Positions 1-64,000 of a stretch of DNA of 64,000 nucleotides are shown in pieces. The position numbers were made by a program, and so were the translations under genes. Numbering within the stretch: position 1 is the stretch's first letter; every line of letters starts with the position of its first letter. This DNA comes from a virus. Under the pieces are notes generated by a model. It saw nothing but the letters and a program-made list of their open reading frames with translations. It searched no databases and was not told the DNA's origin. The stretch spans positions 8,122 through 72,121 of IMG/VR virus record IMGVR_UViG_3300028800_000009; one strand, given 5' to 3'.

Positions 1-2
1 GC

Positions 3-695
3 GAGACCAAAATATCTTTTGGTGTTACCCTTAAGCGTATTCGCGCCCTCATCGAAATTAAATTATGGGGCGTCGCTAAGGGCGATCTCGGGGGATGGAT
101 CGAGAAAGAAGAAAATTTAGCCCGGGTCCACGGCGACGCCTGGGTCTCAGGCAATGCCCGGGTCTACGGCGACGCCCGGGTCTACGGCAACGCCCGGGTC
201 TACGGCAACGCCCGGGTCTACGGCGACGCCCGGGTCTCCGGCGACGCCCGGGTCTACGGCAACGCCTGGGTCTCCGGCAACGCCTGCGTCTCCGGCAACG
301 CCTGGGTCTACGGCGACGCCCGGGTCTCCGGCAACGCCTGCGTCTCCGACGACGCCCGGGTCTCCGACGACGCCTGGGTCTACGGCGACGCCTGGGTCTC
401 CGACGACGCCCGGGTCTACGGCGACGCCCGGGTCTACGGCAATGCCTGGGTCTCCGGCGACGCCCTGGTCTCTAAACCCATTATCGTTGCTTCTCGTTCC
501 GACGGTTATACTTTTCTTTGCGCGCCGCGAGAAAAGAAGCCTCCAGTTATTATTGCAGGATGCCGATATTTTACTTTTGGTGAAGCCCGAGAACACTGGG
601 AAAAGACACGAGGTGGTACGCCTCTAGGCGATGAATCTTTAGCTCTCGTCGATCATTTGGAAAGAATGGCAAAAATTCAAGGGTGGGTAGAATGA
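3..695 (+). CDS. Hexapeptide-repeat (left-handed beta-helix-like) phage protein, 5' truncated by window edge
   Basis: Frame 3, absent from the ORF track, reads ETKISFGVTLKRIRAL...KGDLGGWIEKEENL then (A[RWC]V[YS]G[DN])n and ends at TGA 693-695, overlapping the next ATG. Confidence 0.85.
   Translation, partial: ETKISFGVTLKRIRALIEIKLWGVAKGDLGGWIEKEENLARVHGDAWVSGNARVYGDARVYGNARVYGNARVYGDARVSGDARVYGNAWVSGNACVSGNAWVYGDARVSGNACVSDDARVSDDAWVYGDAWVSDDARVYGDARVYGNAWVSGDALVSKPIIVASRSDGYTFLCAPREKKPPVIIAGCRYFTFGEAREHWEKTRGGTPLGDESLALVDHLERMAKIQGWVE
130..470 (+). repeat. Coding 18-bp tandem repeat (GGC[G/A]ACGCC[C/T]GGGTCT[A/C]C)n
   Basis: About 19 imperfect 18-nt units, visible directly; they encode the hexapeptide repeats. 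Confidence 0.9.
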
Positions 696-1237
696 CCGAC
701 GACATCGAATCTGCCCCCGATCCATCGAACGACGACCTCGCCGAAGTCTCGCGTCTCGCTAAGCGCGTCCTGGAGCTATCCTCTACAATCGATGCGGCAC
801 AAGCCGAACTCGACGATATCGAGACGAAGGTCCTACCGGAGCTTATGGCTCTGGTAGGACTCGCCGAGTTCCGCCTCGATAGCGGCGAGATCGTGAAGCG
901 TGGGACCGTCGTCCGGGCGTCGATACCCGAAGAGCATCGCTACGAGGCCCACGCACGGCTCGCGGCGATGGGCCATGGCGATTTGGTCAAGCATGTTATC
1001 TCGCTCCAGTTCGGGAAGGGGGAGTCGCAGCAGGCGACGCGCGCCTATGACCTTCTTCGCCAAGAGTTCCCGGACCTTCCGATTGGGGATAAGGAGTCGG
1101 TTCACTCGGGCTCGCTCACGGCGCTGGTAAAGGAACTTCTCTCAAAAGGTCAAGACGTTCCGCTTGACCTTTTTGGCGTCTTCATCCGCCACGGTGTCAC
1201 GATCAAGGCGGCGCGGCGAAAGAAGGAGGAATTATGA
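692..1237 (+). CDS. Conserved phage replication-module hypothetical protein
   Basis: ATGA overlap with the upstream stop; LPELMALVG...VHSGSLTALVKE pattern seen in phage proteins near SSB genes. Confidence 0.65.
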   Translation: MTDDIESAPDPSNDDLAEVSRLAKRVLELSSTIDAAQAELDDIETKVLPELMALVGLAEFRLDSGEIVKRGTVVRASIPEEHRYEAHARLAAMGHGDLVKHVISLQFGKGESQQATRAYDLLRQEFPDLPIGDKESVHSGSLTALVKELLSKGQDVPLDLFGVFIRHGVTIKAARRKKEEL

Positions 1238-2553
1238 AAATCGTCAAGTTCCAGGCCGAGCACTTCAAACGGCTCAAGGTCGTCGAAATCTCCCCCAGCG
1301 GCGATATGATTACGCTCGCCGGCAAGAATGGATCAGGGAAGTCCTCCGTCCTCGACGCGATCTACGCAGCCCTCGGCGGCCGGGACGCCGCGCCCGAGGT
1401 CGCAATCGCGCGCGGCGAGGAGAGCGCCCGTATCCGCCTCGACCTCGGCGAACTCGTCGTAACGCGAAAGTTCACCGCGAGGGATACCTCAGTCGTCGTC
1501 GAGGCGGCTAACGGCGCGCGTTTCCCGTCGCCCCAGCGGATGCTCGACGACTTAATCGGCGCTATCGCCTTCGACCCGCTTCGGTTCGTAAGGCTGAAGC
1601 CGAAGGAGCAGATGGATGAGCTTAGGAAACTCGTCGCCTTCGACGTCGACCTCGACGACCTCGTCCGCCTGAACGCCGCCGATTACGAGGTGCGGCGGGA
1701 GATAAATCGGAGGGCGGCGAGTCTCAGGGCGCAGGGAAGCGCAATCATCGTGCCGGACGATTGCGCTTCCGATCCGGTCGACGCGAAGGAGATACTCGAC
1801 CGCCTCACGTCGGCGGGAGACGCGAACGGGAAGCTGGACTATGAGAGGCGTCGGCGCCGGAAACGTGCCGACGACGTCGAGTCGCTCCGAGTCTCGGCCC
1901 GTCTCAAACGCGAGCGGGCGGCGGAACTCAGGCTCGCGGCCGAGGCCCTCGACGGTTCAGCGCGGAAAGCCGACGACGACGCGATCGCGATAACCGCCGA
2001 ACTCGATGGCCTCGCGCCCGTCCCCGATCCGGTCGATGCAGCGGCGATACGGGCGGAATTGGCCGCTGCGGAGGTGATAAATTCCGCCGTCGCGCGACGC
2101 GCCGAGAAGCTCCAGCTCGAAGGAGCCGCGGCGGCCGAGGAGGTGAAGGCGGCAATCATCACAGAGACGATAGCGGGGCGCGAGAAGGAGCGCACCGAGG
2201 CCCTGGCTGCGGCTAAGTTTCCGATCGAGGGGTTAGCATTAGGGAAAGAGGAAGTTCTCTATCGCGAACTCCCTCTTTCCCTCGCCTCCTCCGGCGAGCA
2301 GATACGGGTATCGATGGCCATTGCGATGGCGATGAACCCGACCCTCCGGGTCATATCCATTCGGGAGGGATCGTTCTTAGACCAAGAAGGTCTAAGAACG
2401 ATCGCCGAGATGGCGCGGGAGAAGGGTTATCAGGTCTGGGTCGAAGACAACCGGTCGACCGACCCTATGGCGATCGTGATGGAAGACGGGAGCGTCTCGG
2501 AGTGCCCCGGCCACGTCGCGTCGGAGGCGGACCCGACCCGACGAGCCCGCTAA
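1234..2553 (+). CDS. SMC/Rad50-like AAA ATPase
   Basis: N-terminal Walker A GKNGSGKSS, central coiled coil, C-terminal ASSGE signature-like motif. Confidence 0.8.
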   Translation: MKIVKFQAEHFKRLKVVEISPSGDMITLAGKNGSGKSSVLDAIYAALGGRDAAPEVAIARGEESARIRLDLGELVVTRKFTARDTSVVVEAANGARFPSPQRMLDDLIGAIAFDPLRFVRLKPKEQMDELRKLVAFDVDLDDLVRLNAADYEVRREINRRAASLRAQGSAIIVPDDCASDPVDAKEILDRLTSAGDANGKLDYERRRRRKRADDVESLRVSARLKRERAAELRLAAEALDGSARKADDDAIAITAELDGLAPVPDPVDAAAIRAELAAAEVINSAVARRAEKLQLEGAAAAEEVKAAIITETIAGREKERTEALAAAKFPIEGLALGKEEVLYRELPLSLASSGEQIRVSMAIAMAMNPTLRVISIREGSFLDQEGLRTIAEMAREKGYQVWVEDNRSTDPMAIVMEDGSVSECPGHVASEADPTRRAR

Positions 2554-2575
2554 TTCCCCCCTAGCGGGTTAACTA

Positions 2576-2611
2576 CCGGGGCGCGTTCCCCCGAGCGCGC
2601 CCCGGCTTTTT
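2576..2611 (+). terminator. Rho-independent terminator
   Basis: CCGGGGCGCG...CGCGCCCCGG stem followed by CTTTTT. Confidence 0.75.
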
Positions 2612-2623
2612 CGAGAGGATATT

Positions 2624-2929
2624 ATGGCTATGAAGAAGAAGATTAACTGGAAAGCGCGGGCGCTTGAATCGGAGCAGGACCACGATATTATCCGCTTCGA
2701 GTTCGAGCGCCCGATCCCGATAATCCTCTTCTGCCCGATGTGCGGACTTCGCCATATCGACGTCGGCGAGTTCTCGGAGAAGCCCCACCATACCCATGCC
2801 TGTCAGGGCTGTGGCTTCGTCTGGCGGCCATCGACGCGCTTCACGGTCGGGGTCCAGTTCCTCCCCGATTTCAAGGACGACCCCGAGGCGATTAAGCGTT
2901 GGGAGAAAGCTCAAAAGGTGCCGTTGTGA
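2624..2929 (+). CDS. Hypothetical Zn-binding protein
   Basis: RBS GAGG; CPMC...HID...HHTHACQGC motif. Confidence 0.65.
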   Translation: MAMKKKINWKARALESEQDHDIIRFEFERPIPIILFCPMCGLRHIDVGEFSEKPHHTHACQGCGFVWRPSTRFTVGVQFLPDFKDDPEAIKRWEKAQKVPL

Positions 2930-3516
2930 ACCACATCATGATAGACCTGGAGACCCTCGGCGTCGGAACCTTCCCCGCACTCCTCTCGATTGGCGCGGTC
3001 GTCTTCGATCCGGAGAGCGGGGTATTACCTCCGACTCCTAATCTTGAAGCATCTGCGAGCAGTTGGATGATGCGCTTAATCAGCGTCGAGAGTTGCCTTC
3101 GCCTCGGCGCTACGGTTTCCGATTCGACACTCGCCTGCTGGGCTTCCCCCGAACTCGACGCCGCCCGCCCGGGGACGTTCGGGGGAACTTATCCCATAAA
3201 AGACGCGATCAATGACTTAAATATATTCGTATGCCATTACGGCGCGCAGCGGGTATGGTTCCACGGTTTGACTTTCGACGTCGCTATCCTTACGAGGTAC
3301 GCCGAGCTTGTCGGTTTATCCTGGCAGTTCGACTATCGCGCCGGCCGCGACACGCGGACGCTCTTCGACCTCGCGCCGGAAGTCGTCCGTGAAGCGTTCG
3401 CGGATAAGCCGTCCGAGTTTATTAAGCACAACGCGGTCTGGGACGCGTGGCTCCAAGCGAAAGCCGTTTGCAAAGTCTACGCTGAACTGAGGAATTGTCA
3501 GTGGTTCGCGGGCTAA
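2926..3516 (+). CDS. DEDD-family 3'-5' exonuclease
   Basis: HIMIDLETLG, FDVAIL, RDTRT and HNAVWDA motifs; GTG start overlapping the upstream TGA. Confidence 0.85.
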   Translation: MNHIMIDLETLGVGTFPALLSIGAVVFDPESGVLPPTPNLEASASSWMMRLISVESCLRLGATVSDSTLACWASPELDAARPGTFGGTYPIKDAINDLNIFVCHYGAQRVWFHGLTFDVAILTRYAELVGLSWQFDYRAGRDTRTLFDLAPEVVREAFADKPSEFIKHNAVWDAWLQAKAVCKVYAELRNCQWFAG

Positions 3517-3611
3517 AGCTCCGATCTTCCTCTATCCCGGCGGCCGACCGCCGCTGGCATGCCGCTCGCCGGGAGCGGCTTACATCCCCCGGCTGCCAAG
3601 AAGGAGTAATC

Positions 3612-4517
3612 ATGACTGAGAAGAAGCACCAGGACACCGAAGCAAAGAACCTGCCGGAAGAGATACCGCCAAAGCGCGAAGAGAATCGCGCTTTGGCCGT
3701 CGTCGATTACGGCGATCAGGCCGGCGCCGGCGCCGAGGGGATGAGCCAGGACGACTACAAGATTCCGCTGTTGCGAATCCTCCAGACCAATTCGCCCCAG
3801 GTCGACGGCGAGAAGAAGATCGAGGGGGCGGTTGCGGGGATGATCTTCAATACGGCGACCCAGGAGTTTTGGGACGTGACGAAACAAAAATTAATTTTCG
3901 TTCCGTCACAACGAGACCGGAACTTCGTCGAGTATATCCCGCGCGAGCCGTGGGGCGGCGGTTTCGTCGGAACGCGGAAGCCGGACGATCCGCTCGTCCT
4001 TAAGCTTCTCAAAGAGCAGGGGAAGTTCGGGAAGCTGAAGTATGCCGAAGGGACGACACTCGCGACGACCGGCCAGCAGGTCCCGACCGAGATCAGCGAT
4101 ACGTTCTACCTCTACGGTATCGTTGTGACGCCGTACGGGGTCCCCCAGCGCGCGGTCATCCCGTTTACCTCGACCCAAATCCCGAAATACCAGGCATGGG
4201 CCGCGGTCTACGATAACACGCGCTACCCCGGGAAGAACCGCTCGCTCATCCTCCCCCCGGTGTGGTGCCACCGCTACGCGCTCGGGACCCGCGCCGAATC
4301 GAACAAGAAGGGGCGTTTCTACGGCTGGACGCTCGGCTTCGAGAAGAGCCCGTCGATCGAGAGCCGGATCGATGCGCGGGAAGGCCATCCCGAGTTCGAC
4401 CCGCTGGCGAAGATGGCGTCGGAGTTTTACGATATGATCAAGCGGGGCGCGGCGAAGATCGACCGCGATGCCGAGCAGGCCGCCGGCGTCGAGAAGGACG
4501 AAGAAGTTCCGTTCTAG
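3612..4517 (+). CDS. Single-stranded DNA-binding protein (putative)
   Basis: RBS AAGGAG; IPLLRILQ..SPQ motif; acidic C-terminal tail EKDEEVPF. Confidence 0.7.
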   Translation: MTEKKHQDTEAKNLPEEIPPKREENRALAVVDYGDQAGAGAEGMSQDDYKIPLLRILQTNSPQVDGEKKIEGAVAGMIFNTATQEFWDVTKQKLIFVPSQRDRNFVEYIPREPWGGGFVGTRKPDDPLVLKLLKEQGKFGKLKYAEGTTLATTGQQVPTEISDTFYLYGIVVTPYGVPQRAVIPFTSTQIPKYQAWAAVYDNTRYPGKNRSLILPPVWCHRYALGTRAESNKKGRFYGWTLGFEKSPSIESRIDAREGHPEFDPLAKMASEFYDMIKRGAAKIDRDAEQAAGVEKDEEVPF

Positions 4518-4703
4518 ATGAAGCTTGTTCGATCCAACGGTAGTGAGCTTACGGTAAGGGATACGGGGCCGGTCGTTTTCCGGCTCCGTGCCTCGCCGGG
4601 CGCCCCGTTACCGTTGTTGGATGAAGTTATGGAAGAGGAGGAAGCCAGGATCATCCTTCGAACGCTCCTGGCTTCCCGCCGCTACGAAGGGGGTAAGGTA
4701 TGA
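4518..4703 (+). CDS. Hypothetical protein
   Basis: Abuts both neighbouring genes. Confidence 0.5.
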   Translation: MKLVRSNGSELTVRDTGPVVFRLRASPGAPLPLLDEVMEEEEARIILRTLLASRRYEGGKV

Positions 4704-5191
4704 CGATACTCTGCGACCGCGACTTGCTCGAACTCATGAGGGATGGCCTCATTTCCCCATTCGACCCGGAGATGATCAATCCGGCGAGCATTGATATCCG
4801 GGTTGGTCGAACGGCGATCGTCGAGGGCAATGACGGCCTTAACGTCCCACTGACGCTAGGCGAGTACGGCCTCCTCGTCGCCCCTGGGGAGACGGTCCTG
4901 ATCTCGACGATGGAGACCTTCGATATCCCGAACGGGTATGCGATGGACCTGCGCCTCAAGTCATCGATCGCTCGGCGGGGGTGGAACCACGCCCTCGCGT
5001 TCTGGGTTGATCCCGGGTGGCGTGGGGTACTTACGATGGAGGTGACGAATAAACTCCGCTACAACCACCTGATCCTGACGCCGGGCGAGCGTTTCGCCCA
5101 GGTGATCGTCCACGAGCTATCGGCGCCATCGGCCCGGCCATACGCCGGGAAATATAAGGATTCCAACGCAGTATCGGGAGAACGGAAATGA
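4700..5191 (+). CDS. dcd: dCTP deaminase
   Basis: INPASIDIRVG, KSSIARRG, VDPGWRGVLTME motifs. Confidence 0.9.
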   Translation: MTILCDRDLLELMRDGLISPFDPEMINPASIDIRVGRTAIVEGNDGLNVPLTLGEYGLLVAPGETVLISTMETFDIPNGYAMDLRLKSSIARRGWNHALAFWVDPGWRGVLTMEVTNKLRYNHLILTPGERFAQVIVHELSAPSARPYAGKYKDSNAVSGERK

Positions 5192-5343
5192 GCGAAAGAT
5201 ACAAGATCGAACGCGAGAACGGCGATCGGCCGAGCCTTTCCTGCTACGAGATTGTCGATACCGTCGAAGGCCGGGTATTGGCAACCCGGCTCCTCTACCG
5301 CGATGCTGAAAAGATTGCGATGACCCTCAACAAATCACTTTAA
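5188..5343 (+). CDS. Small hypothetical protein (51 aa)
   Basis: MSERYKIERENG...NKSL, ATGA-coupled to dcd; not in the ORF track. Confidence 0.55.
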   Translation: MSERYKIERENGDRPSLSCYEIVDTVEGRVLATRLLYRDAEKIAMTLNKSL

Positions 5344-5404
5344 CTCCGCCGAGGGATAGGTTATATAGGTTGGACTGTTTCGGACCCAACCGGGAGAATC
5401 AAGC
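5339..5404 (+). promoter_or_regulatory. Sigma70-like promoter plus conserved leader (copy 1)
   Basis: TTTAAC-17-TATATA followed by GACCCAACCGGGAGAATC. Confidence 0.6.
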
Positions 5405-6055
5405 ATGAATCAGATCACCAAGTTTTTCGTCGTCGACTACCGTCTATTGAACGATATCAAGATCGCTGAATATCCAACCGAGGAGGAAGCTCGCACGAAC
5501 TGCCCGTCCGAGGGCGGCGCGAGCGTCGTTACCTCCGAGGAAGCGCTCCGCGCCTTCGACGGACCAATCCTCGTCGCGGTGTACAACCGTATCCGCCGCG
5601 GCGCCATGATCAAACGGTTCGAGAGCAAGGAAGCCGGCGTCCGCCGTGTCTGGGTTCTTTTGGAGAACTACGACCCGGCGCTGATCAATCCCTCGGCTTC
5701 GCCCGAGGTTCCCAAAACCGAACCGACGACGGGCGAAGCCGCCGGCGACAAAGAGGAGGCCGATATGGCCGCAAAGACGAAGTCCAAACGCAAGTCCGCC
5801 GGCCGCGGCGTCAAGAAAACGAGCGCGCGCGCGCGTTCGTCCGATACGAAGCGCGCGCGTATCTCCGACGACGCGAAGATCACGGTCCTCGCGGCCGAAA
5901 ACCCGAAGAAGCCCGGCTCGGAGGCTTTCAAACGCTTCGAGAAATACCGGACCGGCTCGAAGGTCTCGACGACGCTCGCGAACGGCGTCACGCGCGCCGA
6001 TCTGTCGTGGGACCGCGCCCACGGCTTCATTGCGATCGAGAACCCGAAGGAATAA
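5405..6055 (+). CDS. Basic, putative DNA-binding protein
   Basis: K/R-rich linker and C-terminal ENPKKPGSEAFKRFEKY...DLSWD domain. Confidence 0.6.
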   Translation: MNQITKFFVVDYRLLNDIKIAEYPTEEEARTNCPSEGGASVVTSEEALRAFDGPILVAVYNRIRRGAMIKRFESKEAGVRRVWVLLENYDPALINPSASPEVPKTEPTTGEAAGDKEEADMAAKTKSKRKSAGRGVKKTSARARSSDTKRARISDDAKITVLAAENPKKPGSEAFKRFEKYRTGSKVSTTLANGVTRADLSWDRAHGFIAIENPKE

Positions 6056-6076
6056 TACCTCCGGGGAGGGTAGGAT

Positions 6077-7027
6077 ATGGGCCTTAAATCCGCGGTAGCG
6101 TTCTTCAAAGGGATACCTGACCGGACGAGGGATATCTATTCCTTTGACGAGGGTTGGATGTATACCTCGGCCCTCTCCCTCGACGCGGCCTACCCGGTCC
6201 CCCATATGCTCGGGAAGTTTGGCCTTACCGCTTCCGACCTCGACGCCGCCGTAACCCGGTTCGCCGGGGAGCCGCGGGTCGAGGCCGGTGACGGGACACT
6301 CGTCCTCAAATCCGGGCGACTGAAGAGTTCCATCGACCTCGTCGACGTCGACGAGCCGAGTCAGGCGCTCCATAAAACCGTGCCGAACCCGGACGCGATA
6401 CCGGAGAACCTCCTCGAAGCGATCGAGAGGGTCCTACCGTTCGCTGCTAGCGACGGGACGTGGCAGAAGTCGGTCGAGCTATCGAAGGGGAAGGTCCGGG
6501 CGATTGATTCCTATCACGGCGCCTCGGCGGAGGTCCCCGGGCTCGACCTCGGCGATCCTCTCCCGTTGCCCGCGGATACCCTCAAATTCATCGTATCGCG
6601 GGAGGCGCCGATCGGGATCAAGCGGCTCCCCTCGGCGCTCGCTATCTTCTGGGCCTCCGGAGCGTGGGTCCTGCTTAGGCTCTCGACCCAGGCGTGGCCT
6701 TCGCTGGCGGACAGTATCTTCGCCAAGGCGAAGGATGCGGAGACGCCGGTCGCCTTTACCGACGAATGGCGCGAGGCGTTCGTCGACGTCGCCGCCCTCG
6801 GGGACGGATATATCGACCTCGCCCCGGACGGCCTGACCGCGAAGACGGCTCACGCCGAGGCTCGCGCGGAGCTACCGACAGGCGCGGCCGGTAGCTCGCG
6901 CTGGCGGCGGGCGAACCTCGCCGACGTAATGAAAGTCGCCACCCACTGGGATCCCGACGCTCCGGCCCCGGCCCCGTTCCGCGGCGATGGGATCGTCGGT
7001 ATCGTCGCGGGCGTGAGGACGAAGTAA
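6077..7027 (+). CDS. Sliding clamp (DnaN beta)-like protein
   Basis: Size, position before the polymerase, and LLEAIERVLPFA-type segment; inferred. Confidence 0.5.
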   Translation: MGLKSAVAFFKGIPDRTRDIYSFDEGWMYTSALSLDAAYPVPHMLGKFGLTASDLDAAVTRFAGEPRVEAGDGTLVLKSGRLKSSIDLVDVDEPSQALHKTVPNPDAIPENLLEAIERVLPFAASDGTWQKSVELSKGKVRAIDSYHGASAEVPGLDLGDPLPLPADTLKFIVSREAPIGIKRLPSALAIFWASGAWVLLRLSTQAWPSLADSIFAKAKDAETPVAFTDEWREAFVDVAALGDGYIDLAPDGLTAKTAHAEARAELPTGAAGSSRWRRANLADVMKVATHWDPDAPAPAPFRGDGIVGIVAGVRTK

Positions 7028-7028
7028 A

Positions 7029-7610
7029 GTGGGGAACCGTATATCGGCGCTCCTTCACACCCATTCTATCGCGCCGGATAAGGCTAACCGTCATCCATCC
7101 GATTTTTATCGCACGCCACCTATCGGAACCGAGCGCTTACTCGATTACGAACAGTTACGCGGCACGGTATGGGAACCGGCGTGCGGCGACGGGGCGATCA
7201 GCGAAGTCCTAAAGGCCCGCGGGATTAAAGTTATCTCGACTGACCTCTATAATCGCGGCTATGGCCGGTCCGGGGTAGACTTCCTTACGGCCAAACCGCC
7301 GAAAGACTTCGCCCATATCCTTACGAACCCACCTTTCAAACTGATCGAGCCGTTCGTCGCGCGAGCCCTAGAAGTAACGCCGCGGAAGGTAATTATCCTC
7401 GCGCGTCTACTCTGGTTAGAAGGGAAGACGCGCCGGAAGTTCTTCTTAAAGGCGCCATTAAAGCGTATTTGGGTCTCATCCTCCCGCCTGAACGTCTCGC
7501 GCGGCGGTAAGGACTACGGCGACGGAGGGGAGGGCGGAATGGTTGCCTTCGCCTGGTACGTCTTCGAGCGCGGATATAAAGGGAAACCAGAGCTAGGATG
7601 GCTACCATGA
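7029..7610 (+). CDS. DNA amino-methyltransferase (N6A/N4C)
   Basis: DFYRTP, WEPACGDG (SAM binding), TNPPF catalytic motif. Confidence 0.85.
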   Translation: MGNRISALLHTHSIAPDKANRHPSDFYRTPPIGTERLLDYEQLRGTVWEPACGDGAISEVLKARGIKVISTDLYNRGYGRSGVDFLTAKPPKDFAHILTNPPFKLIEPFVARALEVTPRKVIILARLLWLEGKTRRKFFLKAPLKRIWVSSSRLNVSRGGKDYGDGGEGGMVAFAWYVFERGYKGKPELGWLP

Positions 7611-7617
7611 GGAAACG

Positions 7618-10600
7618 ATGCCAGGCATAAAGTTCGGCGGCGCGAAAGCCAAGAAGAAGGTGAAAGAAGACGGCGACCTACTTTCTCTCGCTTCGGGGAA
7701 AGATGAGGGTCTTCTTCTTTCCCCCTCCGACTCCTGGTCCGAGGTCTGGAAAGGGATGCCAACCTACGAGATGGGGTCGACCGAAGCCTTCCGAAAGGTA
7801 ACGATCCATCTCCGCGATCCTGGAGAGTTAGAGGACCTCTCCAGGATGCTCGGGATCGATTTAACCGACCGGACCTCGACCGTCTATCTCTCCCGCGACG
7901 AGGACTACGTCGCGCCGAAGGAGCTAATCTACGAGAGCGACGATCCGAGGCCGCCGCGCTACCCGGTCTACGTCATCTCCAAGGGGCGTTGGGATACGCC
8001 GCTAACGGCCGAGGCCCTCCGCGCGATCGGCGTTCCACATAAGGTCGTCATCGAACCTTCCGAGGCCTCCCGGTACGAGGAGGCGCTGGGTAAGGAGCGT
8101 CTTCTCGTCGCCCCGGAAGACTTCTCGAAACGCGGCGAGGGCGGTATCCCCGTCCGTAACTTTGTTTGGGAGACGGCCGTCGCGAGCGGAGCGAAGCGGC
8201 ATTGGATCCTGGACGATAACATTCACGGGTTTCTACGATTGAACAGGAATCGGAGAATCCCCGTGTCGGGGCCGTCGATTTTCCGCGCAGCCGAAGACTT
8301 CTCCGACCGCTACGAGAACGTCGCGCTGTCGGGCTTCAACTATATGTACCTAGCGCGGGACAATCAAGAGCTACCGCCTTTCTGTTTGAACACGCGTATC
8401 TACTCGATGATCCTGATCAATCACGATCTGGATCTCCCGGAGCGTTGGCGGGGTCGGTATAACGAGGATACGGACCTTTCCTTACGCGCCCTCAAGGCCG
8501 GATGGGCGACTGTGCTCTTTAACGCGTTCCTCGGGGATAAGGCGCCGACCCTGACGATGAAGGGCGGCAACGCGGAGATATACGCCGACAGCGATCGTCG
8601 GCGCGAGTTCGCGGAGAGCCTTAAGGCCCAGCACCCGGACGTCGTCGAGGTCGTCTGGCGCTACGAACGCTGGCACCACGAGGTCAACTATCGGCCTTTC
8701 GCCGGAAACCGGCTGATCCCGAGGAAGGATCAGCCGGTTTCCGCCGGCGAATACGGAATGAGGATCGCGCGCAGCTCCCGGACGGGCCGCTATGTCCCCC
8801 CGCCGCTCGCCCCGGTCGTTATTACGATGGCGCCGAGGAAAGCGGAGGCTCTTCCAAAAGAACCCGTAGAAATAAAAGAAGAGCCTCCGCTTTCCTCGGT
8901 TTCCCTAACCCCACGCTCCTCTAAGCCGGAGAACGCCGCCCCCGTCGTTTTCGCCCCCCGCGCCGCTAAAACGACGATGTTGAGCGCCCCCGAGGCGAAC
9001 CGCTACGTCGACCCCTTCCTTCGCTCTATCGAGCCCCAGCTTAAGGTCTGGGATACCGAGCTATACCCGCCGAAGTTCGACTACGCGACGTGGCCGTGGG
9101 GCGATAAGTCCTTCGTCGTCGCCGACGTCGAGGTATTCGAGAATTTTTTCCTCGTGGCGGTCAAGCGTTTGCAGGATGGCAAACGCTTGACCTTCGAGCT
9201 TAGCGATCGCTCCCCGAAGCTTAATCGGATCGAGCTAGAGACCGTGATGCTGAATAATTGTATCGTCACGTTCAACGGCAATAACTTCGACCTCCCGATC
9301 ATCGGGATGGCGCTGCTCGGCTTCGATAACCGTAAGCTCAAGGAGGCATCGAATCGGATCATTCGCGAGGGGATCAAGTCGTGGGATATTGAACGTGAAT
9401 TCGGGGTTCGACTTCCCAAGTTCAATTCGATCGATCTTATGGAGCCCAACCCGAGCGTACGGATGGGGCTTAAGATGCTCCACGCGCGGCTGAACGGTCG
9501 CTTCATCGTCGATCTTCCGTTCGAGGATGTCGAACTGAGTAGCCGCGAGATGAACGTCGCGACGCTCTACTGCCTTAACGACCTCGACGCGACCGAGGGA
9601 CTCTGTAACGCCCTCCGGGAACCGCTCGACCTTCGTCGCGCCCTCTCGGGCCAGTACGGAATGGACCTGCGCTCGAAGAGTGACGCCCAAGTCGGGGAAG
9701 CGATCGTAAAGAGCCGGGTGGGGATTAGGGGGAACCCGAAAGACGGTATCCCTTCGATACAGTCTTTCGGGTATTCTGTCCCCAGCTTTGTATCCTTCGA
9801 AAGCCCAGCCCTCCGCGAAGTCCTCCGTAGCCTCCGCGAGACGACCTTCCACATCAACGGCTCCGGTCGCGTCGAGACCCCGGATTGGCTTAAGGACCTT
9901 TCTATACCTCTAGGCTCGGCCGCGTATACGATGGGAATAGGCGGTCTTCATTCGACCGAGGGCTCGCGCGCCATTCTCTCGGACGAAGAGAACGTCCTCG
10001 TCGATATCGACGTCTCTAGCCAGTATCCGAGGATCATCCTCAAGCTCGGGCTCTACCCGAAGGCGCTCGGGCCGAAGTTCCTCGACGTTTACCGCGAACT
10101 GACGGACGAGCGCGTCGCCGCGAAAGCGGCCGGCGATAAGACGAAGGCCGATGGCGGTAAAATCGCGCTGAACGGGGTGTACGGCAAGCTCGGATCGTCC
10201 TATTCGATCCTCTACGCCCCGGACCTGATGATCGCGACGACCCTGACCGGCCAGCTCTCGCTCTTGATGTTGATTGAGCGCCTTGAAGCCGCGGGGATAC
10301 CCGTGGCTTCAGGCAACACGGATGGCGTGCTCCCGTTCGTGAAACGATCGAAGCTGAAGGAATTAGCTTCGATCGTTTCGCGATGGGAGGCCGAAACCGG
10401 TTTCGCGATCGAGCGGACGGAGTACGACGCGATCTACAACTCGTCCGTCAATTCTTATATCGCGGTAAAGCCCGGCGGAAAGACCAAGATCAAGGGGCCG
10501 CTCGCTAACCCATGGCGCGAGGGGAATCTCCGCGAGATGCTATCGAAGAACCCCCAGATGACGATCCTCTCGGACGCGCTCGTGGACCTGATCGTAAAAG

Positions 10601-10944
10601 GAACGCCGGTAGAGGAGACGATAACAAACGCGGCGGACCCGCGCGCGTTTGTTACGGTAATCCAAGTACGCGGCGGCGCAGAATGGCGCGGAGCGAAGCT
10701 CGGGCGCGTCGCGCGCTATTACTATTCGTTCGACGGCGATCCGATCCTCGACGCGAAGGGGAAGCGCCAGGTTGCGAAAACGGAGGGAGCGAAGCCGTTA
10801 ATGGAATTGACGGCTTCGCTCCCCGAAGACGTGGATCGTTTGCGATACTTCGAAGAAGCGAAAGCGCTCGCCGTCGACTACGCTATCCTGAAACCAGAGG
10901 GAGAGTTAGCTGAAGATAGTTGTTGTGTAATTCCGTTTGTGTAA
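7618..10944 (+). CDS. Fusion: GREB1/TAGT-like glycosyltransferase plus family-B DNA polymerase with 3'-5' exonuclease
   Basis: GT part: YPVYVISKGR, HWILDDN, YNEDTDLSLRAL, MKGGN, RWHHEVNY. Pol part: ADVE, FNGNNFD, YCLND, DVSSQYP, KIALNGVYGK, NTDG. One uninterrupted frame. Confidence 0.88.
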   Translation: MPGIKFGGAKAKKKVKEDGDLLSLASGKDEGLLLSPSDSWSEVWKGMPTYEMGSTEAFRKVTIHLRDPGELEDLSRMLGIDLTDRTSTVYLSRDEDYVAPKELIYESDDPRPPRYPVYVISKGRWDTPLTAEALRAIGVPHKVVIEPSEASRYEEALGKERLLVAPEDFSKRGEGGIPVRNFVWETAVASGAKRHWILDDNIHGFLRLNRNRRIPVSGPSIFRAAEDFSDRYENVALSGFNYMYLARDNQELPPFCLNTRIYSMILINHDLDLPERWRGRYNEDTDLSLRALKAGWATVLFNAFLGDKAPTLTMKGGNAEIYADSDRRREFAESLKAQHPDVVEVVWRYERWHHEVNYRPFAGNRLIPRKDQPVSAGEYGMRIARSSRTGRYVPPPLAPVVITMAPRKAEALPKEPVEIKEEPPLSSVSLTPRSSKPENAAPVVFAPRAAKTTMLSAPEANRYVDPFLRSIEPQLKVWDTELYPPKFDYATWPWGDKSFVVADVEVFENFFLVAVKRLQDGKRLTFELSDRSPKLNRIELETVMLNNCIVTFNGNNFDLPIIGMALLGFDNRKLKEASNRIIREGIKSWDIEREFGVRLPKFNSIDLMEPNPSVRMGLKMLHARLNGRFIVDLPFEDVELSSREMNVATLYCLNDLDATEGLCNALREPLDLRRALSGQYGMDLRSKSDAQVGEAIVKSRVGIRGNPKDGIPSIQSFGYSVPSFVSFESPALREVLRSLRETTFHINGSGRVETPDWLKDLSIPLGSAAYTMGIGGLHSTEGSRAILSDEENVLVDIDVSSQYPRIILKLGLYPKALGPKFLDVYRELTDERVAAKAAGDKTKADGGKIALNGVYGKLGSSYSILYAPDLMIATTLTGQLSLLMLIERLEAAGIPVASGNTDGVLPFVKRSKLKELASIVSRWEAETGFAIERTEYDAIYNSSVNSYIAVKPGGKTKIKGPLANPWREGNLREMLSKNPQMTILSDALVDLIVKGTPVEETITNAADPRAFVTVIQVRGGAEWRGAKLGRVARYYYSFDGDPILDAKGKRQVAKTEGAKPLMELTASLPEDVDRLRYFEEAKALAVDYAILKPEGELAEDSCCVIPFV

Positions 10945-10961
10945 CGCATTATGTAACGGCA

Positions 10962-11351
10962 ATGCCAACAGTCTCGTGCAAGAAATGCGGGGGCGACCAT
11001 GTCACGTAGGAGTGTCGATCGTCGCCTGCAAAAGTGGCGGCCTTCGCTAAGGCGAAGGAAGCGGCCACTCCCGCAACGCATCACGATGCTGGTCAAGTTC
11101 CGCGACGCGGCCGAAGTTCGCCGTCTCCGACAGTTAAACCCAGGGAGCGACGTGAGTCTGTTGTATTGGGGCTCAACAAGGATCGTGGACGTGAGCTATC
11201 CCCGCCAGATCCTCCTCCCCTTGTTGTATCTCGGCGGCACTCCAATCTATGCGCCCCACCAGGAGAATGCGCCTATTGCGACCGTCGCCGGCAATACGCC
11301 CGAGACGGAATGACCAAGACCAGGCGCAAGAAGGCGAAGGGGCCGAAATGA
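10962..11351 (+). pseudogene. Zn-knuckle/basic protein with in-frame TAG at 11007-11009
   Basis: MPTVSCKKCGGDHVT*EC... is in frame with ORF 11034-11351, which ends in CAYC and a basic tail. Confidence 0.55.
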
Positions 11352-11359
11352 GGGCGAGT

Positions 11360-11704
11360 ATGAGCGAGGCGATGATCGATCAAGCGCCAGACGCCGAAAA
11401 GGTTGCCGCAGACTTCCTAAACGGACCGTTGATGGCCTACATGGAAACGGCGGCATCGGCCGCTAATCCGAGCCGAAAGCACGCCGACATTCGCAGGTAT
11501 GGCGGCGTGAGCTGCATCGTTCAGGATGTTGGAGGCACTGAGCCAGGACCATCATCCGACCTCGACCTCGACCGCGCCTTCGTGATCTGCCAAAAAAAAA
11601 ACCTTGGCTTTTGGGCAATGAATAGCCCAGAAGAATGGTGGCTGGCTTGCCGTAAGGTCGCAGAGAAAATCGAGGCACTGAAGCGCGTCGCGGGGGAGAA
11701 ATGA
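11360..11704 (+). CDS. Hypothetical protein
   Basis: ORF in the + strand accessory run; start uncertain. Confidence 0.5.
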   Translation: MSEAMIDQAPDAEKVAADFLNGPLMAYMETAASAANPSRKHADIRRYGGVSCIVQDVGGTEPGPSSDLDLDRAFVICQKKNLGFWAMNSPEEWWLACRKVAEKIEALKRVAGEK

Positions 11705-11746
11705 TTCCATGCTTATCCGGTTGTCGCACACAGGAGCTAGGGGTTG

Positions 11747-12130
11747 ATGGCTGAAATAGACGATGACGCCGAAAAGGCTAAGCGCGATGCTGGGTTTAAG
11801 AAGTTCCTCGCTGATACCGACAAAGAGACGCTGTGGTGGGCGCACTACCGCCTACTAAGCGCGCTTCATGCCGCTCGATATGCGGCAGATACCGACAAGA
11901 ACAAGGATCAGCAGGCCATTCTCCACATAATCGGCGTCACCGCCGATTATTGGCAACCGCAACTACCGGGGATGCCTAGTTATATCGAGGTCGCGAAGGA
12001 ATGCCGCGCAGACGACGATCACCATGAGCTTACCTATCTCGGCGAGCGGCTGGGCGTCTACATCACCGGCGATGAGTTCATGACTAAGGGTAGTGGTCGC
12101 GAGACGTGGGTCTGCTATGAGCAAAGATAG
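11747..12130 (+). CDS. Hypothetical protein
   Basis: AGGAG upstream; globular-looking composition. Confidence 0.6.
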   Translation: MAEIDDDAEKAKRDAGFKKFLADTDKETLWWAHYRLLSALHAARYAADTDKNKDQQAILHIIGVTADYWQPQLPGMPSYIEVAKECRADDDHHELTYLGERLGVYITGDEFMTKGSGRETWVCYEQR

Positions 12131-12481
12131 ATGAACCTCGCCGACTTCAATCGTCTCCGGGCTTTTATGGCCAGGACGACCTCCGACGCCGATCCCGAGG
12201 CGCTGACGGCGATCCGGATGGCGAATAGGTTACTAGCCGAGAACGACTTGACGTGGGATAAGGTCTTCGCGCGGACGGTAAAGGTTATCGATGCGATCGA
12301 AACGGCGACGCCAGATGATCCGGCGCAGGAGAATATATCGAGTCTTATCGACGAGGCCGAAGCGAACGCGACCAATGATTGGGAAGCCGATTTCTGCGCC
12401 GACGTTCGCCGTAAGCTCGCCGAACGAGGCTCTTTAACTGAAAAGCAGGTAGATAAGCTTCGGGAAATACGCGACCGCTAA
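12131..12481 (+). CDS. Hypothetical helical protein
   Basis: EALTAIRMANRLL and WEADF...LTEKQ..KL segments; abuts the upstream stop. Confidence 0.65.
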   Translation: MNLADFNRLRAFMARTTSDADPEALTAIRMANRLLAENDLTWDKVFARTVKVIDAIETATPDDPAQENISSLIDEAEANATNDWEADFCADVRRKLAERGSLTEKQVDKLREIRDR

Positions 12482-12497
12482 AAAACATTTAAAACGC

Positions 12498-12551
12498 TTT
12501 ATAAAGGGTTTTGGTTGGTCTATATTTCGATCATCAGAACGGGAGACGGAT
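12498..12551 (+). promoter_or_regulatory. Sigma70-like promoter (copy 2, divergent leader)
   Basis: TTTATA-17-TATATT with an A-rich upstream tract, then AACGGGAGA. Confidence 0.65.
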
Positions 12552-13579
12552 ATGCGGATCGAGGACATCAAGGCGAATGACGTGCTGGTAGGTGTCGATG
12601 AGAACGGCGCGGGCTACTACCGCGTCCTGAAGGTCAGCCGGGTAACAATCCGCGTGCGGGGCGAGAATGGCAACGAGTTCCGGGCCTACCCGACAATCTT
12701 CAACCGCAAGATCGATTACCCCGTTAACGTCTGATACGAAAGGGCCGGATCAATGGCAATCGCCTACAAACTCTTCTCTCGCATGACCGACATGGCGGAG
12801 GATTTGGCGCTGCATTTTGATCGCGCCAAGGACCGCGCGCTTGTTGCCTTTCAGGATCAGGTTGGGTGGCCGTTTCGCGCTTCGCAGGCGCAGTTGTCCG
12901 AGTGGAATGCAAAAAGATGGCCTGGGTGCGACTTGCCCAGCTCTCCCGACCCGAACGAGGCGCCGAAGCTCGGCGAGTATTTCCGCACCGATGGACACTG
13001 AGAAAGACCACCCATGAACATCATCGATCGCGAGATAGCTCTGCTTCGCTCCATCGTCCGGTCCTGCCGCGATCACATCGCGCGAGGCACTCCGCTAAAC
13101 TGGACCGGTGACGAACTGACGGCAATGCGGCGAGCGGAGGATGAGCGTCAGCCGGATAAGAGCGGGCTGCGCAAGTGACCGCCACAAATCGCGTGCTTGA
13201 GCTGTTGCAGATTGCGGGGTCGCACGGCGCGACAACGGCGGAAATTTCTCGGGTATGCCATGTACGGTTCTTCCTGGCGCGAATCTTGATGATGGCCGAA
13301 TATCGAAAAGTTGTGACAAGCGAATTTGATCCCGGTGGCGCTCAGCGCCTGCGCCGATACTGGCTTTCTTCCCTCAAACCTAGATAGGCCCCGATGAGCG
13401 ACCTCGCGCCTGATGTCGTCAGACTGGTGATTGCGGCCCGAATGGTTGCGTTCGGCGATAGCGCCCCTGACCATGCGGCCATTCGCGAGCTTGACCAAGC
13501 GAGCGAAGCATTCGCCGACCGCGTGCCCTGGCATGATGAGCCCTCTGTCGATCGCTGTCACCGCGCCTGCTGCTGGTAG
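12552..13579 (+). CDS. Run of five small hypothetical ORFs (12552-12734, 12753-13001, 13014-13178, 13175-13387, 13394-13579)
   Basis: Closely packed + strand ORFs with purine-rich RBS-like spacers. Confidence 0.55.
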
Positions 13580-13653
13580 GGCGAGTTCATGTGCGACGAT
13601 GCGCGCGAAGCTGGAACGGTCGAGATGACAGTCGCTGAGTTGCGCGGGGCTAG

Positions 13654-14376
13654 ATGTTGATGCGGTATTTTGGGGGCAAGCAGAGAATAGCCCATCGGTT
13701 GGCGGCGGTTCTTACCCCGCTTGCTATACAGCGCGGTAACTACGTTGAGCCTTTTGTTGGTGGTGCTGCGGTAATATCGCACGTTTCCGCGCCCGTCAGG
13801 ATAGCCTCAGACAGCAATTTGGCTTTGATAACTATGTGGAGTGCGCTTGCGGCAGGGTGGTCCCCGCCAGAGGATGTTTCAGAAGCGACATACGCCTCTA
13901 TAAAGACCGCCGCAGACCCCAAAGACCCACTCACGGCCTTCATTGGGTTTGGGGTTTCTTTTGCCGGGAAGTGGTTTGGCGGCTACGCGAGAGGCGGCGC
14001 AGGAAGAAATTACGCGGCAAATGCCGCCTCGTCATTGAGAAGAAAGATGCGTGGCTTAGAAGGGGTGCGGTGGATAGCGGGCGACTATCGGGTATGCCCT
14101 ACTCCTCCCGGGGCTGTCATCTATTGTGACCCTCCTTATGCTGGGACAACTCAGTATGGCGCTGTAGCGCCGTTTTTGTGGTCCGAGTTTTGGGCTTGGT
14201 GTCTTGCCAAACATGATGCTGGAAACGCAGTTTTTGTTTCCGAATACGCCGCCCCCGAAACCTTTCGAGCGATCCTCACGATCCCCGTTAAGACTGACAT
14301 TCGAACAAAGGCGAACGGGAAGGAGCAACGACTAGAAAAGCTGTTTGTCCCTAATAAGGGTAGCTCTTATGGGTAA
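13654..14376 (+). CDS. DNA adenine methyltransferase (Dam/D12 class)
   Basis: YFGGK, YVEPFVGG, YCDPPY and FVSEY motifs. Confidence 0.9.
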   Translation: MLMRYFGGKQRIAHRLAAVLTPLAIQRGNYVEPFVGGAAVISHVSAPVRIASDSNLALITMWSALAAGWSPPEDVSEATYASIKTAADPKDPLTAFIGFGVSFAGKWFGGYARGGAGRNYAANAASSLRRKMRGLEGVRWIAGDYRVCPTPPGAVIYCDPPYAGTTQYGAVAPFLWSEFWAWCLAKHDAGNAVFVSEYAAPETFRAILTIPVKTDIRTKANGKEQRLEKLFVPNKGSSYG

Positions 14377-14420
14377 TAGCCGGATAAGCATGAAACAGTT
14401 ACTAGGAAAGGGCCACTAAC

Positions 14421-15862
14421 ATGACCATGATCAGCCATAACGTCCGCGTCTATCTCTCTTCGCCAAAAGAGGATGTGAGTGGCGAGCTACGCCAGCAAAG
14501 CATCGAAGGCGTGTGGATTTATTGCGGCTTCCAGGAGCAGGCGAAGCTTCGGTTTTACCCGCAGCATCGCATCGTCGAAATTCAAGACAATGGGTACGTG
14601 CACCGATGAGAACCTTCCTTGAGGATTTAGCGGCCGTTCACAGCGAGAATTGGATGACCGTCGGCGGAAAACCTTTCGCGATTGAAGCATCGCTCCGGCT
14701 CACCCAATTGCATGCCGCGCTTTTAACCGCCAAGGACACAATCAAGGCGCTTCACGGACCGATCGCGTGGGATATTTATGATGAGCACTCGCCGGAAATG
14801 AAACAGATTAATGCGGCGCTCGAAAAGGCAAAGACGTGACCGGACATTGCCCGCGCGGGATATCGGATTGCGACTGCGGCTCTGCATACTGCGAACGCCG
14901 CAAGCCGAAGGCTCGGAGACAACCAATGAGCTTGGATGGGGCACTTGCCACGATTCTCGGATCGAAGATCGCGCACGATATAACCATGTCGCAGGGCCGG
15001 CATTGGGCAGTTGTCGCGGCGATGGCTCGTGCGACCACGGACCAAGACCCCGAAGCAATCCGCGTCTTGCGCGAGCATGTTGCCGCGCGCCGAAAGGAAA
15101 CAGCCCATGAATGACCGCCTCGAATATCGCCGTTCGCTAGGTTTGCCCGATCTGGGGTTAGACGAGAAAGTGACGTGCCCGCGCTGTGGTGAAGAGCGCG
15201 ACCGCGAGACGCCGATGGCCTGTGAGGACTTCGATTGTCCGACCGCAGCAGACATCAATTTGCGCAACCGCTAGAAAGTCAAGAAAGGCCCGACCGAAAT
15301 GCCGCAGCTAATGGAAGTCCGTTTTGTTTTTCATGCCCTTGAGCAATGGGATGGTTCGAAGTGGAACCCCGTCCCGAATTTGACGCCGGGGCAAGATCAG
15401 AGAGGCGGCAAGATGCATTTCGATGTCGAGGACTGTGATCGCTCGCTTGATGCGGTCGAACGCGCTCTTAACCCAAATCGATAAGGGGCCGCCAATGAAG
15501 ATCACGCAGCCGCAGAAGAAAGCGCTTCAGCTAATCGATGGTGGTTATGTGAAGCACTGCCATCCCTTCACCTTCACAACGGCGCACAGCGCCACAGGAC
15601 GCGCGGCATGAGCGGCCGCCCAGACTGGGATAATCAATTCGCCGAAAGCGAGGATGAGCGCAATGCGCGCCTGCGGCTGAAGCGGCAGTTGAGATATGAC
15701 AAGGAAAGGCGAACAATCGTAAGTCCTGATCCGCGTGACCCAGATTATATGCGCGTCGGCATGTTCGTCCTGCACAATTGCTCGCGTTGCAAAGACGGCA
15801 GGGTGCCATGCGCCGTCGGCAATCCTCATCAGTGCGAATACCCACACGCTCGAAACGATTAA
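14421..15862 (+). CDS. Run of small hypothetical ORFs (14421-14609, 14606-14839, 14926-15114, 15107-15274, 15299-15484, 15495-15611, 15608-15862)
   Basis: Translationally coupled small ORFs; several carry CxxC motifs. Confidence 0.55.
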
Positions 15863-15889
15863 GTCAGGAAAGGCCCGAAAGGAAAATCC

Positions 15890-16672
15890 ATGACCGACCT
15901 CATCGCCTACCACAACGACCCCGCGCTCAAATCCTTCGTCCTCGCGCAGCTCGTCGAGCACCGCGAGCACGACAAACTGGTCAAGGGCCAGTATTGGGAG
16001 AATGGTAAAGGCTGCGCGGTTGGCTGCACGCTTGAAGCCGTGCGCCTGCATAAAGGCAACGCCGCGAAGATTGCTCACAACAAGCACGCGCTCTATGAGG
16101 CCGAGCTTGGTATTCCAATGATCCTCGCGCGCCTGGAGGACAAGCACTTCGAGGAACTGAGCAATGGCGACAGCCAAGCATGGCCCGAGCGGTTTATTTC
16201 GGCGATCAAACCCGGTGCCAATCTCGCGATGATCTGGCCGCGGTACGCACTCTGGCTATTGAGTGAGGAATTGCCGCAACGCGCCAAACGACCGGCTACG
16301 GTCGCGTCTCTTGCTGAAGTCGCGGCGCTCTACCGTGAATGGATGGAGGGCGCGAAGCCCAGCGCGGAGCGCTGGCTGAGCGCCCGTAGAAACGCCGCCG
16401 ACGCCTACGCCGCCGACGCCGACGCCGCCGCCGCCGCCGTCTACGCCGCCGTCTACGCCGACGCCGACGCCGTCTACGCCGACGCCGACGCCGCCTACGA
16501 CGCCGCCGACGCCGCCGCCGACGCCGCCGTCTACGCCGCCGTCTACGCCGACGCCGACGCCGACGCCGACGCCGCCGTCTACGCCGCCGCCGACGCCGCC
16601 GTCTACGCCGCTCGCGCTTCCTTCTGGAAGCGCTCGGCAGACAAGATCATCGAATTACTTGAAGCCGCGTAA
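15890..16672 (+). CDS. Phage protein with Ala/Asp/Tyr low-complexity insert
   Basis: GCAVGC motif; (GCC/GAC/TAC)n repeat at about 16393-16610. Confidence 0.8.
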   Translation: MTDLIAYHNDPALKSFVLAQLVEHREHDKLVKGQYWENGKGCAVGCTLEAVRLHKGNAAKIAHNKHALYEAELGIPMILARLEDKHFEELSNGDSQAWPERFISAIKPGANLAMIWPRYALWLLSEELPQRAKRPATVASLAEVAALYREWMEGAKPSAERWLSARRNAADAYAADADAAAAAVYAAVYADADAVYADADAAYDAADAAADAAVYAAVYADADADADAAVYAAADAAVYAARASFWKRSADKIIELLEAA

Positions 16673-16689
16673 AGTCAGGAAGGGTCCGC

Positions 16690-16857
16690 ATGAGAACGCT
16701 TGAAGAAATCCGCCGCACGCTCGCGCACGACATCACCATGTCGCAAGGACGGCATTGGGCGGTTGTCGCGGCGGTGGCTCGTGCGACCACGGATCAAGAC
16801 CCCGAAGCAATCCGCGTCTTGCGCGAGCACGTTGCCTCAACTCGAAAGAAAGCATGA
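16690..16857 (+). CDS. Small protein, paralog of 14926-15114
   Basis: Shares AHDITMSQGRHWAVVAAxARATTDQDPEAIRVLREHVA; not in the ORF track in this frame. Confidence 0.65.
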   Translation: MRTLEEIRRTLAHDITMSQGRHWAVVAAVARATTDQDPEAIRVLREHVASTRKKA

Positions 16858-16937
16858 AAGGCCGCCCATGAGCGTCATCGAAGAAATCGCAGCCGAGCGC
16901 GGCATCAAGACCAAATAGTCAGGAAGGGTCAGACCCG

Positions 16938-18005
16938 ATGGGCATGCCCGACAAGAGCCTAACCGAAGAGCAAGAGAGGATCGCCGAAGCGGTTCGCGAC
17001 TTCGTTACGACCGCTTCGCCCGGAGATTTCTTCGTTATCCAAGGTCTCGCCGGGACCGGTAAGACAACCTTGATGACCTCTCTCGATCTTCCAGGAGCAG
17101 TCCTCGTCGCGCCGACCGGGAAGGCTGCATCGGTCCTCCGCGCGAAGTCCGACCGCGACGCGATGACGATTCATTCCGCGATCTACAACTTCTGTGGGAC
17201 CAAGACCGACGAAAACGGGAAGCTCGTTCCCATCTTCGTCGATAAGGATTTTGTCTCGCTCCCGCTCGTGCTACTCGACGAATCGAGCATGGTTGGTCAA
17301 TCCTTAGCGACCGATCTCCTCGCGACCGGCGCCGTCGTCGTCGCTTTCGGCGACCCTGGGCAATTGCCGCCGGTCAAAGATCGCCAGTTCTTTAATTCGC
17401 CGGACGCGACCCTACGCGAAATCCATCGGCAGGCCCTCGATTCGCCAATCATAAGACAAGCTCACCGTATCCGTAACGGCGAGCGTGCCGTTACGGATGG
17501 CGACGGCTTCGTATGCCTTCCATCCTCCCGCGGGCTCGACCTAACATCCTTCGGTATCGTCCTCTGCTGGACGAACAAGACGCGGACGGCGCTTAATTCG
17601 ATCATACGAAAAGCGAAGGGTATAGAAGGCCCTTCGCTTTTCCCAGGCGAGCCCGTGATGTGTCTTCGGAACGACTACGCTCGGGGTATCTTTAACGGAG
17701 AGATATATCGGGTTGCGAAGGAGCGCGCGCCGGGGACGACCCTATGGCTAGAGGGCGGATCGGTCATTCCTAAAGCCAAGGTCGAGCGGTTCGACGGCGA
17801 CTTCGACAAAGAGGACGACGAGACGACGCCGTTCGCGCTCGCTTACGCTTCGACGTGCCACAAATTCCAGGGTAGTGAAGAAGAGCGCGTCCTCGTCTTC
17901 GACGAGATGGGTTCCGATCGTCAAGAGCGAGCGCGCTGGCTCTATACCGCCGTGACCCGCGCGCGGAGCCACGTTACGGTCGTACGGCCGGAGGATTGGG
18001 GATGA
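16938..18005 (+). CDS. Dda/RecD-like SF1B helicase
   Basis: GLAGTGKT, APTGKAA, DESSM, GDPGQLPPV, HKFQGSE, YTAVTRA. Confidence 0.92.
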   Translation: MGMPDKSLTEEQERIAEAVRDFVTTASPGDFFVIQGLAGTGKTTLMTSLDLPGAVLVAPTGKAASVLRAKSDRDAMTIHSAIYNFCGTKTDENGKLVPIFVDKDFVSLPLVLLDESSMVGQSLATDLLATGAVVVAFGDPGQLPPVKDRQFFNSPDATLREIHRQALDSPIIRQAHRIRNGERAVTDGDGFVCLPSSRGLDLTSFGIVLCWTNKTRTALNSIIRKAKGIEGPSLFPGEPVMCLRNDYARGIFNGEIYRVAKERAPGTTLWLEGGSVIPKAKVERFDGDFDKEDDETTPFALAYASTCHKFQGSEEERVLVFDEMGSDRQERARWLYTAVTRARSHVTVVRPEDWG

Positions 18006-18451
18006 GCGGCTCCGAGGACTCACTCTGGAAAATGGAGCGCGATAAGCTCTCCTCATTTGGCATTCTTAAACGGATCGAGCACAAGCACGAGCTAGGCTGG
18101 CCCGACGTCCTCTACGTTCTCCGCCGGCCGGCGCCGTTTCACGATCAGCGCGCGACGGGTTTCATAGAGAACAAGCAGCTCGACGGGTGGCCTATTCGCG
18201 CAAGCTCGGTAGTAAGGATACCGAGCTTGACGCGAGACCAAGCTAACTGGCTCGGGGCTTGGAGCAAGGCGGGTGGCCGAGCGGCCCTAGGTCTTCAAGT
18301 CGGGTCCGAATACCTCTTCTTCTCGGGCTCGGTCGTCGGGCCGATATTCCTCGATAACCCCTTACCGCAAGCAGCGGTAAGGGGTTATGCCGGGCTTATA
18401 ATGTCCGACGGCTTCAGGGTCGCCGACGCCCTAAAGTTCCTGGCGGGCTGA
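18002..18451 (+). CDS. PD-(D/E)xK nuclease / Holliday junction resolvase-like
   Basis: RIE...GWPD...FIENK...Q.NWL pattern. Confidence 0.7.
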   Translation: MSGSEDSLWKMERDKLSSFGILKRIEHKHELGWPDVLYVLRRPAPFHDQRATGFIENKQLDGWPIRASSVVRIPSLTRDQANWLGAWSKAGGRAALGLQVGSEYLFFSGSVVGPIFLDNPLPQAAVRGYAGLIMSDGFRVADALKFLAG

Positions 18452-18460
18452 AGATGGCAC

Positions 18461-18521
18461 TTTACGGAATCTTAACGTCCGGCTACTATCCTCCGGTCGA
18501 ACTTAACCGGGAGAATTAGAG
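18461..18521 (+). promoter_or_regulatory. Sigma70-like promoter plus conserved leader (copy 3)
   Basis: TTTACG-17-TACTAT then GAACTTAACCGGGAGAATT. Confidence 0.7.
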
Positions 18522-18923
18522 ATGCTTAAGAAAACCGAAGCCAAGCCATTTTCAGTCATACTGACCATTCCGGCGGACCGCATCGCGAACATGATGATCT
18601 CGTTCGTCGAGAGCGGCGATCCCGTCACGCACGCCTCTAAGGGAGGCTGGTGCGCCGGGATCAGCCTTAAGTTCCACACATTCCCCCTCTGGTACGCCAG
18701 CCCGGAGACCTGGTCAAACGACTTTACCGTCGCGGTCGACGAGGTCGGGGACGGGAAAATAAAAACCCACTTCATACGCCGCGCCGACCTCGTCCGCGGC
18801 CTGGCGATCCTCGCCGAAAAGTATCCGGATCACTTCGCTATGATCCTACGGGACGACACCGACGCGCCGTGCGCGGACCTCTTCGTTCAGTGCGTCCTCT
18901 TCGGGGAGGAAAAATATGCTTGA
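18522..18923 (+). CDS. Hypothetical protein
   Basis: C-terminal DAPCADLFVQCVLFGE..Y pattern; good RBS. Confidence 0.7.
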   Translation: MLKKTEAKPFSVILTIPADRIANMMISFVESGDPVTHASKGGWCAGISLKFHTFPLWYASPETWSNDFTVAVDEVGDGKIKTHFIRRADLVRGLAILAEKYPDHFAMILRDDTDAPCADLFVQCVLFGEEKYA

Positions 18924-19332
18924 CCGCGTCCGAATCGGCGACCGCGTCCTCGAAGCAAGGGCGCCCTGGACCGGAGCGTGGGTCGTAACCGACCTACGGG
19001 TACGCCCAGGCCGTGCCGGCGAGAGCTGGCTATCCATCACCTACACCCAGTACGGTATCCGCTCCGTCTCCTCGACCGAGCGTCTCGTCGCCGCCCCGGA
19101 GGGTTGGGAAGACCCGCCTAAGCGACCGCTCTCCAAACGGCTTTTGAGGCCCGAGGATTACGGGGTCTGGGAGCGCCAGCTCGAAGACGACCCGGAATAT
19201 CAGGCCGCGCTCGCGGACTTCCGGCAACGGTACGCGGACTGGGCCGAGAGGTTCCTCCCCTCACTCGGGCTCGCCGAGCACGCCCGCCTCGCGCGCCAGC
19301 TTGTCGATTCGTTAGAAATGGAGAAGACATGA
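18916..19332 (+). CDS. Hypothetical protein
   Basis: Overlaps both neighbours. Confidence 0.55.
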   Translation: MLDRVRIGDRVLEARAPWTGAWVVTDLRVRPGRAGESWLSITYTQYGIRSVSSTERLVAAPEGWEDPPKRPLSKRLLRPEDYGVWERQLEDDPEYQAALADFRQRYADWAERFLPSLGLAEHARLARQLVDSLEMEKT

Positions 19333-21062
19333 CGGTAAATCAATACGGCCCAAAGACGAAGGCCGCCGACGCCCTCCACGCGATGAAGTACCGTACCGAG
19401 GGCGAGAGTTTCCGCGAGGCGGCCCAACGGGTTGCGTTCGCGCTGAAAGACGACGACCGTCACTATCACGAGTTACGCGAGATTCTCCTGGCGATGAGGT
19501 TCATGCCGGCTGGCCGCGTTCAGAACGCGATGGGCGCCTCGCGAATGACGACCCCCTACAATTGCTTCGTATCGGGGACGATCGCTGATTCCTACGTTGA
19601 AGGGTCGGGGAGCATCATGGCGAGGGCTCACGAGGCGGCCGCGACGATGAGGATGGGTGGTGGGATCGGTTACGACTTCTCGACGCTCCGGCCGCGCGGG
19701 TTCATGGTCTCAAAGCTCGGAAGCCAGTCAACGGGACCGGTTAGCTTTATGGATATCTTCAACGCGGTCTGCCTCGCGACGAGTTCGAGCGGCCACCGGC
19801 GCGGCGCACAGATGGGCGTGATGAGGGTCGATCATCCCGATATCGAAGAGTTCGTCCGCGCCAAGCAGAACGAGGATCGTCTGAGAGGCTTTAACCTCTC
19901 GATCGCCGTGACGGACGAATTCATGGAGGCGGCCCTATCAGGGAAACCCTTCCGTTTAAGGTGGCAGCCGGACGCCTCTCGCGACGCGCTCGGGGAGCGC
20001 GAGATCGACGCCGCCGAGCTTTGGGAAAAGATTATGCGCTCGACCTGGGACTGGGCCGAGCCGGGAGTCATCTTCATCGACCGGGTCAACCGGATGAATA
20101 ACCTCTACTACGCCGAGACCATCGCCGCGACCAACCCGTGCGGCGAGCAACCACTGCCGCCCTATGGCGCGTGCCTCCTTGGGAGTATCAACCTCCCGGC
20201 TTATTTAGTAAAGGGACCCGGTGGATACTCTTTCGACTATGACCTCCTCAAACGTGATATTCCGATCGTCGTCCGCGGGATGGATAACGTCGTCGATCGT
20301 GCGCGCTACCCGCTCCCGGAGCAACGCGTCGAGGCCGTGACCAAGCGGCGAATGGGGATAGGCGTGATGGGACTCGCCAACGCGCTTGAAGCGCTAGGAT
20401 ATCCCTACGGCGCCCCCGAGTTCCTGGCGCTCGAAGGGAATCTTCTGGCCTTTATTAACGCTGAATGCTACCGCGCGAGCGTGGATCTGGCGCGGGAGAA
20501 GGGGTCGTTCCCGCGGTTCGACGTCGAGAAACATCTCGCCGGCGAATTCGTAAGGAATCTTCCGGAGGATATCGTCGCCGGGATACGTCGTTACGGGATA
20601 CGGAACTCGCACCTCACGAGCATCGCGCCGACCGGAACGATCAGTATGTGTTGCGATAACGTCAGCGGGGGAATCGAGCCGGTCTTCAGTTACGTTATCG
20701 AGCGGCCGATCAATACGCCGGACGGGACGATGATGGCGAAGATCGAGGACTACGGGTATGCCGCCCTCGGGGTTAGCGGAAAGCGGTTCGACGAAGTCTC
20801 GGTCGACGAGCACGTCGACGTTCTCGTCGCAGCCCAGAGGCACGTCGATAGCTCGGTGAGCAAAACGTGTAACGTCCCGTCGTCGACACCATGGGCCAGC
20901 TTCAAGGATATCTACCGGCGAGCGTGGGAGGAGGGCGCAAAGAGCTGCTCGACCTTTACGAACGGCGGCCGGCGCGGGGGTCTTCTCTCCGCGGCCGAGG
21001 GAAGTCGAGAAGAGGCGGCCTGTACGATCGACCCAGAGACGGGCATCCGGAGCTGCGAATAA
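19329..21062 (+). CDS. nrdJ: Class II (B12-dependent) ribonucleotide reductase
   Basis: FMPAGR, NCF, GGGIG, RRGAQM, TNPCGEQPL, IAPTGT, C-terminal Cys pair; no beta subunit gene seen. Confidence 0.88.
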   Translation: MTVNQYGPKTKAADALHAMKYRTEGESFREAAQRVAFALKDDDRHYHELREILLAMRFMPAGRVQNAMGASRMTTPYNCFVSGTIADSYVEGSGSIMARAHEAAATMRMGGGIGYDFSTLRPRGFMVSKLGSQSTGPVSFMDIFNAVCLATSSSGHRRGAQMGVMRVDHPDIEEFVRAKQNEDRLRGFNLSIAVTDEFMEAALSGKPFRLRWQPDASRDALGEREIDAAELWEKIMRSTWDWAEPGVIFIDRVNRMNNLYYAETIAATNPCGEQPLPPYGACLLGSINLPAYLVKGPGGYSFDYDLLKRDIPIVVRGMDNVVDRARYPLPEQRVEAVTKRRMGIGVMGLANALEALGYPYGAPEFLALEGNLLAFINAECYRASVDLAREKGSFPRFDVEKHLAGEFVRNLPEDIVAGIRRYGIRNSHLTSIAPTGTISMCCDNVSGGIEPVFSYVIERPINTPDGTMMAKIEDYGYAALGVSGKRFDEVSVDEHVDVLVAAQRHVDSSVSKTCNVPSSTPWASFKDIYRRAWEEGAKSCSTFTNGGRRGGLLSAAEGSREEAACTIDPETGIRSCE

Positions 21063-21066
21063 TCCC

Positions 21067-21128
21067 TTTACATCCAAACTGGGACGGGCGTAATATCTCT
21101 TTCGTCGACCTAACCTGGAGAATCAGAG
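21067..21128 (+). promoter_or_regulatory. Sigma70-like promoter plus conserved leader (copy 4)
   Basis: TTTACA-18-TAATAT then GACCTAACCTGGAGAATC. Confidence 0.6.
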
Positions 21129-21404
21129 ATGACCAACAAGCACATACCCTTACGAAAGTATGTGGGTCACGTTTCTGGCTACGGTGAAGGTATGACCCCC
21201 TCCCCACCCGCGCCCCCGGACGACCCCTTCCGCTGGGAAGCCCACAAAGAGGAGTTCCGCGACCTCGCCGTGGTAAAGTACCGCCAGGGCGTGAAGGACG
21301 GCCTCCGGGAGGGCGACCTCGACCTCCTCGGGGAATGGGTCCGACGGTTCGAGGAAGGGGGTAATCTCTACCCTCTTCCTCCGAGACGTAATTTTATTAC
21401 CTAA
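21129..21404 (+). CDS. Hypothetical protein
   Basis: Follows the promoter/leader motif. Confidence 0.6.
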   Translation: MTNKHIPLRKYVGHVSGYGEGMTPSPPAPPDDPFRWEAHKEEFRDLAVVKYRQGVKDGLREGDLDLLGEWVRRFEEGGNLYPLPPRRNFIT

Positions 21405-21520
21405 ATACGAGAGTCCAGGAGCAGGCCGCCTAGGGGCCTTCTCCTGGGGCGCCCCCTCTATAGCGCCCGACCCCCTCCCCCTAACCACGCCCCCTGAAAC
21501 CGGGGTCCTCCGGCTAAATA

Positions 21521-21552
21521 AAAAGCCCCGCTTCCTAGGGAGGCGGGGCTTT
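21521..21552. terminator. Bidirectional terminator between the convergent arms
   Basis: AAAAGCCCCGCTTCC-TAG-GGAGGCGGGGCTTT. Confidence 0.85.
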
Positions 21553-21608
21553 CGGGTAGAGGCTCTTAGGGGGAGAGGGCAACCAATTCTCTCGCTCTAG
21601 TCCCTCGA

Positions 21609-22247
21609 TTATACCCCCTTCGCGGGGACGGTAGGAAGCGAATTATAGACCACCTCGAAAGCCGGCCGGACGTTTACGAGAAGGTGATCGGCGACGAGCC
21701 GCTCGATCCGGAAGGCCGTGGACCCGAGCTGGAGCAGCGGGAGCGAGCCGAACCGCGGCGGAAGGGAGGGGACGTCGTCGCAGCCGTTCCGGGTAGCGAT
21801 GCTCGGAACGGCTGCGATCGCGGTAAGTGCAGCCGTCCCGAGGGCGCGGGCCGGTTCGAAGACGACGAGCCGCTCGACCGCGATCCCGAGGAGGATGAGC
21901 ATCAGGACGAAGATTTGGGCCTCGGCGCCACCCTTGGAATGGCCCCCGATATAGATCATCTTCCCGGCGGCGACCGCCGTTAGAACGAGCGGAATTAGCC
22001 GCCATGCGATCGAGGTCGCCGAGGCGAAAAATCCGGCGTCGACCGAGAAGCCGGCGAGGTCGGTTGATTCGGCGTCCGCGTCCGTTAGGTCGTCGCGGAT
22101 GTTATTCGTACCTTTGAAGGATATCCGGATCGATGTCGCGTCTTCGACGACGAGGGCGTGGGCCAAGTCCGAGCTGATCGTCGGGGCGACGTAGGCGCGC
22201 TCGGCGTCGCCGAGCATCACGAGATCGATAGGGAGGAGGGCTATCAC
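21609..22247 (-). CDS. Class 3 lipase-like alpha/beta hydrolase
   Basis: ISFKGT, GHSKGGA nucleophile elbow, D.VPSLP, DH; GTG start overlapping the upstream TGA. Confidence 0.8.
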   Translation of the reverse strand: MIALLPIDLVMLGDAERAYVAPTISSDLAHALVVEDATSIRISFKGTNNIRDDLTDADAESTDLAGFSVDAGFFASATSIAWRLIPLVLTAVAAGKMIYIGGHSKGGAEAQIFVLMLILLGIAVERLVVFEPARALGTAALTAIAAVPSIATRNGCDDVPSLPPRFGSLPLLQLGSTAFRIERLVADHLLVNVRPAFEVVYNSLPTVPAKGV

Positions 22248-23002
22248 GAGGCCAGCTCCTTCAGCCGCGCTTCCATCGCGGCGAGGTCGAGACCCGACGG
22301 CGCGGTGCCCTGGGACGTGACCCAATCCGGGTAAAGCTCGGCGTGGGCCTCGTCGATACAGGCGAGGGCGAAAGCCTTCGTCATCGCTTGAACCTTCCCC
22401 CAGGAGACGCAGTAGAAGAGGTCGCCCGCGTAGCCGACGAGCGGAACGTCGTGGCCGTCGTTGGTCATCGTGCCCGGCGCTACGTCCCATGTAGCGCCGG
22501 CGTTAAACTGATCCATCATATAGGACGGGCAGCGGATGCCGATACGGCACGCCCCGAATATCTGGGTAGCCCAACGGATATGATCGAGGTTCCGATCGTC
22601 GATCCGCGCCGTTCCGGCAGACTTAAAATTAAGGAAGCCGGTTTTTGTTAGATATTCGCAAGCATCGCTCTCACTCGTCCCGAGGTCGGTCGCGGGGTTA
22701 TCTTTATCAAACCCCGTCAACTCGGTGTAGAGCGCGAGCACGTCGTCGGTCGTCGGCAATCCCATACCGCCCGTGTTCGCCGTCCGGAGCATTAGTTGAT
22801 GCCCAGCGTCGGCCTCGACGCAGCACCCGTAGAGGTCGTTACCGAGCATCCCCCAATATGGGCCGACTACGTTCGTCACCGCGCGAATATAGTCGTTCGA
22901 GGAAGGAGGGGGCGAACCGAGCCCGGAGAGGAACTGGCTCGTCGCGAGAGCACCCCTCATCGCGCGAGCGTCGAAGCGTGGTGGATGTTTGCCGAATCTC
23001 AT
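22244..23002 (-). CDS. Papain-like cysteine peptidase (putative)
   Basis: MLGND.YGCC, GHDVPLVGY, SWG motifs. Confidence 0.7.
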   Translation of the reverse strand: MRFGKHPPRFDARAMRGALATSQFLSGLGSPPPSSNDYIRAVTNVVGPYWGMLGNDLYGCCVEADAGHQLMLRTANTGGMGLPTTDDVLALYTELTGFDKDNPATDLGTSESDACEYLTKTGFLNFKSAGTARIDDRNLDHIRWATQIFGACRIGIRCPSYMMDQFNAGATWDVAPGTMTNDGHDVPLVGYAGDLFYCVSWGKVQAMTKAFALACIDEAHAELYPDWVTSQGTAPSGLDLAAMEARLKELAS

Positions 23003-23024
23003 TCGGGACCTCTTAAGAAAAATA

Positions 23025-23050
23025 TAGGAGGTCCCTTTCGGAACCTCCTA
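23025..23050 (-). terminator. Hairpin, probable terminator
   Basis: TAGGAGGTCC/TTTC/GGAACCTCCTA with a T run downstream on the - strand. Confidence 0.6.
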
Positions 23051-23081
23051 GTTTACCAACGGAGAAGGGAGCGCCCGTCGG

Positions 23082-23609
23082 TTATTTACCCGCGATCCCG
23101 TGAAGGATCACACGCGCCTCGTCGGGCGTAAGGCCCGGTACTGCCGCGCGGCGGAGCGGCGCCGAGGCCGGAACGACGAGCCCGACCGCCAGCTCGACGA
23201 CCGGCAGGAGCACGGCGACGGCCGGTAGAATCTCGCCCCAGGGCGGGGGGAGCGCGACCGAGAACGGCGCGAGCGTGTTAACGATGAGGTTTACCGTCGC
23301 CTCGACCTGGGTAATGATGGGTTGGGCCGCGGTCGTCGTCGCGACCCCGCTCAGTTGGGTCGCGAGAGTCTGGAGCGTCGCGACCGCCTGCTGGACATTA
23401 GCGATTGCAACGGGCGAAATCTTACCGGTCGTCGCCGCGAGAGCCGGTAAAGCGTTGACGAAAGCGTTGGCGATCGTCGAGACGTCGTTTACGACGGTCG
23501 CGAGTTGTTGGGCCGGGGTCCCAGTCCCACACGCTGCGAGCATCAGAACTCCGAGCGACGAACCGCCGAGCTGGATCGCTCGACGACGGGTAAGCGTTCT
23601 ATCGAACAT
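23082..23609 (-). CDS. Tat-signal lipoprotein with C-terminal hydrophobic segment (spanin-like)
   Basis: TRRRAI twin-arginine motif, lipobox LAAC, hydrophobic ILPAVAVLLPVVELAVGLVV. Confidence 0.7.
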   Translation of the reverse strand: MFDRTLTRRRAIQLGGSSLGVLMLAACGTGTPAQQLATVVNDVSTIANAFVNALPALAATTGKISPVAIANVQQAVATLQTLATQLSGVATTTAAQPIITQVEATVNLIVNTLAPFSVALPPPWGEILPAVAVLLPVVELAVGLVVPASAPLRRAAVPGLTPDEARVILHGIAGK

Positions 23610-23639
23610 AGTATTTCTCCCTTTGAAGATTGGCGCGCG

Positions 23640-24098
23640 TTACGGCTGGGCCGCGCCGATCCCAGTATTAGTCGGCGGCGTCGCCGGGCTCGCAGCAGCC
23701 TCCGCGATCCCGTCGGGAAGCGAGCGTGTAACGAGATCGGCGAGTTTCTTCGCCCCCTCGGGCGTGGCAGGGTCGATTCCGGCGTCCTTCAGGTAGCCCG
23801 GAAATTTATCGGTGATAAACTGGACCGCGGCGTTCCCGATCGCGTTATGGGTATCGACGTGATCCCAACCCTTCGCCTTAATGACGTCGAGCGACTGCAT
23901 CGTACCGAACTTGATACCCTTACGCGCCGCGTCGGTCAAATTGGCCGCGATTGCGTCGCCGTTCTTAAGGTTGAGGAACTTGACAAGTCGCTGGGCAGCC
24001 CACGACGCGAGCGCGAGCAGGACGGTTCCGACCAGGTAGAGGATATCCTGCTCAATTCCGGAAAGGCTAATAACGGTGGACGGGTCGGTTCCGATCAT
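23640..24098 (-). CDS. Holin-like membrane protein
   Basis: One N-terminal TM segment; next to the endolysin. Confidence 0.55.
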   Translation of the reverse strand: MIGTDPSTVISLSGIEQDILYLVGTVLLALASWAAQRLVKFLNLKNGDAIAANLTDAARKGIKFGTMQSLDVIKAKGWDHVDTHNAIGNAAVQFITDKFPGYLKDAGIDPATPEGAKKLADLVTRSLPDGIAEAAASPATPPTNTGIGAAQP

Positions 24099-24211
24099 AT
24101 CTATCTCCTAGGGGGTTTAAGGTTAGGGAATCCGACGCTCCCCGAAAGAAGCGCCGGACCCTACGGGCGGCCCGTCAAAGGGAGGAACCAAAGCGGGTCG
24201 GCCCGAAAGTG

Positions 24212-24685
24212 TCAGGCGACGTCGATAAGAGCATTCCAATTAGCGACGAATTCGGCCTCGGTTCCGGCGCCGGCCGTCGTATTGTAAAATCGCTTCCAAT
24301 AAGCCGCGAGATCGGCGACGTAGGTCGGGTTCCCCGGGTCGGGAAGCGGATCGGCGGCGCGGCGGTAAAGAACGCGCGCCATCGCGGCAGCATAACGGGG
24401 ATAGATTTCGAGGCTATCTTCTCCGATATTACCCTCCGCGAGCCCACGGACGCAGACGGCGAGAAAGGTATGATACGCGAGATAGTTGGCCCAAATATCG
24501 TCGTGGGTCGCGCGCTCCATCTGGAAGTAACCCTTCGCCGGGCCGCCACCGCGTTGGTTGATGTCTTTAAGCCCGCTCTCCTGAATCGCGGTTCCGACGA
24601 GGAGGTCCTCGGCGGCGCGCGAGTAGAGGCCGGTCATCTTTAACGCCGGTATGACGACGGTCGAGCGGAACTCGGGGGCGTTCAT
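24212..24685 (-). CDS. Endolysin (lysozyme-like fold)
   Basis: LLVGTAIQES, GPAKGYFQME, YWKRFYNT..GAGT motifs. Confidence 0.8.
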   Translation of the reverse strand: MNAPEFRSTVVIPALKMTGLYSRAAEDLLVGTAIQESGLKDINQRGGGPAKGYFQMERATHDDIWANYLAYHTFLAVCVRGLAEGNIGEDSLEIYPRYAAAMARVLYRRAADPLPDPGNPTYVADLAAYWKRFYNTTAGAGTEAEFVANWNALIDVA

Positions 24686-24698
24686 TCTTTCTCCAGGT

Positions 24699-25061
24699 TT
24701 ATCGGTGGAAGTAGTACGCCGCGACGAGGCCGAGTATCCCGACGACGTAACCGAGCATATTGGCCATGCCGATCCCCTTCGAGTTACGCTCGACGACGAG
24801 ATTTTCCAGTGTGTCGATGCGGGTCTCTATAGCCTTAAACGCGAGTCCGGCCTCGGCGGAGCGCATGAACATCTTAGCCTGATCGTTGGTCATCTGGCGC
24901 AGCTCGTTCAGACCTTCGAGCCTCTTATCTACCGACGCCTCGGCCTTCAGGATGGCGGTCTGTGAGGCGACGTGCTGCTGCTGGTAGCGCTCGTCGCGCT
25001 CATTGAGTAGCTCGCGCAGCCCCTTCATCTCGGTCTCTACGGCGACGAGCCTTTCGTTCAT
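24699..25061 (-). CDS. Coiled-coil protein with C-terminal TM segment
   Basis: Heptad pattern plus hydrophobic C-terminus; in the lysis cassette. Confidence 0.65.
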   Translation of the reverse strand: MNERLVAVETEMKGLRELLNERDERYQQQHVASQTAILKAEASVDKRLEGLNELRQMTNDQAKMFMRSAEAGLAFKAIETRIDTLENLVVERNSKGIGMANMLGYVVGILGLVAAYYFHR

Positions 25062-25450
25062 CGCCTTCTCTGGAGTGCCTCCACCTGCTCGCGGATCGAC
25101 TCGATCTTCGCCTCATGGGAGATAATCAATTCGTCCTGCTTCTGGGTATGCTCGGCGATCCGGACGTGGTCGGAATCCATCGAGTCGAGGCGCCGCTCCT
25201 CGGCCCGGACCTGCTCCCTAATAGTCGAGACGGCCTTGATGAACTCCGTCTGGCTCGCGACGATCGTCTTTATGTCGTCGTTCATGTGGGTCGCGATCCA
25301 TAAACACGTCGAGGCGAGCGCCGCGGCGAGGAAGGAGCATATCGCCGTGACGGCGTGGGTAATCCCGCTGTATTTTCCCTCACCGCCGAACTTCTCTGCC
25401 CCCTCGGTTACAATGCGGAGGATGGGGGGACCGTGGGAATCCGACGCCAT
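25058..25450 (-). CDS. Membrane protein with coiled coil (lysis-associated)
   Basis: TM segment followed by a coiled coil. Confidence 0.6.
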   Translation of the reverse strand: MASDSHGPPILRIVTEGAEKFGGEGKYSGITHAVTAICSFLAAALASTCLWIATHMNDDIKTIVASQTEFIKAVSTIREQVRAEERRLDSMDSDHVRIAEHTQKQDELIISHEAKIESIREQVEALQRRR

Positions 25451-25465
25451 AATCTAAACCCTTTT

Positions 25466-26332
25466 CTACGGGAGGAGGCTCGCGTTGGGCTCGTTCGGCA
25501 GTCCGCCGGCGGAGACGGACCAGTTCCCGGCTCCATCCGGCATGAAGCAGGCCCACTCGTCGTGGCCGATCGACGACACGCCACCCTTAAACGGCCAGGC
25601 GCTCGTCCACGCGATGCGGCCGGAGACGCTATAGTCCTGGAAGCATATCGAGAAGCCGGCGGCGACGGACGACGTCGCCGGAAACACCGGCGATTCGTTT
25701 CCGACGCCGGACCACGTCAGGGTCTTGCAATTATCCGTCGCCGCAACCGGATGGGTCGTATCGGTCGAGGCGAGCGGCGACGTGAGCCACCCGCAACCCC
25801 CGCCGCTCGTACCCGTCCCGGCCGGACCCACGAGCGAAACGCCGGCAGGCCAGCCGCCCGAAGCCTTCGGCCCGTAGATGGACCAATTCGAGGTCGCGAT
25901 GTAGAAATCGCCGACGTTACCGACCGTCGAGCCCGGCGCGGCGGAGCCGTTCAGGATCGTATTCGACGAGGGGGAAGGCGCGGAACCCACGACCGGAGCC
26001 TGGGACTGAAGGACCCACGCGCCGAGGATATACTCGTACCAACTCCCATTCTTCGCCTGGGTGAAGATGTTGCCGCTCGCCGCGACTTCGAGGAGGGTAC
26101 CGTAGCCGCCGGCGGCCGGCGATCCGTTCAGGAGGATCGCGTTCCCGCCGTTCGTCGTCGTCGCGGTTCCGAAGGTCCAAGTTCCGGCCGAGGTCATGAG
26201 GCTCGACCCCGTCCCCGGCGCGGTGAGCGTCGTCCCGTCGGGCGAGAGGGCGACGACGGCGGCGGTCTGGCTCTCGGCTATCGGGGCCACGAAAAGAAGA
26301 AAGAGCAGACATAGATAGGATAGGTATTTCAT
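25466..26332 (-). CDS. Signal-peptide, G/S/T-rich fibre/adhesin-like protein
   Basis: MKYLSYLCLLFLLFVAPIAES signal; ILNGSAAP...GDFYI...YGPK fibre-type motif; Cys-containing C-terminal domain. Confidence 0.7.
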   Translation of the reverse strand: MKYLSYLCLLFLLFVAPIAESQTAAVVALSPDGTTLTAPGTGSSLMTSAGTWTFGTATTTNGGNAILLNGSPAAGGYGTLLEVAASGNIFTQAKNGSWYEYILGAWVLQSQAPVVGSAPSPSSNTILNGSAAPGSTVGNVGDFYIATSNWSIYGPKASGGWPAGVSLVGPAGTGTSGGGCGWLTSPLASTDTTHPVAATDNCKTLTWSGVGNESPVFPATSSVAAGFSICFQDYSVSGRIAWTSAWPFKGGVSSIGHDEWACFMPDGAGNWSVSAGGLPNEPNASLLP

Positions 26333-26364
26333 TTTAGATTATCCTCGTTACCGGGATGTGTCCT

Positions 26365-26529
26365 TCAAATTCGTCCGAGCAAAAGCAAGATGATCAGGAT
26401 CACGACAATGAGGCCCAATCCCCCTCCTGCATAGTAGCCGCCCCCGTAGAAGGGGCCGCCCCCGAATCCGCTGAATCCCCCGAGCAGGATGATGACGACG
26501 ACGATCAGGAGAATGGTGCCTATGGACAT
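26365..26529 (-). CDS. DUF3309-like small membrane protein (54 aa)
   Basis: MSIGTILLIVVVIILLGG...GYYAGGGLGLIVVILIILLLLGRI; not in the ORF track. Confidence 0.8.
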   Translation of the reverse strand: MSIGTILLIVVVIILLGGFSGFGGGPFYGGGYYAGGGLGLIVVILIILLLLGRI

Positions 26530-26632
26530 GATTTACCCTTTCGCTTGCGATACGCTCGAAGCCACGCGGCGCGGCACTTGAGGCACCAGCGCTGAAACCT
26601 CGTCTTATGGCCCGAGACACTACGGATTGTAC

Positions 26633-26806
26633 TCAACTCTCGGGAATTTTCTCCAGCTCAACGATGGCCTTGGTCAACTCGCCAATGCGGCGCCTGATCG
26701 AGGTGGTATCCTCTATGCCGTATTCAAGGCATCGCTCCAGCGCGGTCCTGGCTCTAATCATCGTGTCGCGAATGGAATTTTTCTTGAGCCTCCCGATACT
26801 GTCCAT
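26633..26806 (-). CDS. Small hypothetical protein (57 aa)
   Basis: MDSIGRLKK...KIPES, hand translated. Confidence 0.4.
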   Translation of the reverse strand: MDSIGRLKKNSIRDTMIRARTALERCLEYGIEDTTSIRRRIGELTKAIVELEKIPES

Positions 26807-26896
26807 CGTGTATTACCCATCACCCGTTACCGATGCCAGTAGCCAAAAACGATCTCGTAGCCGCTCCCGAAGGAGGGGGAGCGCGATAAGCTTTCC

Positions 26897-28939
26897 TCAT
26901 CGGTGAAAAATTCCCCATGTTGGCTCGTTGCCAGTAACCGCGGGGAAGAAAACAGAGGCATAATTTGTCGTGCCGCGCCACAGACTGTCAGCTATTGCGG
27001 CACCGGCCCAGCCTTGGTCGACCGCTGTTTCCAGCGCCGGCCATGCGTTCGCGAAGTAGCTCTCAGTTCCAGATGGGTCGGAACTGCCGGGGCCATTGAG
27101 CGTGTTGGTGCATGTGCCGCCGTTCTGCCAACCCGTCGCGACTGCTCCCTGCCACACGGCATAGAATGTGGTCAGGTAAAGTCCCGAGTTGGGATTTCCT
27201 GGGCCTGTGGCGAATTCGGCATTATAGCTTGCCCCTTGGCTGTAGCAGCCGTTTGGATTCGTTCCATTGCCAAAGCGACCGATAGTAAAGAGGCTTGCCT
27301 CCTGCGCGAGATTGCTCAGGTTGGTTGCAGCCGTACCGCTCATCACGTTTAGATCGAGATCGAGATTGAGCGACATCGTCATGAAATCTTGCTGCCATGG
27401 GGCGCCGTAACCACTGTTGGCCGGATTTCCCGCCCCGCAATAATCGCATGCGGCAACTTCATGGGAGTAAAACACATGAATCGAATTAACTCCGATCATG
27501 GTGGCATCCTGAGATAGCTGATACGCCATCTCGGTCGTTAGATCGGTCTTCATTTGATTGGATGGCGTCACGGCGAGGAATTGCCCAACCGTGCGATAGT
27601 CCCATGCGTCGGCGCGTGTTTGGTCGAACCAGTTTCGTGTCGGGAATGATCCACCATTGCCATTGTCGCGATGAAGGAACCCAGCAACGAGCGCTGTTGC
27701 CTCAAGCTGTTCATAAGCGGCATATTCCCCGGTCAGAATAAAACCGACATAGCCACTTGATGGGTGATGGGCATTATCCCAGCAAATAGCGACGCTGCCA
27801 CTTCCGATTTGGCTTGAGCATGGATACGGCGTAGCCCATCCGCCCGTACCACCATCGCAATTCGTGGTCGTGTTTTGAGATGGCAGCGCCATCCCGTCGC
27901 CGTTGGAATGATCAAGACACACATGCGGATAGGTCCGCAACGCGCGCCATGCCGCAGCAACGGCAGCCTGTGCGCGACTATCGCCTAGCGACGTGAAGTA
28001 ATCCGCATCCCATTCTGCGAGTGGCCCAATGTCGGGACGGCCCCCGGTTTGCTCCATATCCGTGACCCACGGTCCTTGCGAAAACGGGGTGTAGGTCTGG
28101 ACAAGAGCATTCAGCGCTGTGCTGCTCGGCGGTGTCGTGAGCGAATAATTGGGGATCAACTTCGATGCAACGAGGTCTGTCGCATTCGGTGTTGTCGCTG
28201 CCTCGGAAGTGGAACAGCCTCTGAGGTCGTAGCCCGTCCATGCATAATGTGTGATCGTGCCCGGCGCGTAGGCTGTCGAGCCGAGGATCGTCACTGTGGG
28301 GCTGTAGGTAACATCTTCCTGGGAATTATCGACCCATCCGCCATTGTCGATCATCACCCTGACGCAGACATTGTTGTCGGCGTAAAGCCGCACATCGAAG
28401 GCAACCCGAAGTCGGCTCGTGCTCGGTGTGGTATACCCAATCGTCGTCCAGTAGAGGCAATCGACTTCTGCCGCACCCGATTCCCAGGTCAGCTTTGGAG
28501 ACGCGAATAGCGACGAAAGGGCGACGGTTCCAGACACATTCCCCGTGAACACGACTTGAGCGGCAGGGTTCGCCGATGTGATCGAGGCACAGGTCAGCGC
28601 GGTCCCGCCAGGAGACGTTCCGGTATTGATGTGAAGTGTCCCGGCTCCCGATGCTTTCCCCGCCATGATAGCAAAGCGGCACGAGCCGTCACTCCACGTT
28701 GAGACACCCGTGACCTGATAGTTGAGCGGATCGGGCGACGCGACATTGCCGCAGCCGGTCGTCGTGCCCTTGGCGAACCCTACGCCTGTGTGGAAGTCCC
28801 CGGCACCGGCGACGGGGAAGCTCGTGAGCGGAGTCCCTCCCCCGCTTCCGATCGTCGCCGAGCCGTGCCACGGCGACGACGCGACGGCCACCGATAGGGT
28901 AAGGAAATATAGAAAGACGAGCACGATTAATCTGCTCAT
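26897..28939 (-). CDS. Signal-peptide protein with large, possibly carbohydrate-active domain
   Basis: Signal then ASSPWHGS; WSDGS, TGGRPDIG, WDNAHHPS, QTRADAW motifs; many Cys. Confidence 0.7.
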   Translation of the reverse strand: MSRLIVLVFLYFLTLSVAVASSPWHGSATIGSGGGTPLTSFPVAGAGDFHTGVGFAKGTTTGCGNVASPDPLNYQVTGVSTWSDGSCRFAIMAGKASGAGTLHINTGTSPGGTALTCASITSANPAAQVVFTGNVSGTVALSSLFASPKLTWESGAAEVDCLYWTTIGYTTPSTSRLRVAFDVRLYADNNVCVRVMIDNGGWVDNSQEDVTYSPTVTILGSTAYAPGTITHYAWTGYDLRGCSTSEAATTPNATDLVASKLIPNYSLTTPPSSTALNALVQTYTPFSQGPWVTDMEQTGGRPDIGPLAEWDADYFTSLGDSRAQAAVAAAWRALRTYPHVCLDHSNGDGMALPSQNTTTNCDGGTGGWATPYPCSSQIGSGSVAICWDNAHHPSSGYVGFILTGEYAAYEQLEATALVAGFLHRDNGNGGSFPTRNWFDQTRADAWDYRTVGQFLAVTPSNQMKTDLTTEMAYQLSQDATMIGVNSIHVFYSHEVAACDYCGAGNPANSGYGAPWQQDFMTMSLNLDLDLNVMSGTAATNLSNLAQEASLFTIGRFGNGTNPNGCYSQGASYNAEFATGPGNPNSGLYLTTFYAVWQGAVATGWQNGGTCTNTLNGPGSSDPSGTESYFANAWPALETAVDQGWAGAAIADSLWRGTTNYASVFFPAVTGNEPTWGIFHR

Positions 28940-30123
28940 GGAATGTACGCCACCATATCGGTTTGAGTGCTGACCACGATGATAATCGCGTCGTGCGCCG
29001 AATCGTATTGTGCCCGATTGAACATGCCGCCTTCATTGCCGCCAGGAAGAGATGATGGCGTTACAGCATTCGATCCGTTGGCAGTCACGGCCGTCCACGC
29101 AAATGTTGTGGTGTTGAGGTTATATGCCGTCGTCGATCCGGGGATGATGCACCAGATCTTGCTATCGACGGTCCGGTAGACGACGCCAGGAGAGCCGCCA
29201 AAATTCTGACACGTTTGATTGCCTGTCGTCGTCACATTCGTCAAGGTGCCGGTCAGGCTCATGTAACCAGCGTAACCGTTCCCGATCATCCACAAGCGCT
29301 GGTGGGCCACATCCATCGCCGAGCCGTAATAATTGGCCGTTGGCGGCGACGAGTTGTTGTTATAGACCCACGCGTTTGTGCTGGGCGTCCATACCTTGGT
29401 GCCATTGAACTGCCCAGTGAAGTAAACATTGCCGTCCGTCGGGTTGTAGAAGGAGCTTTCGTAATATGGACTCCCTCCGGAAGGAGTATTTGCCTCTTGC
29501 GTCCAGTGACCGGCAAGATAGAGCCAGCTTTGCGGCCCTTCGTTGCCGCTGATGTAAATCGCACCGAAAGCACGGAACAAACCATAGCTCGGGACATAGA
29601 CTAGCGCGCCGTAGGTATGAACGCTTGCCGGGCACCCGGCGCCCGTGCAGTTGGTGCTATCGACGTAGTAGCCGGTGTTACCCGTGTCGGCCGTGCTTGG
29701 TCCAAATTCTCGCACCCAATTGAGCGAATTCTTGAGGTCGTTCTTATAGACCTCATTGCCGGCGTAGTCGGTATGACCGCCGCCATGGCAGTACATGATG
29801 CTGTTGGCGGTATCTTCGGCACAGCTCGACCACGTATCTGTAACTGCCGTCGAGCCTGTCGCGCCGCCCGGGCTGACACTCGGAAAAACATTTTGTATTT
29901 GACCGGCCGTAACGCCCGATTGCGTGCTGAGATCGATAAAACAGCCATGGCTCGTACATGGACCAGTCGCTAGAGCGGTGGATAGCTTATCCGCGCCGCC
30001 CCCGCCGGCGATCGTCCCCGAGCCGTGCCATGGAGACGACGCCTCCGCGACGTACCCAAAGAGGCCGGTGACGGAGAGAGTAAGCGCGAGCGCGAAGCAG
30101 AGGTCGGCGAATAACTTACGCAT
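28936..30123 (-). CDS. Signal-peptide beta-propeller (Kelch-like) protein
   Basis: Signal then ASSPWHGS; GGGHTDYAGNEVY, PASVHTY, repeated W-containing blades; many Cys. Confidence 0.7.
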   Translation of the reverse strand: MRKLFADLCFALALTLSVTGLFGYVAEASSPWHGSGTIAGGGGADKLSTALATGPCTSHGCFIDLSTQSGVTAGQIQNVFPSVSPGGATGSTAVTDTWSSCAEDTANSIMYCHGGGHTDYAGNEVYKNDLKNSLNWVREFGPSTADTGNTGYYVDSTNCTGAGCPASVHTYGALVYVPSYGLFRAFGAIYISGNEGPQSWLYLAGHWTQEANTPSGGSPYYESSFYNPTDGNVYFTGQFNGTKVWTPSTNAWVYNNNSSPPTANYYGSAMDVAHQRLWMIGNGYAGYMSLTGTLTNVTTTGNQTCQNFGGSPGVVYRTVDSKIWCIIPGSTTAYNLNTTTFAWTAVTANGSNAVTPSSLPGGNEGGMFNRAQYDSAHDAIIIVVSTQTDMVAYIP

Positions 30124-31055
30124 CAGATACCCCAATTCGTCGTGATCTGCGCGTCAAGCGTCGAGCGTGTGCCGCTCATGGTCGTCGAGTTAGTACCCGA
30201 CTCTACCCATGTATCCGTTGCGCCGCTGACCGCACCACTAACGACGAAGCCGCTCTGCGATGATGCTCCGCTCGTAAGTGTCCCTGGAATATTCACACCA
30301 TTTTCAAGAAGGGCTGAGCTGGCGGCATTGATCGTACAAATGCCTCTGATCCAAGTACCCAACGCTACGGTACCAGTTATCTCGCCGCTGCCACCCTCAA
30401 GACAATCGATATGATTGCTGGTCCCCCATCCAATACTGGTATTGAATAGGTTCTGGCCGGTAATAACCTCGCGGTTTCCTGCGGTAGTCCCGGTCTGTTT
30501 TGCAGCCGTATAAATCGTGCTACCATTTGCGATCGTAAGGCTAGCGGACCAGACCAACTTGGTTGTGGCGCTCCCGGTCAGACAGGTCGACGATGTATTA
30601 ATACAATTCGCCGTCGCAGCCGCGCTTTGAGAGGTCGAACCTTGATTTCCGGCATTGACTGAACCGACCTGATCAAAGACCGTCTGGGCGGCACATGTCG
30701 ATCCCGAACAGAACGTGGCGAGATCAGCCTCGTCTAGCTTTCCGTTCGTCGTCAAAGATTTGATGCTACACGTCGTCTGACTCGCAACGCCGTTACAGGT
30801 TCCAGTACCGGCGTCGTTCCGATAAACGCTAATCAAGGCCGTCCCGCACGTCGCGGCGCTAAACGCACGCAGTCCCCACCAGTGCGTCCAATTGGCATCG
30901 ATGTCGCCAGGACCGACGTAGCCACCACAGGTCGGCCCAGAGGAAGCCGACTTTGCGGAGACGATCGCCTGGAGCATCCCATGGGCGTCGACGGTTGGCG
31001 ACGCCCACAAAAGGCCGAGGACGGCTAGGAGAGCCGCCGATAATTTCCTAATCAT
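30123..31055 (-). CDS. Signal-peptide protein with arabinofuranosidase-B-catalytic/ConA-like domain
   Basis: MIRKLSAALLAVLGLLWASPTVDA signal; WWGLRAFSAA...FC...FDQ pattern; many Cys. Confidence 0.6.
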   Translation of the reverse strand: MIRKLSAALLAVLGLLWASPTVDAHGMLQAIVSAKSASSGPTCGGYVGPGDIDANWTHWWGLRAFSAATCGTALISVYRNDAGTGTCNGVASQTTCSIKSLTTNGKLDEADLATFCSGSTCAAQTVFDQVGSVNAGNQGSTSQSAAATANCINTSSTCLTGSATTKLVWSASLTIANGSTIYTAAKQTGTTAGNREVITGQNLFNTSIGWGTSNHIDCLEGGSGEITGTVALGTWIRGICTINAASSALLENGVNIPGTLTSGASSQSGFVVSGAVSGATDTWVESGTNSTTMSGTRSTLDAQITTNWGI

Positions 31056-31059
31056 CGGC

Positions 31060-33348
31060 TTAGCTCCACGTGCCGTTAAACGAGTACACGTCGTATTTGG
31101 TCGTCCCGTTCCCAACGTAACACATCTTATCACCGGCCGCTCCCGAGGAAGCGATAGCCGTGTTCGCTGCCTTATATGAGGTAAAGTTCGTATTCTCGTA
31201 CTGAACGCTGGCGAGCCCAGAGAAGGTAATCGTCGTCGCGATATTGTTCGCGTTACGGACACAATATTGCACTCCGTTCGCGGGGGTCGGCATCGTAATG
31301 GTGCAAGTCCCCGTACACTCGAATATATCATTCGATCCGGCGAAGGTATGAGTAGTCCCCGTCGCGAAAGTCGGGGGCCGGTCGACGTACGCCGTCGTCG
31401 CGATCTTCGTCGAGTTATCGTTCGCGGCCTGTGTCGCCGCCGTCCACGTCCCCGTGATCGCGCTATTAGCCGAAAGAAGATTCGTCCCGACCCGATCGGC
31501 ATAAGCCGTCGTCCCTATCTTCGTCGAGTTATCGTTCGCAGCCTGGGTCGTCGTCGTCGGATTTCCGCCGAGCGCGATCGAGGTCTGGATCAACGAACTA
31601 GTAATCCCTCCCGACGCGATATGAAGCGTGTTGGAAGTGTTCGTGAACTCCGCCCCGATTGTATTCACGGCGTAGAGATCGCCACCGACGACGCCTCCGG
31701 CGAAGAAGACGTTCGTCCCGTCGCTCTGAAGGCAACCGTTCGCCCCAGGCTTGAGAGTCACAATCGGCAGGCCGGAAGGGGGGAACGTGCCCGTATACGT
31801 ACCTTGGACGAGCGTCCACGTCCCCGTCCCCGTCACGGTATAGCAGGAGACCATATTCGCGGCGAACAAACCGGTTGCGACCGCGTTAATTGTCAAATTT
31901 TGGGCCGTCGTAGAATTAAGGTTGATCGTTCCGCCCATGTCCGCGGTGCCGAACGCTGTACTCGTCGCGGCCGTACGGCCAGGCGAACCGATGTTAATCG
32001 TATGGGCCGTATTATCGAGAATGAAGTTTGATGACGGCGTATAGCCCGTAATCGTCGTGCTGTTCGTCGCCCACGCGCCGATCTGACCAGCCAGCGCGCT
32101 CGACACCGTGCCGCCGCCAGAGCCAGGGGCTGATAAAACGCCGGCCGTATTGACGATCGACGAGTTGTCGGCGCGAACAACGCCAAGCGCCCCGCTCGTC
32201 GCGACCGGAAGCTGGGCAACCGGAACCGTACCAGAGTTGATCTCCGAACCCGCAATACTCTTATTGGTTAGCGTATCGGTCGTCGCGCGGCCGACGAGCG
32301 TGTCGCTGGAGGTCGGCAAGGAGAGCGTACCGCCGTTCAGGATCGTCGCGATCGTCGGCGACGTTAGCGTCTTATTCGAAAGGGTATCGGTCGAGGTACG
32401 CGAGACAAGCGTATCGGTAAGGGCCGGAAGCGAGAGCGTCCCGCTCGCGATAGCCTGGGGCTGAAGAGTCGTCGTCCCCGAGGTCGAGCCCGCGAGACCA
32501 AGCTTACCGAGGAGAGCCGTCGGCGTCCCGATCGTGAGCACGCCGGCCGTGTAGGTAAGCCCGGCGTTCGACGTACAATTTCCGGCGCCGTTATCGGTTA
32601 AGACGTCGGTTGCGGAACCAGCCGGGGTACACCCCCCACCTCCTCCACCCCCAGTCGATGCGAAAGTAAGCGTCCCTGGGCCTACGGTAATCGTCATATT
32701 GGCCCCGGCGATCGGTACGGCGTAGTGAAGTAGGCCGTCCGCACCCGATCCGATCGGAATCTGACCGTTCGTAAAGCTCGTCCCGAGACGCTGGACCGCG
32801 AGAATACCGGAAGTAATATTACCGGCGTTCGTCGTATCGACGATCGCCGAAGAGACAAACGAAGAGCCGTTCGTCTTCGTGACGTTGAGCAGGCCGGTCG
32901 AGGTATTTAGCGTACCGTCACCGTTGACAGTTGGAACGCCGCCGAACGACCCGGCATTATTGAACTGGAGCTGCCCCGAGGAGCCGCCCGGCGTCCCGCC
33001 ACCTCCGCCCGAACCCAGGGGGCCGATCGTCGAGCCGCCGCTACGATAGAAAAGGCCCGAACCGGTTGCCCAGATATCGCCGTTGTTAAGCGTCGCGGGT
33101 GTCGATCCAGGAGCGATATTGAGACTCGCGACCGAGCCCGCTGGGGGCAGAATAAGCTCCCCGAGCATCGTATCGCCGGCCTTATTGACCGGCGTATAGC
33201 CAAGTTCGTCCTCCTTCGCGGTGAAATAGGAATTCCACTGTGCGGCTGTAGGAACTTGTCCGGTGACGAAGCCCGGGTTTGATCCGGCATATGCCACACC
33301 GACCGAAAGCGCAATCGCCCCGAGCAAGGAGGATAGAAGCTTCTTCAT
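31060..33348 (-). CDS. Long tail-fibre-like protein with N-terminal signal peptide
   Basis: MKKLLSSLLGAIALSVGVAYA signal; fibre motifs PVNKAGDTM, PGGSSGQLQFNNAGSFGG, TDTLTNK, DNSTKIATTAYV. Confidence 0.8.
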   Translation of the reverse strand: MKKLLSSLLGAIALSVGVAYAGSNPGFVTGQVPTAAQWNSYFTAKEDELGYTPVNKAGDTMLGELILPPAGSVASLNIAPGSTPATLNNGDIWATGSGLFYRSGGSTIGPLGSGGGGGTPGGSSGQLQFNNAGSFGGVPTVNGDGTLNTSTGLLNVTKTNGSSFVSSAIVDTTNAGNITSGILAVQRLGTSFTNGQIPIGSGADGLLHYAVPIAGANMTITVGPGTLTFASTGGGGGGGCTPAGSATDVLTDNGAGNCTSNAGLTYTAGVLTIGTPTALLGKLGLAGSTSGTTTLQPQAIASGTLSLPALTDTLVSRTSTDTLSNKTLTSPTIATILNGGTLSLPTSSDTLVGRATTDTLTNKSIAGSEINSGTVPVAQLPVATSGALGVVRADNSSIVNTAGVLSAPGSGGGTVSSALAGQIGAWATNSTTITGYTPSSNFILDNTAHTINIGSPGRTAATSTAFGTADMGGTINLNSTTAQNLTINAVATGLFAANMVSCYTVTGTGTWTLVQGTYTGTFPPSGLPIVTLKPGANGCLQSDGTNVFFAGGVVGGDLYAVNTIGAEFTNTSNTLHIASGGITSSLIQTSIALGGNPTTTTQAANDNSTKIGTTAYADRVGTNLLSANSAITGTWTAATQAANDNSTKIATTAYVDRPPTFATGTTHTFAGSNDIFECTGTCTITMPTPANGVQYCVRNANNIATTITFSGLASVQYENTNFTSYKAANTAIASSGAAGDKMCYVGNGTTKYDVYSFNGTWS

Positions 33349-33362
33349 CTTAATTTACCCCT

Positions 33363-34574
33363 TTAACCATCGACTGTGACAACAAGAGTACACGGCGGAT
33401 TCTGACTGGAGCTGATGACCGCGTTACCACCCTGCCAATTGACAGTTCCGGTATTGATAATGCTGACAACACCAAGAAGGGTCGCGTAATGAGAAGCCGT
33501 CTCACTTAACCCGGTCTTGATACCGGAAAACGCAAGATTTCCCGTCGTGCTAGCAGCAAATGATTCGTACATCGACCCGGGAACTTCCGGCGTCGTACCG
33601 TCGAACCCGACTGCGGTAAGCGCGGCATTCTGGGGCGTAAGAAGATTTACCGATCCGGTCACATCGTATCGGACCTGATTTGCGGCCCAACTTAAGAAGC
33701 TATTTCGGATCGAACTCGAAAGCTCGAAAACGCTCGTCGATGCGCTCGTGACCGTGGAAGATAACGTTGTTGTCGTCGATCTAGGTTTCTGGTGAAACCA
33801 GTTCAACCCTTGGACTGGATTTGAAGACCACGCCGGACCGGAGCCAACAAGCCAATATCCGACGAGTGTCTTCGTCGGATCGCCGCTCATAATCTCGTTG
33901 CCTACATTACCGGCCGTAGTGTCGGTAATGTGCCCGGTTGTCGATGGAACGAGCGACGAGATCACGCCGGAGGTTTGAGCCGCGTAGATATAATACGGCG
34001 TTCCCGGCGTCAGCCCAGACGGGGCTAGGTTAACACCAGCCGCAGGGATCGAGCAATTCTGGCCGGCGACGAGGAGATTATTCCCGCCATGACCCGGCAA
34101 CAAAGTAATCTGCGAGCCCGAGGTATAGACGAGCTGACATTGACCGTTCTGAAGCTGAAGGCCAGTAGCACCAAATCTTATCCACCCAGAGCCACCCGTA
34201 TCGGGGTCGCTGGTATTATTCTCGGCCGTCGAGAGCCAGAACAACCCGAAGGTCGCTACCGATGCGACGACCGCGCCTTTAGGATAACCTCCAACTGCGG
34301 CTTGAAAGACGCCGTCGTAAGGTAGAAATGATCCACCGCCGTTTTGCCACCATATCCAAGCCGATATTTCGTTAAGGATACCATTCATATCCTTACCGGC
34401 CGGCGCGACTCCTCCCGCACCTTCATTCGTAAAGGTAGTCGGAGGGAACCCGAGATCGAGCGAGGCGGCGTTAGGGTCCGAAGTCGTTTTCGGAATCAAC
34501 CGAATAAATGATCCGCTCGCCGAGGCCGCGAAAGCTTCAAGTAGCTTCGTCGAGGGAATATTTGACGACTGCAC
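33363..34574 (-). CDS. Tail fibre protein (baseplate-anchored)
   Basis: GFPP.T...GG.AP.GKDMNGIL...GGYPKGA N-terminal anchor domain; follows the DUF2612 gene. Confidence 0.8.
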   Translation of the reverse strand: MQSSNIPSTKLLEAFAASASGSFIRLIPKTTSDPNAASLDLGFPPTTFTNEGAGGVAPAGKDMNGILNEISAWIWWQNGGGSFLPYDGVFQAAVGGYPKGAVVASVATFGLFWLSTAENNTSDPDTGGSGWIRFGATGLQLQNGQCQLVYTSGSQITLLPGHGGNNLLVAGQNCSIPAAGVNLAPSGLTPGTPYYIYAAQTSGVISSLVPSTTGHITDTTAGNVGNEIMSGDPTKTLVGYWLVGSGPAWSSNPVQGLNWFHQKPRSTTTTLSSTVTSASTSVFELSSSIRNSFLSWAANQVRYDVTGSVNLLTPQNAALTAVGFDGTTPEVPGSMYESFAASTTGNLAFSGIKTGLSETASHYATLLGVVSIINTGTVNWQGGNAVISSSQNPPCTLVVTVDG

Positions 34575-34585
34575 TTTTTAAACCC

Positions 34586-35308
34586 TCACAAAATAACGAC
34601 GGTCGCGGCGACACCGACCGGTTTCGGTAAGACCCCAGATTGGAAAATGATCGACTCCTGAACCGGCGTCGGCGTAAAGGCGAAGGTATAGGTCATCGTC
34701 ATATCCTGGCCGTCCGTAACGTAACATTGGCCGCTCTGGCCGAAGAGGCTCATCAAAATCGCGTTGATACCGGGTATCGATCCGTCGCAGATATTGTAAA
34801 GAGCCTTCGCGAAGATCAATGTGCGATAGGCGTCGTCCGTTAGCGCAAAATTATTCGTAACCGGTTGACCTGCGTAGAACGGAGATACGCCGCCAGGACC
34901 GAAATTGTCGTAGTCCGTCGTACCTCCCTCCTCAAAGCCGAAATACTTCCCGGCCGAGACTTGGAGAACGCGCGACACACCAACGATTCGCCCCCAAACG
35001 TCGAGTCCGTATCCCTGGGCCGTATCGATGTTCCAGATCATGTTGTAGAACGCCGACATATTCTCGGTTTGGTCGACGTTTTGATTAAAGTAGTCGATCA
35101 GTTGGGTAAGGATCGGTGAATTCGCGTATTGACTTATAATCGTCAACGTATAGTCGAAAGCATTCAAGACGCCGATCGGCGAGACCCCGATCGTAAAATT
35201 CCCGATCGCGCTATCCGAAAGATAATCGAACGATGCATCCGTAAGCTGTCCGACCGGGCTTATCCCGATCTCGAACATACCGATAGAATTAGAAGCTGGG
35301 GTCGACAT
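34586..35308 (-). CDS. Baseplate wedge protein (DUF2612-like)
   Basis: ISQYANSP, TAQGYGLDVWGRIVG, LPKPVGV. Confidence 0.85.
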   Translation of the reverse strand: MSTPASNSIGMFEIGISPVGQLTDASFDYLSDSAIGNFTIGVSPIGVLNAFDYTLTIISQYANSPILTQLIDYFNQNVDQTENMSAFYNMIWNIDTAQGYGLDVWGRIVGVSRVLQVSAGKYFGFEEGGTTDYDNFGPGGVSPFYAGQPVTNNFALTDDAYRTLIFAKALYNICDGSIPGINAILMSLFGQSGQCYVTDGQDMTMTYTFAFTPTPVQESIIFQSGVLPKPVGVAATVVIL

Positions 35309-35309
35309 A

Positions 35310-36719
35310 TCAGACGACCGAGACTTGGATTAAATTAGCGTCCGTAACCGGAACTTGATTAGACTGGACTTGGACATTATTCTGTGCCGGAGCGCACGCC
35401 GTCATAGCTTCGGAGCCGACGGTTTGCATATTATTAAGAACCCAACTCGTTCCGCTACCGGATAGGATCGTGGTTCCTTCCGCGACCCCGGGGCCGAATA
35501 TTTGCTGTCCTATAGCCACGGTTCCAGTAACGGATGATACCGTGAGAGCCGTTCCGGCAATAACGCCCGTAAAAGACGCCGCGATAGTATTCGTCGACCC
35601 GATCAAAAGCGACTTAATCAGCGCCCAAGTCCCGAGGAGGGCGATCGGCGCGACGAACCGCGTCGCGAGAATATTAGATCCGATCCTGGCGCGCGTCCCA
35701 CCATCCCCTCCACCAAAGGCGTTGATAATTGCTTGCTGAACGAGAGCGACCGCGTTCGAGGGGACCGTCGGACCATTAACGATCTGAACTTCAAACAGGA
35801 CTTGAAGATCGGTCGGCCGCTCGAATGTAACGCTGTAAGCGATCGGGGACGTATAGAGAGGGTTATTATCGAACGCCGTTACCGTCGTATTTCCGGTATA
35901 GGCGCAACCCGGGCCTTTCTTCGATAAAATGGCTTGGCCCACCGCCAGGTCGGTCGCGCCGACGGCTGCTATATAAATCGAATTCGCAGCGATCGACTGA
36001 CCTAAGACCGTAACCGGCGACGCCGTCCCGTTATCATATCCGAAATAGTCGAGAACACCGGGAACGTTCGCTACAGCTCCGATAATCGAGCCGATCGCGC
36101 CGAAACTATTCCCCGCGACCGTTGCAGCGCGTCGCTCCTCGAAAGCTGCGCGGCTCTCGACGTTATTACCGAGAACGCCATCGGTCGGGTTATTGATCGT
36201 ATCCCAACCATTGATCGTTTGGGCGATGACGTTAAGCGTATTCGCGGGGCACGCGATCGGCCCGACGACGTTACACGAGAACGGTAGCGTAATCGACCCG
36301 CTGATCGGGATCGTCCCGGCCTGGGTTGCGGTATACGTGTTACCGTCACTCGCCTGAGCGGCCGCGCCGACCGGAATAACGACGCCTACGAGCCCGACGC
36401 AAAGCGCCTGAACGACCGTCGGTTGGGCCGGGATGCGCTCGATAAAATAGATACGCGCGATCGCATCCTGCATACGGCCGGTCGCGAACGCTGGATCGAC
36501 CTGATTCGTGAAGTAGACGAACGTATCGTTCGCGTTTCCGATGATCGCCGTCTCGGACGTGACGATCTGGCCTTGAGGAGTCTCCAAATTCTCGAAATTG
36601 AGCGTGCCCCCGAACGCGGCTTGCCAGTCAGCGATAATGCCGTCGAGGATAGCGGACTCGGCCGGCGCTATGAACCCGTTAGGTCCGAAAACAACGATCG
36701 GGACGTTCGTCGTCGCCAT
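35310..36719 (-). CDS. Baseplate J-like protein
   Basis: TPQGQ, DPAFATGRMQDAI, ESRAAFEERR. Confidence 0.85.
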   Translation of the reverse strand: MATTNVPIVVFGPNGFIAPAESAILDGIIADWQAAFGGTLNFENLETPQGQIVTSETAIIGNANDTFVYFTNQVDPAFATGRMQDAIARIYFIERIPAQPTVVQALCVGLVGVVIPVGAAAQASDGNTYTATQAGTIPISGSITLPFSCNVVGPIACPANTLNVIAQTINGWDTINNPTDGVLGNNVESRAAFEERRAATVAGNSFGAIGSIIGAVANVPGVLDYFGYDNGTASPVTVLGQSIAANSIYIAAVGATDLAVGQAILSKKGPGCAYTGNTTVTAFDNNPLYTSPIAYSVTFERPTDLQVLFEVQIVNGPTVPSNAVALVQQAIINAFGGGDGGTRARIGSNILATRFVAPIALLGTWALIKSLLIGSTNTIAASFTGVIAGTALTVSSVTGTVAIGQQIFGPGVAEGTTILSGSGTSWVLNNMQTVGSEAMTACAPAQNNVQVQSNQVPVTDANLIQVSVV

Positions 36720-37078
36720 CAGAAACTCGCCGGGGTTATGACCCCATTCTTATCCGTTACTTGAACCTGCCCGTGAAGTCCGCGGTCATCGAAAGCTGTG
36801 ATGAATGTTTGGGCTGCGACGACCCCAGGGACAGTCTCGGCTGCGGCCGAGAACTGAGCCTTAAGCGCAGCGAGCGACGGCGCCGAGCCGAGAATATCCT
36901 CGAAATATGGAACGCCGGGCGCTGTATTGTACCATAACTCTTGCTGGAAGAGCTTGATCGCCGAAGCAGCGTCCTGGGCGAGCGCGTAAGGTACGCTCGC
37001 GACGGCGAGGTTTCCGCTCGCATCGGCGAGCAGATCCCAGGAAACGGTATCCAGAAGGAGCGTCGTCTGAGCCATCAC
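36719..37078 (-). CDS. Baseplate wedge/sheath initiator (gp25-like)
   Basis: WDL..D..GN.A, ELWYNT..GVPY. Confidence 0.75.
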   Translation of the reverse strand: MMAQTTLLLDTVSWDLLADASGNLAVASVPYALAQDAASAIKLFQQELWYNTAPGVPYFEDILGSAPSLAALKAQFSAAAETVPGVVAAQTFITAFDDRGLHGQVQVTDKNGVITPASF

Positions 37079-37722
37079 GAACCATTATTAGGCGCGAGCG
37101 TCGGTTGCTCCGTATCGTCGTGGCTATCGTTCGGCTGATCATGTGTATGCGTCTTGATGTCGAACGAGATACCGCCCGTCGGGAAGAAGATACCGTTAAT
37201 GGTAATGCCGCCGGATGCCATGACTATCGTATTCCCATTTTTGTCGGCGATCGTGATACCGGCCATATTGAATTGGACGTACTGATTCGGCGCGCTACCG
37301 AGGACGGAGAAGAGGTACATCCCGTCGGCCATATCGAAGCGCCGCAACGATCCCGGATTGGCGAGTCCCTTGTTGACCTTGACCGACGATATATCCCGAT
37401 CCGCGAACACCGCGACGCCGATATCCCCAATCTGGGGATCCATGATGATCGCGTTAAGACCACCCTGGACTCGGCAGTAGGTAAGCGCGTGAAGCGTCCC
37501 GTGGCCCTGCGAGTTCCCTACGCCGTCGACCATGTTGACGAGCGGCAGGACATCGACAAAGCCAACTGGCGAGACTCCACCATCGTTCGTAACGGAAACG
37601 ACCTTGACGAGCGTCGCCGTAGAGATTAGTCGTAGCGCCTGATCGACGATGAAGCTCGTACCGTTGAAAGGCGACGCCTCGGAACTAGGCTGCTGCTGAC
37701 CGGGGAAACCATCCTGGGGCAT
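37075..37722 (-). CDS. Baseplate central spike
   Basis: VDVLPLV, P..GD.G...FADRDIS, C-terminal HTH metal-binding tip motif. Confidence 0.85.
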   Translation of the reverse strand: MPQDGFPGQQQPSSEASPFNGTSFIVDQALRLISTATLVKVVSVTNDGGVSPVGFVDVLPLVNMVDGVGNSQGHGTLHALTYCRVQGGLNAIIMDPQIGDIGVAVFADRDISSVKVNKGLANPGSLRRFDMADGMYLFSVLGSAPNQYVQFNMAGITIADKNGNTIVMASGGITINGIFFPTGGISFDIKTHTHDQPNDSHDDTEQPTLAPNNGS

Positions 37723-38601
37723 CTACGGCCTCCCGACGACCGGGCCGAGACCGGGGCGCGTCGCGGAAAAATTAACTTCCCACTTCCCACCTGGCATCAT
37801 CGCGTCGAGGTTATAGTCGAGCGAATAGACAATCCACGGACCGGTAGCAGGCTTCAAACTACTCTCGACCTGGACCGTCTGGCCGAATCCGATCGCCGGG
37901 TTGAAGAGGGTCCGGACGAATATTCCCTTCGACGTATACGATGGATAATTGATCTTCCCATCCGCGTCCGACACGACCGGGATTAAGCCGCCGCGCGAGC
38001 CGCCGCGCGGCCAAATCGCCAAAACGCCGTTATCGATCGTCCAATTTATCCCCGCTTCCTTAGCCGCAGCCTGGGCTTGATTACGCGGGGAGCCCCAGAA
38101 ATAGGAGATTGGTAAGACGCCGGTCACGCCGCTATTCTCGAAAGAGAGCCCCATCGTCGTCGCGAGGCTCGACATAATATCCGCGACCTTCGTCGACCCC
38201 GTCGTGCTAATCGGCTGCGCGACCATCACGGCTTCGATCAGGCCGGTATGAGCCTCAACATGAAAACCTACTTCCGGCTGCTCCTCGAAACCGCCCCATG
38301 CGTTCGTAATCGTCCCTTGGAAGACGACCGCCGGAGACGCGCCTGCATCGTAGGCCATTACAATGACCGTATTACGCCTAACCTCGGTCCAGACGAGCCC
38401 GAGCGTCGAGAGCTGGTTGATTATCGAGGGTGTTAAACCGAAGACCGTCATATCCAGCGTGCCCATCGAAGGGCCGCCAGCCTTAAGTATCTTCGCCGTA
38501 ACGCGAAGTCCGGTTACGTTAACCGTATCCTCGCCGGTCTCCCCGAATGTTCCGGTCCCGAGGATAAAGCGAAGATCAATCAGGCGCTCGACAAAGGTCA
38601 C
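37723..38601 (-). CDS. Baseplate hub protein
   Basis: Size and synteny; VFQGTI, W.IDNG motifs. Confidence 0.75.
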   Translation of the reverse strand: MTFVERLIDLRFILGTGTFGETGEDTVNVTGLRVTAKILKAGGPSMGTLDMTVFGLTPSIINQLSTLGLVWTEVRRNTVIVMAYDAGASPAVVFQGTITNAWGGFEEQPEVGFHVEAHTGLIEAVMVAQPISTTGSTKVADIMSSLATTMGLSFENSGVTGVLPISYFWGSPRNQAQAAAKEAGINWTIDNGVLAIWPRGGSRGGLIPVVSDADGKINYPSYTSKGIFVRTLFNPAIGFGQTVQVESSLKPATGPWIVYSLDYNLDAMMPGGKWEVNFSATRPGLGPVVGRP

Positions 38602-38906
38602 GCGGCGAGGTCCGAGGCTTCGATATAAGCGAGGCTATAGCGCGAACCTAAACCCGTGAAGTTCGGATTGCCGCTACCCTCATTATCGATAAAAGCGAGA
38701 TCGCCGATGAACCCGAGATAGACCGATCGGACGATCCGATTTAGGTTCTGGCATAATACACCGCCAATGATCAGTACGTTGTTTACGTAGAGATCGAGGT
38801 AGAGCCCTGTGAACTTCTGGTAGACGTTTATCTGACAAACCTGATTCCCAAGAGTTACGGTAATTCCCTGGGATGGTATCGCCTGGAGTGGTACAATCAA
38901 CATCAC
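38598..38906 (-). CDS. Baseplate plug-like small protein
   Basis: PLQAIPSQ...F.GDL.F.D..G..P...GLG.RY.L.Y. Confidence 0.75.
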   Translation of the reverse strand: MMLIVPLQAIPSQGITVTLGNQVCQINVYQKFTGLYLDLYVNNVLIIGGVLCQNLNRIVRSVYLGFIGDLAFIDNEGSGNPNFTGLGSRYSLAYIEASDLAA

Positions 38907-39527
38907 TTAGTTTCCGACGATACTGGATAACGCCGACTGCTGTACCGGGGTCGCCCCGACGGCGACGACTATCCCACCATTCTGCTTATCGACCCCCGAC
39001 GGCGTCTTCGTCTGGGTAAAAGTCGGCGCTACGGCGATCCGTATCTGAACGAGCCAGACCTCGACGACGATGAGCCCAACACCGTTACTGCTCGCGCGCC
39101 GGAAATCCGCGTGGGTGATATTGACCGGCGAGAAGATCAGCTCGGGCGTTACAACGTCGTAGAGATTAAGGTCGCGGACGATCGCGAGGATCGAGGAGAG
39201 GAAAGCCTGGCGCTTCGCGTCCGAGCCCCCGCCCGAGAACGAGACCTTCACATCATACGGGACCTCAACCTTATTATAAGATTGAAATGCCCCCGCTTCT
39301 TGGGGATAGGTCGAGACCTCGTAATCCTGGCGAAACGCAAAATCGATCACGTTATCGGCTAAGACGACCGGGAGGCCGTTAAAGAAGATACCCCACTGAG
39401 AATCGGTCGATGGCGGTAGAAGGTCCGGCGTATCGGCGACGGCCAGCGGCGGCGGAAGTATGACCGGAGAACCGAATGGCCGGAGCAGCGGCGGGACACC
39501 AGGTAGGTTCGGTACGTTCGGACCCAC
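38907..39527 (-). CDS. Tail tube initiator/Dit-like protein
   Basis: STYPQEAGAFQSYNKV.P motif; follows the tape measure gene. Confidence 0.7.
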   Translation of the reverse strand: MGPNVPNLPGVPPLLRPFGSPVILPPPLAVADTPDLLPPSTDSQWGIFFNGLPVVLADNVIDFAFRQDYEVSTYPQEAGAFQSYNKVEVPYDVKVSFSGGGSDAKRQAFLSSILAIVRDLNLYDVVTPELIFSPVNITHADFRRASSNGVGLIVVEVWLVQIRIAVAPTFTQTKTPSGVDKQNGGIVVAVGATPVQQSALSSIVGN

Positions 39528-39528
39528 T

Positions 39529-41343
39529 TTAGTTCATCCCGTAATTGGCTTGCGTCACAAGACTATTTTGCCGGATCGCACCTTTTAAATCCCGCGCTAC
39601 ACCGGCCGCATCGGTCGCCTGGGTCGCGACGTTGAGTGTCCCGATATGGACTTCGCTCGAAGAACTCGACGTCGACCGGTTATCGTTCGCGACCGAGGAC
39701 GCCGCGGCGGCAGCCTGGGCCGACGGGGAGCCGATCCCGGCGAACGCGGCGCCTTTCCAACCATGCCAAGGCGACCAACCTCCCTTAGCCGCCTTATCGA
39801 GCGCGTAATCGATTTGAGCCTGAGTCGTCGACGGGTCACGCGCGTCGAGCCCGGTCGACTTCGTGAATTCGTCGCCGAGGCCGGAGACGGCCATTCCTCC
39901 GGAGGCGACGCCCCCGTAGTGAAGCTGATATGGCCCGAAGCTGGAGCCTCGATCGCCGACGTATTTGCCCAGGCCTTCGCTTCGCGCGACCTGAACCGCA
40001 ACGTCCGGATTGATACCGCGCTTTACCGCGGCTTGACGAATATAGGCTTCGGTATCGGCGGCCGAGGGAGCGGCGCCTGGTGTTACCGAAGGGGATTCCG
40101 GCGCGGCCGATGACCCGCCGCCGAATAAACCTTTAACGGCGTTCCAGCGATCTTTGGCCCACGTCAACGCTCCAGTGAAAGCCGATTTCATCGCCGCGAG
40201 AACTCTCGGTCCGGCATTCGTCAGGGCTTCGATAAAGCTCTCGATCTTGTCGTTTATATCCCCGAAGAGCGTCGTCCACGCTTTACGGATATCATCGGCC
40301 GAGCCCGAGAAAAGTGCCGCGATGAACGTAAAGAAATCTCCGAAGAGAGACTTACCGCCATCGATCCACGTCTTCCAGTCGTCGTATAGAAGTGCTCCGG
40401 CTGCGACGAGCGTACCGATCGCTGCGGCAACGGCGAGAATAGGTGCTAAAGGAGCGAGAAGCGCCACGGCGAACGCGATAGCAGCAGCCGCGAGCCCGAT
40501 GAACGCCGCCTCGATTAGCGGCTTATGCTCACGCGCCCAGACCGCGAATGACGTTAGCGCGTTCAAGACGCGAACGAGGACCGGCGTAACCGCTGTCAGG
40601 AGCGTGCGCCCGAGCGACGTCGAGGATTGCTGAAGCTCTCCCCACGCTTTCTGGAGCGCCGCGCCGGCCGCCGCGTCTTCCTTCGTAATGACGCCGAGCC
40701 GTTTCTGATCGTCGAGCAACCCCTGAACCGCCGCGCGGCCCTGGATCAAGATATTAATCGTACTAGCGTCGAGCCCGAGCGCTTGCCCGTAAGCCGCCGC
40801 GCGCGCCGGATCGAGCTTCGAGAACGCGTCGGCAAGATCGAGAAGGATCGCGCCGCTATCTCTCATCCTTCCGTTATTATCGGCAATCTGAACGCCGAGC
40901 GCGCGAAAGTAGGGGAGGACGTTCGATTCGCCCGTAACCGAGAAGAGCTGAAACTGATTGATGAGACCGCCGATCGATCCCGTGATCCCGGCGACCGAGC
41001 CACCCGTCAAGACCGCAAGATTGCGCCATGACGATAGGGCCTCGGACGTCGTATCGAATACCTTGGCGAGCCGTCCGACCGCTGCGTCAGTTGTCGCCGT
41101 ATCTTCGATAAAGTCCTTTAGCCCACGGCCGGCGGTGAAGGCCGCGAAGAGTGCAAGGACTTGAGTTCGAAGCTGGGAGATGAACTGCGCGGCGTTTTTG
41201 CCGGAACGCTCGATATCGGCACCCGTCTTCCGCGCGGCTTCGCCAGTCTTAATAAAATTCGCGGCGGCTTCCTTCCGACCCTTATCGAAATTCGATGGGT
41301 CCAAGCCAAGCGTGACGATAAGCGAGTCGATAACTGTCGGCAT
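39529..41343 (-). CDS. Tape measure protein with C-terminal lysozyme-like domain
   Basis: VIDSLIVTLGLD start; Ala-rich helices; YIRQAA..RGINP...ARSE...SFGPYQL. Confidence 0.85.
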   Translation of the reverse strand: MPTVIDSLIVTLGLDPSNFDKGRKEAAANFIKTGEAARKTGADIERSGKNAAQFISQLRTQVLALFAAFTAGRGLKDFIEDTATTDAAVGRLAKVFDTTSEALSSWRNLAVLTGGSVAGITGSIGGLINQFQLFSVTGESNVLPYFRALGVQIADNNGRMRDSGAILLDLADAFSKLDPARAAAYGQALGLDASTINILIQGRAAVQGLLDDQKRLGVITKEDAAAGAALQKAWGELQQSSTSLGRTLLTAVTPVLVRVLNALTSFAVWAREHKPLIEAAFIGLAAAAIAFAVALLAPLAPILAVAAAIGTLVAAGALLYDDWKTWIDGGKSLFGDFFTFIAALFSGSADDIRKAWTTLFGDINDKIESFIEALTNAGPRVLAAMKSAFTGALTWAKDRWNAVKGLFGGGSSAAPESPSVTPGAAPSAADTEAYIRQAAVKRGINPDVAVQVARSEGLGKYVGDRGSSFGPYQLHYGGVASGGMAVSGLGDEFTKSTGLDARDPSTTQAQIDYALDKAAKGGWSPWHGWKGAAFAGIGSPSAQAAAAASSVANDNRSTSSSSSEVHIGTLNVATQATDAAGVARDLKGAIRQNSLVTQANYGMN

Positions 41344-41344
41344 T

Positions 41345-41587
41345 TTACGTCGGCGACCTGTTGCGCTTCGCGATCACGTATTGATTGTGACTATCCACGC
41401 TGATGACCTCGATCATGTCGTAAACGTCCTCGACGCTATAGTGCTCGTCTAGGTCCCTAAGCGTCGCCTTACCGGCCGAGATAACGACGGCGAGCGCGCG
41501 GGGGACGTTTGTGTATTCGGCGAGACCGGAGATTGGTCTTGTCCCGCCGGCGGGGAATTTGACTTCGCGCCGGCGAGAGAAAAACCC
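41345..41587 (-). other. Programmed -1 frameshift extension (GT) of the tail chaperone
   Basis: G GGT TTT heptamer at 41587-41581; the -1 frame is open to TAA at 41347-41345. Confidence 0.8.
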
Positions 41588-41988
41588 GTGTGTAACTCGA
41601 ATATCTTCATCCTCAGAAAGAAGCGCGTCTTAACCTCCTCGATATCGGTCTCGACCATCGGACCGAGGCCGCCGACGCCGCGCCTAATCGCCGGGTTCGC
41701 CGGGTCCGGGACGACCGAGAGACATGAGGAGAACATCTCGTCCATCAACTCATAGACCGACTTATCATCGATCCCGGAGAGTGCCTTAAACCCCAAACGC
41801 GCAATGCCCTGCATGCCGAGGGACGCGACATCCTCGGGAACGTCGACGCCCGACCGCATCAGGGCTAAAAAGGCTTTCGTCGCCCAGCGTTCGGCCTGGG
41901 ACGCCGGCATTTCGGTTATGAAGAAGACTTTGTCGGCGTCGCGGCCTCCATCCTCTCCGATCTTTACTGGCTCTGTCTTTCGCCCCAT
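41449..41988 (-). CDS. Tail assembly chaperone (G)
   Basis: Between tube and tape measure genes; GRD..K.F.ITEM.A...E.WA. Confidence 0.8.
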   Translation of the reverse strand: MGRKTEPVKIGEDGGRDADKVFFITEMPASQAERWATKAFLALMRSGVDVPEDVASLGMQGIARLGFKALSGIDDKSVYELMDEMFSSCLSVVPDPANPAIRRGVGGLGPMVETDIEEVKTRFFLRMKIFELHTGFSLAGAKSNSPPAGQDQSPVSPNTQTSPARSPSLSRPVRRRLGT

Positions 41989-42013
41989 AGGTTCCTCCCT
42001 TTGGGATTAAGCG

Positions 42014-42442
42014 TTACGCGAGCGCTGGAATAACCCTTTCCCACGTGATCGAAAACTTCTGGGGCTCCAAAAGCTTCTTCGCCTCCGGCAGCGGCTGGTA
42101 GTCCGTGAGAAACCCCTTCCGCAGAGTCCACTTCTTACCGAGCGTCGGTAAGAGGATGAGGCCCGAGGCCGTAAAGACGTCCTGGGCTACTTGTTGGGAA
42201 GCCCACCACGTGTCGAAGATATTGATCGAGTCCGAATCGGCCTGGAGCGTATAACCCTGAACGACTTCGACGTAGACGAATCCGCCCGAGAGGAAACCGT
42301 CGACACCCATCCGGACCTCAGCCGACTTAAGGGACTGGGTACTATAGACCTCGTCGGCTGCGAACTGCTGAAGTTGCTGGGGGACGTCGAAGAGCCCGGG
42401 GACCGAGATCAAGATCGTCGCGTTGGCTGCTGTAAGGGACAT
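42014..42442 (-). CDS. Tail tube protein
   Basis: Follows the sheath gene; MGVDG.LS.G, LQADS.S. Confidence 0.8.
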   Translation of the reverse strand: MSLTAANATILISVPGLFDVPQQLQQFAADEVYSTQSLKSAEVRMGVDGFLSGGFVYVEVVQGYTLQADSDSINIFDTWWASQQVAQDVFTASGLILLPTLGKKWTLRKGFLTDYQPLPEAKKLLEPQKFSITWERVIPALA

Positions 42443-42453
42443 ATCCGGCGCTC

Positions 42454-44193
42454 CTACTGCAACTCGACACTATCGAGGTTTATCTTCTGAACGCTCTGGC
42501 CATCCGCATAGAAGAACGTCAGCGGGGGCGAATCCCGCGCCTCCCTGGTTATCGGGTCCGCGTCCTGAAGGAGGAAGTAGTAGCCGACCTGCTGGATCGT
42601 CGAAGCGATATTCTTCCCGGCGTCGCCGTTCACCTCCGCGATTTGGGCCGCGGAGAGCGTCACACCCGCGCGAACTGCGCCAAAATTTAAGCCGGCATTA
42701 ATCGGGTCCGCCGCTGCTGCTTCGATAAGGCCATCTCCATAAACGTTATACGGAATCGACGGTGCGTTCCCGAGCAGTGTCATGAACGCGAGCTGGAAGT
42801 TGTTGTTCAGCCAAATTTCATTGATGTAGCTATCCATCCACTGGAACGGCCCGGAAACTTGCCCAGGATAGTTCTGAACGAAGTTCTGGTTCGCCGTCGC
42901 ATATGAGCCGTAGAAATTGTATCCGTTCGCGATAAGGTTAGCCGCAATCGATCCGTTCGTAACGGCCGGGGTCAAACCGGACTGAGTCCGAAAGGCCCAG
43001 GTAAACCGTCCGTTTCGGCGCGTGAAGTCGATCGAGGCGCCGACGCCGGCCGCGAACGCGGCGTGAAGAAGATCGGTCGGTTCCCACTGGAGATACGTAC
43101 CGGAGATAGAAGATTGAGCAATGAGGTAGCCGAGCGAGCCTGTCGCGGGGACTGTATTCGTCGGGCTCGCGTCGGTATCCCACGCGATATAGGCGTAGCG
43201 ATTATTTTGCGTCCCGTTCCACTGGGCGAAGAGGAGTTTTTGCGTATTCCCCGATCCGTTATCCGGATCGAACGTAGTCGTAAACATCGCCCAGTCTTGT
43301 GTGACCTCCGTCAAGAGCGTCATAAATACGGCCGGCGTCGCCGCCGCCGCGCCCTGGGAGACGACCGCGCCGGTCGCGGAGGTAAGAAGGATCGAAGCTG
43401 CGAGCGTACCCGTCGCGAAGGCCGCAGTCGAAGGGATGCCGGTAATACCGGAGGTGCAAACAAACGCGCCCGAGACGCTATCGAATGTAAAGACAGGGGC
43501 GGTCGCGGAGGCCGTCAATACCTCTCCGGAGACGACGGTCGAGGACTGTGATAGCGAGTACGTCCCGGCCGCGCCGGTCGAGCCCGTAAGCTGGGCCAAA
43601 ATAATCGAATTAGCTGTAACGCTCGACCCGGTAACAGTCTGTCCGGGCGCGAAGACCCCGGTAATCGAACCGGCGACCGTCATTACGGTTCCAGCGATCG
43701 TACCGAGCGAGCACGTCGCCTCGGTCGGTTCGCTGCCCGTCAATGCCGAGTTGATGATCGTCGCGGCCGATGAAAAGCTCGTCGCGGCCGATAGGCTAAC
43801 AGTCCCAGCGTTATGGGTGTAACCGTCCATCACGATCGAGAGTGTACCGCTAAGCGCCTGGAGCTGAAGGAGCGTAAGCCCGGTAATATTCCCGCCGCGC
43901 AGATACGCGGCGACCGCCGTCGTATTGTACTGGGCGAAGAGCATCGAGCCCGGCTTCTTCGGCGAGTTATCGAACCCGGCAAAATATTTCGACGCATAGT
44001 TGAATTCGTTCGACGAGAGCCCGAAGAACGAACCGACGTCGGGTGCGTCGACGAAGCCCGATACGGTCCCGATCGGGACGCGCGCAGAGGTCGTCAAAAA
44101 CAGCCCGATGATATCGAGCTGATCGCCCCCCGCCGATAAAACGCTCGGGTTGACCTCAACGATCTGTGAAGCGGGTATCGTCTGTGCTACCAC
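42454..44193 (-). CDS. Tail sheath protein (DUF3383-like)
   Basis: IPASQIV.VNPSV, ANGYNFYG.YA, IPYN..G, R.SP....FY.DG. Confidence 0.9.
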   Translation of the reverse strand: MVAQTIPASQIVEVNPSVLSAGGDQLDIIGLFLTTSARVPIGTVSGFVDAPDVGSFFGLSSNEFNYASKYFAGFDNSPKKPGSMLFAQYNTTAVAAYLRGGNITGLTLLQLQALSGTLSIVMDGYTHNAGTVSLSAATSFSSAATIINSALTGSEPTEATCSLGTIAGTVMTVAGSITGVFAPGQTVTGSSVTANSIILAQLTGSTGAAGTYSLSQSSTVVSGEVLTASATAPVFTFDSVSGAFVCTSGITGIPSTAAFATGTLAASILLTSATGAVVSQGAAAATPAVFMTLLTEVTQDWAMFTTTFDPDNGSGNTQKLLFAQWNGTQNNRYAYIAWDTDASPTNTVPATGSLGYLIAQSSISGTYLQWEPTDLLHAAFAAGVGASIDFTRRNGRFTWAFRTQSGLTPAVTNGSIAANLIANGYNFYGSYATANQNFVQNYPGQVSGPFQWMDSYINEIWLNNNFQLAFMTLLGNAPSIPYNVYGDGLIEAAAADPINAGLNFGAVRAGVTLSAAQIAEVNGDAGKNIASTIQQVGYYFLLQDADPITREARDSPPLTFFYADGQSVQKINLDSVELQ

Positions 44194-44205
44194 GTCTTAG
44201 CTCCT

Positions 44206-45024
44206 CTATCCTATCGGGCTTTCGCCGATGGTAAACTGGCCGATGGCGCTCGGCGACGGGCCGCCGATGGGGGATACGCCGATAATGAAGTTGCCGATCG
44301 CGCTCGCCGATCCCGGCGTCGGCGTATCGGCTAAGACGAGTTGAAGCGTAACCTTCGAGAAGAACTGGAGCGGAATATTCATAACCGTTTGGTCCGCCTG
44401 TATAGCCAACTCGACGATCCACCGCGTTTCGATTTGATCGTTCTCATTCCGAAACGGAATCTGCCGCGGTGTATCCGCGTAAAGCGGCGTTACAGGTAGA
44501 TCGAATTCCGCGAAAGCGTCTACGGCGTACCCATCGCGAAACAGCGTCGATATGATCTGGACGTTATCGGCCGACGCAGGGCCGTGAACGTCGAGTTGGA
44601 AGCGAAGCTCGGTCTCCTGCATCACGTTGAGGACTCCAGCAGCGAGTAAGAGAGGGCCGATAGCCTGGGAAACGCTTACGCCGTATAGACCGCCCCCTTC
44701 ATCGGACGCGATAAACGTATTCGGCGCGATCCCGATCCCGAAAACTTGGGTCCCAACCTTGATAACGCCAAAGTTAACTTCCGATACCGTCATCGTTTGG
44801 CCGGCGATCGAGCCGGTGAAGAGGACGTCGATATAATTATCCTTATTCGTCGCGAGACGCGGCCGGCGAATGCACGTAAATACGACGAAGTCAGCCCCGG
44901 TCGGTTCAGGCACGAGGTTATCCTGGCCCTCGAATATCTCAACGCCAAGCGGGAGGACCCCGGCGAGGAACGACCTTAAGATCGTCTGGACGTCGGACTG
45001 GGATGGCGAGACCGAGAACGGCAC
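44206..45024 (-). CDS. Neck/tail terminator protein
   Basis: GQDN.VPEP, QLDVHG, PLYAD.PRQ; precedes the sheath gene. Confidence 0.75.
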   Translation of the reverse strand: MPFSVSPSQSDVQTILRSFLAGVLPLGVEIFEGQDNLVPEPTGADFVVFTCIRRPRLATNKDNYIDVLFTGSIAGQTMTVSEVNFGVIKVGTQVFGIGIAPNTFIASDEGGGLYGVSVSQAIGPLLLAAGVLNVMQETELRFQLDVHGPASADNVQIISTLFRDGYAVDAFAEFDLPVTPLYADTPRQIPFRNENDQIETRWIVELAIQADQTVMNIPLQFFSKVTLQLVLADTPTPGSASAIGNFIIGVSPIGGPSPSAIGQFTIGESPIG

Positions 45025-45028
45025 GGAC

Positions 45029-45367
45029 CTACCGGTAGTAGAGAACGTCCAGGGTCGCGGAACCGGTCACCGGTATAAACTGGAGCGCGGAGATCGTCCC
45101 GTAGTAGACGAACGGGAGGCCATTCGTCGTAACCGGGAGCGTTACGCCGACCGTAGCCGAAGGAGCAACACCATCGTCGCGAAACCGTACCGCGTTGCCG
45201 CTAACCGTGATATAGGCTGCGCGCGCTCCGGCCGCGGGGACCGTAAGACTCTGGACCGTCGAGAATGACGCGATCTGCTGATAGCCCGTCGGGACGAGCG
45301 CGTACGGGATATCCGCGCGCGCCGGGAGCGCAACGAGGAGGAACGCGAGGAGGACGAGCCTTTTCAT
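45029..45367 (-). CDS. Small signal-peptide protein in the neck operon
   Basis: MKRLVLLAFLLVALPARA signal; VRFRDDG..P motif. Confidence 0.7.
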   Translation of the reverse strand: MKRLVLLAFLLVALPARADIPYALVPTGYQQIASFSTVQSLTVPAAGARAAYITVSGNAVRFRDDGVAPSATVGVTLPVTTNGLPFVYYGTISALQFIPVTGSATLDVLYYR

Positions 45368-45377
45368 AGTATCCCCT

Positions 45378-45758
45378 CTAAGGGTTCTGGAGCGTGACGG
45401 CCGCCTTAGCCCAGTCCGGCCACTGCTCCAGCATGAGCGCGATGAGCCAGGTCCCGGCGTTAGGAGGCGTCGTGATCTCAAAGAGGTCGCCGCCCTTCAA
45501 GAGCGATCGAACGACGCCGTCGGCGCGATCGTAGATGTAGAGCGCGCGCCGCGTGCCATTCAGGTTTAGCCCCTCGACCTGGACGAGGTCTTTATAGGTA
45601 AGGGGTTGGACCTGGAGCCTGACGCTGACCGGCGCGGCGTAGCTCGGCGTCCGCTTCCCAGGGGCGCCGGTCACGTACCCCGAGCTGGCGAGGTACGTCC
45701 CGAGGATATGGGGGTTGACTGAGCCTATCGCGCCGGAAACAAGACTGTGGAGGTTCAA
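45378..45758 (-). CDS. Head closure protein
   Basis: NLH..V.GAI..VNP, QVQPL, GGD, E.WPDW. Confidence 0.75.
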   Translation of the reverse strand: MNLHSLVSGAIGSVNPHILGTYLASSGYVTGAPGKRTPSYAAPVSVRLQVQPLTYKDLVQVEGLNLNGTRRALYIYDRADGVVRSLLKGGDLFEITTPPNAGTWLIALMLEQWPDWAKAAVTLQNP

Positions 45759-46387
45759 CCCCTGATCTCATAGACGTAAGTGGACGTATCGAGCGCGGTC
45801 CCGGCGACCGTAAAGCCCGTGCCGGCCGTGATCGTCTGGATCGCAGGGATCGCCCCGACCGTGCCGCCAACTGTCTTGAGCGTGATCAAGACGTTTGAGT
45901 TCGCCGTAATCCGCGCGTCGGCGACCGTCACAGGCGTCGCCCCGTTGGCGACGAAAGACCCCGACTTCGGGAAGTAGGCCTGGCCAATCGCCTGCATCGA
46001 AAGCGCGCTCGCGCCGGTAACGGTGACGAGATACTCGATCCACGAGTTCGCCGGGACGACGGTCGCGCCCGTAACCGTAACGCCGGTACCAGCCGCGAGA
46101 GTCGCGGCGAAGACCCCGTTGTTGACGTAGCGATAGACCCACGAATAACCGAGCGCCGGTTTGACGGGCGCGAGCGCGGCGACGATGTTCGCCGCGGTAT
46201 CGGTCGTATCCGTGAAGACCGCGGTCTGTGTACCACCGCGGAGCGTCAGCCCTCCGACGATTCCGGCTGCGGAGATCGTCGCGGCACCCACCGTATTGAG
46301 CGCGACGGCGGCGACGGCGTTAAGATTAAGAAAATTGTTGAGGTTTACGTCGCCGAGCTGCGAACTCCACAGGACTGGGAGCTTCAT
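45755..46387 (-). CDS. Virion decoration/accessory protein
   Basis: A/T/G/V-rich, beta-strand-like; good RBS; in the structural operon. Confidence 0.6.
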   Translation of the reverse strand: MKLPVLWSSQLGDVNLNNFLNLNAVAAVALNTVGAATISAAGIVGGLTLRGGTQTAVFTDTTDTAANIVAALAPVKPALGYSWVYRYVNNGVFAATLAAGTGVTVTGATVVPANSWIEYLVTVTGASALSMQAIGQAYFPKSGSFVANGATPVTVADARITANSNVLITLKTVGGTVGAIPAIQTITAGTGFTVAGTALDTSTYVYEIRG

Positions 46388-46397
46388 TTATTTTCTC

Positions 46398-46841
46398 CTA
46401 TCTGACGCGGTGATCCGCGCTGTTAATCATGTGGGACGAATCGATCAGCGGCTTATCGAAACCCTTCGCCTTGATCGTGGATTCTGCAAGCGGCGGATCA
46501 CGGAGGTCCGCTATCGACTGTTTGAGCTGCCCGACGATCCCTTCACCGACGAGATCGAGTGCCTTCGCAGCGTCGTAATTATTCGCAACAAGGTTCAGAG
46601 CGATTGCCTTCGGCCAACTCGGACTATTCTCCGCGATCATGTTGCGGAAGTACGGCCGGGGCGGCTGGCCGTGCGAAGGAACTCCGAATTCGTTGAAAGC
46701 CGCTACCTCCGGGACGCTCGTCCCATCCGGGTACGTCGCGCCTTCGAGGAAACCGACGTCGACGGCGGCAGCACGGTGAACCTTCTTCGAGATTTCAGCG
46801 AGCGCGGCGTCGAGTCGGTTGCCGCCTTTGAGCTGTGCCAA
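46398..46841 (-). CDS. Neck/tail completion protein
   Basis: VGF.EGATYPDG, NEFG, PPRPYFR, KPLID. Confidence 0.8.
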   Translation of the reverse strand: MAQLKGGNRLDAALAEISKKVHRAAAVDVGFLEGATYPDGTSVPEVAAFNEFGVPSHGQPPRPYFRNMIAENSPSWPKAIALNLVANNYDAAKALDLVGEGIVGQLKQSIADLRDPPLAESTIKAKGFDKPLIDSSHMINSADHRVR

Positions 46842-47163
46842 CGGAAGCCTCCTTCAGCGGCGCCTCGGGCGCGGGTTTCTCTAATGCCCTCTCGACGTGA
46901 GCCTTCGCCTCATCGGAGGTCGCGTATTCCCCGACCGGGACGCGTTTGCCGCCGAGCATTAACGCCGCGATCCACGGCGCCTTAGCGCCGAGGCGGCGTG
47001 CGATACCGTAGCGTGGCCTCCAAACCGGATTCTTCTCTTGGCGGAAGACGTCCTGATAGACCTCGCCCACGATGAAATCGCCATCCATCGCGAGATAGGC
47101 GCCCTCGCCCTTGTGGACCGCGAGCAGCTCGTCGGAAAAGCGGTTCTTCCACGTGATAGCCAT
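46795..47163 (-). CDS. Hypothetical protein
   Basis: Inserted in the structural operon. Confidence 0.5.
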   Translation of the reverse strand: MAITWKNRFSDELLAVHKGEGAYLAMDGDFIVGEVYQDVFRQEKNPVWRPRYGIARRLGAKAPWIAALMLGGKRVPVGEYATSDEAKAHVERALEKPAPEAPLKEASVGTAQRRQPTRRRAR

Positions 47164-47168
47164 AGAGC

Positions 47169-47390
47169 TTACCTCTTATAGTGTCTGCGGTTGCGGTTGA
47201 CCTTCTTGCAGCAGCCCCTTTTGGAGATGGCGGATAGGCCCGCGTGGTATTCGGCAGCGCGGAGGATATCCCTAGCGACGATCTCCGGCGCGAGCGGGCC
47301 GCCCCCGATCAGCGGCGTTACCGCCACGGTCGGGCAGCGCGTTACCCCGCGCTTAAGGATATGCTCGGCGATCTGCTCCTCGTCGGTCAT
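47169..47390 (-). CDS. Small hypothetical protein
   Basis: MTDEEQIAEHI..RGVTRCP, coupled to the upstream stop. Confidence 0.55.
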   Translation of the reverse strand: MTDEEQIAEHILKRGVTRCPTVAVTPLIGGGPLAPEIVARDILRAAEYHAGLSAISKRGCCKKVNRNRRHYKR

Positions 47391-47851
47391 CGCCGACGGA
47401 AGAACGGCGAGAGCGAGCCGTCGAGGATCGGGCGCCGCGGCGGCGGAAAGTAGGTCGCGGTCCGGTAGCGGAGCGTCGACGCGTAGTACTCCGCGCCATA
47501 GGGGCTCTGATTCCACCACGCCTCGGTCGGTGTCGCCGGGACCGAATATTCGAGCGTGGCGTTGACCGACCCTTCGGTCGCCGCCGAGACTCGGCCGACC
47601 GCGCCGCGCGGCTTCCCGTCTGGTCCGGGAGCAAACAGGAACGCCATGTGGGAGACGGCAAGGTTAAGGAGGATCGTCCGTTCGAACGTATCCTGAATTA
47701 CGCTCGACGGCGTGTTATCGACCATCCCACCAATCGTCACCCGGTTGAAGAATGACTGGGCCTGGAGCGCGGAGACGGAGGCAAACTCGGGGTACTGGGA
47801 GACCCAGGCCGCGTAATCGAAGACGACAACCCCCCCACAAGGCTGGGTCAT
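47387..47851 (-). CDS. Head-tail adaptor (DUF4054-like)
   Basis: YPEF, VGRVSAATEGSV, WWNQSPYG. Confidence 0.85.
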   Translation of the reverse strand: MTQPCGGVVVFDYAAWVSQYPEFASVSALQAQSFFNRVTIGGMVDNTPSSVIQDTFERTILLNLAVSHMAFLFAPGPDGKPRGAVGRVSAATEGSVNATLEYSVPATPTEAWWNQSPYGAEYYASTLRYRTATYFPPPRRPILDGSLSPFFRRR

Positions 47852-48369
47852 TCGACTGCGGCGATCTCCGCCGCGCCGTCAACCTCGATTTCGGTAAACT
47901 TGATCGGGCTATCGTCGGCAGTCTTCAGCTCGAACTTCTTGTTCATCACGGGGAGTTTGTTCGGGTTCAGCCGTTCGAGCCCGGTCGTGACCCCGACGCG
48001 CTCGCGCGCGGCATCCCGGAGCTTCCCGACGGCCGAGTAAGCGATGATCATCCCTTCCCGGACGGCCGGGAGGTATTTCCCGGTCTGGTCCATCCACTTA
48101 TCCCAGAGGTCCTTTGGAACGCCGTGAGTAACCGCGAACCCGCCGACGATGAGGCACCGCGGCCCCTCGTTCTGGGGATGGGCCGGACCGTTTAGGACGA
48201 ACGGCTCCCCGACGGGAAACGCCTGCCGGACCGTGCGGTGGCCGCCGAGCGTAACCTCCTCCATCTCCCGGAACTCATGGAGCTGGAGCGTGAAGCCCTG
48301 GGGAATCTTGCACCCAACCGCGACGGTATCCGTCCCGGTACGGGGCTTGGTCTGCGGAACTGCCGACAT
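47848..48369 (-). CDS. Conserved protein downstream of capsid
   Basis: V.CKIP.G..L, TGLERL.P. Confidence 0.75.
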   Translation of the reverse strand: MSAVPQTKPRTGTDTVAVGCKIPQGFTLQLHEFREMEEVTLGGHRTVRQAFPVGEPFVLNGPAHPQNEGPRCLIVGGFAVTHGVPKDLWDKWMDQTGKYLPAVREGMIIAYSAVGKLRDAARERVGVTTGLERLNPNKLPVMNKKFELKTADDSPIKFTEIEVDGAAEIAAVE

Positions 48370-48382
48370 AGAGTACTCCTTT

Positions 48383-49462
48383 TTAGATGCCGATCATCGT
48401 TGCCATGGCGAAGAGCTGGCGGCCGATAAAGCCATACGAGCCCGAGGTCATCTTCTGTTTGAAGGACGACATATCGGGGACGACGCGGTGGGTCCGGAGC
48501 TTCTCTGTATAGGCGAGCCACCCGGTTTCCTGGTTGTCGACCTCCGGCGCAATCAGCTGGCACATCTCGCCGGCAGCGACGCCCTGGGGGTTCTGAGCCG
48601 TGATCGCGCCGTACTGGATCGCGTTGACGATCTCTAGGTTCGGGTAGTTGTCCTTAAGGAGGAGCTTCACGTTGACATTGAACGAGTTCGTCGCGGTGAG
48701 CGCGCCCTCGCGGGACGGCGAGAGGGCGAGCTTAAACTTGCTCTTCGTATCGATGTTGCCGACCGACTGCGAAATGAGCGTGTTCACCAGGGTCTGGATG
48801 TCCTGGAAAATCTCGTTCGCCGTCGCGTTCGGCGCATTGCCGACGAGCCAGGTGAGGCCGCCGTTCGATTTCGGCGCCGGCGCAATCGCCGGATTGAGGT
48901 TCGGATCGGTCTGGATGCCGTAGAGCTGGAGTCCAAGGAGGCCTTTGAAGGCGAGCAGGTTCTCGAACTTCCCGAGGACGTCCGCCGCAGCTCCCTGTAT
49001 CTCGGTCGCCCAGGAGATCTTCGCGAGGCCGGCGCGGTCCAGCTCCAGCTCACCCCACTGGCATACGGTCTGGAAGAGATACGGCTGGCGCGTCTCGAAG
49101 TTCGCGTTCGCCGTCGTCGTGCCAGTATTCTGGAAGTCGCCGTACGAGGAGACGGCGCCCCCGCGCTCAACGACCGGGAAGATCGCCGACTCAGTAGTCC
49201 AGTTGCCCTTCTTGACCTCGTCGAAGATCAGCTTGGCGTTGTTGTTCGCCTGGCGGATGCGGAGGATCGCCGGGTCGATAATCGTCGTGAGGAATGCCGG
49301 GATACCCGAGCTTGGCGTCGTCACCAATTGGGGCTGGGCGTCCATCGCGAGGTCGAAGTTCTCGGCCCACTCGGGCTCGAGGAACGCCTTGACCCCGGGG
49401 AAGTGGTAGCCGTCCCGCTCGAAGGAGCGGAGGAGGCGTTGTGCGTCGTATTCCATTTTCAT
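48383..49462 (-). CDS. Major capsid protein (DUF2184-like)
   Basis: RBS AAGGAG; AMDAQP.L.T, KKGNW, SYGD, WGELEL, EKLR.H. Confidence 0.9.
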   Translation of the reverse strand: MKMEYDAQRLLRSFERDGYHFPGVKAFLEPEWAENFDLAMDAQPQLVTTPSSGIPAFLTTIIDPAILRIRQANNNAKLIFDEVKKGNWTTESAIFPVVERGGAVSSYGDFQNTGTTTANANFETRQPYLFQTVCQWGELELDRAGLAKISWATEIQGAAADVLGKFENLLAFKGLLGLQLYGIQTDPNLNPAIAPAPKSNGGLTWLVGNAPNATANEIFQDIQTLVNTLISQSVGNIDTKSKFKLALSPSREGALTATNSFNVNVKLLLKDNYPNLEIVNAIQYGAITAQNPQGVAAGEMCQLIAPEVDNQETGWLAYTEKLRTHRVVPDMSSFKQKMTSGSYGFIGRQLFAMATMIGI

Positions 49463-49487
49463 TTGCTCCTTAAGGGGAAGGTTAGGC

Positions 49488-50660
49488 TCAGCCGAGCGGG
49501 GTCGAGCTAATAGCGACCAGCTCGCCCGGGGCCGCGTTGTTCCCGGCCGGGGCAACGACCCACTTCGTCTCGACGCCGGCGAGGATCGAGCCCGAGGTAT
49601 CGCCCGCGCCGGTCGCGTTACTGATGACGTACGTCCCGGTCTTGCCGATGCCGGTCGTCCCGCCCGTGCCGAACGGGAGGATAAACGGCGCGCCGGTCGA
49701 GGAGGTCGTCGAAACCGTCTCGCTAGGCGCGAGCGTACCGGACGTGAGCGTCGTGACCGTGAGCAGGCCGCCCGAGCCGGTCGCGGTCGCGGTCGACGCG
49801 AGGGTCTGGGCGATCGAGAGCGGGTAGGTACCGGCACCCCCGGTACCCGTGCCGCCGGCAAGGATCGTCGTCCCCGCGGTAAAGGCGTTCGAGCCACCCG
49901 AGAGGGTCTGGCCCGGGTAGAGGACGCCCGAAGTCATGCTGGTCACCGTCAGCCAGCCGCCCGAGCCGGTGATGGCCGTGCCGGTCGGTACGGACTGGGA
50001 GATCGAGACGGTGTAGGTCCCGGTCGAACCGGCCGTACCGGTAAGCTGAGAGACGATCGTCGTATTCGGATCGATCCCGGTCCCGGAGAGCGTCTGGCCC
50101 GGGTAGAGGCCACCGGTCGTGATCGTCGCGACGGTAAGGACCGTACCCGCAATACCGCCGACGAAGGTATTCGCCGCAGCCGAACTGACGTTGAGCGTGT
50201 TCGCCGCGATCGTAAGTACGGAGATCGAGGCGGCGGTCGGGGGCGAGCCCGAGGCGGCGAAGGACGCGAGTCCGGTCGTAAAGTTCGCGTAGACTTTCTG
50301 GCCGGCGAGCGCAGTCGTCGAGCCGTTGTTCCGGACGTAGTAGTCCCCGGCGGAGAAGCACGACACGAACGAGCCCGCGAGGATCGTCATCGAGGCGTCC
50401 GGGTAGCCGGGGCCGGGCGTAACGATGTCGGCGCGGAGGCCCTCGCGCTGAACGAACCCGGTGACCGGACCCGACCCGAAGCTGTTCAGCAGGGTAAAGG
50501 TCGGGTCGGCCCACGCGAAGGCGCCGACGGTAAGGCCGGCCGCGCCCGCGAGGAAGGCGCCGACGCCGGCGACGACGGAATAGGCGTTTTCGTTCGCGGA
50601 CGCGCGGTCGCCTTCGACCGCAATCGCCGGTTGAACATTCACAAGCTTTGGAAAGCCCAT
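49488..50660 (-). CDS. Capsid cement/decoration protein with inserted tandem domains
   Basis: F...VN.QPA.AVEGD.AS.N start; internal LTV...GxLYPGQTL repeats. Confidence 0.75.
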   Translation of the reverse strand: MGFPKLVNVQPAIAVEGDRASANENAYSVVAGVGAFLAGAAGLTVGAFAWADPTFTLLNSFGSGPVTGFVQREGLRADIVTPGPGYPDASMTILAGSFVSCFSAGDYYVRNNGSTTALAGQKVYANFTTGLASFAASGSPPTAASISVLTIAANTLNVSSAAANTFVGGIAGTVLTVATITTGGLYPGQTLSGTGIDPNTTIVSQLTGTAGSTGTYTVSISQSVPTGTAITGSGGWLTVTSMTSGVLYPGQTLSGGSNAFTAGTTILAGGTGTGGAGTYPLSIAQTLASTATATGSGGLLTVTTLTSGTLAPSETVSTTSSTGAPFILPFGTGGTTGIGKTGTYVISNATGAGDTSGSILAGVETKWVVAPAGNNAAPGELVAISSTPLG

Positions 50661-50692
50661 ATGAGTATCTCCTTCGGAGTTTTAGGGCGGGA

Positions 50693-52486
50693 TCACGCGC
50701 CGAGGTTGCGGACGCGGCTCGGCGTAATGCCGAAGTCTTTCTCGAACTGCTGGCGCTCGGTAACGAGAGCCGCGTCGTTCGCGTGGCGCGGGAAGAGCGT
50801 CTTCGCCGCCTCCTTGGCCTTGACGAGGATCGCCACCATCGCCGGGAAGGCACTCGAGTCGACGCCATCGATCGCGATGTCATTGGCCTTGAGCGCGGCG
50901 GCGTAGATCGCGGAGGCGGAATCCATCGCGACGCCGACTTCGCCGATGAGCGGGAAGACTGCCTTCTCGGCCGCCCGGATGTCGGCGAGGGTCTTCAGCG
51001 TTTCGTCGCGCGTCTCCTTCCGGACTTTCGCGATTGCGGCGTCCATCGCCTTCTCGGTAACACCGGCAGGCTCGCCGGGCTTCGGCGATTCCTTATCCTT
51101 CGCTGCTTTATCCAAAGCTTCTTTCTCCTTGCGCGCTTTCTCCGCGGGGGATTCGTCTTCGACGGCGTCTTCGGGCATCATGTCCATGACCTCCTTACAG
51201 GAAGCCTCGTCCATACCCTTCGCCTTAAGGTACTCCATAACCTTCGCCTTCGCGCCGGCCGGAGCCACCGCGGCGCTCGGGTCTGTGACGGTCCCGGGCT
51301 GAGCCTCGTCCATCTCGGCGGGCTCGGCCTCGGTCTGCTCGCCCACGAGGTCGAGGATACGCATCATCACGTCGTCCGGGCCGACGCCGCCGGAAGCCTT
51401 CGCCTCCGGGGTCATCATCGGCTCGGCGGCGTCGCGCGCGAGTTTGACGATAGCGGCGCGCTTCTCCTTCAAGTTCTTCCGCGTCACGTCCTTCAGACCC
51501 GGCGCGAGGGCCTTCGCGAACTTCGGCATCGCGTCCGCCGCCAACTTCGGGAGCACGTAAGCGCACAGCGCTCCCTGGGTCCGCGCGGCCGTCCGCGAGA
51601 GGACTGCTACTTTCATATCTTGCTCCTGTTTGATGGCTTCGTCGCCGACGAGGACGTCAGGCCCGGCGCGGCCCTTCTCTACCAATGCAACGTGGTTGCC
51701 CACTATGTCGCGCATGACGCCGTCGTACGGCGTCCCTTCGTAGTAGCCCGGGGACATGTCCGGGCGGTAGTGATACGAACAGGACAACTCACGCTTCGAT
51801 TCGTCCTCGACGCCGTCAATCGCGTACTGGGGCCAAATAGATATGGCGTTGTCAAGGTACGGGTGGTTGTAGACGGCGCTCGTCCCGGCCGAGCCTACGA
51901 CGTCGTTCAGCTTCGGGTCGTCGGCGGACGTCGAGACGTGGGTCTTCATCAACGGGACGCCGTTAAAGGTCGGCGCAGCTTTCTCCAGCTCCTTCGGGTC
52001 GCGGAGGAGCTGGTAAACGCGCTCGGGATCGAGCCCGAGCTTCTGCCATCCCGGTATCTCGTGACCGATATAGGGACAAACCCCAGCCTTGGAGATATGG
52101 GTCGATTCGAGGTGGAGCCGCCCGTCCTTGTCGTAGACCCGCGCCGACGACTTATCGTAGGCAAGGTCGACGGGAAGAGGACCAAGCGCAAGCGCCCGAG
52201 CGCGCTCGGCCATATCGCGGGAAACAAAGGGTCCGATCGCACGATCGGCGGCGAGGCGGACGTGCCAGCCGTCTTCGGCGTGCTCCGGCTCGTCGGCCTC
52301 CTCGGAGAAGAATTTCACGAGGCCCGAGACGAGGCCGTCCCAGTCCTCGGGTTTCATATCCTTCGCGGCCTTCCCCGCCTCCCGGTAGGCGATTGCGGCG
52401 GCCTGAGAGCGCTTATGCCCGGCCTTGATCAGCTCGCCGATATTCGCGCTGATAACTTCCTGGGAATGGCCGGACCTAATGGGCAT
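50693..52486 (-). CDS. Prohead protease/scaffold (DUF2213-like)
   Basis: DGRLH...ISKA.VCPY.G.EIP, ELSCSY, GNHVALV..GRAG.DV.V.D. Confidence 0.9.
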   Translation of the reverse strand: MPIRSGHSQEVISANIGELIKAGHKRSQAAAIAYREAGKAAKDMKPEDWDGLVSGLVKFFSEEADEPEHAEDGWHVRLAADRAIGPFVSRDMAERARALALGPLPVDLAYDKSSARVYDKDGRLHLESTHISKAGVCPYIGHEIPGWQKLGLDPERVYQLLRDPKELEKAAPTFNGVPLMKTHVSTSADDPKLNDVVGSAGTSAVYNHPYLDNAISIWPQYAIDGVEDESKRELSCSYHYRPDMSPGYYEGTPYDGVMRDIVGNHVALVEKGRAGPDVLVGDEAIKQEQDMKVAVLSRTAARTQGALCAYVLPKLAADAMPKFAKALAPGLKDVTRKNLKEKRAAIVKLARDAAEPMMTPEAKASGGVGPDDVMMRILDLVGEQTEAEPAEMDEAQPGTVTDPSAAVAPAGAKAKVMEYLKAKGMDEASCKEVMDMMPEDAVEDESPAEKARKEKEALDKAAKDKESPKPGEPAGVTEKAMDAAIAKVRKETRDETLKTLADIRAAEKAVFPLIGEVGVAMDSASAIYAAALKANDIAIDGVDSSAFPAMVAILVKAKEAAKTLFPRHANDAALVTERQQFEKDFGITPSRVRNLGA

Positions 52487-53717
52487 CAGAGCGGCTTCAC
52501 GACGGAGACGGGCGGCGCGACGTAGCGGCCGTACTGATCCTGCGCGACCTGGAACGACACGACGAGGCCGTCGGCCTTCGCCTCGTTCATGATCGCTGCC
52601 AGATCAAGAAGGAGCGGCCCCAAACGCCTACGGTAGGACTCGGCGCGCGAGGCGTCGGTCCTCAAATCCTCGGGATCGAGTTCGGTCAGAGCCATCAGCA
52701 ATGGTGCTCGCAAGGCATCCGGTAGAACAATTGGGCCGAACGGCTTGCGATCCGGAGGAGTTCGGGCGAGCGCATCCCCAGCTCGTGCCATCCGTAGACG
52801 TAGTCCGCGGACGCGCCCCTCAGCATCATCGGCACGGTTAGCGGATCGAGACCCACCGATCGCGGGACGAGGCGGAAGAGCGAGCCGTCCGGGAACGCGA
52901 GGCCAAGGCTCACGGAGCCGGGGGTGCTACCGCCGCAAGCGCGGCCTGGGCCTCGGTAACGACGGCCGCGGTCGACGCTTCGACGTCGGTCGAGAGCTTC
53001 GCAAGCGCGGCGAGCTGATCAGGCGTCGCACCGGCCGCGGTAGCCGCCGCGACCGCCGCTGCGATTTGGGCCGGGATACCCTGGACCGCCGCGACGAGCG
53101 GTCCGACCGCCGCCGCAAGGTTCGTTACCGAAGCGGCAAGCGCCACGTCGTCGGCCGAAAGTTTTGCGATCGCGTCGTCGATTTGGGTCATAATTCTCTC
53201 CTCGGTTTGAAAGATAAGTTGCGCTAGAATTAAACTATCGCGGTTCGCGAATGCGCCCCATAGCAGTTTGCTATCCTCGCGCGTGATCAAGCGATGCTCC
53301 TCGCGATCCTGACCGGGAGCGGTGGAAGCTCGAACTTCCAGCCCAGGCAGTCGTACTTGCCGCAATTGCAGGGGACGGCGTCATATTCAAGCTTGCCCAT
53401 CTTGAAGCCAGTCGCGGTCTTGAACTTGAACGATAGGCCGCTCTTCGTCAGGAATTGCTCGACGAACTCGTCGCGGGTCATGCCGCGGTAAGTTCCATCG
53501 ATGGAGTCGCCGTAAGCCTATATCCGAAACCCCACCGTACATCGATGGTATACCCCTTCGAACGGATTCGGCTAATATATACTCGCAGCGTATGCTCCGG
53601 ACTATCCACGTTGCGGTTATCCCAAATCGCACAAAGTTCGCTCGTCGTATGAAACTTCGGCGAGGACGCGAGTACCGCGACGATTTTCGCTTCCATCTGG
53701 GTCAGGTGCATGTGCAT
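52486..53717 (-). CDS. Run of small ORFs (52486-52791, 52695-52913, 52910-53191, 53287-53481, 53478-53717); the last is winged-HTH-like
   Basis: Coupled - strand ORFs; 53478-53717 has LT..E.KI...LRVYISRIR.K...I...WG.GYRL (OmpR-type wHTH). Confidence 0.55.
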
Positions 53718-53721
53718 GGCT

Positions 53722-54510
53722 CTAGAATCCCGGTATAACGGAGCGTGAAACGCAGCGGCAGTTGATCAACTCGCCGGGGAAGATATACTCGCCCTCGTCT
53801 GGATCGTACCAACCCTTCTTAACGTCGTAGCGGACCTTGTTACGCCCCGCCTTAAGGTGACTCGGCCGCGGGTGCTTTCCGCCGCCTGAATGAACCCATA
53901 CCGCTTCGATTACACCTAACTCAGTTTGTCGCACGCGCGTCAGCGTAGCCGTCGCCTTGTTGTTCTGGTCCCGCGCGATAAGCGCCGCGCGCCGCTTCGC
54001 GACGCCGAGCTGCTCCCGAAGATCGTCGGAGAGCTGCTTAAGGTCCCGGCCCGTCGTGACCGAGCGGAGGACCATCCCCTCGACCTGGGTCAGGTACGCG
54101 GCCGGGATCGAGCGGATCAACCCGACCTGCTCGCCGATCGTCGCCGAAAGAACATCGTTCATCGTCCGCGTCATCTTAAAGCGGACCGAGAAGCCGGCCT
54201 TCTTCAGGATCGCGCGGAGCGTGCGGTCGGAGCGGTCGACGACGTCCTTCGCGAAGTGATCGGCCAGATCGAGCGCCGCGTCGTCGAAACGGGACTGCCA
54301 CCGGTCGGCGAGTTCCTTCATCGCCTTACGCAGGCCGGCGGCCGGGCTCTCGTCCGCGGCCATCTCCGGAGGGTTCGCGTTCCACTGGGCCGTTACCCAG
54401 TAACAGAACGAGCGGTGCATTTCCTCGACCAACGCCACGAGCCGACGCCGGAACTCGGCTTCAAGGCCGAGGTTCGGGCGGACAGGCGCGAGGAGCTTGT
54501 TGCGGGTCAT
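53722..54510 (-). CDS. Minor head protein (SPP1 gp7/Mu F-like)
   Basis: RAALIARDQ, PR.SH, PGELINCRC. Confidence 0.9.
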   Translation of the reverse strand: MTRNKLLAPVRPNLGLEAEFRRRLVALVEEMHRSFCYWVTAQWNANPPEMAADESPAAGLRKAMKELADRWQSRFDDAALDLADHFAKDVVDRSDRTLRAILKKAGFSVRFKMTRTMNDVLSATIGEQVGLIRSIPAAYLTQVEGMVLRSVTTGRDLKQLSDDLREQLGVAKRRAALIARDQNNKATATLTRVRQTELGVIEAVWVHSGGGKHPRPSHLKAGRNKVRYDVKKGWYDPDEGEYIFPGELINCRCVSRSVIPGF

Positions 54511-54525
54511 CCTAGCTTTACTTCC

Positions 54526-54900
54526 TTATCCGCCTTCCGATTTAGACTTACTACGCTTATTGGCTTCGGAAATTGCCCTTGATAAACCAAGATTAGGTCC
54601 AGGCCCTTCTCCGATACTAGCAACTCGCGTTGCCACAGTCGGACCATTTTTATAGACCTCATAGAACCCTTTAGGATGTTTCATGACGTAATGAGTCTTA
54701 TCTGGTGACTCGTGTAAGATTCTATGCTCTTGAGATTTATTATTTCTACCAGCTTTATGCGACGTCGAACCTCCTCCGCTTGTGAACTGCCCATTACTAG
54801 GATCGTGCTTCGTCTCGGCGTCCATCGCAAGGCGGCGTTGGCGCTGTTCGTCGGAAAGAAAACCTGCCATCGCGGTCTGGGTCGAGGTATATTCAGTCAT
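54526..54900 (-). CDS. Small basic protein, possible internal head protein
   Basis: AMD motif followed by HDPSNGQFTSGGG; lower-GC C-terminal half. Confidence 0.6.
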   Translation of the reverse strand: MTEYTSTQTAMAGFLSDEQRQRRLAMDAETKHDPSNGQFTSGGGSTSHKAGRNNKSQEHRILHESPDKTHYVMKHPKGFYEVYKNGPTVATRVASIGEGPGPNLGLSRAISEANKRSKSKSEGG

Positions 54901-56591
54901 TCCCTAGCTCCTCGCTCGGCGCGCTCCAGCGCGCGGCCCGAAGCGGGGCGCTTCAGACTGGCGCGAGCCCTATCAGTTCGCGGGTCATCGCCGGACGGAT
55001 CGATATTCCGCGATTCTTCACGCGGGTCTCGGCCACGGTCTTCCCGAGGATCACGCGCCCCCAATTGCCCGACGATCGTCGAGAGGTCCGGCGACCCTTC
55101 CCCAGTCTCATCATCAGGCTGCTCCGGAACCTTGTCAATGTCGATCGACGAGTAGCGGCTGTCCTCCTCGGACGCAATCGTCTTGCGGACCTCCATCGCG
55201 TCGATCGAACCCATCTCACTATAGACCGCGTCGGTATCGGCGTCGATCTTCCGTATCTCCGCCTTCTCCTTCTCGGTCATCGCCCAGAGCGGCTGCCAGA
55301 CGAAGCCGAGATCGGGGTCAATCTTGCCCCAGAGGTTCATCTGGAGAATCTCGATAACCCGTTGGAGGTTCGGCGAGCCGACGCGCTCCTGGGTCGAAGC
55401 TATCGAGTCGTAATAGACGCGGACCTCGCCGTCAGATGACGCGTTAAGGCCCGACGGCGTGATTCCGAAGAGTTTGACCAGCGGTACCCCGGCCGGGAAC
55501 GCCATTTGCTCCTCGGCTTGCGCCTGTAGCTCGGAGAGCCCGGAGAGTGGCGCCGCGACGATCTTAAAGTCCTCCTTGTTTTTATCCGCGACGAGAAGGC
55601 CCTGGTTATCCCTCATCGTGTTATAGACGGCGGCACGCTCGGCGAGGAGGGCGGCGCCACCCTTGTTCGTCGTCAGATCCATATCCGTCTGAAGGACCGG
55701 CGTTGAGAAGTTACTCGTAATGTCCGAGATCGCTTGGCGCGTCCGAAGCCAATTCTCGACGTACGGCTTCATCAACTGGGTAAGCGAGAGGCCACCGAAC
55801 TGGTAGGCCGGCTTGAGGAGGTCTGGTACCGGACGTGAGCAGAACGAGAGGAGCCGAGAGGAGTGAACCTTCTGACCGTTCACGTACCAGTTGATCGGCC
55901 GGTAGAAGTCCGGCGAGAGCGGGTTGCGTGCGTCGTACTCGACGGGATACGTCCAAATCGGCTCGACCGTACGGAAGCCCTTCAGGCTCCCCTTAGCGAT
56001 CTTGACGTCGCTGAGGAGCGGCGTCGCAAGCTCCGGCCCCTCGTACTTACCGAGGTCAATAAAAAGGTGGCCGATCCCGTACTGGTTATCCATCTCGAAC
56101 GCGCGACGGAAGAGGTCTTGGATCGAGAAACGCTTCGTCTCCGCGTCGAGCGCCTTGATCTCCTCCGTCTTATCTGCGTTCGAGACCGAGACGAGCTTGA
56201 CCCATTTCCGGGTCATATCGTCGGCGAGGATCGTCGCCGGCCGACGGAACTCGGTTATTTGCCCCAGCTCCGAGAGCAGCGCGTAGCCCATGAAGCTAAA
56301 GCCGTCCCACGCGCCCTGGACCTCGCCGAACCGCGTTATATCGGCCGGCGACCAATCCATCGCGAGGAGCGTTCTCTCGTCGACCTCGGACGGGACGACG
56401 CCCGGGAACGGGCGCGGACGCTTGTGTTCGTGAACGCCGTTCCAGCCGATCGGGGCGAAGACCTCGCGGTCGACCGGAACAGCGCCGACTAGCTCGGCGA
56501 TATTCGCGCGGCGCCCGGGAGCTGTCGTCGCGACGACCTTCGTCGTCGGCACCGGCTTACGGCGGAAGAGACGCGCGAAGGGCCAACTCAT
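54897..56591 (-). CDS. Portal protein (DUF1073-like)
   Basis: FMGY..L.EL.Q, LKPAYQFGG.S, PLSGL, KLFGITPSGLNASSDGE. Confidence 0.9.
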   Translation of the reverse strand: MSWPFARLFRRKPVPTTKVVATTAPGRRANIAELVGAVPVDREVFAPIGWNGVHEHKRPRPFPGVVPSEVDERTLLAMDWSPADITRFGEVQGAWDGFSFMGYALLSELGQITEFRRPATILADDMTRKWVKLVSVSNADKTEEIKALDAETKRFSIQDLFRRAFEMDNQYGIGHLFIDLGKYEGPELATPLLSDVKIAKGSLKGFRTVEPIWTYPVEYDARNPLSPDFYRPINWYVNGQKVHSSRLLSFCSRPVPDLLKPAYQFGGLSLTQLMKPYVENWLRTRQAISDITSNFSTPVLQTDMDLTTNKGGAALLAERAAVYNTMRDNQGLLVADKNKEDFKIVAAPLSGLSELQAQAEEQMAFPAGVPLVKLFGITPSGLNASSDGEVRVYYDSIASTQERVGSPNLQRVIEILQMNLWGKIDPDLGFVWQPLWAMTEKEKAEIRKIDADTDAVYSEMGSIDAMEVRKTIASEEDSRYSSIDIDKVPEQPDDETGEGSPDLSTIVGQLGARDPREDRGRDPREESRNIDPSGDDPRTDRARASLKRPASGRALERAERGARE

Positions 56592-58246
56592 CGCCGACGA
56601 GCCGTCAGGCGGGCCAGTTCGGTCGAAAACTCCTTCGTTACCTTCATACCCTTCTTTACCTTCGCGAACCGGATCATCACCGCGTCGTAGAGGTTCGGAG
56701 AGCGGGCTCCGTTGGGTTTCTTATCGATGAGGTATTTCCCGGCCCCATTCTTCGAGTAGGTAGGCTGGGATAGCTCAACCGTAAGTTGCGATAGGACCGG
56801 GATCGAGGAGGAGATCGAGATAAGCTCATCCTGATCCCAATCCTTAAAAGTCGGATCGGTAACGGCCCGAAACGTGGTCTGGAAGCGCGTCCGTAACGCC
56901 CACGCGGACTGAGCCTTCGCGTTCGCGAACGCATCCTCGTTCGGTACGCCCTCGATATCCTCGGCGAGCGGATCGACGATCTCCCCCGAGCCGCGAAACG
57001 CCGTGACCTCGATCTCACGGCCCTTGCGCCTCTCGTTAATTACCCGCGCGTCGCCGCGGACACCCGCACCGAGGCCATCGCCGTCGTAGCGGAATTCCTT
57101 GTAGCCGCGCACGTCGCAGATGAAGAATGCGCGCTGAACCGTCGAGAAGATATCGTCGCCCTTACCGCTCCAGTCCTCGACGTGCTCGACGACGACGCCG
57201 GTCGCGCCACAAAACGCGTTAAGGTCGATACCCTCGTCAGCGACGTCGAGCGCGCCAAGCTTAACGCCGGTAGGCCTGAAGCCGAGTTTTAAATGAGCAT
57301 CGATCGCGGCCTGGACCCACGGACTCGGGATCAGAACGCCCTCGACCGAGGCCGAGTAGTCGATATCGATCTCCTGGGCGACGACGACCGGATTCTTGAT
57401 CCGCGCCTTCGCGGCCTCGTACCAAGCGTCGTCCTTCCGCGGATCATCACGCCAATGGAACGTGAAAACGTCCTCGGGCGGATAGGAGAACCGCTTCTCC
57501 GCGAACGGGTTCGCTCGGCCGTTAACCGAGCTGATGTCAATGCGGCAGTTCGTCGTCATCGAGAGTGAGAAATCGACGAGAAGCGGGTGCTCAAGATGGG
57601 CCGACTCGTCGACGATATAGAAGGATCGCCGATCGCCACGGCCGATATTATCGCCAACCTCGCCGCCGATCATCGAACCTGTCTCGGGAAATCTCATCTG
57701 CATATACGGTGCGTCGCGGGCCTCTTCCCATCCCCCACGGAACTCGGGCGGTAGGTTCCTCGCGAAAATACGCCCCTTGACGAAGATCGACTTCGGCTCG
57801 CCGATCTTATCGACGTAATCCGCGAGACGTGAACCGAACCCGATCGAGAGCCCGTCGTTAAAGATCGAGACCGTCACGGCGAACGCGATCGTTAGCCACG
57901 ATTCACCGACCTCGCGGGATTTATCAGAGATACCCGAACGCGCATTACGCCAATGATCATGAAGCCACTCTAAGAATTCGCGCTGGCGCTTAAAGAGGAC
58001 GAACGGTACAAGCGCCGGAAGATTCCTCTGGGTCGGGTTGCGCGGATCGAAGGTCATCCCCCAGTCGTTAACGAACTCGACGGGGTTCGCGCGGTAGTAG
58101 GCCCGAAGAGCTGGGAGTACGGAGGGTGGTCTTCCCTCCCTCCGCTCCTCCTCGACCGCCGCGCGGATGCGCGCGAGCGCTTCGATCCGAGCCTTTAGGA
58201 TTGGCGTATAGTCCGGGTTCTTAAAGTCGAACTCGCCGTAGTCCAC
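56588..58246 (-). CDS. terL: Terminase large subunit
   Basis: KSREVG Walker A variant, VDESA Walker B, LDVADEG.D nuclease motif, SPNLYDA. Confidence 0.92.
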   Translation of the reverse strand: MDYGEFDFKNPDYTPILKARIEALARIRAAVEEERREGRPPSVLPALRAYYRANPVEFVNDWGMTFDPRNPTQRNLPALVPFVLFKRQREFLEWLHDHWRNARSGISDKSREVGESWLTIAFAVTVSIFNDGLSIGFGSRLADYVDKIGEPKSIFVKGRIFARNLPPEFRGGWEEARDAPYMQMRFPETGSMIGGEVGDNIGRGDRRSFYIVDESAHLEHPLLVDFSLSMTTNCRIDISSVNGRANPFAEKRFSYPPEDVFTFHWRDDPRKDDAWYEAAKARIKNPVVVAQEIDIDYSASVEGVLIPSPWVQAAIDAHLKLGFRPTGVKLGALDVADEGIDLNAFCGATGVVVEHVEDWSGKGDDIFSTVQRAFFICDVRGYKEFRYDGDGLGAGVRGDARVINERRKGREIEVTAFRGSGEIVDPLAEDIEGVPNEDAFANAKAQSAWALRTRFQTTFRAVTDPTFKDWDQDELISISSSIPVLSQLTVELSQPTYSKNGAGKYLIDKKPNGARSPNLYDAVMIRFAKVKKGMKVTKEFSTELARLTARRR

Positions 58247-58247
58247 A

Positions 58248-58769
58248 CTAGCGGCCGGCGACGAGCTTTAAATAATGCTTTGTTAGTTCCTCCGGCGTAT
58301 TCGCCGGCATCGGGAGGACGTTCGAGGTCGAGCCTTCGGGCGGCGCTGGTGCGCCGAAGAAGCCATCGTCGGCCATGTTCCGCATCGCGATAGCCAGCAT
58401 CCGGGGATGGCAATACGGCGCGGCCTTAACCGCGCACGATTGAAGCTTATCGCGCGCCTGAATAAGATTGTCGATCGCCGCCTCGCGCTCTCTCATCGCA
58501 GCATCCCATTTCTTCTGGTACTTCTTCTGGGCCGCCTCGTCGAGATATTGCTTATCGTCCTCGGAGTAGGCGAGAGAATTTTCCCAAGTCCGGATAGCCT
58601 CTTTGTCGAACCACGCGGCGCGGCGCGCCCAAAACAACATGTTGTCCAGCAGGAAGTCCCGCGGCGTACGCCCGCTCGCCTCTAACGCGCGGAGGCGCGA
58701 GCGGTCGCGCAGGGTCGGCGGCGGGATATCTAGCTGCTGGAAGCCTACTTGACGTTCCATCGGACTCAT
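58248..58769 (-). CDS. Terminase small subunit (putative)
   Basis: Directly upstream of terL; TP.DFLL..M and AAPYCHPR motifs. Confidence 0.7.
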   Translation of the reverse strand: MSPMERQVGFQQLDIPPPTLRDRSRLRALEASGRTPRDFLLDNMLFWARRAAWFDKEAIRTWENSLAYSEDDKQYLDEAAQKKYQKKWDAAMREREAAIDNLIQARDKLQSCAVKAAPYCHPRMLAIAMRNMADDGFFGAPAPPEGSTSNVLPMPANTPEELTKHYLKLVAGR

Positions 58770-58918
58770 AAGCTTTTAGGGATGAGGCGCCCCGCGTCCC
58801 CCCAAAGTCGTCACCCTTTCTAGGGGACCTCTGAGGTGGTAGGCCGGGAAAAAGTTCGAGGAGCTACCGGCCGTACTTTCGGTAGGGGAGTCCTACCATA
58901 CTCATACAAGATGAAGTC

Positions 58919-58948
58919 TTTATACGCTAAAAACGCACGAAACGTAAA
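58919..58948 (-). promoter_or_regulatory. Putative late promoter upstream of the terminase genes
   Basis: - strand TTTACG-18-TATAAA followed by a leader with two hairpins. Confidence 0.55.
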
Positions 58949-58951
58949 GAA

Positions 58952-59461
58952 CTATTTTACGAGTTCGACCGTATGAGCCGGAAGTGGTACCTCTAGATCA
59001 CGATTAAATAGTTGAAGTAAAAGGAATATCCGTCCTCGCTCGCGCCCCAAGAATTTGCCGATACGGTCGCTATAGGCGCCCGAAGTCACGCGTAGATCAG
59101 CGCCGGGCAGGAGGCTAAGCAACCATGCGTCGCCACTCGGGGTCTCAAATTCACCGCTCTCGATCCGCGAGCGAAGCTCCGCTACGAGTGAGCCTGATAG
59201 GGATGATGGCTTCTCGCGCCCGACCGGAAGGAGCCCGAGGACGCCGCGCGTCGACCGAACGTCGCGCCACCGGTCGCTCGACTCGACGAAGATATAACCC
59301 GGAAAGAGCGGAGCGTCCCGACATCGTCGCGCGCCACGGACGACCCGGCAAAGCTCATAGGTCGGACTGTACGCAACGAAGCCGTCCTCCACCAACTTTT
59401 CGTACGCAACGCGCTCAGCCCAGGGGTGAGTTACGGCGACAAACCAGGGATTTTCGCTCAT
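58952..59461 (-). CDS. NusG/RfaH-family transcription antiterminator
   Basis: WFVAVT, PLFPGYIFV, STRGV and a KOW-like C-terminus. Confidence 0.88.
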   Translation of the reverse strand: MSENPWFVAVTHPWAERVAYEKLVEDGFVAYSPTYELCRVVRGARRCRDAPLFPGYIFVESSDRWRDVRSTRGVLGLLPVGREKPSSLSGSLVAELRSRIESGEFETPSGDAWLLSLLPGADLRVTSGAYSDRIGKFLGRERGRIFLLLQLFNRDLEVPLPAHTVELVK

Positions 59462-59659
59462 ACCCCCTCTACCCTGTATCGTACGATAGGGGGTAGGCTG
59501 GATTTCGCTATCTTTTCAATACCCCGACCCCCTCTACCCCCTCTACCCCCTATAATATAAAGGTTAGTATTAAAACGCGTATTGCGCCGCGCCGTGGCGC
59601 CTATACGGAGTAGGGGGTCGGGGGGGTTTAGGGGGGTATGTTCCATTTTTGTTCCTATC

Positions 59660-61948
59660 TTAGAAGGGGATTTCATCGTTATCGGTAAGTATTCCCTTAC
59701 CGTCTCCGTCATAGAAGCGTGGGTTAGGTTTCCCTATTTCCCACCGGTAGAGGTCTAAAACGCCCGATCCGTCGCGCTCGATCACTATACGCGAGTTGCG
59801 TTCGACCGCGTCTCCCCGGGCATAGCAATTTTTGATTTTTCCGTCGAAGGTTAGCTTCGTTCGCTCCCAGCCTAGAGCCCTCATCGCTTCGCCAAGCCGA
59901 ACGAAGTGATCCTGTAATCTCATCCCTTCGGGAATATTAACGACCGCCCAGATGTCGGCGGCCAATATCCTACCGGTTACTTCACCCGAGGCGTTCGCGA
60001 CGCGCTCTAGCGCTTTCTCGACGAGCGAAACCCAGGGCTCATCGACGAAACGCTTCGATTGCTCTTCCGCCGCGGCGGTCCAGAGGCTCTGATCTAACCG
60101 GATCGAGACCCCCGCGACTTCGAGAGCTGCGGCTTCGGCCCAGAGTTGGTCGCGATCGGCGAGGAGCTTCGCGAGGTCGATTGTCCCGATACGGATCGGC
60201 CAGAAGCGGCGATTCCCGGTCGTATCCCTAAGGTAGACATCGGCGTTCGTCGTTCCGACGAAGACGACCGAGCGGCCGGGCTCGGATACGAACTTCCCCC
60301 ACGCGAGGCGCGCGCGGTCGGTCTGCTTCGAAAGGAACTGCTTTAAGGCTTCGACGGCGGCGCCTTTCATTCCCTTCAACTCGCCGACTTCGATGATCCA
60401 TTTACCGGCGAGGGCCTCGATAACCTTATCCTCGTCCATCCCAAGGTGAAAAGAATCGGAGAACCATTCGTCTCGGACCGCGAGGACCCGGAGCGCGGAC
60501 GACTTATCGAGCCCCTGCTCCGGGCTCTCTAGGATTACCATCTCGTCGAACTTGGCCCCCGGCGCCCGCGCCCGCCGCGCCGCCGCTACGAGAAGGAGCC
60601 GCCCGACGGCGGAAGAATAGGGGGTCGCGGCGACGCCGAGGTAGGTCGAGAGCCAGGAATCGACGCGCTTTACGCCATCCCATTTAAGTTCATTCAGGTA
60701 ATCGCGGACGGGATGATACGAATTCGAGAACGCGGCGTCGCGGACGACGGCGTAGAAATATTCGGTCCCTGGGCGGAACCGCCAGCGTGCCTCGATCGAG
60801 AGCCAGAGCCGGGTCATTTCCATATCGTCGAGAAGCCTTAAGGGTTTATCCTCCGGCCCTTCGATCAAATACCTCATGGAGAAAGTATCATAGGAGACGT
60901 CGACGCCGAGCCGGAGCATCGCCAGCCGTATGTTTTCCTGGGTCGCGAGTATTCCCTTAGAGCCCGTCGCGAAGCCTTCCCCGACCTTCGCCCGCGCCTG
61001 GAGCGCCTGCCGAAGCGCATACTCCCCGGGTTTCGCCTGATCTCGTATATGCTCCGAGATACCGTTCTCGGGATCGAGGAGTACGGCTACGATCTCGCGG
61101 TCGCTTCTTCCCGCGCGGACGAGCGCGGCGGCGACGGCGAAGACCGCGCGGCTTCGGTCGCCGCCGAAGTTCCGGTCGCCGGTCGGGTCGGTCCCGAGCT
61201 TCGCGACGCGGCCGACCCATTCGGGTAGATCACCCCTCGGTATAATCGCGTCGTCGGAAGCGCGGACGACGTCCGCCTTCGGCGCCTCTACGCGGGGAAA
61301 CCTTTTATCCTCCGCGTCGTAGACTAACCCCCAGTCGGCCCACTCCTCGCGCGCGAGCGCCTTCGTCCGGCCCTTCTCGCGCTTCTTCTTATCCGGCACG
61401 TTCACGGTGCCGGGGAGCCTCATGATCCGGTCGACGTTGTGACAATGATCACCCCCGAGCGCCCGCTCCAACCCTCGGTTGACCGATTCGATCCGCTCGT
61501 AGTCGTTCGCGCCATGGATGAGGACCGGCTCTTTTAGAAGCCAGAAGGCTTGATAGCCGCCGCCGGAGAACAGGACGACGCTGGGTCTGGGATCGAATGC
61601 TTCGAGTCGCGCTTTTATATCGCGACGCGCGACGAGTAGGTCGACGTCCTTCGGCGGGTCGACGTCCACGTGATAAGCCAAGGCCGCGGCGATCTCTTCT
61701 TTCTCGGCCTTTTTGACCAATATCTTCGCCGGCCGGTTAACGGAAAAGTAGACGTTGCGTTTTCCCTGGCTCCAATTAATCCAGGCTGCCGCTTCCCTCT
61801 CCTGATCCGACCGGTAGGTATGAACTTGAACCTTTCGCGTCTCGGGGTCGATCGCGGTTAAGACCCAGAGCCCTTTGGGCTCCCATCGCTTTAAAAAAGC
61901 GACCGCCTCGTCGGTAACACCGTAGAGGAGTTCGTCCGGCTCGGCCAC
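59660..61948 (-). CDS. Primase-helicase (RepB-like primase plus VirE/VapE ATPase)
   Basis: HVDVD, FSGGGYQAFW, RIMRLPGT; YHPVRDYL, PGAKFD, QGLDKS, D.TGNRRFWP. Confidence 0.88.
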   Translation of the reverse strand: MAEPDELLYGVTDEAVAFLKRWEPKGLWVLTAIDPETRKVQVHTYRSDQEREAAAWINWSQGKRNVYFSVNRPAKILVKKAEKEEIAAALAYHVDVDPPKDVDLLVARRDIKARLEAFDPRPSVVLFSGGGYQAFWLLKEPVLIHGANDYERIESVNRGLERALGGDHCHNVDRIMRLPGTVNVPDKKKREKGRTKALAREEWADWGLVYDAEDKRFPRVEAPKADVVRASDDAIIPRGDLPEWVGRVAKLGTDPTGDRNFGGDRSRAVFAVAAALVRAGRSDREIVAVLLDPENGISEHIRDQAKPGEYALRQALQARAKVGEGFATGSKGILATQENIRLAMLRLGVDVSYDTFSMRYLIEGPEDKPLRLLDDMEMTRLWLSIEARWRFRPGTEYFYAVVRDAAFSNSYHPVRDYLNELKWDGVKRVDSWLSTYLGVAATPYSSAVGRLLLVAAARRARAPGAKFDEMVILESPEQGLDKSSALRVLAVRDEWFSDSFHLGMDEDKVIEALAGKWIIEVGELKGMKGAAVEALKQFLSKQTDRARLAWGKFVSEPGRSVVFVGTTNADVYLRDTTGNRRFWPIRIGTIDLAKLLADRDQLWAEAAALEVAGVSIRLDQSLWTAAAEEQSKRFVDEPWVSLVEKALERVANASGEVTGRILAADIWAVVNIPEGMRLQDHFVRLGEAMRALGWERTKLTFDGKIKNCYARGDAVERNSRIVIERDGSGVLDLYRWEIGKPNPRFYDGDGKGILTDNDEIPF

Positions 61949-61950
61949 GA

Positions 61951-62157
61951 CTACCGAACCTTCCGCCTGATCGGCCTTTCTCGGATAAACGCCTCGACCT
62001 CGTCGACGTAGTAGAACCGCGCGTGCCCGAGCCCGTAGACCGGGAGCCCGGCCTCTTCCCATGCCTCGACTTGGTCTTTCGAGAGTGAGTATCGTAGCTT
62101 AAGCTCGTCGCGCGTGATCATTTCCCCGCGGCTTACCGCCGCCGTCGCGCTGGCCAT
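61951..62157 (-). CDS. Small HTH DNA-binding protein
   Basis: W...GLP.....ARF....V..F, an excisionase/AlpA-like pattern. Confidence 0.65.
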   Translation of the reverse strand: MASATAAVSRGEMITRDELKLRYSLSKDQVEAWEEAGLPVYGLGHARFYYVDEVEAFIRERPIRRKVR

Positions 62158-62179
62158 TCTAGCTACTCCCACGCATGTA

Positions 62180-62306
62180 CGATTTACGGCATAAATAGGG
62201 CGTAACTCTATAACCCCTATTTTTCCCTAAGTAAACCGTAAAAATACCCTATTTACTTTTCCCGCCGAGGCGCGTAACGTAGCCGAACCTAACCGGGAGA
62301 ATCAAT
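62180..62306. promoter_or_regulatory. Divergent promoter region; + strand promoter plus conserved leader (copy 5)
   Basis: + strand TTTACT-17-TAACGT then GAACCTAACCGGGAGAATC; - strand TTTACT-17-TATAGA; repeated AAATAGGG/CCCTATTT boxes. Confidence 0.7.
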
Positions 62307-62549
62307 ATGGCCGACCCTAACTCCCACTCATCGCGGCCCGAGGGCGCCGTCGTCGCCCTCCGCTCGCCGGCCCGTACCCCGATCGCCGTATGCTTGATCG
62401 GTGCCTACAACGTCGCGCGTAAGCTCGATCGAGAAACGATCGAGCGTAGCGGAATTATCGACCTCCTCCTTCTCTACGCCGAGAAGCACGCTAACCCCTC
62501 GGCGAGAGCCCTCGCGGCCGACCTCGCTGCCAAACTTACGGAGAAATAA
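62307..62549 (+). CDS. Hypothetical protein
   Basis: Follows the conserved leader. Confidence 0.6.
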   Translation: MADPNSHSSRPEGAVVALRSPARTPIAVCLIGAYNVARKLDRETIERSGIIDLLLLYAEKHANPSARALAADLAAKLTEK

Positions 62550-62830
62550 TGCGTCCCATCTATACCGTCGTCGCCGTCTTCGCGCTCCTTACCTTCGCCG
62601 CCGCGCGCGCGGCCGATAAACCTATCCCTCCGGCCGCCGCCGACGCACCCCTTCCGCTCCCCGCTAAGGTTCACTACGACGACCTAAGCGGGGACGAGGC
62701 CCAGACGATCATTATTGCGCTGGGCCGGTCGAGCGTCGCCGCCTCGGTCGTCGTTCCGCTGATGAACAAGCTCTCGGCTCAGCTTACCGAGCAGGCGAAG
62801 GCCGAAGCCGCGAAGAAGAATCTCCCATGA
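62549..62830 (+). CDS. Small signal-peptide protein
   Basis: MRPIYTVVAVFALLTFAAARA signal. Confidence 0.65.
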   Translation: MRPIYTVVAVFALLTFAAARAADKPIPPAAADAPLPLPAKVHYDDLSGDEAQTIIIALGRSSVAASVVVPLMNKLSAQLTEQAKAEAAKKNLP

Positions 62831-62982
62831 GCATCGATTGCGCTTCGGTATTCCTACACGCAAAACGGTTGAGGTTACTTGTCATCGGATCGGCGGTCCT
62901 CTTCGGCTTATGCCGTCACGCCGCAACTCGCCGCCGAATTCATCCTTGCCGCGATAGCGGTGTAGCATAATAGGAGCCGAGC

Positions 62983-64000
62983 TTGATTCAGCTTTCGACC
63001 ATTCGATGCGCCGTCGATATCCTCAAGGGGAGATTGCCGGGCGCGCTCGCGATGCTCAAGGCGCGCGATGCCTCGATTGCAATTCGACACACTGACGATA
63101 GTGCGTCGTGTGAGATTACATTTTACTTCGACCGAGACACCAAAAGCGCAGGGAATGCCTATCGAGCGATCGAGCGCATTTACGAGATGACCCGCGAACA
63201 ATTTCCAAAGCGATAAGGGAGCCCGCCGTGTTCGTTGCGCTGCCAACCGAAATCCACGACCAAATCGACGCGCTGATTGATGGCGCCATCGCAAAGACGC
63301 CGGAGGCCGCTGGCGAACGCGCGGACCTACGCGCGCAGCTCGTGCGCTATTTCTGCGATTGGGATCATCTGCCGACGGCACAGAATCTATCAATCGAACG
63401 GAGACAGCAAGATGGCGAATGATCTCATTGAAGAAGCTCGGCGCGTCGCGATGCGGATTTGTCCGATCCCATCGCAAGTAGAAGATGGCGATTCTATCGA
63501 ACGCATGCCAGACGACCTGCTCCAGGCATGTAGCGTAATTAGTCGCCTGTGCGATGCCGTTGAGGTCCGCGATGGCGAAGAGACAGGCTGGGTTATCGAG
63601 CACGGCCGCTCGCAGCCATCGCATCCTGAATATTGGGCGGCTACTGGTTTCGACCATGACAACCTGAAGGCCATTCGCTTCGCACGGAAAGAAGATGCGG
63701 AGCGCGTCGCGAATGCGTTGGGCGGCGGCTGGCCGGAAGGCTATCACCGCATTGCCGATCATATGTGGTGCCGGTGATGTTGGGGCACAACGTCCGGGTC
63801 TATCTCAGCTCGCCAAAAGAAGACGTGAGCGGAGCCAACGATGAATGAGCGATGCGGCTGGTGCAGCAGCGAAACGAGCAAGGTCTACCACACCGGCTAT
63901 TGTCCGCAGGTAAAGGCAATCGAGTACTATCCCGACGGATCGGTGAAGCGCGTCGAATTCCATTCGCATCAGTCAACAATTACGATGGACCCGCGAGTGC
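62983..64000 (+). CDS. Run of small accessory ORFs (62983-63216, 63228-63422, 63412-63777, 63777-63848, 63841 to window end)
   Basis: Coupled + strand ORFs with accessory-type composition. Confidence 0.55.

Follow-up and report, generated by a model that had tools for sequence, protein, structure and literature searches.

Halved CA/TG dinucleotide content in the backbone of a soil phage genome points to a DNA-level pressure that also marks putatively foreign DNA

The described systems closest to a phage genome that is short of a single dinucleotide are the loss of CpG by deamination of 5-methylcytosine, the avoidance of restriction sites or PAMs, and the genomic islands of bacteria. The only published phage DNA-modifying activity that we found to have a TG dinucleotide preference is that of 5mYOX. 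In the available text of the report that describes it, the phage thymine dioxygenase 5mYOX176 prefers NTG, glycosyltransferases co-occur in 31% of the 5mYOX contigs, and no compositional consequence is reported (PMC13229309). The phage PaMx11, a known thymidine hypermodifier, has a CA/TG odds ratio, rho(CA/TG), of 1.05.

The DNA analyzed here is a stretch of 64,000 nt (the window) of the complete 72,121-bp genome of a myovirus-like soil phage. The GC content of the window is 60.0%, lower than the approximately 65% given in a first-pass annotation of the same DNA, and the symmetrised odds ratios are 0.637 for CA/TG, 1.446 for CG, 1.31 for GA/TC, 1.25 for AT, and 0.92 for TA. That annotation had counted CA+TG by hand in four 120-nt samples; the counts (5, 4, 18, and 20) proved exact when repeated, and its expectation of about 13-14 per sample agrees with the approximately 14 that arithmetic gives at 62% GC. 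Calculated over 1-kb intervals, rho(CA/TG) is 0.38-0.75 across most of the window and 0.93-1.21 at about 11-16.5, 26.5-30.5, and 63-64 kb. In the complete genome, a core of 55.9 of the 72.1 kb (78%) has a rho(CA/TG) of 0.56 versus 1.03 in five islands that total 16.2 kb. The observation that the core backbone holds only about half of the expected CA/TG is confirmed, and it points to an unexplained DNA-level pressure on CA/TG that doubles as a marker of foreign DNA.

The borders between core and islands were placed by a two-state Markov segmentation (Table 1). The rho(CA/TG) of the segments is bimodal, 0.52-0.59 in the core versus 0.97-1.05 in the islands, and the borders are sharp. The blocks proposed earlier as foreign at 11.3-16.9, 26.9-31, and 62.9-64 kb were recovered with adjusted borders, and the segmentation supports the use of the CA/TG level to separate the backbone from recently acquired DNA. 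The lowest 1-kb values of the core (0.38-0.41) lie over the primase gene at 59.5-62 kb. The ORFs of island 1 had no PHROG, Pfam or PADLOC match. Island 3 begins at the 3′ end of the long-fibre gene, and its genes are read as distal tail-fibre or host-range genes.

Table 1. Segments and key genes of the phage genome (window coordinates unless indicated).
Feature	Position	Strand	rho(CA/TG)	Content or evidence
Before the window	genome 1-5719		1.04	Two small C5-cytosine methyltransferases, RNA-ligase-like gene (Pfam, PHROG matches)
Core segment	1..10908		0.52 over genome 5720-19029; 1-kb intervals 0.42-0.68	Starts 2.4 kb before the window; replication module including dCTP deaminase, small methyltransferase, TAGT-polymerase fusion
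dCTP deaminase (core)	4700..5191	+		TIGR02274, 102.8 bits (cut-off 92.8)
Amino-methyltransferase, 193 aa	7029..7610	+		EPACGDG and NPPF motifs; phrog_799, E 3.7e-58
TAGT-DNA polymerase fusion, 1108 aa	7618..10944	+		PF20691, E 2.9e-35; phrog_1252, E 5.5e-161
Island 1	10909..11961		1.01	Small ORFs
Short core-like piece between islands 1 and 2	11962..12750		0.59	
Island 2	12751..16287		1.04	ORFs on both strands
Dam-like N6-adenine methyltransferase (island 2)	13654-14376			PF02086 and TIGR00571 matches
Core segment	16288..26355		0.56	Dda-like helicase, ribonucleotide reductase, lysis genes
Island 3	26356..31011		1.05	Genes downstream of the long-fibre gene
Core segment	31012..62757		0.57	Whole structural module, terminase, NusG-like protein, primase
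Long fibre gene, 762 aa (core)	31060..33348	-		Contains the sample with 4 CA+TG (32281-32400)
Island 4	62758..64000		0.97	Extends across the genome ends into genome 1-5719

Synonymous codons were permuted within each gene with the protein and the per-gene codon usage held fixed. Across codon boundaries, 50 core genes have 1119 CA+TG versus 2220±33 after shuffling (z -33), and 7 island genes have 342 versus 351±12 (z -0.8); rho(CA/TG) does not return to about 1 in the core when codons are controlled for. When codons were redrawn from position-specific base frequencies, the observed to expected ratio of CA+TG was 0.59 in the core and 0.95 in the islands. On the coding strand both CA and TG are scarce at codon positions 1-2, 2-3, and 3-1, fourteen core intergenic stretches (2.2 kb in total) have a rho(CA/TG) of 0.48, and no strand asymmetry of the depletion was seen. 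Since the boundary deficit is found with fixed codons and the loss extends to all codon positions and to intergenic DNA without strand asymmetry, it is a DNA-level effect, and the strong context-specific pressure that had been suspected from the hand counts is supported by the codon-shuffle controls. It is very improbable that codon usage or translational selection, i.e. a mere preference for C- over G-ending codons after T, produced this pattern. The preference for CTC-type codons noted in the first-pass annotation is real (CTC 48% vs CTG 12% of Leu codons, GTC 59% vs GTG 10% of Val codons), and among core stretches the one over the major capsid gene is the least depleted (0.71-0.74), but the shuffled expectation is twice the observed count, depletion is no weaker in intergenic than in coding DNA, and the coding strand is short of both CA and TG. 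The depletion is not explained by codon usage, and this reading was rejected on these three grounds.

Other G-ending codons (GCG, CCG, ACG, and TCG) are favoured, T|A and G|A across codon boundaries are each at 1.43, and NTC is at 1.42. The value of rho(TA) is 0.97 in the core, 0.64 in the islands, and 1.30 in core intergenic DNA, and CG and GA/TC are also raised in the core. The earlier description of the core as rich in CG and TA was right, although both, as well as GA/TC, now fit as by-products of CA/TG avoidance under coding constraint. The TA excess is an ambiguous sign of deamination at the C of CpA because it is accompanied by an increase in CG and GA/TC and because a higher TA is expected from coding constraint alone.

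No extra signal was found in 3- or 4-mers once lower-order composition was allowed for. The lowest 4-mers after Markov correction are CTAG (0.63) and GTAC (0.73), there are no CA/TG palindromes among the 12 lowest, and the depletion of 4-6-bp words beyond shorter words that defines restriction-site avoidance was not found. These results bear on an unlikely alternative, namely that selection and not mutation is responsible, with a host factor that acts by CA/TG density and islands that have not yet been purged. Candidates would be a nuclease or defence system whose target is very short or degenerate, a CRISPR PAM, or a per-site cost of modification. Such selection would agree with the gain of all single-base neighbours of CA/TG, not of transition products alone, and a shared enemy would allow the signature to appear in phages of different GC content that have no common gene (see below). 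A comparable case is that of Pseudomonas phages, which the available text of one report describes as depleted in the dinucleotide PAM of the type I-F CRISPR system (PMC12174588). On the other hand, about 4,900 CA/TG are left in the window, and avoidance of two bases cannot give escape in the manner of 4-6-bp sites; the 4-mers that include CA/TG are no scarcer than their dinucleotide content predicts; and the strength per site must be very weak, yet the count is halved genome-wide. We know of no defence that recognizes CA/TG. Mutation bias and weak selection would lead to an identical pattern once composition is at equilibrium.

The CA/TG signature is rare but recurrent. Of 291 further phage stretches with a length of 4 kb or more, 5 have a rho(CA/TG) below 0.75; the five are unrelated, their GC content ranges from 41 to 65%, and one has a rho(CG) of 1.78. 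The codon-boundary effect is the same in the three that were tested (L145, L107, and L136). No gene is common to the six depleted phages in the DNA stretches compared.

In comparison with relatives the effect is lineage-specific. Two genomes, G001 and G002, have the structural module in common with this phage at 30-63% amino acid identity (61% over 36-81 amino acids in the N-terminal part of the long fibre), and have a rho(CA/TG) of 1.06 and 1.16, respectively. CTG and GTG use is normal in their structural orthologues and CA/TG is not depleted. At residues identical between this phage and G001, CTG occurs 36 versus 79 times, GTG 14 versus 68, boundary CA 65 versus 153, and boundary TA 63 versus 20. 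Amino acid use has hardly changed (W 74 vs 74, Q 235 vs 244). It is hardly credible that base-calling or assembly errors at modified sites converted CA/TG. Heavily modified DNA can yield systematic errors on some sequencing platforms, but the ORFs are long and intact, homology to relatives is normal, Trp and start codons are kept along with the amino acid use, and the core sequence is reproduced by contigs of four independent public runs with 0-2 differences per listed piece. The true relatives are G005 and G006, which have the polymerase, primase, helicase, dCTP deaminase (36% identity), and structural genes in common with this phage; they are mildly depleted, with a rho(CA/TG) of 0.85 and 0.89 and a boundary ratio of 0.87.

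The islands are probably horizontally acquired modules that carry small methyltransferases, distal tail-fibre genes, and early ORFs, because of their sharp bimodal borders, absence from relatives, accessory content, close homologues elsewhere, and higher polymorphism. Apart from one weak match (57 amino acids to G005), island genes have no homologue in G001, G002, G005, or G006; for island 3 there is none at all in these genomes, whereas homologues of the baseplate and fibre-base genes on its flanks are present there. Genes with 74-75% identity to an island C5-methyltransferase lie on Hyphomicrobiaceae and Lysobacterales MAG contigs that have a rho(CA/TG) of 0.99-1.16 (0.89-1.29 elsewhere in the same genomes), and the dinucleotide profiles of islands and donor-like contigs match. 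Island 3 varies more between samples than the core does; among the contig pieces listed from the four runs, the island has 14 differences in 8.1 kb and the core 2 in 16.3 kb.

The same features could be explained if the backbone mimicked a present or former host poor in CA/TG and the islands came from phages of other hosts, or if the phage were a recent host-switched hybrid, a reading that we consider improbable. Phages generally drift to the composition of their hosts. One recent hybridisation would account for the sharp split between the core segments and islands that all lie at about 1.0, G005 and G006 show the signature in milder form, and the preference for CTC, GTC, TCG, CCG, and ACG resembles what we take to be an exaggerated rhizobial pattern. 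Against this, the chromosomes of the three MAGs nearest by island gene have a rho(CA/TG) of 0.89-1.29 and a TA of 0.36-0.44, values for candidate host clades that were identified through one island methyltransferase gene and may not be the actual host; one phage each of Rhizobium, Rhodobacter, and Pseudomonas is at 0.93, 1.05, and 1.05, respectively; and the tail-fibre island must function on the present host, yet its composition is normal. The GC range of the depleted phages argues likewise, as does the rho(CG) of 1.78, which to our knowledge exceeds that of every bacterial genome.

The first-pass annotation had also suggested DNA modification by the phage itself as a possible source of the depletion. 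The core includes a fusion in which a domain of the Pfam family TAGT ("TET-associated glycosyltransferase"; PF20691, 122.5 bits, cut-off 27.5) at residues 115-317, approximately, is followed by a DNA polymerase at about 490-1090. Its own rho(CA/TG) is 0.42-0.50 along the gene, and eleven other proteins (P0002-P0012) have the same architecture. Directly upstream, also in the core, is the small NPPF-motif methyltransferase, which has 363 homologues. The suggestion retains some ground in that G005 and G006, which are only mildly depleted, lack TAGT and have no tblastn match to the small methyltransferase, a contrast confounded by whatever else differs between the three genomes (72, 104, and 96 kb). 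It lost ground elsewhere: of 138 other stretches (≥4 kb) that carry TAGT, 135 have a rho(CA/TG) of at least 0.75, 78 of 80 stretches with the small methyltransferase are likewise not depleted, and both C5-methyltransferases are encoded in islands with normal CA/TG. The CA/TG signature is not linked to any one gene, since most stretches with either gene are not depleted and the six depleted phages have no gene in common. Genes of the Tet_JBP, ParB, and thymidylate-synthase families, which could supply a hydroxymethyl base for the glycosyltransferase, were not found in the complete genome, nor was any thymine- or cytosine-hydroxylating enzyme. PF12851 and PF02195 gave no match at E ≤1 in six frames of the complete genome, a search that a very divergent member could escape, and inspection by eye of the unannotated core ORFs revealed no obvious TET/JBP dioxygenase candidate.

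The likeliest explanation, to which we assign a probability of about 0.45, is that the backbone was brought to half of the expected CA/TG by a context-dependent mutation bias of the phage itself and that the islands are recent imports. The pressure would act on double-stranded DNA, symmetrically on both strands and specifically on the dinucleotide, as a property of the phage lineage and not of codon usage or host composition, and would have driven the vertically inherited replication, structural, and lysis genes and their intergenic DNA to this level. Where the protein fixes the neighbouring base, T|G would be replaced by C|G, C|A by T|A or G|A, and NTG codons by NTC. The islands (the early region, in which the two C5-methyltransferases lie, a pair of insertions within the replication module, and the genes for the distal tail fibre) would still have the ordinary composition of the gene pool around them, their horizontal arrival being too recent for it to have been worn down. 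The driver would most likely be a bias of the replication and modification machinery, analogous to CpG decay, and the prime suspects would be the glycosyltransferase-polymerase fusion and the adjoining small methyltransferase, both missing from the mildly depleted nearest relatives. All five islands have a rho(CA/TG) of about 1.0, and the intermediate values that a steady ongoing pressure with random acquisition times would produce are missing. Perhaps the pressure no longer acts, or the phage arose recently as a hybrid.

The pattern resembles the CpG depletion caused by 5-methylcytosine deamination in vertebrates and their small viruses in that one dinucleotide is depleted on both strands throughout the genome, whether the DNA is coding or not, the dinucleotides a single mutational step away are enriched, and young or exempt DNA stands out as islands. 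It differs in that CA/TG is the product and not the substrate of CpG decay and is not palindromic, and no methyltransferase of matching specificity is known here, the only C5-methyltransferases being in non-depleted DNA. With restriction-site or PAM avoidance it has in common a compositional footprint, as of a DNA-level threat, that is missing from recently acquired DNA; there, however, 4-6-bp words are normally affected, or a PAM weakly, whereas here no longer word is scarcer than its dinucleotides predict and thousands of sites are left. The phage is like those of the 5mYOX pathway in encoding a predicted glycosyltransferase of the TET-associated family (PF20691), and unlike them in having neither Tet_JBP nor ParB in a six-frame search of the complete genome. 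As in bacterial genomic islands and their amelioration, there is an abrupt shift of composition at gene borders, the genes are accessory and absent from relatives, and close homologues lie elsewhere in DNA of matching composition; here, however, the islands are ordinary in composition and it is the backbone that is odd.

The window, which takes in bases 8122-72121 of a complete 72,121-bp virus record that IMG/VR classes under direct terminal repeats, is depleted in CA/TG; the depletion is real and very strong, and it is no artefact. At a G+C content of 60.0%, the symmetrised dinucleotide odds ratio (rho) is 0.637 for CA/TG, 1.446 for CG, 1.31 for GA/TC, 1.25 for AT, and 0.92 for TA. The first-pass annotation had proposed the depletion from four hand counts of CA+TG (5, 4, 18, and 20), all of which were exact on recount. 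Sliding windows and a two-state Markov segmentation split the genome into two classes, a depleted backbone or core of 55,913 bp with a rho(CA/TG) of 0.56, and five blocks, named islands, that total 16,208 bp and have a value of 1.03. The segments are bimodal (0.52-0.59 in the cores and 0.97-1.05 in the islands) and intermediates are absent. The odds ratios for CG, TA, GA/TC, and the GC dinucleotide are 1.48, 0.97, 1.35, and 0.96, respectively, in the core and 1.27, 0.64, 1.11, and 1.24 in the islands.

Features of the phage genome, in window coordinates
Feature	Position	Strand	Remarks
Structural module		minus	portal to baseplate and fibres; PHROG/Pfam
Replication module		plus	SNF2 helicase, Pam3 gp32-34-like proteins, exonuclease, dCTP deaminase
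439-aa ATPase	1234-2553		replication module
193-aa methyltransferase	7029-7610	plus	replication module; EPACGDG and NPPF motifs
1108-aa fusion protein	7618-10944		glycosyltransferase domain (TAGT, "TET-associated glycosyltransferase", PF20691) and DNA polymerase; adjoins the 193-aa methyltransferase
Dda-like helicase and ribonucleotide reductase			end of replication module
Two small C5-cytosine methyltransferases and RNA-ligase-like gene			island, early region
Dam-like methyltransferase			island, among ORFs on both strands
Genes downstream of long fibre gene			island; no family match in PHROG/Pfam scans
Island	10909-11961		segmentation
Island	12751-16287		segmentation
Island	26356-31011		segmentation
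Island	62758-64000		segmentation; runs over the genome ends into genome 1-5719
Variant-dense segment	26397-26482		left edge of tail-fibre island
Head ORF pair	48383-49897 / 49488-50660	minus	

PHROG and Pfam scans identify a contractile-tailed phage by its gene content, and no tRNA genes were found in the genome. Contigs from public runs that bear the label rhizosphere metagenome contain the phage or near-identical strains, with a share of at least 0.2 in 8 of the 15 runs listed. The major-head-protein match covers residues 180-504 of an ORF that shares about 400 nt, in a different frame, with the minor-head/scaffold-like ORF upstream of it; either the capsid start lies further downstream or a frameshift joins the two. 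Among the PADLOC models the 439-aa ATPase best matches mad3 (methylation-associated defence system; E 1.6e-15), and the phage methyltransferases match mad2 weakly, which probably reflects generic ATPase and methyltransferase similarity. Searches of the island and modification genes against PADLOC and NCBIfam gave generic methyltransferase and ATPase matches only, and neither the small methyltransferase nor the one C5-methyltransferase searched had an informative sequence match in the PDB.

On the coding strand of 50 core genes the CA odds ratio is 0.72 at codon positions 1-2, 0.68 at 2-3, and 0.44 at 3-1, and the corresponding TG values are 0.80, 0.43, and 0.54; in 7 island genes all six range from 0.78 to 1.18. 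A codon-shuffled control had been suggested for the original claim. When synonymous codons were shuffled gene by gene, holding constant both the protein and the codon usage of the gene, CA+TG at the codon boundaries (positions 3-1) of core genes numbered 1119 against 2220±33 expected (z -33), so that the depletion withstood this control, and those of island genes numbered 342 against 351±12. Core intergenic DNA (14 stretches, 2,200 bp) includes 129 CA+TG against about 266 expected, a rho of 0.48. CA and TG are equally low regardless of the strand that bears the gene, and no 3- or 4-mer, including palindromes that contain CA or TG, stands out beyond its lower-order composition. Codon usage as the cause is ruled out by the boundary shuffle and the depleted intergenic DNA, and the shuffle, intergenic, strand, and k-mer results together demonstrate a pressure at the DNA level that acts on double-stranded DNA and targets the dinucleotide step itself.

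The description of the core genes as rich in CG and TA was right, and we read both as by-products of CA/TG avoidance, with no second force needed. These other excesses are placed where the protein permits one escape only: boundary TA is 1.43 at Y-ending codons preceding A, boundary CG is 1.37 when the next codon starts with G, NTG codons are replaced by NTC (1.42), and NCA codons by NCG (1.54). The codon pattern hinted at a halophile origin, which was discarded on finding a non-acidic proteome (D+E 11.0%, K+R 9.9%).

Two complete 70-kb records, G001 and G002, have the whole structural module in common with this phage at 30-63% amino-acid identity, and no match to the fusion protein was found in either. 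Their rho(CA/TG) is 1.06 and 1.16, with TA at 0.44 and 0.37, and every 1-kb window of both has a rho(CA/TG) of at least 0.85. At 2,773 aligned residues identical between this phage and G001, CTG is used 36 times vs 79, GTG 14 vs 68, and TTG 21 vs 49, and the boundary counts are 65 vs 153 for CA, 62 vs 98 for TG, and 63 vs 20 for TA; the comparison with G002 gave the same picture. Amino-acid use is hardly altered relative to G001 (H 43/56, Q 235/244, M 98/115, W 74/74). G005 (104 kb) and G006 (96 kb) are closer relatives, with polymerase identities of 59% and 48%, that share with this phage the primase, SNF2 helicase, gp34-like protein, dCTP deaminase, and structural genes. Searches for TAGT and the 193-aa methyltransferase found neither in these two genomes, and their signature is mild, with rho(CA/TG) of 0.85 and 0.89, TA of 0.85 and 0.88, and a boundary ratio of 0.87 (z about -11.5). 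These comparisons establish that the CA/TG-poor state is derived and lineage-specific. A nucleotide search of GenBank phages with the primase yielded short matches only (77-134 nt). Scans with single proteins were negative both for viral contigs (polymerase part, primase, and 680-aa island protein as queries) and for genome contigs (island protein, sheath, and reductase as queries).

The islands are horizontally acquired DNA of ordinary composition; in our reading they came in recently, at sites where phage genomes are commonly plastic. For the genes that follow the long fibre gene downstream, G001, G002, G005, and G006 have no homologue, while they do have homologues of the flanking baseplate genes. 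An island methyltransferase matches genes of three MAGs (two Hyphomicrobiaceae, one Lysobacterales) at 74-75% identity, and the contigs that carry these genes have a profile near that of the islands (CA/TG 0.99-1.16, TA about 0.5, GC dinucleotide 1.07-1.31). Among the contig pieces listed, those of four runs include the islands and show 14 differences in 8.1 kb of island vs 2 in 16.3 kb of core, a comparison that is indicative only. All 40 variant positions listed fall in window 26397-29839, and the differences from public contigs are too few for a mutation spectrum. The variant-dense segment has about 19 differences in 86 nt, common to contigs of two runs (X1 and X3), and resembles an alternative allele or the junction of a recombination event.

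A backbone that mimics the composition of a host could also be low in CA/TG, but this is unlikely: chromosomal stretches of the three MAGs, which are host candidates by way of one island gene, have CA/TG of 0.89-1.29 and TA of 0.36-0.44, phages of other hosts have rho(CA/TG) of 0.93 (a Rhizobium phage), 1.05 (a Rhodobacter phage), and 1.05 (Pseudomonas phage PaMx11), and the tail-fibre island, which must function on the present host, is nevertheless ordinary in composition.

The first-pass annotation had also suggested a possible link between the depletion and DNA modification by the phage. The contrast with G005 and G006, which lack TAGT and the methyltransferase and are milder, supports such a link; a survey of other phages showed, on the other side, that these genes are not sufficient and elsewhere not needed. 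The fusion protein retrieved 92 stretches of viral contigs, 91 of which match TAGT; the lowest rho(CA/TG) among the 92, 0.79, belongs to the sole stretch that matches the polymerase rather than TAGT. Of the metagenome TAGT stretches that reach 4 kb, 3 of 47 are depleted (L145, 0.65; L136, 0.73; L107, 0.74), as are 2 of 80 stretches with the small methyltransferase (L345, 0.65; L297, 0.71), and none of 65 polymerase relatives is under 0.79. In total, a rho under 0.75 was found in 5 of the 291 stretches with a length of 4 kb or more, which are partly non-independent as some are present in both collections (first percentile 0.72, median 1.07). The G+C contents of these five are 41, 65, 56, 57, and 49%, their companion shifts are as in this phage (CG 1.32-1.78, TA 0.80-1.10), and in the three tested the boundary ratios are 0.56, 0.71, and 0.66, again the same effect. 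A shared-gene search of the stretches and the window found no gene common to the six depleted phages beyond the search gene. In a tree of 130 glycosyltransferases one broad cluster (support 0.17) contains L145, L107, and L136 as well as non-depleted members, and the window's own sequence sits elsewhere, which rules out glycosyltransferase subtype as a predictor. The CA/TG signature is therefore rare and recurrent, and neither TAGT nor the small methyltransferase alone explains it.

Several other properties of the surveyed stretches were observed. L297, which covers 20.6 kb of a 65.7-kb viral contig, has a rho(CG) of 1.78 at 49% GC, with CA/TG at 0.71 and TA at 1.10; the profile is even along the stretch and its CpG excess is the most extreme among the stretches profiled. 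L107 carries a TnpB/Cas12f-like ORF (1366-2412; OrfB_IS605 and Cas12f1-like TNB domain). CpG is nearly absent from some TAGT stretches of 30-37% GC, with a rho(CG) of 0.08 in L001 and 0.16-0.33 in L096, L102, L116, L183, L039, and L081; the 65 polymerase relatives that lack the glycosyltransferase have a minimum of 0.45. L002-L006, L120, and L140 (TAGT, about 42% GC) have CC/GG of about 0.4, TA of 0.32-0.42, and GA/TC of 1.4-1.6, and rho(AC/GT) is 0.49-0.64 in L072, L053, and L097; the CC/GG and AC/GT lows thus reveal other dinucleotide-specific depletions in this phage set.

Polymerases of this family are often fused to an N-terminal DNA-modifying domain. Glycosyltransferase-polymerase fusions number 12 (the window protein and P0002-P0012), and many polymerase relatives (P0030, P0033, P0035, P0065, P0070, P0074, P0088, and others), several of which are encoded on contigs close to 70 kb long, carry the N6/N4 methyltransferase domain PF01555. 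A metagenome scan with the fusion-protein alignment returned stand-alone glycosyltransferases only. Homologues of the 193-aa methyltransferase number 363; they are stand-alone proteins of about 190-200 aa for which no Pfam domain is recorded, and two of them are encoded on contigs of 19,192 and 28,454 bp, sizes equal to those of polymerase-relative contigs, which suggests that the methyltransferase-polymerase neighbourhood is conserved.

The C5-methyltransferases are ruled out as the long-term cause since they are located in DNA left uneroded. Thymidine hypermodification of the M6/PaMx11 type was likewise rejected as the source: PaMx11, a known thymidine hypermodifier, has a rho of 1.05. The complete genome has no member of the Tet_JBP, ParB, or thymidylate-synthase families, and no dioxygenase candidate was found in it by eye; TAGT is thus present with neither a TET/JBP dioxygenase nor a thymidylate-synthase-like hydroxymethylase detectable. 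We infer that the pressure is intrinsic to the phage, and it would be a mutation bias tied to the polymerase-glycosyltransferase/methyltransferase module; the equilibrium composition fits mutation and weak selection alike. We give roughly a one-in-five chance to the reading that an unrecognised modification or replication property, carried by few phages (about 2% of the stretches sampled), makes the CA/TG step hypermutable. The thymine in TpG could, for example, be oxidised or glycosylated by an enzyme invisible to current family models, and a hypermutable CA/TG would undergo erosion like that of CpG decay, with rho(CG) rising up to 1.5-1.8 and the usual TA shortage gone. If so, the footprint could double as a built-in clock dating each horizontally acquired block of such genomes.

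Footprints at the dinucleotide level, CpG decay and APOBEC motifs among them, have repeatedly pointed the way to the causal enzymes. Here one non-palindromic dinucleotide is halved over a phage backbone, mildly reduced in the nearest relatives, and not reduced in those sharing the structural module only, and the pattern recurs in unrelated phages of widely differing GC content. Should the cause be a modification or a polymerase property, this would be a new context-specific mutational process in bacterial viruses, and carrier phages could be found from sequence alone. Whatever the cause, the contrast is a sharp, assumption-free map of recent acquisitions in this genome, namely anti-restriction methyltransferases and host-range genes. 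No account of phage genomes depleted in CA/TG came up in a full-text literature search, a weak basis for a statement on the literature, and the passages searched in PMC8256090, PMC13229309, PMC8989533, and the glycosyltransferase preprint 10.1101/2023.12.21.572611 make no mention of compositional footprints. Phage C5-methyltransferase/TET pairs target GpC (PMC8256090), and phage thymine dioxygenases are sequence-specific, with 5mYOX176 preferring NTG (PMC13229309). The latter is the sole TG-specific phage DNA-modifying activity that we found, but such an enzyme is not detectable in this phage.
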